Counted from the stretch's first letter, positions 1-56,350 are shown. The stretch is DNA of 56,350 nt from Selaginella moellendorffii (GCF_000143415.4 NW_003314456.1:1-56350), one strand, 5' to 3'. Numbers and translations: made by a program. Notes: generated from the sequence alone by a model not told the origin.

Positions 1-489
1 TGTGCAGTGTAGGGTTTAGGGTTTAGGGTAGGGTAGGGTTTGCCACGTGGCATACATTTTGAGCAATTTATATGCCATGAGCTATACCTTTTAGAAGGTG
101 GCATTCAGACGGATGGTTTGGATGAGGTGGCATGCCACGTGGCATACTTTTATGTACTTATAGCATGCCACGTGGCAAACCCTTGGAGAGGTGGCATCTT
201 GGAGGTTGCATGCCACGTGGTAAACCCTTGGAGAGTTGGTACCTATGGATGCCACATGGCAAACCCTTGGAGAGGTGGCATCTTGGAGGTTGCATGCCAC
301 GTGACAAACCCTTGGAGAGGTGGTACCTATGGATGCCACGTGGCAAACCCTTGGAAAGGTGCATCTTGGAGGTTGCATGCCACGTGACAAACCCTTGGAG
401 AGGTGGTACCTATGGATGCCACGTGGCAAACCCTTGGAAAGGTGGCATCTTGGAGGTTGCATGCCACGTGACAAACCCTTGGAGAGGTG
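1..489 (-). repeat. rDNA IGS (next unit): telomere-like tract plus 84-bp G-box subrepeats
   Basis: Near-identical to 20992-21480, the IGS directly upstream of the rDNA promoter. The 84-bp unit has 45+39 bp halves, each starting TGCCACGTG(G/A)CAAACCCTTGG. Confidence 0.9.
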
Positions 490-716
490 TGTGAGACACA
501 AAATCCCTAGGCCCCAAAGTGGAGCCGGAAGGGCGCCACATGGTAGTGGCCGAAGCGAGAGCCAAACGAGCGTAACACGTTTGGACGAAAAGCTCCGACT
601 TGAAAAGTCAAGAGCGGGAGTGGAACTCCCAACGAAGTGCTCGAGGAACGAGCACGAAGCGAGCAAAAGGCGAGGCTCCAAAAAGGGACCCAAAAGGACC
701 AACGCATGACACGTGG

Positions 717-1285
717 GAGTGTCCGAGATGGAGTCCGAGGTGGACCCGAGATGGACCCGAGTTGGAGTCCAAAGTGGAGTCCGAGATGGACCCGAGTTGG
801 AGTCCGAAGTGGAGTCCGAGGTGGACCCGAGATGGACCCGAGTTGGAGTCCGAAGTGGAGTCCGAGGTGGACCCGAGATGGACCCGAGTTGGAGTCCGAA
901 GTGGAGTCCGAGATGGAGTCCGAGATGGAGTCCGAGGTGGACCCGAGTTGGAGTCCGAAGTGGAGTCCGAGATGGACCCGAGATGGAGTCCGAGATGGAG
1001 TCCGAGATGGAGTCCGAGGTGGACCCGAGATGGACCCGAAATGGAGTCCGAGATGGAGTCCGAGATGGACCTGAGATGGAGTCCGAGATGGAGTCCGAGA
1101 TGGAGTCCGAGATGGAGTCCGAAGTCGAGACCGAGACCGGGACCGAGACCGGGACCGAGACCGAGACCGAGATCGGGACCGAGACCGAGACCGAGGCCGA
1201 GGCCGAGACCGAGCCCGAGCCCGAGTCCGAGTCCGAATCCGAGTCCGAGTCCGAGTCCGAGTCCGAGTCCGAGTCCGAGTCCGGA
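717..1285 (+). repeat. LTR-A U3 minisatellite (12/11-mers GAGATGGAGTCC / GAGATGGACCC, then GAGACC/GAGTCC hexamers)
   Basis: Read directly. Present with variable copy number in every A LTR, immediately upstream of the Pol I promoter-like block. Confidence 0.92.
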
Positions 1286-1293
1286 GCCTGAGA

Positions 1294-1362
1294 GGGTGAA
1301 AGCCCAAAGCGTTCGTCTCCCAGACCCTGGGGGGTTTGGTGAGCCCCAAAAGTATAGTAGGG
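1294..1362 (+). promoter_or_regulatory. Pol I core promoter-like block in LTR A
   Basis: GGGTGAAAGCCCAAAGCG..GTCTCCCAG..CCAAAAGTATAGTAGGG matches the rDNA promoter at 20544-20612(-) with the same 69-bp span. Confidence 0.82.
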
Positions 1363-2251
1363 GGAGGACTGCAGTGGAGCCAGTTTGGCCAGGAAAGGCC
1401 AGTTTGGCCCAGGAAGGCCGGACCCAGTGTTGGGTGATGAGCTGCCCACTGGGAAGTCCAAGACTAGAGTGAACACAGACCGACAAGCGGGGTAGCTTGG
1501 TGAAGTGTTCAAGAGCCGGCTCTAGTTCCCCCGGGAGATCGACTGGCCGATGCTCCCAATCCAAGTGTGGGTGGCACTACCTACTTGGATACCTGGTGTG
1601 GCTCAATGGAACCCGCTCTAAGCCCATGGCTAGAGCACCCAAGGGCAGAAGGCGAGGAGAGTACCTAGGTGGCTCGCGTAAGGCCACGGTGTTCCGAAAT
1701 GTTGTCCCAAAGGCCCAGACTGTGGAAAGGAAGAGGAGCAGTCCTCTGGGGTAGTGACCAAGGACACAGTCGTGTGGTGAGGAAGTCCCAGAGGACCGTG
1801 GGACTTAGTGGTCGGGCCTGTGGGTCTCGGTCCAGTGGCAGTGTTGGCAAACACGGCCAGGGGCAGAAAGGGACTTAGTGGGGACTGACAGAGGGATATT
1901 GGGGAAGGCTATTCCCCTTGTCGGTGGGCATCCTAAGGATGCTAAGGAGTGGATCTGAGATGACCACTCACGGATGGTTTGCCTAGTCTTGGGGAGCCAA
2001 GACTGTGATGCAAGTGGTATTGGACTACCAGTGTGGCAAAGGTGATTGGGCATGGCCTTACCGTAATGGGCTGCTATGTCGGTGGTACCTTTGAGTGTCG
2101 GTCATGGGATCGGACACATGGAGCACTTGGACCAAGTGCAAATGTTGAGTGGCATGGATGCCATTCTCGGGGCTAGCAAGTCCCAAGTCCTGGATTGGAC
2201 TTATGGAGGTTGTGAATGAGACTCCTCCAAGTGGTCGGAGGTGTGGTTAAG

Positions 2252-3396
2252 TGTAGCGCACGTGGTTTTTACCCTTTATCCTATGGTGATTTACCATAGG
2301 ATAACACCACGAAGCGGAACCTAAACCCTCTTTGTGCCACGTGACAGTTGCCACGTGTCACATACCACGTGTCCGTGCCACGTGTCCATAGGAACCCGAG
2401 GTTCAGGGCCTTGGGCCACTGAACGAAGGAACGGTGCCAAACTCCCAAGCGTGACGCCAAGGAGTGATGGAACCGGACCACGGAGCAACTCCCGAGCATA
2501 CAGCCCAAGGAGCAAAGGGACAGGAGCCCGGAGCGACTTGGAACAGTCCTGGAGCAACCAGCATCCCAATGCCAGGACCAGCACGCAAAACGGAGCCAAA
2601 CGGAGTCTAGCGCTATTTCGGCATACCGGTGGCCTAACGCGAGGATATGGGTACTCCACCAACTAGCATGGAATGGAACTTGGGCTTAGACCCAAGCCGG
2701 ACGCAGAACAAGGACAGGCACGCAAGCGGGAGCTAGACTATGCCTCAGGTTGGTCGGCCATGCCCGACCTACCCACTATCCCTACTATACATTTGGAACC
2801 CCCCACAGCCCCCCCCCCTTGAGGAACACACGCTTTGGGCTTTCACCCCAAGCCTCCCTTAGTATCAGGAGTTAGTCTCTGGGACAAGCTTGAAACTTAC
2901 TAAATATGGAATGTCCTTAGAATGTGAATTTGGACACGGGACGAACACCATTGTGTTCAGGCCGATCTCTACATTCCGTAGATATGCCAAATGAGCAAAT
3001 CTAGACACTTTCCATAAATAGTATTTGGGACCGAAATGAGACTAACACAAAGGGCATGATAGCGAGGGTGTTTGGCAGACACGGTAAGCTATCATGTAGC
3101 GATATTGAGGGACCAATCTCAATACGCGAGGGTTCTTGTCAAGCCAGTGCAAGACAGAGCAAAAGAGAACTAAAAAGCCAGGCCGAGTATGCTCAGCTAG
3201 AAACACATAGGAGTTCCTACCTTATGTCCATCTGGCTAAGTACAGGTGCTAAGCCCAGTAAACTAACACTTGAACAAGAGGGGCTAATAAAGGGAACCAG
3301 CAATACCGACCTCCTGCCATCGTGGCAGTAAGGTAAGAGTGTCCGTAAGGACTAGCCGACAGGTAACTTTCGATACCCGAAGTCACATGCGCGACA
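2252..3396 (-). repeat. Element B 3' LTR
   Basis: Direct repeat of 8401-9545, adjacent to the PPT. Confidence 0.95.
2780..2848 (-). promoter_or_regulatory. Pol I core promoter copy in B 3' LTR
   Basis: ccctactatacatttggaaccccccacagccc..acacacgctttgggctttcaccc is nearly identical to 20544-20612. Confidence 0.88.
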
Positions 3397-3409
3397 CTCT
3401 CCCCCCCTT
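3397..3409 (-). other. Polypurine tract of element B
   Basis: Minus strand reads AAGGGGGGGAGAG immediately before the 3' LTR TG. Confidence 0.88.
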
Positions 3410-6400
3410 GGGAAGATCGACGTCCTCGTCGATGCATACTCCAGTCTAGAATACCGCCAAGGAAACAACTCCATAAAAAGTTCACGGTACTCACACTATG
3501 TGAGAAATGCACCAACTTAAATGAGTTAGGGGGAACCTCTTTGTCTAACGCGGATGCGCTACCAGCTCAGACACCTTCCGGCCGTCGCCGACAAGGAAAT
3601 GACCAACAGAATCAGCCACCCTTGCTGCTCTGGGTGTCACCCAGCTACAAAAGTGTGATATGCCCTGCCCGCAGAGACATAGAGAGAGAAGCCAGAGGCC
3701 CCAACCCTCCTGAGCAAAGAAACCAAACCCGTCGGTAAGGTTTAGATAGACTACTGTCAACAGGCAGTTTAGAGTTGTTTACACGGTCACGCCCTTTCAC
3801 GGAACAAGGAACATCGACAGAGAGGCGGGTTATGTGACCAGTCGACAGTAGCTACCCCATGACTAGAGATTTCAACATGCACATGAAGTGCCGAAGCCAG
3901 TCTGCCTATACTGGCCCAAACTCAAAGATCAATATATATGGACATATCAAAGTCATAAACAATGATATCTTAGAGATTTAATTATCAGTGAATAAAGCTT
4001 AGATTAGAACACAAAAGTATTCCAAGTAAGTTATCATCCGATAAACGAGTATTATAGTATAAGAACCACCAAGATCACTATCAGTGGAAAACATAGAATT
4101 CACCATCTAACAAAATTCAATAGCAAGTATATCATCAAGTAAACTCAATGAGAAAACTTAACTACCGAAAATGGCTGATAGCATGCCAAACAACTCACAA
4201 AACACAACTCAAAGAACACAAAGTATCGTTGACTAACAAGCACAATGCTCGCGAATGTATCACCCGAAGGAAATAACATCCTAATCTATGAGAACTAACT
4301 TCGAGCAATAATCAACAGAACAAAATGAATGTTGCAAAGCAAACAAACGCTTGTTCATATTAACCATTACACTAGCCAATCCGAATAGATCCCAGCCAAC
4401 AACACGAAGGAACTCAAGTTGCCTAAGCAAGTGTTAGCAACATCTACGGATGTCTCAAACCCAAGAGACCAATCCAGAGCAAACCACAAAGAATATGTGG
4501 TATTGTGAAAAGCCATAAGCCATCAAAAAGAACAACTAACCATCATGAAAGATCATCAATCATCCCATCAATAAAGAGATGCAAAATCATCGTCTAAGAA
4601 GGAATCCACCATCCCGAAGAATAGCGAATCAATCTAGATCAACGATAATCAAGCAAAACCTCTGACAAAGATAATCAATTATCCCAGATGATAGTCAATC
4701 ATCACCAATGATTGCTAGATGCAAATACTAACTTCAACATCGAAGCTAATGAGCCAAAAATGCCTTCCCCAACAACTTCTAACAAATGGAACAATGAGCA
4801 CAAAACTCAAGAACCAAAAGCTCGAAGAAGCCTATAACTAAGTCTTGCCTAATAATGATCACGAGTCTCATAGAAGCTAACTTCAATGCTAAAGAAGAAA
4901 TCATGGTGCAACCCACAATATCTTCCTCAACACATCCATAAGCCAAACTTCATAATGCCAAAGCTTAATGAAGAGCATTTCTGCATCAATCCAAAAGCTA
5001 AGCATAACGAAGCTATGTTTAACAAGTGATCATCAAACGATCCTCCATGAATCCATCTATAGCAAGACGTAACTCACTTCATAACAAGCTCAAAAAGAAT
5101 CATTAATGATCGCTATATTCCAACTCAAATCCAGCAAGGACTCAACATTCTAATATCGATCACTAACTCTTCTTCCTCTTGTAGAGTTAGCATAATCCAC
5201 GACTAAATCACTTTTCAAGGAAAAGCTAAAGCTCAATCCTCTACTAAATAATCTCGTCTAGAACACAACTAACTCAACTTGCCACTCAGTTCATTTGAAC
5301 GTCAATATAGTTGTTAACTAGCAAATGCATGAATGCTAACAACACAAAGCTAAAGCCAAATCATCAACACTATTATCATCAGGACTAATGAAACTCAATA
5401 TCAATCCTTGGAAGGATATCTCATTTCACTTGAATCTCAATATCAACAACATCAATGACAAGGCATCACTTTAATGCCATCAACATCAGGACAAAGCTAG
5501 AAGAAAGCTAGAGTGAATCACCACTCAAAACTTTCTAGCAACCAAGCTAACCACAGTCGAAGATACCTTAGTGTGTATCCAAGACCAATCCTTCAGCAAT
5601 ACTCAGTTTCAGATACATATCATCAAGGAGTGATTCACCACGTCCAAGACTCAATGAAATCCAACACTACGGACTAGACGTAACCAAATGATATCGACAG
5701 AGGTAGAGTCGACAAGCCAACATGAAAACTCATGTAAGTCTAACGACATGATCCTCCGCAACACCACCTGGTAAAGCAAGCCCATCACTGCTAAATCATC
5801 ATCGAGCAAAGCAAGTGTCAACAGTCCTTGATGAAGTCTAGAAGTAATCACTAGTCGCAAAGCAACTAACAATCACCCCTCAACTTGCCTTCACAAGACC
5901 CAAACACTAACTCATGTCATCGAGTTACATACTTGTCCAACATGAACATAATACCCCAGGTACGAGATAAAAGTTCATAAACAAGCACAAATCAAATGAC
6001 CACTCGAATCCAATTCAACCGCCATAAGCTCACTAATGCATTTAGTCAATAGCTCTGAGCATGCCTTGAAGAGGCTAGCTATGTGATCAACACTCAGTCG
6101 AAACTAAAGTGAAGACCATGAGATGGACTCATATCGGTACACAACCTCCTCATAGACAAAGCTATAGTACGGGTACCAACATCTCAACCTCAAACAACTA
6201 AGTTGGACATCACCATCTTCAGCCAAGGTGCAGGGCTACCAAGACTAAGTCAAGATCAGTGAGAGCTCACTACTCTCATAGAGTCTTAGCGAAATGCAAG
6301 GTGCAACCTGCCACCGAGCATAATGCTACAAAAGAAAGGCACAAGAGTCACCTTTCTTAGAAAAGCGCAACGGCCACTTTTCTACATCAACTCCAGACTC

Positions 6401-6429
6401 TATCCAACTCAATTGCTTTAGCCCCAAAA

Positions 6430-6660
6430 GTTAGCATCCCTTTCGGGTCGCATCATACAAACTACCTACTAAGATCTAAGCCAACCGAAGTCAACTCCAA
6501 CCCCTTCACTAGTTTGTACTGGCTTTCGAAAATGGAATGGTTTTCGAGCAAAGTGACCAACAGATTAGCCATTGGAAAAATCTAAGAAAATTTGTGGAAA
6601 ATTTCCCATCCTAGAGAAAGAATGACTCTCAGTCCAGGAATGCAAACTTTCAAGACTCAA
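6430..6660 (-). pseudogene. Possible degenerate RT / RT-RNaseH linker relic of gypsy pol
   Basis: Manual translation gives KVCIPGLRVILSLGWEI, MANLLVTLLENHSIFE, LDLSR*FV and YDATRKG. These resemble KCEFG..V.FLGH.I, IAAPLT.LLKK..F.W and PDFS.PF...DAS..G in the expected order, with stops and frameshifts. Confidence 0.4.
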
Positions 6661-8387
6661 CCAACTTCCTCCTACTAACAACTTCACATAGGTTCACCTC
6701 AACACAAGTTCTCATGACCAACAATATGCTTAAGCATCGAACATCTTTGCCCATTTAACCGATATCCAACACCGACATCCGCAAAGTGCAAAATGAGCAT
6801 CCAAGGCTTGATCACAAAGACCACATCATCGGATATCCACATTGCACTACCACTCTTCTTCAACCACCTTCAAGATCCAATGTGAAGCCAAAACACTAAC
6901 AAGAAAAATGACATGGAAAATCAAGCTCTAAGGAAAATTCCTCATCACTCGAATCAACAATGCCACTTCCACTAACACAAGTGCTAGCGATATCAATGCA
7001 TCAACCTCACACCTTCTCCATCCAATAATCTACTCCAAGTGCTAACGGATCAACAGATGAGCTATAGCAAATGAATGCTACAACCCATTCCCAACACCTT
7101 ATGGGCAAACCCTCAAGGAAACAAGGTACCAACATAAGCTTAGCATAATGGACCACAATTGAGAATCCAGTCAAAGCTACTACAATGCTACTTCGTGCAA
7201 GTAGACTAGCTTCTCCACCAACCACTTTGGGGTTGATCATCATTTATCCAAGCAACTTCGTAAACACATTGCTCATTATCACATGGATATGATATATAAT
7301 CACAATGACTTGATCATCAATTGAGTAACACAATGAGCAATGCCTATGTCATTACTTCAAACGTTTATGTGAGTATCAAATGCCAACTCGATTCGACAAA
7401 ATGCAACATAAATGCCACACTCCACCAATAGAGGTTTACGACACCCAACACCACTAACTTTTGTTCACAACACGGACAAGCTCATGCCACTCTCTATCCG
7501 ACCAATCTCAAAACTAATCCAACACCAAGCTACTCAAGGAGCAATAGCAAGGTTCCCCGGAAAAGAATTGAGCACTGCAACCCAAGTCTTCCAATAGCGA
7601 GCCTAGACAAAATGGTTTAGTGTTTCACCACTATCCATCCCATAACTCACCACTTGTAAGACCATCATTTCCAACATGCATCAAGGTAGGGACTCTTGAT
7701 TGCATAATGTGAACACAAGCAATGAGTTAACACCTCGTTGCAAATCATCTCTCCAAGAAGAGAAAATGATTTACGTATTTGATCCTCCGTCCCCGATGAC
7801 TCTCTTTTCGGTCTCATCTTTGACCAAACCTCAAGCTTGCTTTCGCACTGCCTTCAGTTCAATCCAAGAAAAGTTTATGAGAGAGCACGGCAATGATTAC
7901 TTGAACCAATAGACTATTCCCTACAGTCTTGATTGATCCAATCATAATCATGCCTAGGAAGGATCCACTAGTGCCATGCTAAACAGCTACGGACCAGCCT
8001 ATTTGCCACTCACAACAAACCCAGGGAGGTTTGCTTTTCACCCATGGTACAAGGAACAACTCACGGAACCACTAGAACAACTTATGGAACCAACAATAGG
8101 CTAACATTAATCCTGCCAACTCAAAGTGTAACCTCGAGTTGCTAATGTGCCTCACTCACGAGCCCAAGCTCAAACTCGTGCAAATGGAACATCTCCAAAC
8201 CATCCTATGAGCCCAAGCGCAAGCTCACATCATAAGGTACAACAAGGTAACCCAAAACCTATCCCAAGGAACGATTGCAAAGTCTTTGCACCCAAACGTG
8301 TACCCACTCGGATCATCGTTTTCATCTCTGCGTATGCAACGAGACTAGTTCCCCAATCTCATTGAATAGTACTCGCTGAGACTCATC

Positions 8388-8398
8388 CTCTGATACCA
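8388..8398 (-). other. Primer binding site (tRNA-iMet) of element B
   Basis: TGGTATCAGAG two bases inside the 5' LTR end; canonical plant iMet PBS. Confidence 0.92.
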
Positions 8399-8400
8399 AA

Positions 8401-9545
8401 TGTAGCGCACGTGGTTTTTACCCTTTATCCTATGGTGATTTACCATAGGATAACACCACGAAGCGGAACCTAAACCCTCTTTGTGCCACGTGACAGATGC
8501 CACGTGTCACATACCACGTGTCCGTGCCACGTGTCCATAGGAACCCGAGGTTCAGGGCCTTGGGCCACTGAACGAAGGAACGGTGCCAAACTCCCAAGCG
8601 TGACGCCAAGGAGTGATGGAACCGGACCACGGAGCAACTCCCGAGCATACAGCCCAAGGAGCGAAGGGACAGGAGCCCGGAGCGACTTGGAACAGTCCTG
8701 GAGCAACCAGCATCCCAATGCCAGGACCAGCACGCAAAACGGAGCCAAACGGAGTCTAGCGCTATTTCGGCATACCGGTGGCCTAACGCGAGGATATGGG
8801 TACTCCACCAACTAGCATGGAATGGAACTTGGGCTTAGACCCAAGCCGGACGCAGAACAAGGACAGGCACGCAAGCGGGAGCTAGACTATGCCTCAGGTT
8901 GGTCGGCCATGCCCGACCTACCCACTATCCCTACTATACATTTGGAACCCCCCACAGCCCCCCCCCCTTGAGGAACACACGCTTTGGGCTTTCACCCCAA
9001 GCCTCCCTTAGTATCAGGAGTTAGTCTCTGGGACAAGCTTGAAACTTACTAAATATGGAATGTCCTTAGAATGTGAATTTGGACACGGGACGAACACCAT
9101 TGTGTTCAGGCCGATCTCTACATTCCGTAGATATGCCAAATGAGCAAATCTAGACACTTTCCATAAATAGTATTTGGGACCGAAATGAGACTAACACAAA
9201 GGGCATGATAGCGAGGGTGTTTGGCAGACACGGTAAGCTATCATGTAGCAATATTGAGGGACCAATCTCAATACGCGAGGGTTCTTGTCAAGCCAGTGCA
9301 AGACAGAGCAAAAGAGAACTAAAAAGCCAGGCCGAGTATGCTCAGCTAGAAACACATAGGAGTTCCTACCTTATGTCCATCTGGCTAAGTACAGGTGCTA
9401 AGCCCAGTAAACTAACACTTGAACAAGAGGGGCTAATAAAGGGAACCAGCAATACCGACCTCCTGCCATCGTGGCAGTAAGGTAAGAGTGTCCGTAAGGA
9501 CTAGCCGACAGGTAACTTTCGATACCCGAAGTCACATGCGCGACA
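8401..9545 (-). repeat. Element B 5' LTR
   Basis: Direct repeat of 2252-3396, adjacent to the PBS. Confidence 0.95.
8929..8997 (-). promoter_or_regulatory. Pol I core promoter copy in B 5' LTR
   Basis: Same block as 2780-2848, oriented to transcribe toward the PBS and internal region. Confidence 0.88.
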
Positions 9546-9585
9546 TTAAGTGACTAAAGTAGAATGGAAAATTTAGTCGTTTACA

Positions 9586-10666
9586 AGGTGGTACCTATGG
9601 ATGCCACGTGGCAAACCCTTGGAAAGGTGGCATCTTGGAGGTTGCATGTCACGTGACAAACCCTTGGAGAGGTGGCACCTTTGAGGTTGCATGCCATGTG
9701 ACATGACATTGGAAGGTACCTCTTCTGCACTTGTATGCCATGTGGCATACCTCAGGCCCTGGATATGTCGGGCCCCGGACATGTCGGGCCCCAGATATGT
9801 CGGGCACCCGATATGTCCGGCCCCAGATATATCGGGCCCCGGACATGTCGGGCACCCAGACATATCCGGGCCCCGACATATCCGGCCCCGGACATGTTGG
9901 GCCCCGGATATGTCGGGCACCCGATATGTCGGGCCCCAGAGATGTCGGGCCCCAGATATATCGGGCCCCGGACATGTCCGGGCCCCGATATCTCCGGCCC
10001 CGAACATGTCGGGCACCCGATATGTCGGGCACCCAATACGTCGGGCCCCGGACATGTCCGGGCCCCGATATCTCCGGCCCCGAACATGTCGGGCACCCGA
10101 TATGTCCGGCCCCGGAAATGTCGGGCACCCGATATATCCGGCCCCAGACATATCGGGCCCCGGACATGTCGGGCACCCGATATGTCGGGCCCCGTACATG
10201 TCGGGCACCCGATATGCCGGGCCCCAGATGTGTCTGGCCCTGGATATATCCGAGTTTTATTTTGACACGTGGCATGGCCTTTGGTTTGATCTCATAGAGT
10301 TTTATGGTTTTCAATGTGTGCCACATTGACACATGGCATGCACTTTGGTTTGTGCTCAGAGTTTTATGGTTTTCAATGTGTGCCACATTGACACGTGGCA
10401 TGTGCTTTGGTGAGTTTTATGGTTTTCAATGTGTGTCACATTGACACGTGGCATGCCCTTTGGCTTGTTCTCATAGTTAGAGTTTAGCATCCTTGTATGC
10501 CATGTGAAATACATATGTTTGGACTTGCTTGCCATGCCACGTGGTGACAGTCACAACACATTCTTTGTGACTTATATCCTAGTTAATAACTAACTAATGA
10601 CACAATTTGGCAAACACACCTTACATTGACAATTGTAAGTAGTATTTAAGGACCATACACTTATAT
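9586..10666 (-). repeat. rDNA IGS continuation: 84-bp subrepeat, GATATGTCGGGCCCC-type minisatellite (9760-10250), ~60-bp subrepeats (10260-10480)
   Basis: The left part matches the IGS at ~21560-21995. Repeats read directly. Ends at the N gap 10667-11086. Confidence 0.85.
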
Positions 10667-11086
10667 NNNNNNNNNNNNNNNNNNNNNNNNNNNNNNNNNN
10701 NNNNNNNNNNNNNNNNNNNNNNNNNNNNNNNNNNNNNNNNNNNNNNNNNNNNNNNNNNNNNNNNNNNNNNNNNNNNNNNNNNNNNNNNNNNNNNNNNNNN
10801 NNNNNNNNNNNNNNNNNNNNNNNNNNNNNNNNNNNNNNNNNNNNNNNNNNNNNNNNNNNNNNNNNNNNNNNNNNNNNNNNNNNNNNNNNNNNNNNNNNNN
10901 NNNNNNNNNNNNNNNNNNNNNNNNNNNNNNNNNNNNNNNNNNNNNNNNNNNNNNNNNNNNNNNNNNNNNNNNNNNNNNNNNNNNNNNNNNNNNNNNNNNN
11001 NNNNNNNNNNNNNNNNNNNNNNNNNNNNNNNNNNNNNNNNNNNNNNNNNNNNNNNNNNNNNNNNNNNNNNNNNNNNNNNNNNNNNN

Positions 11087-23659: not shown

Positions 23660-26124
23660 TATTCCTTAGTCCGACTTTTATTGGTGCTCAAGTATATCAC
23701 CACTAGTGTTGGCATCGGAAGGTCCGAGGAGTGGGCCTATCCTTGAGGAGTAGCAAGTCGGGAAGACATGGCTCTCCATTACAGTTCATGTGTGAACTTG
23801 TAGACGAGGTGGTGGATAGAAAAGGGCCAATAATGGAACGACTTTGGGATCTTGGGAACAGTGCAAGGTTTTCCTCATTGAGTTGAGGATGTGATCCGGA
23901 TGAGCATTTGTCTCAGCAAATTGGCTAAGGTTGTTGTGGTAAACAACTAAAGTTGGGATCACGGGAAAGACAGAGACTCCAAAACAATAAAGGAGTCACA
24001 AGATTATCCTCATATAGTTGAGGTTGGTGCTCATGAATGTGAGACCAAAGGTAATGACCGTGGAAGGTCAAATACGGAAGAGGACTCAAGTCCTTGAAAT
24101 GGTAGCCGGGGCTACCTCTAATAAATGCTGGAACAACCCAAGGAGTTGGGGGTGTATTGAGTGGATGAGTTGGTATTCTCATCACATGGACAAGTAGTCC
24201 TAAGGGGCAAAGGTTGCCCCCAGAGAACAAAATCAAGTGTCGGAGTAACACTTGTGAAAATAGTCCTTTTGAGTAGGACAGGAATGCAAGAAGTGTATTC
24301 CAGTGAGCTAGTGCCTCACAAGTAGGACCTTACGGGTCTGTGGATTAACCAAGTCCAAAATTGCTGGATGACTCAAGTAGAGTCAACGGATGGTCCTAAA
24401 AGGACTGATGGAAGCATTTGGACTGAGGTGTGTTGTACCCCACAAAGGATGGGGGGGGGATCATAGGATCCAAGGATGAGAACAGAGGGTATCTCATCAA
24501 TGGCAAAATAGGCCATGCTAAAGTTATGGGAAAGGTGTTCCCAGAAGAAAACAACTCTGACATAAAGTTGTGTGTGACCTCTATGGTGCAGTGCTAACGG
24601 ATGGTTGGCATGAGAAAGAGCGGTGTTGGTCTTGGCAAAGACTTAGACACGAAGGGGAAATGTCATAAAGGTAGGCTCGTGGAGCCGATGGTGTGGAGAC
24701 ACCAAATGTGCTAAGGTGTGATACCTTGAGGCTATGTTGGTGGGTTCATGAGAACCCCTTGCCAAAGGAATCCCAATGGAAATGGGAATAGCATAGCCTA
24801 AGCTGCAGAGCATGCAGTTGGAGTGTGGTGACCCAGATAATGATGGAAGTGTGAAAGCACCAAGCAATGAGTTGTAGGACTTGACAACTATGAGGCAACT
24901 AAGCAAGAGGTGCAAAATAACTGGTTAAACGGGTAGAAGGTAGCTACCCAAGACTTCTTAATAGCATAAGGAAGTTGGATATACCCTTACGGGGGATAAG
25001 TTGCTTGTGTTGCGATATAGTAAGTCAATGTCATAAAAGGAAATACTCATTGTCAAGAAAGCCATCATTGGGACACCCGGACACTCTAGAACACCAGAAG
25101 GTGGTGTTTGATGTCGCGAGGGCAATGGATAAAGCCCAAGGGACTAAGTCCCTAGCGAATGATGGATAGAAGGTGCTATCCAAATGTCCAAGGTTGCGGA
25201 GACAGGAGAGGACTGTCTACCCGAATTGGACAAAGCCAAAAATGGAATTTTGGCAAGGCTAGTGATGGGCATGTAAAGGCCCATAAGCAACAATGTAATC
25301 CCAGTGTGTGGGATTATAAGGTGAGCATACCCGGATTGAGGAACCACTCCCTAGGCTATTGAGTAAGTCCATCCCTAAGAATACTTGCTAAAGCATGACA
25401 GAAAGTGCAAAGCTATCCTCCTGGTCTGGAGGAGAATGACCGAAGGAAAGGTGTGAAGCCAAAAGCAAGTAGTATTGGGATGGAATTGAACCATAGAAAT
25501 CAAAAGGCATATCCAATAGTGGTTATGAAAGTTGGGAGTGGAGAATCAAGAGGGTGCTCGAGGATGTTGTTGCTAGCAACCGTGATGCCATGGAGAGTCT
25601 AAATATGGAATTGTCCATGTTAGACTATATGGCAACTATAAAGCTTGCGAAAGGGGAGGCCTTAGCAAGCTGAGGGACAGAGTTCCTTCAAGGTTCCCAA
25701 AGACGATTCTAGGTAGCGTAGTACCTAGAAAGGCCAAGTGTAAATGGTTCATGGAACGCGCGAAATCAGAGTGGCGTAGCAGAAGCGTGGTCTTGAAGCT
25801 TGCCATGAGGCAAGGTTATCAAGGTTAGGGAAGTAGTTCCCGAGTGTTCAAAGAGAGGGCTTTGAACGAAAGTCGATGGTCAAGGACTTTCACGCTTATG
25901 CAGGAACCATGTTACAATGGTCGGAGGACTTGCCAAGTGAGATTGGCACGTCGGGGGAACAAAGACCCTAGTTGAAGGTGATAACTTCAAAAAGGGTGGG
26001 CCATGGGGCCGAGCATGGAGGAGTCCATGCATGATCACAGACATGTCAAGTGAGAGGACTTGGCAGTGTGGAGGAACTAGGTTCCTAAGCTGTGATCTGT
26101 AGCGCACTTTAAAAATAGGTTGGT

Positions 26125-26244
26125 GCACCGGCGTGGGGAGTCACGCCAGGCATCTTGTGTGATGCCGTCCGTAGATGCATATACGGAGGTTGGGTTCGAG
26201 TCCCGACCCTCTAGTGCTTGGGTTCGAGTCCCAAATCACTAGGG
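26125..26244 (+). ncRNA. tRNA-like multi-hairpin element with two GGTTCGAGTCC (B-box/T-loop) motifs
   Basis: Hairpins GGCGTG/CACGCC, GGCATC/GATGCC, TCCGTA/TACGGA, GGTTGGG-TTCGAGT-CCCGACC and CTAGTG..TTGGG-TTCGAGT-CCCAA..CACTAG. Conserved in all four A internal copies. Confidence 0.6.
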
Positions 26245-27861
26245 CGTGGTGATGGTTTGGAATATGAGGACACTCATATTTCGGTGGTCATGGACTCTCA
26301 GTGGGGAGACTGGTTTGGGCACACTGCCAAGCGAGGGATGCCTCGGAGTCGTGATGCACGGTTAGATTGCTTAGTGTGAAAGCTCAGCATATCTAACTTG
26401 AACACTTTGGTGCAAGTGGCACCAAGGTCGTGGTGAGTGAGATGGGGACACCTAATCTCAGTTGCTATGAACCCTTGGCCGTAAGGGCTAGCTTGGGTGC
26501 ACCGCCAAGTGTGGGGGATGCCCCCGGGGTTATAGTCAACAACTTGGAGGTCTAGAAAACCAAGTACCTCTTGGCAACTCTGTTAAGGTGCCAAGGTGAG
26601 ATCACTAGGTGATCTTATGGCCAGATAAGGACAAGGTCCTTGGTTGGCTAAGGAATGAAGTTCCTGGTTCAAAATGTTGAAATTGAACTGTTTAAGGTGG
26701 TGTGGCTTGGTCGTGATAACCAAGTGGGAAGAGCACCTAAGGGAAATAAACTATGTCCGTGTGATGGCATAGTGAGTCCGAGGAAAGTAGTCTCTATAAA
26801 AGACCCATAGGAGGGTCACGAAGTTGGGCCGTGGATAGAGCCCATAGCAGAAGATGCTAAAGAGACGTACTAGGGGTGAACATCCTCCGGACTTGGCAAA
26901 GAAGAGTCTTTGCTATGGAACCGAAACAATACCTCAAGGAGGGAGGTAGAGATTCGATGTTGCTTGGTGCAACAATCAACGGATAGGAGCAAAAGATGAA
27001 TGGCCAAGATAGGGCCGTGGAATCCCTTGGAAGGAATCCAAGTGACAAAGTTAGGCGAGGAACACTAATGTGTTGGACGCTAACAAGTTGTGGGAAAGGA
27101 AGTGTGTTTCCAAGGAGGGATTCCGAATTGCTCCGATTTGGCAAAAGTGGAAGCTCCAAGGGAGGGAGCGGTAAGGTAGCCAAATGATAGGGCGATGAAC
27201 AGCCCTAGCACAAAGTATGATAACTGGAACTTTGGCATGAAATAGAAGAGAGGATGATGGTGCCCTCGAGTAGAGAACTTCCTAGGATGGGAAGTGGAGT
27301 TGCACAAAAAGTGCAAGGCAAGGTGTCGGAGACACCTAGGAAATTGACTCCAAGAAGTCAAGATTCAAAGTTCCAAAGTGCAAAGGTTATATCGATGGAA
27401 ATTGAGACTACTCGAGAAGGAGTAGTGGGATTGACTTAGAGAAGGGTCTCTAAGAGGTTTAGCGAGAACTAAACCAATAAAAGGAGAGAACCACTCCTTG
27501 TGGTCCAATCAGTCTCTAAGTTGGGGAGACTACCTTCCTTAGAGGATAGGCAAGGCATGGNNNNNNNNNNNNNNNNNNNNNNNNNNNNNNNNNNNNNNNN
27601 NNNNNNNNNNNNNNNNNNNNNNNNNNNNNNNNNNNNNNNNNNNNNNNNNNNNNNNNNNNNAGAGGATAGGCAAGGCATGGTGAGCCTTTGGTGTCAAACC
27701 ATTGAGGCATATGCAAAAGGCATGGTGAGCCTTCAATGTCAAACCATTGACAAATATTGTCTAGGTGCCAAGGATGAAAATGGTAACACATACGAGTGTT
27801 ACTTTACAAAATGGTTTACCGTTCGATGAGGACATCGAACTTCGTCTATGGGTGGTGGAGT

Positions 27862-29964
27862 TGTGAGACACAAAATCCCTAGGCCCCAAAGTGGAGCCGG
27901 AAGGGCGCCACATGGTAGTGGCCGAAGCGAGAGCCAAACGAGCGTAACACGTTTGGACCAAAAGCTCCGACTTGAAAAGTCAAGAGCGGGAGTGGAACTC
28001 CCAACGAAGTGCTCGAGGAACGAGCACGAAGCGAGCAAAAGGCGAGGCTCCAAAAAGGGACCCAAAAGGACCAACGCATGACACGTGGGAGTGTCCGAGA
28101 TGGAGTCCGAGGTGGACCCGAGATGGACCCGAGTTGGAGTCCAAAGTGGAGTCCGAGATGGACCCGAGTTGGAGTCCGAAGTGGAGTCCGAGGTGGACCC
28201 GAGATGGACCCGAGTTGGAGTCCGAAGTGGAGTCCGAGATGGAGTCCGAGATGGAGTCCGAGGTGGACCCGAGTTGGAGTCCGAAGTGGAGTCCGAGATG
28301 GACCCGAGATGGAGTCCGAGATGGAGTCCGAGATGGAGTCCGAGGTGGACCCGAGATGGACCCGAAATGGAGTCCGAGATGGAGTCCGAGATGGACCTGA
28401 GATGGAGTCCGAGATGGAGTCCGAGATGGACCCGAGATGGACCCGAGATGGAGTCCGAGATGGAGTCCGAGATGGAGTCCGAGATGGAGTCCGAGATGGA
28501 GTCCGAAGTTGAGACCGAGACCGGGACCGAGACCGGGACCGAGACCGAGACCGAGATCGGGACCGAGGCCGAGACCGAGCCCGAGCCCGAGTCCGAGTCC
28601 GAATCCGAGTCCGAGTCCGAGTCCGAGTCCGAGTCCGAGTCCGAGTCCGGAGCCTGAGAGGGTGAAAGCCCAAAGCGTTCGTCTCCCAGACCCTGGGGGG
28701 TTTGGTGAGCCCCAAAAGTATAGTAGGGGGAGGACTGCAGTGGAGCCAGTTTGGCCAGGAAAGGCCAGTTTGGCCCAGGAAGGCCAGACCCAGTGTTGGG
28801 TGATGAGCTGCCCACTGGGAAGTCCAAGACTAGAGTGAACACAGACCGACAAGCGGGGTAGCTTGGTGATGTGTTCAAGAGCCGGCTCTAGTTCCCCCCG
28901 GGAGATCGACTGGCCGATGCTCCCAGTCCAAGTGTGGGTGGCACTACCTACTTGGATACCTGGTGTGGCTCAATGGAACCCGCTCTAAGCCCATGGCTAG
29001 AGCACCCAAGGGCAGAAGGCGAGGAGAGTACCTAGGTGGCTCGCGTAAGGCCACGGTGTTCCGAAATGTTGTCCCAAAGGCCCAGACTGTGGAAAGGAAG
29101 AGGAGCAGTCCTCTGGGGTAGTGACCAAGGACACAGTCGTGTGGTGAGGAAGTCCCAGAGGACCGTGGGACTTAGTGGTCGGGCCTGTGGGTCTCGGTCC
29201 AGTGGCAGTGTTGGCAAACACGGCCAGGGGCAGAAAGGGACTTAGTGGGGACTGACAGAGGGATATTGGGGAAGGCTATTCCCCTTGTCGGTGGGCATCC
29301 TAAGGATGCTAAGGAGTGGATCTGAGATGACCACTCACGGATGGTTTGCCTAGTCTTGGGGAGCCAAGACTGTGATGCAAGTGGTATTGGACTACCAGTG
29401 TGGCAAAGGTGATTGGGCATGGCCTTAGCGTAACGGGCTGCTATGTCGGTGGTACCTTTGAGTGTCGGTCATGGGATCGGACACATGGAGCACTTGGACC
29501 AAGTGCAAATGTTGAGTGGCATGGATGCCATTCTCGGGGCTAGCAAGTCCCAAGTCCTGGATTGGACTTATGGAGGTTGTGAATGAGACTCCTCCAAGTG
29601 GTCGGAGGTGTGGTTAAGTGACTAAAGTAGAATGGAAAATTTAGTCGCTTACAACATGGCCCAGTCTTGGAGACACGAGGTGGTGATGCAAGTGGTGTTG
29701 GACCACTAGTGCAGCAAAGGTGAATGGGCCTGGCCTTAGCGTAACGGGCCGAGATGTCAGTGGTACCTTTGGGTGTCGGTCTTGGGACCGGACACGTGGA
29801 GCACTTGGACCAGGTGCAAGTGTTGAGTGGCAGGGATGCCATTCTTGGGGCTAGACAGTCCCAAGTCCTGAATTGGACTGATGGAGGTTGTGAATAAGAC
29901 TCCTCCAAGTGGTCGAAGGTGTGGTTAAGTGACTAAAGTAGAATGGAAAATTTAGTCGCTTACA
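27862..29964 (+). repeat. A LTR, full, with duplicated 3' end
   Basis: TGTGAGACAC..GCTTACA, with an extra internal terminus at 29653. Confidence 0.93.
28660..28728 (+). promoter_or_regulatory. Pol I promoter-like block in LTR A
   Basis: Same 69-bp block. Confidence 0.82.
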
Positions 29965-32444
29965 ACTTGGTATCGGAGCTATTCCTTAGTCCGACTTTTA
30001 TTGGTGCTCAAGTATATCACCACTAGTGTTGGCATCGGAAGGTCCGAGGAGTGGGCCTATCCTTGAGGAGTAGCAAGTCGGGAAGACATGGCTCTCCATT
30101 ACAGTTCATGTGTGAACTTGTAGACGAGGTGGTGGATAGAAAAGGGCCAATAATGGAACGACTTTGGGATCTTGGGAACAGTGCAAGGTTTTCCTCATTG
30201 AGTTGAGGATGTGATCCGGATGAGCATTTGTCTCAGCAAATTGGCTAAGGTTGTTGTGGTAAACAACTAAAGTTGGGATCACGGGAAAGACAGAGACTCC
30301 AAAACAATAAAGGAGTCACAAGATTATCCTCATATAGTTGAGGTTGGTGCTCATGAATGTGAGACCAAAGGTAATGACCGTGGAAGGTCAAATACGGAAG
30401 AGGACTCAAGTCCTTGAAATGGTAGTCGGGGCTACCTTTAATAAATGCTGGAACAACCCAAGGGGTTGGGGGGTGTACTTAGAGATGAGTGGTATTCTCA
30501 TCGCATGGACAAGTAGTCCTAAGGAGCAAAAGTTGCCCCCAGAGAACAAAATCAAGTGTCGGAGTAACACTTGTGAAAATAGTCCTTTTGAGTAGGACAG
30601 GAATGCAAGAAGTGTATTCCAGTGAGCTAGTGCCTCACAAGTAAGACCTTACGGGTCTGTGGATTAACCAAGTCCAAAACTGCTGGATGACTCAAGTAGA
30701 GTTAAGGGATGGTCCTAAAAGGACTGATGGAAGCATTTGGACTGAGGTGTGTTGTACCCCACAAAGGATGGGGGGGGATCATAGGATCCAAGGATGAGAA
30801 CAGAGGGTATCTCATCGATGGCAAAATGTGCCATGCTAAAGTTATGGGAAAGGTGTTCCTAGAAGAAAACAACTTTGACATAAAGTTGTGTGTGACCTCT
30901 ATGGGGCAGTGCTAACGGATGGTTGGCATGAGAAAGAGCGGTGTTGGTCTTGGCAAAAACTTAGACACGAAAGGGAAATGTCATAGAGGTAGGCTCGTGG
31001 AGCCGATGGTGTGGAGACACCAAATGTGCCAAGGTGTGATACCTTGAGGCTATGTTGGTGGGTTCATGAGAACCCCTTGCCAAAGGAATCCCAATGGAAA
31101 TGGGAATGGCATAGCCTAAGCTGCAGAGCATGCAGTTGGAGTGTGGTGACCCAGATAATGATGGAGGTGTGAAAGCACCAAGCAATGAATTGTAGGACTT
31201 GACAACTATGAGGCAACTAAGCAAGAGGTGCAAAATAACTGGTTAAACGGGTAGAAGGTAGCTACCCAAGACTTCTTAATAGCATAAAGAAGTTGGATAT
31301 ACCCTTACGGAGGATAAGTTGCTTGTGTTGCGATATAGTAAGTCAATGTCATAAAAGGAAATACTCATTGTCAAGAAAGCCATCATTGGGACACCCGGAC
31401 ACTCTAGAACACCAGAAGGTGGTGTTTGATGTCGCGAGGGCAATGGATAAAGCCCAAGGGATTAAGCCCCTAGCGAATGATGGACAGAAGGTGCTATCCA
31501 AATGTCCAAGGTTGCGGAGACAGGAGAGGACTGTCTACCCGAGTTGGACAAAGCCAAAAATGGAATTTTGGCAAGGCTAGTGATGGGCATGTAAAGGCCC
31601 ATAAGCAACAATGTGATCCCAGTGTGTGGGATTATAAGGTGAGCATACCCGGATTGAGGAACCACTCCCTAGGCTATTGGGTAGGTTCATCCCTAAGAAT
31701 ACTTGCTAAAGTGTGATAGAAAGTGCAAAGCTATCCTCCTGGTCTGGAGGAGAATGACCAAAGGAAAGGTGTGAAGCCAAAAAGCAAGAAGTAAGGGGAT
31801 AGAACCAAACCATAGGAATCAAAGGGCATAACCAAGGTTGGTTATGCCAGTTGGGAGTGGAGAATCAAGTGGGGGCTCGAGGGTGTTGCCGCTAGCAACC
31901 GTGATGCAATGGAGAGTCTAAAATATAGAATTGTCCATGTTAGACTATGTGGCATTTTGAAGGCTTGCAAAAAGGGAGGCCTTAGCAAGCTGAGGGACAG
32001 AGTTCCTTCAAGGTTCCCAAAGACGATTCTAGGTAGCTTAGTACCTAGAAAGGCCAAGTGTAAATGGTTCATGGAACGCGCGAAATCAGAGTGGCGCAGC
32101 AGAAGCGTGGTCTTGAAGCTTGCCATGAGGCAAGGCTATCAAGGTTAGGGAAGTAGTTCCCGAGTGTTCAAAGAGAGGGCTTTGAACGAAAGTCGATGGT
32201 CAAGGACTTTCACGCTTATGCAGGAACCATGTTACAGTGGTCGAAGGACTTGCCAAGCGAAATTGGCATGTCGAGGGAACAAATACCCTAGTTGAAGGTG
32301 ATAACTTCAAAAAGGGTGGGCCATGGGGCCGAGCATGGAGGGGTCCATGCATGATCACAGACATGTCAAGTGAGAGGACTTGGCAGTGTGGAGGAACTAG
32401 GTTCCTAAGCTGTGATCTGTAGCGCGCTTTAAAAATAGGTTGGT

Positions 32445-32564
32445 GCACCGGCGTGGGGAGTCACGCCAGGCATCTAGTGTGATGCCGTCCGTAGATGTAT
32501 ATACGGAGGTTGGGTTCGAGTCCCGACCCTCTAGTGCTTGGGTTCGAGTCCCAAATCACTAGGG
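32445..32564 (+). ncRNA. tRNA-like multi-hairpin element (copy 2)
   Basis: Copy of 26125-26244; the differences fall in loops. Confidence 0.6.
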
Positions 32565-34029
32565 CGTGGTGATGGTTTGGAATATGAGGACACTCATATT
32601 TCGGTGGTCATGGACTCTCAGTGGGGAGACTGGTTTGGGCACACCGCCAAGCGAGGGATGCCTCGGAGTCGTGATGCATGGTTAGATTGCTTAGTGTGAA
32701 AGCTCGGCATATCTAACTTGAACGCTTTGGTGCAAGTGGCACCAAGGTCGTGGTGAGTGAGATGGGGACACCTAATCTCAGTTGCTATGAACCCTTGGCC
32801 GCAAGGGCTAGCTTGGGTGCACCGCCAAGTGTGGGGGATGCCCCCGGGGTTATAGTCAACAACTTGGAGGTCTAGAAGACCAAGTACCTCTTGGCAACTT
32901 TGTTAAGGTGCCAAGGTGAGATCACTAGGTGATCTTATGGCCAGATAAGGACGAGGTCCTTGGTTGGCTAAGGAATGAAGTTCTTGGTTCAAAATGTTGA
33001 AATTGAACTGTTTAAGATGGTGTGGCTTGGTCGCAATGACCAAGTGGGAAGAGCACCTAAGGGAAATAAACTATGTCCGTCCGATGGCATAGTGAGTCCG
33101 AGGAAAGTAGTCTCTATAAAAGACCCATGGGAGGGTCACGAAGTTGGGCCGTGGATAGGGCCCATAGCAGAATATGCTAAAGAGACATACTAGGGGTGAA
33201 CATCCTCCAGACTTGGCAAAGAAGAGTCTTTGCTATGGAACCGAAAGGATACCTCAAAAATGGAGGTAGCGATCCGATGTTGCTGGGTGCAACAATCAAG
33301 GATAGGAGCTAAGGACTAGTGGCCAAAGTTTGGGCCATGGAATTTAATGGAAGGGATCCAAATGGCAAAGTTAGCCAAGGAACACTAATGTGTTCGATGC
33401 TAACAGCTTGTGGAAAAGGAAGCGGACTTTCAAGGACGGATTCCTAAGTGCTCCAATTTGGCGAAGTAAAGGCTCCAAGTGAGGGAGCGGTAAGGTAGCC
33501 AAATGATAGGGCCATGGACAGCCCTAGCACAAAGTATGATAAATGGAACTTAGTGCCCAAGGTGGCACGAAATAGAAGAGAGGATGATGGTGCCCTAAAG
33601 TAATGAACTTCCTAGGATAGGGAAGTGGAGTTGCACAATCTGTGCAATGCAAGGTGTTGGAGACACCTAGGAAATTGACTCCCAAAAAGTCAAAAGAGTA
33701 AAAGTTCCAAGGTGCAAACATTCAATAGATGGAAATTGAGACTACTCGAGAAGGAGTAGTGGGATTGACTTAGAGAAGGGTCTCTAAGAGGTTTAGCGAG
33801 AACTAAACCAATAAAAGGATGAACCATTACATGTGGTCCAATCAGTCTCTAAGTTGGAGAGACTACGCTCCTTAAAGGATGGACAAGGCATGGTGAGCCT
33901 TTGATGTCAAACCATAGACAAAGATTGGCTAGGTGCCAAAGATGGAAATGGTAACACATGTGGGTGTTACTTTATGAAAGGGTTTACCGTTCGATGAGGA
34001 CATCGAACTTTGTCTATGGGTGGTGGAGT

Positions 34030-35792
34030 TGTGAGACACAAAATCCCTAGGCCCCAAAGTGGAGCCGGAAGGGCACCACATGGTAGTGGCCGAAGCGACA
34101 GCCAAACGAGCGTAACACGTTTGGACCAAAAGCTCCGACTTGAAAAGTCAAGAGCGGGAGTGGAACTCCCAACGAAGTGCTCGAGGAACGAGCACGAAGC
34201 GAGCAAAAGGCAAGGCTCCAAAAAGGGACCCAAAAGGACCAACACATGACACGTGGGAGTGTCCGAGATGGAGTCCGAGATGGACCCGAGATGGAGTCCG
34301 AGATGGAGTCCGAGATGGAGTCCGAGGTGGACCCGAGATGGACCCGAGTTGGAGTCCAAAGTGGAGTCCGAGATGGACCCGAGATGGAGTCCGAGATGGA
34401 GTCCGAGATGGAGTCCGAGGTGGACCCGAGATGGACCCGAAATGGAGTCCGAGATGGAGTCCGAGATGGAGTCCGAGGTGGACCCGAGATGGACCCGAAA
34501 TGGAGTCCGAGATGGAGTCCGAGATGGACCCGAGATGGAGTCCGAGATGGATTCCGAGATGGACCCGAGATGGACCCGAGATGGAGTCCGAGATGGAGTC
34601 CGAGATGGAGTCCGAAGTCGAGACCGAGACCGGAACCGAGACCGGGACCGAGACCGAGACCGAGACCGAGATCGGGACCGAGACCGAGACCGAGGCCGAG
34701 GCCAAGACCGAGCCCGAGCCCGAGTCCGAGTCCGAATCCGAGTCCGAGTCCGAGTCCGAGTCCGGGTCCGAGTCCGAGTCCGAGTCCGGAGCCTGAGAGG
34801 GTGAAAGCCCAAAGCGTTCGTCTCCCAGACCCTGGGGGGTTTGGTGAGCCCCAAAAGTATAGTAGGGGGAGGACTGCAGTGGAGCCAGTTTGGCCAGGAA
34901 AGGCCAGTTTGGCCTAGGAAGGCCAGACCCAGTGTTGGGTGATGAGCTGCCCACTGGGAAGTCCAAGACTAGAGTGAACACAGACCGACAAGCGGGGTAG
35001 CTTGGTGAAGTGTTCAAGAGCCGGCTCTAGTTCCCCCGGGAGATCGACTGGCCGATGCTCCCAGTCCAAGTGTGGGTGGCACTACCTACTTGGATACCAG
35101 GCGTGGCTCAACGGAACCTCGCTCTAAGCCCATGGCTAGAGCACCTAAAGGCGATAGGTGGGGAGAGTACCCAGGTGGCTCGCGTAAGGCCACGGTGTTC
35201 CGAAATGTTGTCCCAAAGGCCCAGACTGTGGAAAGGAAGAGGAGCAGTCCTCTGGGGTAGTGACAAAGGACACAGTCGTGTGGTGAGGAAGTCCCAGAGG
35301 ACCGTAGGACTTAGTGGTCAGGCCTGTGGGTCTCGATCCAGTGGCAGTGTTGGCAAACACGGCCAGGGGCAGAAAGGGACTTAGTGGGGACTGACAGAGG
35401 GATATTGGGGAAGGCTATTCCCCTTGTCGGTGGGCATCCTAAGGATGCTAAGGAGTGGATCTGAGATGACCACTCACGGATGGTTTGCCTAGTCTTGGGG
35501 AGCCAAGACTGTGATGCAAGTGGTATTGGACTACCAGTGTGGCAAAGGTGATTGGGCATGGCCTTAGCGTAACGGGCTGCTATGTCGGTGGTACCTTGGG
35601 GTGTCGATCATGGGATCGGACACGTGGAGCACTTGGACCAAGTGCTAAGGTTGAGTGGCATGGATGCCATTCTCGGGGCTAGCAAGCCCCAAGTCCTGAG
35701 TTGGACTTATGGAGGTTGTCAATGAGACTCCTCCAAGTGGTCAGACATGTGGTTAAGTGACTAAAGTAAAATGGAAAATTTAGTCCCTTACA
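34030..35792 (+). repeat. A LTR, full, single 3' end
   Basis: TGTGAGACAC..CCTTACA followed by PBS at 35796. Confidence 0.93.
34799..34867 (+). promoter_or_regulatory. Pol I promoter-like block in LTR A
   Basis: Same 69-bp block. Confidence 0.82.
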
Positions 35793-37692
35793 ATTTGGTA
35801 TCGGAGCTGTTCCTTAGTCCGACTTTTATTGGTGCTCAAGTATATCACCACTAGTGTTGGCATCGGAAGGTCCGAGGAGTGGGCCTATCCTTGAGGAGTA
35901 GCAAGTCGGGAAGACATGGCTCTCCATTACAGTTCATGTGTGAACTTGTAGATGAGGTGGTGGATAGAAAAGGGCCAATAATGGAACGACTTTGGGATCT
36001 TGGGAACAGTGCAAGGTTTTCCTCATTGAGTTGAGGATGTGATCCGGATGAGCATTTGTCTCAGCAAATTGGCTTAGGTTGTTGTGGTAAACAACTAAAG
36101 TTGGGATCACGGGAAAGATAGAGACTCCAAAACAATAAAGGAGTCACAAGATTATCCTCATATAGTTGAGGTTGGTGCTCATGAATGTGAGACCAAAGGT
36201 AATGACCGTGGAAGGTCAAATACGGAAGAGGACTCAAGTCCTTGAAATGGTAGCCGGGGCTACCTCTAATAAATGCTGGAACAACCCAAGGAGTTGGGGG
36301 TGTATTAAGTGGATGAGTTGGTATTCTCATCACATGGACAAGTAGTCCTAAGGGGCAAAGGTTGCCCCCAGAGAACAAAATCAAGTGTCGGAGTAACACT
36401 TGTGAAAATAGTCCTTTTGAGTAGGACCGGAATGCAAGATGTGTATTCCAGTGAGCTAGTGCCTCACAAGTAGGACCTTACGGGTCGGTGGATTAACCAA
36501 GTCCAAAACTGCTAGACGACTCAAGTAGAGTCAAGGGATGGTCCTAAAAAGGACTGAATGAAGCATTTGGACTGAGGTGCGTTGTACCCCACAAAGGATG
36601 GGGGGGGATCATAGGATCCAAGGATGAGAACAGAGAGTATCTCATCGATGGCAAAATGTGCCATGCTAAAGTTATAGGAAAGGTGTTCCTAGAAGAAAAC
36701 AACTTTGACATAAAGTTGTGTGTGACCTCTATGGGGTAGTGCTAACAGATGGTTGGCATGAGAAAGATGTAAGCGACTAATTTTTCCATTCTACTTTAGT
36801 CACTTAACCACACCTTCGACCACTTCGAGGAGTCTCACTCACAACCTCCTTAAGTCCAATTCAGGACTTGGGACTTGCTAGCCCCAAGAATGGCATCCAT
36901 GCCACTCAACACTTGCACCTGGTCCAAGTGCTCCACGTGTCCGGTCCCAAGACCGACACCCAAAGGTACCACTGACATCTCGGCCCGTTACGCTAAGGCC
37001 ATGCCCATTCACCTTTGCTGCACTAGTGGTCCAATACCACTTGCATCACCATCCCGTCTCTCCAAGACTGGGCTATCGGTCCACGAGTGGTCATCCTAGA
37101 TCCACTCCTTAGCATCCTTAGGATGCCCACAGACTTGGGGAATCGCCTTCCCCAAAGTCCCTTTGTCAGTTCCTACCAAGTCCCTTTTTGCCCCTGGCCG
37201 TGTTTGCCAACACTGCCACTGGATCGAGGCCCACAGGCCCGACCACTAAGTCCCATGGTCCTCTGGGACTTCCTCACCACACGACTGTGTCCTTGGTCAC
37301 TACCCCAGAGGACTGCTCCTCTTCCTTTCCACAGTCTAGGCCTTTGGGACAACATTTCGGAACACCGTGGCCTTACGCGAGCCACCTGGGTACTCTCCCC
37401 GCCTTTCGCCTTTAGGTGCTCTAGCCATGGGCTTAGAGCGAGGTTCCATTGAGCCATGCCTGGTATCCAAGTAGGTAGTGCCACCCACACTTGGACTGGG
37501 AGCATCGGCCAGTCGATCTCCCGGGGGAACTAGAGCCGGCTCTTGAACACTTCACCAAGCTACCCCGCTTGTCTGTCCGTGTTCACTCTAGTCTTGGACT
37601 TCCCAGTGGGCATCTCATCACCCAACACTGGGTCCGGCCTTCCTGGGCCAAACTGGCCTTTCCTGGCCAAACTGGCTCCACTGCAGTCCTCC

Positions 37693-37761
37693 CCCTACTA
37701 TACTTTTGGAGCTCACCAAACCCCCCAGGGTCTGGGAGACGAACGCTTTGGGCTTTCACCC
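37693..37761 (-). promoter_or_regulatory. Pol I promoter-like block in inverted LTR A
   Basis: Reverse complement of the 69-bp block. Confidence 0.82.
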
Positions 37762-39956
37762 TCTCAGGCTCCGGACTCGGACTCGGACTCGGACTCGGAC
37801 TCGGACTCGAACTCGGATTCGGACTCGGACTCGGGCTCGGGCTCGGTCTCGGCCTCGGCCTCGGTCTCGGTCTTGGCCTCGGCCTCGGTCTCGGTCTCGG
37901 TCCCGATCTCGGTCTCGGTCTAGGTCTCGGTCCCGGTCTCAGTCTCGACTTCGGACTCCATCTCGGACTCCATCTCGGACTCCATCTCGGACTCCATCTC
38001 GGATCCATCTCGGGTCCATCTCGGACTCCATCTCGGACTCCATCTCGGGTCCATCTTGGACTCCATCTCGGACTCCATTTCGGGTCCATCTCGGGTCCAC
38101 CTCGGACTCCATCTCGGACTCCATCTCGGACTCCACTTCGGACTCCAGCTCGGGTCCATCTCAGGTCCACCTCGGACTCCATCTAGGACTCCACTTCGGA
38201 CTCCAACTCGGGTCCATCTCGGGTCCACCTCGGACTCCACTTCGGACTCCATCTCGGACACTCCCACGTGTCATGTGTTGGTCCTTTTGGGTCCCTTTTT
38301 GGAGCCTCGCCTTTTGCTTGCTTCGTGCTCGTTCCTCGGGCACTTTGTTGGGAGTTCCACTCCCGCTCTTGACTTTTCAAGTCGGAGCTTTTGGTCCAAA
38401 CGTGTTACGCTCGTTTCGCTGTCGCTTCGGCCACTACCATGTGGCGCCCTTCTGGCTCCACTTTGGGGCCTAGGGATTTTGTATCTCACAACTCCACCAC
38501 CCATAGACGAAGTTCGATGTCCTCATTGAACGGTAAACCCTTTCATAAAGTAACACCCACACGTGTTACCATTTCCATCCTTGGCACCTAGCCAATCTTT
38601 GTCTATGGTTTGACATCAAAGGCTCACCATGCCTTGTCCATCCTTTAAGGAGCGTAGTCTCTCTAACTTAGAGACTGATTGGACCACATGTAATGGTTCT
38701 CCCCTTTTATTGGTTTAGTTCTCGCTAAACCTCTTAGAGACCCTTCTCTAAATCAATCCCACTACTCCTTCTCGAGTAGTCTCAATTTCCATCTATTGAA
38801 TGTTTGCACCTTGGAACTTTTATTCTTTTGACTTTTTGGAAGTCAATTTTCTAGGTGTCTCCAACACCTTGCATTGCACAGATTGTGCAACTCCACTTCC
38901 CTATCCTAGAAAGTTCATTACTTGAGGGCACCATCATCCTCTCTTCTATTTCGTGCCACCTTGGGCACTAAGTTCCATTTATCATACTTTGTGCTAAGGC
39001 TGTCCATGGCCCTATCATTTGGCTACCTTACCGCTCCCTCACTTGGAGCCTTTACTTCGCCAAATTGGAGCACTTAGGAATCCGTCCTTGAAAGTCCGCT
39101 TCCTTTCCCACAAGCTGTTAGTATTGAACACATTAGTGTTCCTTGGCTAACTTTGCCATTTGGATCCCTTCCATTAAATTCCATGGCCCAAACTTTGGCC
39201 ACTAGTCCTTTGCTCCTATCCTTGATTGTTGCACCCAGCAACATCGGATCGCTACCTCCATTTTTGAGGTATCCTTTCGGTTCCATAGCAAAGACTCTTT
39301 TTTGCCAAGTTTGGAGGATGTTCACCCCTAGTATGTTTCTTTAGCATATTCTGCTATGGGTTCTATCCATGGCCCAACTTCGTGACCCTCCCATGGGTTT
39401 TTTATAGAGACTACTTTCCTCGGACTCACTATGCCATCGGACGGACATAGTTTATTTCCCTTAGGTGCTCTTCCCACTTGGTCATCACGACCAAGCCACA
39501 CCATCTTAAACAGTTCAATTTCAACATTTTGAACCAGGAACTTCATTCCTTAGCCAACCAAGGACCTTGTCCTTATCTGGCCATAAGATCACCTAGTGAT
39601 CTCACCTTGGCACCTTAATAGAGTTGCCAAGAGGTACTTGGTCTTCTAGACCTCCAAGTTGTTGACTATAACCCCGGGGGCATCCCCCACACTCAGCGGT
39701 GCACCCAAGCTAGCCCTTACGGCCAAGGGTTCATAGCAACTGAGATTAGGTGTCCCCATCTCACTCACCACGACCTTGGTGCCACTTGCACCAAAGCGTT
39801 CAAGTTAGATATGCCGAGCTTTCACACTAAGCAATCTAACCGTGCATCACGACTCCGAGGCATCCCTCGCTTGGCGGTGTGCCCAAACCAGTCTCCCCAC
39901 TGAGAGTCCATGACCACCGAAATATGAGTGTCCTCATATTCCAAACCATCACCACG

Positions 39957-40077
39957 CCCTAGTGATTTGGGACTCGAACCCAAGCACTAGAGGGTCGGGA
40001 CTCGAACCCAACCTCCGTATATGCATCTACGGACGGCATCACACTAGATGCCTGGCGTGACTCCCCATGCCGGTGCA
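39957..40077 (-). ncRNA. tRNA-like multi-hairpin element (copy 3, inverted)
   Basis: Reverse complement of 26125-26244; one C>T change turns a G:C stem pair into G:U or A:C. Confidence 0.55.
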
Positions 40078-43000
40078 CCAACCTATTTTTAAAGCGCGCT
40101 ACAGATCACAGCTTAGGAACCTAGTTCCTCCACACTGCTAAGTCCTCTCACTTGACATGTCTATGATCATGCATGGACTCCTCCATGTTCGGCCCCCTGG
40201 CCCACCCTTTTTGAAGATATCACCTTCAACTAGGGTCTTTGTTCCCCCGACGTGCCAATCTCACTTGGCAAGTCCTCCGACCATTGTAACATGGTTCCTG
40301 CATAAGCGTGAAAGTCCTTGACCATCGACTTTCGTTCAAAGCCCTCTCTTTGAACACTCGGGAACTACTTCCCTAACCTTGATAACCTTGCCTCATGGCA
40401 AGCTTCAAGACCACGCTTCTGCTACGCCACTCTGATTTCGCGCGTTCCATGAACCATTTACACTTGGCTTTTTTAGGTACTACGCTACCTAGAATCGTCT
40501 TTGGGAACTTTGAAGGAACTCTGTCCCTCAGCTTGCTAAGGCCTCCCCTTTCGCAAGCTTTATAGTTGCCATATAGTCTAACATGGACAATTCCATATTT
40601 TAGACTCTCCATGGCATCACGGTTGCTAGCAACAACATCCTCGAGCACCCTCTTGATTCTCCACTCCCAACTTTCATAACCACTATTGGATATGCCCTTT
40701 GATTTCTATGGTTCAGTTCCATCCCAACACTACTTGCCTTTGGCTTCACACCTTTCCTTCGGTCATTCTCCTCCAGACCAAGAGGATAGCTTTGCACTTT
40801 CTATCATGCCTTAGCAAGTATTCTTAGGGATGAACCTACCCAATAGCCCAGGGAGTGGTTCCTCAATCCGGGTATGCTCAACTTATAATCCCACACACTG
40901 GGGTTACATTGTTGCTTATGGGCCTTTACATGCTCATCACTAGCCTTGCCAAAATTCCATTTTTGGCTTTGTCCAACTTGGGTAGACAGTCCTCTCCTAT
41001 CTCCGCAACCTTGGACATTTGGATAGCACCTTCTATCCATCATTCGCTAGGGACTTAGTCCCTTGGGCTTTATCCATTGCCCTCGCGACATCAAACACCA
41101 CCTTCTAGTGTTCTAGAGTGTTCGGGTGTCCCAATGATGGCTTTCTTGACGATGAGTATTTCCTTTTATGACATTAACTTACTATATCGCAACATAAGCA
41201 ACTTATCCCCCGTAAGGGTATATCCGACTTCCCTATACTAGAAGTCTTGGGTAGCTACCTTCTACCCGTTTAACCAGTTATTTTGCACCTCTTGCTTAGT
41301 TGCCTCATAGTTGTCAAGTCCTACAACTCATTGCTTGGTGCTTTCACACCTCCATCACTATCTGGGTCACCACACTCCAACTGCATGCTCTACAGCTTAG
41401 GCTATGCCATTCCCATTTCCATTGGGATTCCTTTGGCAAGGGGTTCTCATGAACCCACCAACATAGCCTCAAGGTATCACACCTTGGCACATTTGGTGTC
41501 TCCACACCATCGGCTCCACGAGCCTACCTCTATGACATTTCCCTTCGTGTCTAAGTCTTTGCCAAGACCAACACCGCTCTTTCTCCTGCCAACCATCTGT
41601 TAGCACTGCCCCATAGAGGTCACACACAACTTTATGTCAAAGTTGTTTTCTTCTGGGAACACCTTTCCTATAACTTTAGCATGGCACATTTTGCCATCGA
41701 TGAGATACTCTCTGTTTTCATCCTTGGATCCTATGATCCCCCCCCATCCTTTGTGGGGTACAACGCACCTCAGTCCAAATGCTTCATTCAGTCCTTTTTA
41801 GGACCATCCCTTGACTCTACTTGAGTCGTCTAGCAGTTTTGGACTTGGTTAATCCACCGACCCGTAAGGTCCTACTTGTGAGGCACTAGCTCACTGGAAT
41901 ACACATCTTGCATTCCGGTCCTACTCAAAAGGACTATTTTCACAAGTGTTACTCCGACACTTGATTTTGTTCTCTGGGGGCAACCTTTGCCCCTTAGGAC
42001 TACTTGTCCATGTGATGAGAATACCAACTCATCCACTTAATACACCCCCAACTCCTTGGGTTGTTCCAGCATTTATTAGAGGTAGCCCCGGCTACCATTT
42101 CAAGGACTTGAGTCCTCTTCCGTGCCATGCTAAAGTTATAGGAAAGGTGTTCCTAGAAGAAAACAACTTTGACATAAAGTTGTGTGTGACCTCTATGGGG
42201 TAGTGCTAACAGATGGTTGGCATGAGAAAGATGTAAGCGACTAATTTTTCCATTCTACTTTAGTCACTTAACCACACCTTCGACCACTTCGAGGAGTCTC
42301 ACTCACAACCTCCTTAAGTCCAATTCAGGACTTGGGACTTGCTAGCCCCAAGAATGGCATCCATGCCACTCAACACTTGCACCTGGTCCAAGTGCTCCAC
42401 GTGTCCGGTCCCAAGACCGACACCCAAAGGTACCACTGACATCTCGGCCCGTTACGCTAAGGCCATGCCCATTCACCTTTGCTGCACTAGTGGTCCAATA
42501 CCACTTGCATCACCATCCCGTCTCTCCAAGACTGGGCTATCGGTCCACGAGTGGTCATCCTAGATCCACTCCTTAGCATCCTTAGGATGCCCACAGACTT
42601 GGGGAATCGCCTTCCCCAAAGTCCCTTTGTCAATTCCTACCAAGTCCCTTTTTGCCCCTGGCCGTGTTTGCCAACACTGCCACTGGATCGAGGCCCACAG
42701 GCCCGACCACTAAGTCCCATGGTCCTCTGGGACTTCCTCACCACACGACTGTGTCCTTGGTCACTACCCCAGAGGACTGCTCCTCTTCCTTTCCACAGTC
42801 TAGGCCTTTGGGACAACATTTCGGAACACCGTGGCCTTACGCGAGCCACCTGGGTACTCTCCCCGCCTTTCGCCTTTAGGTGCTCTAGCCATGGGCTTAG
42901 AGCGAGGTTCCGTTGAGCCACACCTGGTATCCAAGTAGGTAGTGCCACCCACACTTGGACTGGGAGCATCGGCCAGTCGATCTCCCGGGGGAACTAGAGC

Positions 43001-43156
43001 CGGCTCTTGAACACTTCACCAAGCTACCCCGCTTGTCTGTCCGTGTTCACTCTAGTCTTGGACTTCCCAGTGGGCATCTCATCACCCAACACTGGGTCCG
43101 GCCTTCCTGGGCCAAACTGGCCTTTCCTGGCCAAACTGGCTCCACTGCAGTCCTCC

Positions 43157-43225
43157 CCCTACTATACTTTTGGAGCTCACCAAACCCCCCAGGGTCTGGG
43201 AGACGAACGCTTTGGGCTTTCACCC
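43157..43225 (-). promoter_or_regulatory. Pol I promoter-like block in inverted LTR A
   Basis: Reverse complement of the 69-bp block. Confidence 0.82.
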
Positions 43226-45447
43226 TCTCAGGCTCCGGACTCGGACTCGGACTCGGACTCGGACTCGGACTCGAACTCGGATTCGGACTCGGACTCGGGC
43301 TCGGGCTCGGTCTCGGCCTCGGCCTCGGTCTCGGTCTTGGCCTCGGCCTCGGTCTCGGTCTCGGTCCCGATCTCGGTCTCGGTCTCGGTCTCGGTCCCGG
43401 TCTCAGTCTCGACTTCGGACTCCATCTCGGACTCCATCTCGGACTCCATCTCGGATCCATCTCGGGTCCATCTCGGACTCCATCTCGGACTCCATCTCGG
43501 GTCCATCTTGGACTCCATCTCGGACTCCATTTCGGGTCCATCTCGGGTCCACCTCGGACTCCATCTCGGACTCCATCTCGGACTCCACTTCGGACTCCAG
43601 CTCGGGTCCATCTCAGGTCCACCTCGGACTCCATCTAGGACTCCACTTCGGACTCCAACTCGGGTCCATCTCGGGTCCACCTCGGACTCCACTTCGGACT
43701 CCATCTCGGACACTCCCACGTGTCATGTGTTGGTCCTTTTGGGTCCCTTTTTGGAGCCTCGCCTTTTGCTTGCTTCGTGCTCGTTCCTCGGGCACTTTGT
43801 TGGGAGTTCCACTCCCGCTCTTGACTTTTCAAGTCGGAGCTTTTGGTCCAAACGTGTTACGCTCGTTTGGCTGTCGCTTCGGCCACTACCATGTGGCGCC
43901 CTTCTGGCTCCACTTTGGGGCCTAGGGATTTTGTATCTCACAAAAGAGCGGTGTTGGTCTTGGCAAAGACTTAGACACGAAGGGAAATGTCATAGAGGTA
44001 GGCTCGTGGAGCCGATGGTGTGGAGACACCAAATGTGCCAAGGTGTGATACCTTGAGGCTATGTTGGTGGGTTCATGAGAACCCCTTGCCAAAGGAATCC
44101 CAATGGAAATGGGAATGGCATAGCCTAAGCTGCAGAGCATGCAGTTGGAGTGTGGTGACCCAGATAGTGATGGAGGTGTGAAAGCACCAAGCAATGATTT
44201 GTAGGACTTGACAACTATGAGGCAACTAAGCAAGAGGTGCAAAATAACTGGTTAAACGGGTAGAAGGTAGCTACCCAAGACTTCTAGTATAGGGAAGTCG
44301 GATATACCCTTATGGGGGATAAGTTGCTTATGTTGCGATATAGTAAGTCAATGTCATAAAAGGAAATACTCATTGTCAAGAAAGCCATCATTGGGACACC
44401 CGAACACTCTAGAACACCAGAAGGTGGTGTTTGATGTCGCGAGGGCAATGGATAAAGCCCAAGGGACTAAGTCCCTAGCGAATGATGGATAGAAGGTGCT
44501 ATCCAAATGTCCAAGGTTGCGGAGATAGGAGAGGACTGTCTACCCAAGTTGGACAAAGCCAAAAATGGAATTTTGGCAAGGCTAGTGATGGGCATGTAAA
44601 GGCCCATAAGCAACAATGTAACCCTAGTGTGTGGGATTATAAGCTGAGCATACCCGGATTGAGGAACCACTCCCTGGGCTATTGGGTAGGTTCATCCCTA
44701 AGAATACTTGCTAAGGCATGATAGAAAGTGCAAAGCTATCCTCCTGGTCTGGAGGAGAATGACCGAAGGAAAGGTGTGAAGCCAAAGGCAAGTAATGTTG
44801 GGATGGAACCGAACCATAGAAATCAAAGGGCATATCCAACAGTGGTTATGAAAGTTGGGAGTGGAGAATCAAGAGGGTGCTCGAGGATGTTGTTGCTAGC
44901 AACCGTGATGCCATAGAGAGTCTAAAATATGGAATTGTCCATGTTAGACTATATGGCAACTATAAAGCTTGCGAAAGGGGAGGCCTTAGCAAGCTGAGGG
45001 ACAGAGTTCCTTCAAGGTTCCCAAAGACGATTTTAGGTAGCGTAGTACCTAAAAAGGCCAAGTGTAAATGGTTCATGGAACGCGCGAAATCAGAGTGGCG
45101 CAGCAGGAGCGTGGTCTTGAAGCTTGCCATGAGGCAAGGTTATCAAGGTGAGGGAAGTAGTTCCCGAGTGTTCAAAGAGAGGGCTTTGAACGAAAGTCGA
45201 TGGTCAAGGACTTTCACGCTTATGCAGGAACCATGTTACAAAGGTCGGAGGACTTGCCAAGTGAGATTGGCACGTCAGGGGAACAAAGACCCTAGTTGAA
45301 GGTTATATCTTCAAAAAGGGTGGGCCAGGGGGCCGAGCATGGAGGAGTCCATGCATGATCACAGACATGTCAAGTGAGAGGACTTGGCAGTGTGGAGGAA
45401 CTAGGTTCCTAAGCTGTGATCTGTAGCGCGCTTTAAAAATAGGTTGG

Positions 45448-45568
45448 TGCACCGGCGTGGGGAGTCACGCCAGGCATCTTGTGTGATGCCGTCCGTAGAT
45501 GCATATACGGAGGTTGGGTTCGAGTCCCGACCCTCTAGTGCTTGGGTTCGAGTCCCAAATCACTAGGG
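45448..45568 (+). ncRNA. tRNA-like multi-hairpin element (copy 4)
   Basis: Copy of 26125-26244. Confidence 0.6.
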
Positions 45569-47032
45569 CGTGGTGATGGTTTGGAATATGAGGACACTCA
45601 TATTTCGGTGGTCATGGACTCTCAGTGGGGAGACTGGTTTGGGCACACCGCCAAGCGAGGGATGCCTCGGAGTCGTGATGCACGGTTAGATTGCTTAGTG
45701 TGAAAGCTCAGCATATCTAACTTGAACACTTTGGTGCAAGTGGCACCAAGGTCGTGGTGAGTGAGATGGGGACACCTAATCTCAGTTGCTATGAACCCTT
45801 GGCCGTAAGGGCTAGCTTGGGTGCACCGCCAAGTGTGGGGGATGCCCCCGGGGTTATAGTCAACAACTTGGAGGTCTAGAAAACCAAGTACCTCTTGGCA
45901 ACTCTGTTAAGGTGCCAAGGTGAGATCACTAGGTGATCTTATGGCCAGAAAGGGACAAGGTCCTTGGTTGGCTAAGGAATGAAGTTCCTGGTTCAAAATG
46001 TTGAAATTGAACTGTTTAAGGTGGTGTGGCTTGGTCGTGATAACCAAGTGGGAAGAGCACCTAAGGGAAATAAACTATGTCCGTGCGATGGCATAGTGAG
46101 TCCGAGGAAAGTAATCTTTATAAAAGACCCATGGGAGGGTCACGAAGTTGGGCCGTGGATAGAGCCCATAGCAGAAGATGCTAAAGAGACGTACTAGGGG
46201 TGAACATCCTCCGGACTTGGTAAAGAAGAGTCTTTGCTATGGAACCGAAACAATACCTCAAGGAGGGAGGTAGAGATTTGATGTTGCTTGGTGCAACAAT
46301 CAACGGATAGGAGCAAAAGATGAGTGGCCAAGATAGGGCCGTGGAATCCCTTGGAAGGAATCCAAGTGACAAAGTTAGGCGAGGAACACTAATGTGTTGG
46401 ACGCTAACAAGTTGCGGGAAAGGAAGTGTGTTTCCAAGGAGGGATTCCGAATTGCTCCGATTTGGCGAAAGTGGAAGCTCCAAGGGAGGGAGCGGTAAGG
46501 TAGCCAAATGATAGGGCGATGGACAACCCTAGCACAAAGTGTGATAAATGGAACTTAGTGCCCAAGGTGGCACGAAATAGAAGAGAGGATGATGGTGCCC
46601 TCAAGTAATGAACTTCCTAGGATAGGGAAGTGGAGTCGCACAAACTGTGCAATGCAAGGTGTTGGAGACACCTAGGAAATTGACTCCAAGAAGTCAAAAT
46701 TCAAAGTTCCAAAGTGCAAAGGTTATATCGATGGAAATTGAGACTACTCGAGAAGGAGTAGTGGGATTGACTTAGAGAAGGGTCTCTAAGAGGTTTAGCG
46801 AAAACTAAACCAATAAAAGGAGAGAACCATTACATGTGGTCCAATCAGTCTCTAAGTTGGAGAGACTACGCTCCTTAAAGGATGGACAAGGCATGGTGAG
46901 CCTTTGATGTCAAACCATAGATAAAGATTGGCTAGGTGCCAAGGATGGAAATGGTAACACGTGTGGGTGTTACTTTATGAAAGGGTTTACCGTTCGATGA
47001 GGACATCGAACTTCGTCTATGGGTGGTGGAGT

Positions 47033-48646
47033 TGTGAGACACAAAATCCCTAGGCCCCAAAGTGGAGCCGGAAGGGCGCCACATGGTAGTGGCCGAAGCG
47101 AGAGCCAAACGAGCGTAACACGTTTGGACCAAAAGCTCCGACTTGAAAAGTCAAGAGCGGGAGTGGAACTCCCAACGAAGTGCTCGAGGAACGAGCACGA
47201 AGCGAGCAAAAGGTGAGGCTCCAAAAAGGGACCCAAAAGGACCAACACATGACACGTGGGAGTGTCCAAGATGGACTCTAGTTGGAGTCCGAAATGGAGT
47301 CCGAGATGGAGTCCGAGATGGACCCGAGATGGAGTCCGAGTTGGATCCGAAATGGAGTCCGAGATGGAGTCCGAGATGGACCCGAGATGGACCCGAGATG
47401 GAGTCCGAGATGGAGTCCGAGATGGACCCGAGATAGACCCGAAATGGAGTCCGAGATGGAGTCCGAGATGGACCCGAAATGGAGTCCGAGATGGACCCGA
47501 GATGGAGTCCGAGATGGAGTCCGAGATGGACCCGAGATGGACCCGAGATGGAGTCCGAGATGGAGTCCGAGATGGAGTCCGAGATGGAGTCCAAAGTCGA
47601 GACCGAGACCGGGACCGAGACCGAGACCGAGACCGAGACCAAGATCGGGACCGAGACTGAGACCGAGGCCGAGGCTGAGACCGAGCCCGAGCCCGAGTCC
47701 GAGTCCGAATCCGAATCCGAGTCCGAGTCCGAGTCCGAGTCCGAGTCCGGAGCCTGAGAGGGTGAAAGCCCAAAGCGTTCGTCTCCCAGACCCTGGGGGG
47801 TTTGGTGAGCTCCAAAAGTATAGTAGGGGGAGGACTGCAGTGGAGCCAGTTTGGCCAGGAAAGGCCAGTTTGGCCCAGGAAGGCCGGACCCAGTGTTGGG
47901 TGATGAGCTGCCCACTGGGAAGTCCAAGACTAGAGTGAACACGGACCGACAAGCGGGGTAGCTTGGTGAAGTGTTCAAGAGCCGGCTCTAGTTCCCCCGG
48001 GAGATCGACTGGCCGATGCTCCCAGTCCAAGTGTGGGTGGCACTACCTACTTGGATACCAGGCGTGGCTCAACGGAACCTCGCTCTAAGCCCATGGCTAG
48101 AGCACCTAAAGGCGATAGGTGGGGAGAGTACCCAGGTGGCTCGCGTAAGGCCACGGTGTTCCGAAATGTTGTCCCAAAGGCCCAGACTGTGGAAAGGAAG
48201 AGGAGCAGTCCTCTGGGGTAGTGACCAAGGACACAGTCATGTGGTGAGGAAGTCCCAGAGGACCGTGGGACTTAGTGGTCGGGCCTGTGGGCCTCGATCC
48301 AGTGGCAGTGTTGGCAAACACGGCCAGGGGCAGAAAGGGACTTGGTAGGAACTGACAAAGGGACTTTGGGGAAGGCGATTCCCCAGGTCTGTGGGCATCC
48401 TAAGGATGCTAAGGAGTGGATCTAGGATGACCACTCGAACACATGGCCCAGTCTTGGAGAGACGAGGTGGTGATGCAAGTGGTGTTGGACCACTAGTGCA
48501 GCATAGGTGAATGGGCCTGGCCTTAGCGTAACGGGCCGAGATGTCAGTGGTACCTTTGAGTGTCGGTCTTGGGACCGGACACGTGGAGCACTTGGACCAG
48601 GTGCAAGTGTTGAGTGGCAGGGATGCCATTCTTGGGGCTAGCAAGT
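47033..48646 (+). repeat. A LTR (3' end lost in gap)
   Basis: TGTGAGACAC after the PPT; runs into the N gap at 48647. Confidence 0.9.
47760..47828 (+). promoter_or_regulatory. Pol I promoter-like block in LTR A
   Basis: Same 69-bp block. Confidence 0.82.
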
Positions 48647-49257
48647 NNNNNNNNNNNNNNNNNNNNNNNNNNNNNNNNNNNNNNNNNNNNNNNNNNNNNN
48701 NNNNNNNNNNNNNNNNNNNNNNNNNNNNNNNNNNNNNNNNNNNNNNNNNNNNNNNNNNNNNNNNNNNNNNNNNNNNNNNNNNNNNNNNNNNNNNNNNNNN
48801 NNNNNNNNNNNNNNNNNNNNNNNNNNNNNNNNNNNNNNNNNNNNNNNNNNNNNNNNNNNNNNNNNNNNNNNNNNNNNNNNNNNNNNNNNNNNNNNNNNNN
48901 NNNNNNNNNNNNNNNNNNNNNNNNNNNNNNNNNNNNNNNNNNNNNNNNNNNNNNNNNNNNNNNNNNNNNNNNNNNNNNNNNNNNNCCGTGCTACTAAAAA
49001 CAAACTCATTTGCACATTGAATCGACTATACTGTATTTACCATCAACTGCTATTGAGGAACTAGGACCGATATCACTTGGGTGCACTGCTGATTCTAAAG
49101 GATTGGATATACGTTTCGACCCTTGCTTGGCACTATCCTTCCTCGACACTAAAGGCTAGTGTTTGTAAATTCAACTGAATAATCTCTACTTACCATTTGC
49201 TCTGCAATCTACATGGACAATGTTAGAAATGGTAAAAGGTTAGGAATGGATGTACTA

Positions 49258-52200
49258 TTATTTACCTGATGGTTTGTCTTGTATGACCTTCCTCCGCTGC
49301 TCTTTGGCCACCTCAGGCTGGCTATCGTCGTCATCATCGTCGTCGTCGTTATTGTGATCGTCACCATTGTGAGGACCATCCAAGTCCTCTTCGTCCTCCT
49401 CTTCTTCGTCCTCCTCTTCTTTGTCCTCCTCTTCGTCCTTCTGCTCTTCCTGCTCATTATCTTTCTCTGGCTCCTCATCCCCCTCCTGCATTTCTTCCAT
49501 AGGCTGCTCAGGCTGGATTGCTTGTTCTTCCAGGACCATCTTGGGAAAATCATCTGGCCGAGTCTCCATCTCAAAATACAAGACATCCATAGCCTGTTTT
49601 AGTGCGTGACCTAGGACCGTATCCTCACCCGACTGTCTTAACATGGTTTCTGCACGTTCTTGCACCCTTCGAAGACGACGAGATGAGAAAAACGTGGCCC
49701 TGACTTGAAAAGCATCCCTCATCCATTGTACCTCTCCATTGAGATTGGGGAAGGGGAGAGTCCGCCATAGGAATCTGAGTCAGGAGGTGGTGACTGCCTG
49801 CTTTCACTCAGCCCTTGATCTGTAATGAATGGCATGAGCACACATGCCATAACTGCGAGGCATTACCTATCATCTTTTCGTTGCCCTTCTTCCTTTTCGA
49901 ATCAAACACCTCTGATCCCGACGACTGTCCAACGTGCTTTCGCTTTTAATGACCACTGTCAGTTTGAGCTTGGCTGGTGCTTGCCTGTTTTGCCTTTGAA
50001 GAAGTGTCTCCTGCAAGGAATGGCATGAGACCACACGCCATTGCAAATATAATTTGTACCTCCTTTTTTCCTATTGCTTGTCTGTTTGTCCTTCTTCGAC
50101 TCGCCACCAGTGCGCTTTTCAGTCCTCGTGTCTGAATATTCACAACGATCTATAATCAAAATGGCGTGAGGCCTCACTTGACCTTACCTTGTGCAGGTTG
50201 TGAGCTCGGCCCAACATGGGTATCTTCAACAGTAGCTGTTAACGCCGTTTTAGCATCTGGGGGTGGCCACGCTCCTGCATACAGAGCTTGTGAGATAACA
50301 TTTAAACTTAAAGTGTGTACTCACTAGGTTCGCAGAGAAGATACTGTTTTTCTTTGGCAACTGTAATTATATGCTCCATTGAAGTCACCTCTTCAATGGA
50401 GTTTGTCACCACAACACACGGGACACCCTTGAGTAGTGCGGCTCGAAAAAATAGTCCGCCGCAGTTGTACTCGACAACGCATTTGCCCTTGGAGTCGGAA
50501 GCAGGTGACCCACCTGCTATTGCGTTGAAGACCCAGCTGAGCATTTCCCATACTGCACCTGGAGCTTTCTTTGGATTCGAAAGCTCCATAGCCGTCTTCA
50601 GTTCCTCAGGCACGGGTAAATTGACCTCCCTCAAATCAATTCGATCAGCCTTGTCGAACGAAGCTGGGAAGTCACTCCAGTCCCACTCTGCTGCAGGACC
50701 AATAACAAGGGCGAGTGTGAAGATGTGGACATTCATCGGTATCTTCTTCTTAGCCATTATCCCATGGATCTCCCGCATCTCCTTGCCTTTCAACCGAGCC
50801 TTCACCTCATTTAAGGCCTTCCAGAACTTGTGATAGGATTCGGAGTCGTAGATCATATAGTGGACTGAAGATTCCACCTCCGCAAGTCCCACCATTAAGT
50901 CAATGATGGAGCTAACTTCATCTGCATGAGTGATCTCCTTGTTTGTGAAGTCCATCACACAAAAGATGTTCTTGACCTGCTCATCTCCGCGGGAAACGAT
51001 GCTCCTCCACCTTTTATCCTCATCTGAATTCAAGTATACCCGNNNNNNNNNNNNNNNNNNNNNNNNNNNNNNNNNNNNNNNNNNNNNNNNNNNNNNNNNN
51101 NNNNNNNNNNNNNNNNNNNNNNNNNNNNNNNNNNNNNNNNNNNNNNNNNNNNNNNNNNNNNNNNNNNNNNNNNNNNNNNNNNNNNNNNNNNNNNNNNNNN
51201 NNNNNNNNNNNNNNNNNNNNNNNNNNNNNNNNNNNNNNNNNNNNNNNNNNNNNNNNNNNNNNNNNNNNNNNNNNNNNGCCACTTGCTCGAAGATCCAATC
51301 CTTCAATAGCGCACGAGCTCTCAGAGTCGTGCACAAGTCCTCGTATGTCACAATATGGCCGGGAGTCATTTTGGTCTTGTTGAAGACTACCTCACCACGT
51401 AGAAGAGCATTAGCCACTGTCAGAAGGTCGTCGTCGTCTAGAGACCGCGAGAAACGCAAGGCGTTGAGCTTCAAATCATTGGGCTTCTGGCCGTCCTCCA
51501 CACCCATTGAGTTTAGTAACTCCCCGTCATGGTACCTCCTCAGCACATCTACCCATTTGTCAAAAACAACTTTTGTCGCGAGTAGAATGTTATGGATGCT
51601 GAGCACTCGAGAATTCCTGCAATGGAAATGGCGTGAGGCCACATGCTATGCCACATGCAACGAGGCTTACCTGCCAGGCGCTAGTTGCTAGTGCACGTCC
51701 TTGTCCTGGTTTTTGTGGCTTCTTCAGTTGAACCCAGAGCTTCCGTGTTCGTGCCAATGTCTCCTGCAGACCCGATTTGTAGCACGTTTCTTGCTTGACA
51801 TTCTGCGCGTGGGAGATGTATATGATAGATCGGAGGGGCGAGTTGCCTTTTATCAGGCGGACAACTCTTGTCTTGAAGACTTTCTTCACCTCCTCACCCA
51901 CCATAATATCCACAACTATCTCTTGCATCGCCAAGCTAGAATGCTGCCCGGAGACGGCATAGAACCGGATGTTCTGATCGTCCAACACCTTCCTATTGAT
52001 CAAGTCTGGAAACCTCGTCTCGCCCTTCATTGTTCGGTAATAGGGGATCACGTCTGCGATGTCGGGTGTTACTGGACTTGCCAGCATCTTTTGCTTAAGT
52101 TTCTCCACCCACTCATCAGATACTAGCCTGTGGTTGTATTTGCTTTGGATGTCGATACGGCTCACGTCGATTGTATATACTTTGTTGGAATAGTAACAAG

Positions 52201-52756
52201 TACTATTATCTGCGACGATTTTTGCTGCCTCTTCTTGCTCTTTCTGCTCTTTGCGGCTCTTCTTTTTGGTGGGTGTAGTGTTTGAACCCGAGGCAATGGC
52301 ATCACCAAGTAGCTTCTTTTTTGGAGGAGAGTCGGACGTCGGCTTGAGCTTGACCACCCTTTTCTGCTTCAGGGTAGTTTCCAGATCGACCCCCTTCCCC
52401 TTCGCTTCGCGAACTGGAGGCACTCTCAACGGCTCAATGTTCGAATATAGTTTTTGAACATCGCCGTAGGTGAGGTCCGTGGATTCCATGTGATCTTCAT
52501 AGACCCGCAGCGTCTTTGAAATTGTGGGCCTCCTGGACAACCTCTCCCTATCTCCCTCTAGGAATTCCTCATAGCCGCTGCCCTCCTCCGGGAAGCCGCT
52601 AGGATGTGCAAGGTGGATCTTGAAGGCGGACACTGACTCTACCACAAGTGCCAGTCCATATTCTTGCAAGGTAGATGAGCGCGAATGTGAGCGTGATCGC
52701 GAGTGGGAGCGCGATGCGAGCGCGAGTACGAAGCAAAATGCAAAACCTAACCTCAC
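49258..52756 (-). CDS. Multi-exon gene (possibly frameshifted): ParB-like domain, degenerate methyltransferase-like region, acidic C-terminus; probable transposon cargo
   Basis: ORFs 51590-52756, 50308-51642 and 49258-49722 have globular protein composition, with short GT-AG introns (e.g. 51617-51670). Motifs HRLVSDEWVEKLKQKM..FYAVSGQHSSLA and NPKKAP..VVEYNCGGLFFRAALLKGVPCVVV. Exact ends uncertain. Confidence 0.6.
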
Positions 52757-53633
52757 ACGCGCGAAATGTCACGACGGTTGGTAATCCCGCCACGTCATCA
52801 TTCCTCGGACTTGGGCGCCACCATTAATTTCTGGATTGCCACACGCATGCATGCACGTGAAATCCAAAAGAAATCCGCAACGTCATCATTCCTCGGACTA
52901 TATGCACGGGAAATCCAAAAGAAAGATCATGATTGGGATATCATTTAATACCCTCGCTATATTTATACCATGCATGATTGGATATTCCAAAGCATCTTGT
53001 ATTTCCAAATATGCCAGATGTTCAACTAAATAAATTGTCAGAGGATTTGATGTGACGTTCAAGCGTGTGGCCTCATGCAATTTTGATCCCAAAAAATGCA
53101 CCAAAAAATGCTCGGCGTCATCTGGCGTTATCTCTTGAATGGCATGGGGCCGCATGCCATTTTCAGGGGCACATAGGAGTATATTCCTAGAATATTCTGA
53201 CACGTGCAAGATATTTTTGAGTTTTCTGGAGATCCAACCGTTAGATCGCAACTAGATTTTACAGAATGGTATACAATGTCTTTCTTGATGACCCTGCAAA
53301 GAAGCATCTCGATCGGACACCACATGAGACCACACGAGCCTTACAATATTTCAGGGGCATTTGCCATAGATCCGACCGTTATTTTGCTCCAAGATTTTAC
53401 AGTTTGGTGTGCATTGACCTTTCCATCGACATTGCAAAGGGATATCACAATCAGATGCGGTATCACAAGAAACTAACTTCACTAACTCTGGTTTCACCAA
53501 GATCTACGTAAGGAGTTATGAAATGAAAGGACCCTCTCTATTGAAATGTGTTTATGGTCCTAGGGGCATTGTGACATATCAAAGGATTTTGCATCAAGTT
53601 CTATATTTGCATGTTTATCAAGCTACTGAATTG

Positions 53634-53659
53634 CTAAACCCTAAACCCTAAACCCTAAA
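53634..53659 (+). repeat. Short interstitial telomeric repeat (CCCTAAA)n
   Basis: CTAAACCCTAAACCCTAAACCCTAAAC. Confidence 0.85.
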
Positions 53660-54954
53660 CATGTGGCAAATGCTGCGTGAAGAAAGATGCCCTTTCTGGG
53701 CAAATGCTGTAAGAGGCAGATGCCGAGCAGATGTATCTCAGGCTAGCGAAGGGGACAAACGAAAGCTAGCTATAAACATGACGGGATGCAAATAGATTAC
53801 TAGGCTGGTCCTGCGAAAATCAAAAACCATAATTGAAAACATTGAAAATGCAAAAAGAAAGGTTTATAATATTTTTGAATTTTAAGCAACCAAACGAATG
53901 TAAGTAGGGCATGTGTTTGTAAGTTTAAAAATGCCTCAACCACTTAAATTCCCAAGTAAATAAAGCTGTTTCTATTTTTGGTACAGGTAAACTTTATAGC
54001 GTGTGGGCTCATACAATTTTGAACCCAAAAATGCACCAAAAAATGCTCGACTAGCATTATTCTTTGAATGGCGTGTGGCCTTATATTGCCATAAATGGAC
54101 GTACACACACAACATAATTATTCCTTTATATGGCGAATAATCTTGGCGCGGATCGCTGACACGACATGGCAAAGTTCGAATTACTGACATGGCACAGCTG
54201 GATCGAGGCAAGGACATGATGTGACAAAGTTCAACCTCCGACAGCAAAGTCTAGAAGCTACTCAGTTTGAAATTTGTTAGAGGAATCATAAGATCTGGTT
54301 TGTTAGAGGATTTGATGTGACGTTCAAGCGTGTGTTATTTTTGAATTCTCGAACTCATTCCTAGGTCTATCATTTTTGTGCGCCGTGTTCTTGGTTCCGC
54401 TGAGCGCAGTGAGTGCTGCTTGTGTAAGCGGCATTGTGAGCTGTGGTTTATGCGTCTACAAGCGGTTGCGGCATTGCGAGCGCCATTGCGAGCGGCAGTT
54501 TATGCGAGTGGCAGTTTGTGCGAGCGGCGCTACGAGCAGTTGCGGTGTTGCGAGCGGCGCTACGAGTAGTTGCGGTGTTGCAAGCGGCACTGTCTTTGGT
54601 GTGGCTACCGCTTCCTCTTGATATTCGGCACTTGTGCTTCCTGGTATGTTCACCATGGAATGGCTTAGAACCACATTTAGAAATGGCATGAGGCCACATG
54701 CCATCTTGGGCCCTTGCAATTTCATGGCTAGCATATTGTCATGTATGTTTTTACTTGCCTGTAGCTGTGTGTATATCAAGATGGCATGAGGGCTCATGCC
54801 AATTTTGTGAATGCGAAATTTCACGTGGGTGTCAATAGCATGTTTGAATAATGGCATGTGGCCTCATGCTATTGAGGTTGTTTGGTATGTTATGATTTAG
54901 GCCATTCTCCAATCATTTTTTGTATGGTCTTAACTTCTTTTCTGCACTTTCAGA

Positions 54955-56350
54955 ATGGCCTTCAGGGTTGGGGAAAAGGTTTACATTTTGAATGGTGGGA
55001 AGAGAGTTGCAAAAGGGACCCTTGTGTCTATGGATCAGAACTTTGTTATACACTATCAAAGGCTTGGGGAAGGCAATGCTGCTGTATCAGTAAAGACTGT
55101 CTTCGATGGGAATGTGGTCGCTATTGAACGAGGAGAGATGGTCGTCGGGGTAAATGTTGTTGTTGCCTTGAAAAATCTTTAGAAGAAAGCAGATGTTGGG
55201 GACAGCACAAGTGCGACGCATGTTCCCTCCANNNNNNNNNNNNNNNNNNNNNNNNNNNNNNNNNNNNNNNNNNNNNNNNNNNNNNNNNNNNNNNNNNNNN
55301 NNNNNNNNNNNNNNNNNNNNNNNNNNNNNNNNNNNNNNNNNNNNNNNNNNNNNNNNNNNNNNNNNNNNNNNNNNNNNNNNNNNNNNNNNNNNNNNNNNNN
55401 NNNNNNNNNAAACAGTCTGACTATTGAAAGCATTGTGCGGTGGAAATTGAGGCACTTAGTGTTTGAGAATGTGAAGGATTCACAATCAAACACCACTACA
55501 ATTGATGACAGAACATCTCTTCATGGGAAAAGAAAGTACACCTTCCTAAAGCGCAGCCAAAGGGATCTGAGCAACGAACCGAAAAGGCAGAAAATGGCGA
55601 TGGAGGTTCGAATGGTCTCGACAGTTGCTTGTTGCAAGAGGAGGTGCTGTCAACATGCTGATTGGGATGCTATTGAAGAGGAGAGAGCAAGATACAAGAC
55701 ATTGTCCTGGAAGGCAGCTCGCAATTTTGTGTATGAGGCATTACGGTCATCTGTTGATGCTTCAGAACATCAGGTGGGGGGCATGGTCTTCCAGAGGGGT
55801 TTGGTCTGCATGAAGGCATGGAGAATCATTTATGGAGTCCCTCGAAGCACATTCTACAGAATCAAAACTGAGTTCGAGGAACAAAGGGTTCAACAGGCAG
55901 TCCATGGGAACGACGGTACGCACAAAACCAGGGGTCATGTTGTATATGGAGAGGCAATCTTCAAGAGGTTTGTCGAGACATGTAGCGAGTAGCAACCACA
56001 TAAAACCCGCCTCTTGGAAGATGGAACACGAGACACCCAACGAGTTCTCCCTTCCATGTATACCAAGGGAGCCATATTGGAAGATGTGAATCGGGAACTC
56101 CAGAGTAATGGCTACAGGAAGCTGAGCCAATCTAGATTTAGTAGATTGTGGAGCAACAGGTTCAGGGATGTGAGTATAGGAAAGTACTCCAGCTTTTCAA
56201 AGTGTGACGAGTGCACTGCTATCAAAATGGCTTTGTCGAAGAATTCTTGCAGCGCTCAAGAGCGAGAGACGTTGGTTAGAAGGCGGCTTGACCACAACAT
56301 CGAGCAGAGCAGCTGCAGGACTGCATATTATCATAACAGGATCTCTCCGT
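54955..56350 (+). pseudogene. DNA transposase pseudogene (N-terminal Tnp1/En-Spm-like beta domain; Sola-like Cys/HTH and FSKCxxC..H..R..Y region), runs off the window
   Basis: Motifs VAKGTLVSMD..IHYQRLG..V.V, CCKRRCC, VCMKAWRIIYGVPRSTFYRIK and HGN. Reading through the TAG at 55990-55992 continues LPSMYTK..FSRLWSNRFRDVSIGKYSSFSKCDEC..H..RTAYY. A second in-frame TAG is at 55180-55182. Confidence 0.7.

Follow-up and report, generated by a model that had tools for sequence, protein, structure and literature searches.

Some of the closest described systems are large non-coding retroelements and promoters of the rDNA spacer. LARDs, such as the Sukkula-type elements of the Triticeae, combine long LTRs with a multi-kilobase, ORF-less interior, carry a primer binding site (PBS), a PPT and target-site duplications (TSDs), and presumably depend on mobilisation in trans. 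They are regarded as Pol II transcribed, and we know of no report of an rDNA promoter in their LTRs. IGS spacer promoters, found in Xenopus, Arabidopsis and others, are duplicated Pol I gene promoters that lie within the spacer and face the gene. Cassandra TRIMs of plants and Ajax of ribbon worms are non-autonomous LTR elements whose LTR contains a Pol III promoter from 5S rDNA; the captured promoter is thought to release them from Pol II, and Cassandra copies follow mutations of the host promoter (PMC10853983; PMC10946416). The non-LTR elements R1 and R2, together with Pokey, are residents of rDNA that rely on transcription by Pol I; R2 is co-transcribed with the pre-rRNA, and Pokey contains IGS-derived sequence (PMC10946416, PMC8789037, PMC3849761).

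Here we analyse a 56,350-nt window from Selaginella moellendorffii (NW_003314456.1:1-56350); every element comparison was made inside this one rDNA-containing stretch. Our favoured reading, to which we assign a probability of roughly 0.55, is that two unrelated LARD-like families in the rDNA spacer, A and B, each independently acquired approximately the -65 to +4 interval of the 35S core promoter, fixed mid-LTR in sense orientation and most likely serving as the element promoter.

The rDNA unit and its putative native promoter

The rRNA genes, their spacers and the elements that interrupt them are listed in Table 1.

Table 1 Features of the rDNA unit and of retroelement families A and B, in window coordinates.
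Feature	Position	Strand	Details
rRNA genes	14175-18497	-	18S 16688-18497, 5.8S 16214-16367, 25S 5' half 14175-16018 (ends at gap); Rfam 1779.7, 152.7 and 1725.5 bits
[quoted passage not shown]
Native rDNA core-promoter block (putative)	20544-20612	-	predicted +1 = A at 20547; block ~ -65 to +4
IGS upstream of promoter	20613-21988	-	84-bp subrepeats with CACGTGGCA core 21145-21654; 16-bp array 21729-21998
Second IGS copy	1-489, resuming 9586-10666	-	99.6% identical to 20991-21480; broken by A1
Complete B element	2252-9545	-	3' LTR 2252-3396, 5' LTR 8401-9545; PBS TGGTATCAGAGG 8387-8398; PPT 3397-3409; TSD TTAAG 2247-2251 / 9546-9550
Block in B 3' LTR	2780-2848	-	
Block in B 5' LTR	8929-8997	-	LTR positions 549-617, towards PBS
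CACGTGGCA cluster in B LTR	8484-8533; also 2335-2384	-	three motifs; core motif of IGS subrepeats
Second B interior, partial	11087-13887	-	isolated contig with a gap at either end; matches 4980-7782 at 99.4%
A1 solo LTR	490-2251 and 9551-9585	+	split by B insertion; TSD AGGTG 485-489 / 9586-9590; block 1294-1362
A2 LTR	21989-23333	+	5'-truncated, adjoins IGS 16-bp array; block 22340-22408; partial LTR duplicate, then PBS 23648-23659
A3 LTR	27862-29653	+	1792 bp, TGTGAG...TTACA; 12-bp and 6-bp arrays ~28093-28659; block 28660-28728; PBS 29968-29979
A4 LTR	34030-35792	+	block 34799-34867; PBS TGGTATCGGAGC 35796-35807
Reversed A insertion	36768-43942	-	TSD AAAGA 36763-36767 / 43943-43947; interior rearranged, without PBS
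A5 LTR	36768-38490	-	99.6% identical to A6 LTR; block 37693-37761
A6 LTR	42232-43942	-	99.6% identical to A5 LTR; block 43157-43225
A7 LTR	47033-48646	+	ends at gap 48647; block 47760-47828
Family A interior	23660-27861	+	~4.2 kb, non-coding; paralogues 29980-34029, 43943-47032; PPT-like GGGTGGTGGAG immediately ahead of LTR

The native block lies 2,050 nt upstream of the intact 18S gene, on the same (minus) strand. Its initiator (20544-20553) is the sole such motif from the IGS repeats to the 18S gene, and a scan from the block to 18S for TATAGTAGGG at up to one mismatch returned no further motif. It fits the plant-wide Pol I initiator consensus, TATATA(A/G)GGG (PMC7928365), and does not differ from the Avena TIS (PMC5407837). 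The Arabidopsis minimal Pol I promoter extends from -55/-33 to +6, with conservation from -55 to +1 (PMC7928365). The segments found in the LTRs (-65 to +4 in A, -71 to +10 in B) cover this minimal interval, save +5/+6 in A, and are on that basis predicted to be sufficient. We take 20544-20612 to be the canonical rDNA promoter, although it is the single native copy in the window and is situated in a TE-invaded rDNA unit that is cut at a gap.

Two families of non-coding LTR retroelements

A and B are genuine LTR retroelements. Three separate 5-bp TSDs, TTAAG (B), AGGTG (the A1 solo LTR) and AAAGA (the reversed A insertion), flank insertions and are present in single copy in the uninterrupted paralogues. 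A PBS, TGGTATCAGAGG in B and TGGTATCGGAGC in A, begins 2-3 nt past the LTR (consensus over both families TGGTATC(A/G)GAG(G/C)); each agrees at 11/12 positions with what we take to be the tRNA-iMet PBS. Purine tracts precede the 3' LTRs. The 7.3-kb B element has a 5-kb non-coding interior and 1145-bp LTRs with TGT..ACA ends; these differ at 3/1145 positions, which, as judged from LTR divergence, shows recent movement and nothing beyond that. A full-length A LTR measures about 1.8 kb (TGTGAG..TTACA) and a whole A element ~7.8 kb. The sequence-only reading had counted seven A LTRs with the block, and all seven do carry it, but they do not represent seven independent events: A2-A4 belong to one LTR-interior-LTR array whose units share LTRs, and A5/A6 are a 99.6% segmental duplicate.

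That reading had also described both families as lacking coding capacity, and we agree. No ORF of at least 100 aa was found in the A and B interiors, where the longest stop-free segments reach at most 134 aa, and a Pfam scan of 20 stop-free interior segments gave no match near threshold (the best two at chance level, E 0.08 and 0.14), a search that short degenerate remnants could escape. By the content of their multi-kilobase interiors, with no detectable gag/pol coding, A and B are non-autonomous elements of the LARD type. Membership of Cassandra or the TRIMs was ruled out: an Rfam search of the whole window (E <= 0.1) found no 5S rRNA, and LTRs of 1145 and ~1790 bp and elements of 7.3 and ~7.8 kb are of a different size.

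The window contains six N gaps. One (27561-27660) falls inside an A interior, where a 20-nt overlap between its two flanks indicates that the sequence is continuous. Two others (10667-11086 and 13972-14126) enclose an isolated 2.9-kb contig; the first spacer copy and the 25S gene lie on opposite sides of it, and continuity between them is not established. The gaps, and an unusual duplication, both inverted and direct, around 36222-43943, raise the question of whether the block is an artefact of repeats collapsed or chimerically joined during assembly of the rDNA/TE region. We find this hardly credible, as the blocks lie within long gap-free LTRs whose flanks are consistent and family-specific, the 7.3-kb B element is complete with matching TSDs, and the A copies, at 92-97% identity, are distinct. 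When gaps were checked against features, no block, LTR boundary or TSD crossed any of them.

A 69-bp block of the rDNA unit recurs in the LTRs

The 69-bp block, GGGTGAAAGCCCAAAGCG…TATAGTAGGG, occurs ten times in the window without a single indel: once at the native site, in seven A LTRs and in two B LTRs, as the sequence-only reading had proposed. Exact matches to TATAGTAGGG start at 1353, 22399, 28719, 34858 and 47819 on the plus strand and at 2780, 8929, 20544, 37693 and 43157 on the minus strand. Allowing up to one mismatch gives 12 matches against 2.0 expected, a number reached in 0/100 shuffles. The 18-mer at the other flank, GGGTGAAAGCCCAAAGCG, has 10 exact matches (chance expectation 0.06), at positions paired with those of TATAGTAGGG, so that every block is exactly 69 bp long. 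Similarity to the native copy stays within the block, over 69 bp at 81% in A and 82 bp at 94% in B.

The proposed placement also held. The block occupies positions 799-867 of 1793 in the A LTR and 549-617 of 1145 in the B LTR, mid-LTR in both, in sense orientation and directed at the primer binding site. All nine non-native blocks lie within LTRs bounded by TE termini, and those of A1-A4 and A7 run antiparallel to the rRNA gene. These two observations rule out an IGS spacer promoter arising by host duplication.

Origin of the block and constraint on its sequence

Comparison of the full LTRs and interiors of A and B revealed no similarity apart from the block, bearing out the earlier view that the families are otherwise unrelated. 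Across the native, A and B versions of the block, 51 sites never vary; native and B alone agree at 13, native and A alone at five, and A and B alone at none. Each variable site thus differs in one family alone, 13 in A and five in B, which makes the rDNA copy the hub: neither family obtained its block from the other.

The opposite direction of transfer must also be considered, in which the rDNA promoter of this unit or lineage had an LTR as its source, or 20544-20612 is what remains of an LTR in degenerate rDNA. Pol I promoters evolve fast, and this unit is TE-invaded, with a 25S gene that stops at a gap. Yet the native copy has 0/18 private substitutions, an outcome of probability (2/3)^18 = 7e-4 under equal branches in what is an unrooted three-taxon comparison. 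It is not flanked by LTR homology, is separated from an intact 18S gene by an ETS of normal length and has the Avena-type initiator that fits the plant-wide consensus; moreover, A and B LTRs share exactly the native segment and nothing else. The absence of private substitutions and of adjacent LTR homology, the right 18S distance and the plant-wide initiator make an LTR-remnant origin of the native block unlikely, with some room left by there being one native promoter in the window. Overall, we consider a transfer from LTR to rDNA very improbable.

Substitutions within the block are unevenly placed. The 13 changes private to A are all confined to the 33 positions at the centre, sparing both ends (P = 1.5e-5), and length is constant in all copies despite a central G-run. 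All ten copies keep the 19-nt element that lies upstream, at 45-65 nt from the TATA, without a change, and the initiator is also intact. Intact upstream element, intact initiator and fixed spacing are as expected of a spacing-dependent bipartite promoter. When the A LTR is divided into 69-bp bins, none is less diverse among the copies than the one with the block (pi 0.009; LTR mean 0.060). The block ranks within the lowest 10% of sliding windows; its low diversity continues over the following ~280 bp, so it is not block-specific.

Each LTR family also has a second rDNA-spacer-like module. Arrays of GGAGTCCGAG are restricted to A LTRs and the native 5'ETS (~ +37 to +80), so the likeness between A and rDNA is not strictly confined to the 69 bp. 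CACGTGGCA occurs solely in the IGS subrepeats and B LTRs, and B LTR positions 1000-1066 align with one 84-bp subrepeat. The private substitution pattern, the spared ends, a span matching the minimal Pol I promoter and these second modules together make it well supported that A and B took the core promoter from rDNA independently.

Such modules have a second implication: spacer sequence evidently gets into these LTRs readily. The block could then be a neutral passenger, one of several spacer fragments gained by template switching, read-through or gene conversion, with Pol II starting at another LTR site or reading through from outside. Capture of host fragments by LTRs is well known, the low diversity extends past the block, and every copy seen is in or beside rDNA. 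This last point counts against a functional reading, since recombination with the nearby spacer, or gene conversion by it, could keep the block in place, no function being needed. We nevertheless regard a passenger as unlikely. It leaves unexplained why two unrelated families hold the same functional unit with near-equal boundaries, in the same orientation and mid-LTR position, why no copy has an indel and why both promoter ends are free of A-private substitutions, and the LTRs offer no alternative TATA box.

The only TATA on the sense strand of either LTR is that of the block; searches of the A and B LTRs for a canonical TATA box and for AATAAA found neither, a weakly informative result in GC-rich LTRs. 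The block might accordingly serve Pol II, its TATA-like initiator acting as a TATA box for capped RNAs that start ~25-30 nt downstream, with the rDNA origin incidental to the polymerase. A TATA-like element is known in plant rRNA promoters and is usable by Pol II, but, in the work of Doelling and Pikaard (1996) as cited in PMC7928365, such use is inefficient and the start site altered. This weak reported activity, and the perfect upkeep in 10/10 copies of a 19-nt upstream element that a TATA box does not need, make Pol II use improbable.

Discussion

Transcription of A and B by Pol I is a reasonable reading of these data. The block would place the U3/R junction at the A in TATAGTA|GGG. Pol I, with species-specific initiation factors, would begin at the 5' LTR block and continue via the PBS, the non-coding interior and the PPT into the 3' LTR, beyond the second block, to yield a genomic RNA that lacks a cap and has a terminal repeat. 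The Gag, reverse transcriptase and integrase of some autonomous element would then act in trans to copy and insert this RNA, with tRNA-iMet priming. We infer from sequence that the block is active as a promoter, which polymerase uses it, where R ends on its 3' side and that a partner mobilises the elements in trans. No recognisable Pol I terminator was found in the A and B elements, so R is not delimitable. Transcripts made by Pol I normally stay in the nucleolus and are unstable, which counts against this reading where a route to virus-like particles is concerned. In its favour, rRNA promoters at ectopic sites are transcribed by Pol I (PMC7928365), and Cassandra and Ajax provide the precedent of LTR elements, likewise non-autonomous, in which a 5S Pol III promoter was captured and put to use (PMC10853983, PMC10946416). 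The proposal that Pol I use explains the preference of A and B for the IGS is weak, because a single rDNA-containing window poses an ascertainment problem. Pol I use might also account for the missing coding capacity of both families, as the sequence-only reading suggested.

Our literature search found no earlier description of LTR retrotransposons with a Pol I promoter. We see an even chance that A and B are the first such elements to be equipped with their own Pol I promoter, that each family, non-autonomous and unrelated to the other, independently switched to Pol I genomic RNA through the species-specific rDNA core promoter and spacer modules mimicking IGS architecture, and that their promoters co-evolve with that of the host rDNA, as Cassandra's do with 5S.

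Several known systems share parts of this organisation. The LARD features set out above are common to A and B, a likeness drawn from general descriptions of LARDs. Like IGS spacer promoters, the blocks are additional copies of the gene promoter in the spacer; unlike them, they sit inside TSD-flanked LTRs, and several face away from the rRNA gene. R1, R2 and Pokey are likewise mobile elements residing in rDNA, but they insert in 28S and use the host transcript, with no Pol I promoter of their own, whereas A and B hold a promoter copy within the element, so that the promoter would move with it. With Cassandra and Ajax, A and B have in common a non-coding sequence, a tRNA-iMet PBS, 5-bp TSDs and an LTR promoter copied from an rRNA gene. 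They differ in that the unit is an upstream, external 35S Pol I promoter in place of an internal Pol III control region, in having no 5S-like sequence and in comprising two unrelated families within one genome; compared with Cassandra TRIMs they are also large, with LTRs of 1.1-1.8 kb and a total of 7-8 kb. If true, the finding extends the Cassandra principle, an rRNA-gene promoter in the LTR, to a Pol I promoter.

A 69-bp block shared by rDNA and LTR retroelements

The motif TATAGTAGGG has 10 exact matches in the window and, with up to one mismatch, 12 matches against 2.0 expected, a number reached by no shuffle. The 18-mer GGGTGAAAGCCCAAAGCG likewise has 10 exact matches (0.06 expected). As the two are always paired at equal distance, every block is exactly 69 bp long, and these paired matches confirm both the span and the coordinates proposed by the sequence-only reading for one native copy upstream of the 18S rRNA gene and for the copies in the LTRs of two retroelement families, A and B. 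Alignment with 200-bp flanks revealed that likeness among the native, A and B contexts ends at the block edges. Using blastn, the native copy aligned to B over 82 bp (93.9%; 20538-20618) and to A over 69 bp (81%). The bases flanking the transcription initiation site (TIS) motif differ by family, being GGGGGAGGAC in A, GGGATAGTGGGTAGG in B and GGGATAGTGTGGG in the native copy.

TATAGTACGG, which differs from the TIS motif by one mismatch, is present at 6163-6172 and 12269-12278 in B interior sequence, antisense to the element. These matches lack the upstream element and, with two such matches expected, are consistent with chance. Full-block scans of metagenome, viral and prokaryote genome collections gave no match; a looser 17-mer scan of metagenomes returned 20 loci with no likeness to the window, which were set aside as chance matches.

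Coordinates of the rDNA unit, block copies, LTR elements and further N runs in the window
Feature	Position	Strand	Remarks
18S rRNA	16688-18497	-	single rDNA unit
5.8S rRNA	16214-16367	-	single rDNA unit
25S rRNA, 5′ half	14175-16018	-	single rDNA unit
Block, native copy	20544-20612	-	
Block, family A	1294, 22340, 28660, 34799, 47760	+	
Block, family A	37693, 43157	-	
Block, family B	2780, 8929	-	
A1 solo LTR	490-2251 and 9551-9585		split by B; TSD AGGTG; inside an 84-bp IGS subrepeat
Reversed A insertion	36768-43942		TSD AAAGA on flanks
Family B element	2252-9545	-	LTRs 2252-3396 and 8401-9545, 1145 bp each
Further N runs	48647-48985, 51043-51277, 55232-55409		

The native copy as a probable plant core promoter

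An intact 18S gene follows the native copy on its own strand after 2,050 nt, and the copy is itself preceded by typical subrepeats of the intergenic spacer (IGS; 84-bp units, 21145-21654) and an AT-rich stretch. An assembly gap cuts off the 25S gene of the same unit at Rfam model position 1888, so that the assembly lacks the 3′ half of this gene. Between the IGS subrepeats and 18S, the native copy provides the sole motif within one mismatch of TATAGTAGGG, which is the Avena rDNA TIS (PMC5407837) and agrees with the plant TIS consensus TATATA(A/G)GGG (PMC7928365). The TIS hints at a grass or another monocot, although of the Avena ETS primers (PMC5407837) only the universal 18S primer matches the window, which is thus not from Avena; a text search with three diagnostic oligomers brought up no paper. 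With +1 set at the A before GGG (20547), the block covers -65 to +4; homology to B is slightly longer, -71 to +10. Initiation in Arabidopsis needs no more than -55/-33 to +6, and conservation among plant promoters is highest between -55 and +1 (PMC7928365). As these extents correspond to the Arabidopsis minimal interval, the shared segment is essentially a minimal core promoter with hardly anything added. The window samples one native promoter (n = 1); another spacer copy (1-489) starts ~380 bp upstream of its expected promoter position.

Comparing the 69 positions three ways, 51 were invariant, 13 grouped native and B against A, five grouped native and A against B, and none grouped A and B against the native copy, a three-taxon comparison that is in itself unrootable. 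With no private changes (probability ~7e-4 under equal branches), the native copy acts like the shared source, and the block did not pass between the families. Transfer in the reverse direction, or a native copy that is an LTR remnant, is very unlikely: blastn found no LTR homology flanking the native copy, and the plant-wide initiator and normal rDNA context argue against movement from LTR to rDNA.

The spacers carry further repeats. [quoted passage not shown] Both spacer copies contain arrays whose unit is the 16-bp near-palindrome GGCCCCGGACATGTCG (9755-10247, ~31 units; 21729-21998, ~16 units). A 62-bp repeat array (3.6 copies) built around CACGTGGCA occupies 10262-10478 in the first spacer copy; the second has no such array, and the A cluster starts in its place. 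At a relaxed threshold, Rfam detected only rRNAs besides sub-threshold mir-3116 matches on the palindromic IGS repeats, which are hairpin-repeat artefacts; no 5S, tRNA or snoRNA was found in the LTRs.

Two unrelated non-coding LTR families

The two LTRs of the B element differ at three positions, have TGT...ACA termini and are flanked by the target-site duplication (TSD) TTAAG (2247-2251 and 9546-9550), which occurs singly in uninterrupted A LTRs. Two bases separate its 5′ LTR from the PBS, TGGTATCAGAGG (8387-8398), and a purine tract (3397-3409) precedes the 3′ LTR. Family A has LTRs of ~1.8 kb that start with TGTGAGAC and end with TTACA, an interior of ~4.2 kb and the PBS TGGTATCGGAGC at 23648, 29968 and 35796. 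The TSDs of B, A1 and the reversed A insertion document at least three separate integrations. The seven A LTRs enumerated by the sequence-only reading do not represent seven events, as A5 and A6 are 99.6% identical within a 1.8-kb segmental duplication and A2-A3-A4 make up one array (LTR-interior-LTR-interior-LTR) in which LTRs are shared. The TSDs, PBS, TG..CA ends and orientations, several copies being antiparallel to the gene, rule out that the LTRs are spacer promoters or arose by duplication of the host IGS.

No ORF of at least 100 aa is present in the A or B interiors, and Pfam searches of 20 stop-free interior segments gave nothing near threshold (two chance-level matches, E 0.08 and 0.14), on which grounds hidden coding capacity was rejected. 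When complete elements were compared, the block was the sole similarity between A and B. The earlier description of two unrelated, non-coding LTR families was thus correct.

Two structural variants of A coexist: in two copies a ~311-bp tandem duplicate of the LTR 3′ end (~90%) lies between LTR and PBS (23028-23650 and 29348-29970), and A4 (34030-35792) runs directly to the PBS. The reversed A insertion has no PBS. Within the region 36222-43943, 36658-38491 is repeated directly at 42122-43943 (99%) and 36222-36767 is repeated inverted at 41578-42123 (99.3%), duplications that reflect either rearrangement or mis-assembly. The last 7 kb (48986-56350) has no likeness to the rest of the window and no block; six ORFs from this 3′ tail, which has long GC-rich ones, gave no Pfam match.

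The contig is of plant and not human origin, being made up of plant rDNA and plant retroelements. An assembly artefact is a scarcely credible source of the pattern. No block, LTR boundary or TSD considered here spans a gap. One gap in an A interior (27561-27660) is preceded by 20 nt, AGAGGATAGGCAAGGCATGG, that are repeated directly after it, and paralogues are continuous there; the gap is therefore spurious and the sequence continuous. Gaps at 10667-11086 and 13972-14126 enclose a 2.9-kb contig resembling the B interior, and this isolation means that neither continuity from spacer copy 1 to 25S nor interruption of 25S by B can be asserted. The contig (11087-13971) is 99.4% identical to B interior 4980-7782 and diverges at 13888.

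Signs of promoter function

The block of either family lies mid-LTR in sense orientation and is directed to the PBS, at 799-867 of 1793 in A and 549-617 of 1145 in B, a position and orientation that predict U3/R boundaries at ~864 and ~614, respectively. All copies are free of indels, despite a central G-run. Every one of the 13 A-specific changes falls within the central 33 positions (P = 1.5e-5), leaving the first 19 nt of the block and the initiator intact; of the B changes, four are central and one lies at ~-12.

The block could instead be a neutral passenger of rDNA-resident elements, a reading to which we give a modest chance beside promoter use. Among A copies, no 69-bp LTR bin is more conserved than that of the block (pi 0.009 vs an LTR mean of 0.060), which is among the 10% of sliding windows with the least diversity. 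Over the ~280 bp that follow, conservation is nearly as high, so that low diversity is not block-specific and is weakly informative as proof of selection.

Pol II is unlikely to use the block by way of its TATA-like initiator; this would draw on the weak Pol II use that plant Pol I promoters allow (PMC7928365). The block provides the sole TATA on the sense strand of either LTR. Neither a canonical TATA box nor AATAAA was found in the A and B LTRs, which is weak evidence given their GC content.

Further spacer-like modules in the LTRs

Ahead of the block in A LTRs, 12-bp and 6-bp units (GTCCGAGATGGA, GAGTCC, GAGACC) form an array of ~570 bp. The 10-mer GGAGTCCGAG is restricted to these arrays and the native 5′ETS (~+37 to +80), and its strand with respect to the promoter is the same in both. 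In low-complexity sequence such sharing is suggestive only. The 9-mer CACGTGGCA occurs 46 times in the window (0.32 expected), in a cluster of three per B LTR and elsewhere confined to IGS subrepeats, and B LTR 1000-1066 can be aligned with a single 84-bp subrepeat (score 33; shuffle maximum 29). Both LTRs look like mosaics that include IGS parts. This fits adaptation to a Pol I environment and equally fits frequent recombination with the spacer.

A candidate Pol I promoter in LTR retroelements

From the sequence comparisons, we favour the view that each family captured the Pol I core promoter independently and that the block now probably serves as an LTR promoter used by Pol I (probability about 0.55). 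Pol I transcription from the block would supply uncapped genomic RNA for trans-mobilisation. The preference for the IGS claimed by the sequence-only reading has as its basis one rDNA-containing window.

If Pol I use holds, all three nuclear polymerases would have been hijacked by retroelements, and the elements would allow a study, in a natural setting, of whether nucleolar RNA without a cap can undergo packaging and reverse transcription. Because Pol I promoters are species-specific, the elements would be tied to host transcription factors, a dependence that predicts promoter co-evolution and host restriction. They would also be a way to spread functional Pol I promoters genome-wide, with potentially ectopic nucleolar activity or promoter competition. 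Even inactive copies form a natural mutagenesis series marking constrained promoter positions and spacing.

LTR retrotransposons are regarded as Pol II elements. To our knowledge, the sole exceptions are Cassandra and Ajax, which rely on a Pol III promoter that they captured. Among rDNA-derived TE sequences, Table 2 of a 2024 review on the interplay of rDNA and TEs names only 5S-promoter elements, SINE28 and the IGS piece of Pokey (PMC10946416). No published account of an LTR with a 35S/Pol I promoter came to light, an absence that is no proof, as most subscription journals lay outside the search.

The operational definition of LARD fits both A and B. R1, R2 and Pokey exploit rDNA without a Pol I promoter, in contrast to the block-bearing A and B LTRs. 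Cassandra has a 5S segment and is TRIM-sized; A and B have neither property and are not Cassandra. As LTR elements driven by a 5S Pol III promoter (PMC10853983, PMC10946416), Cassandra and Ajax nevertheless parallel the scheme proposed here, in which the Pol I block takes that role. A and B may accordingly be promoter-capturing, non-autonomous LTR elements that, should the somewhat favoured Pol I use apply, add a new polymerase class to that kind.
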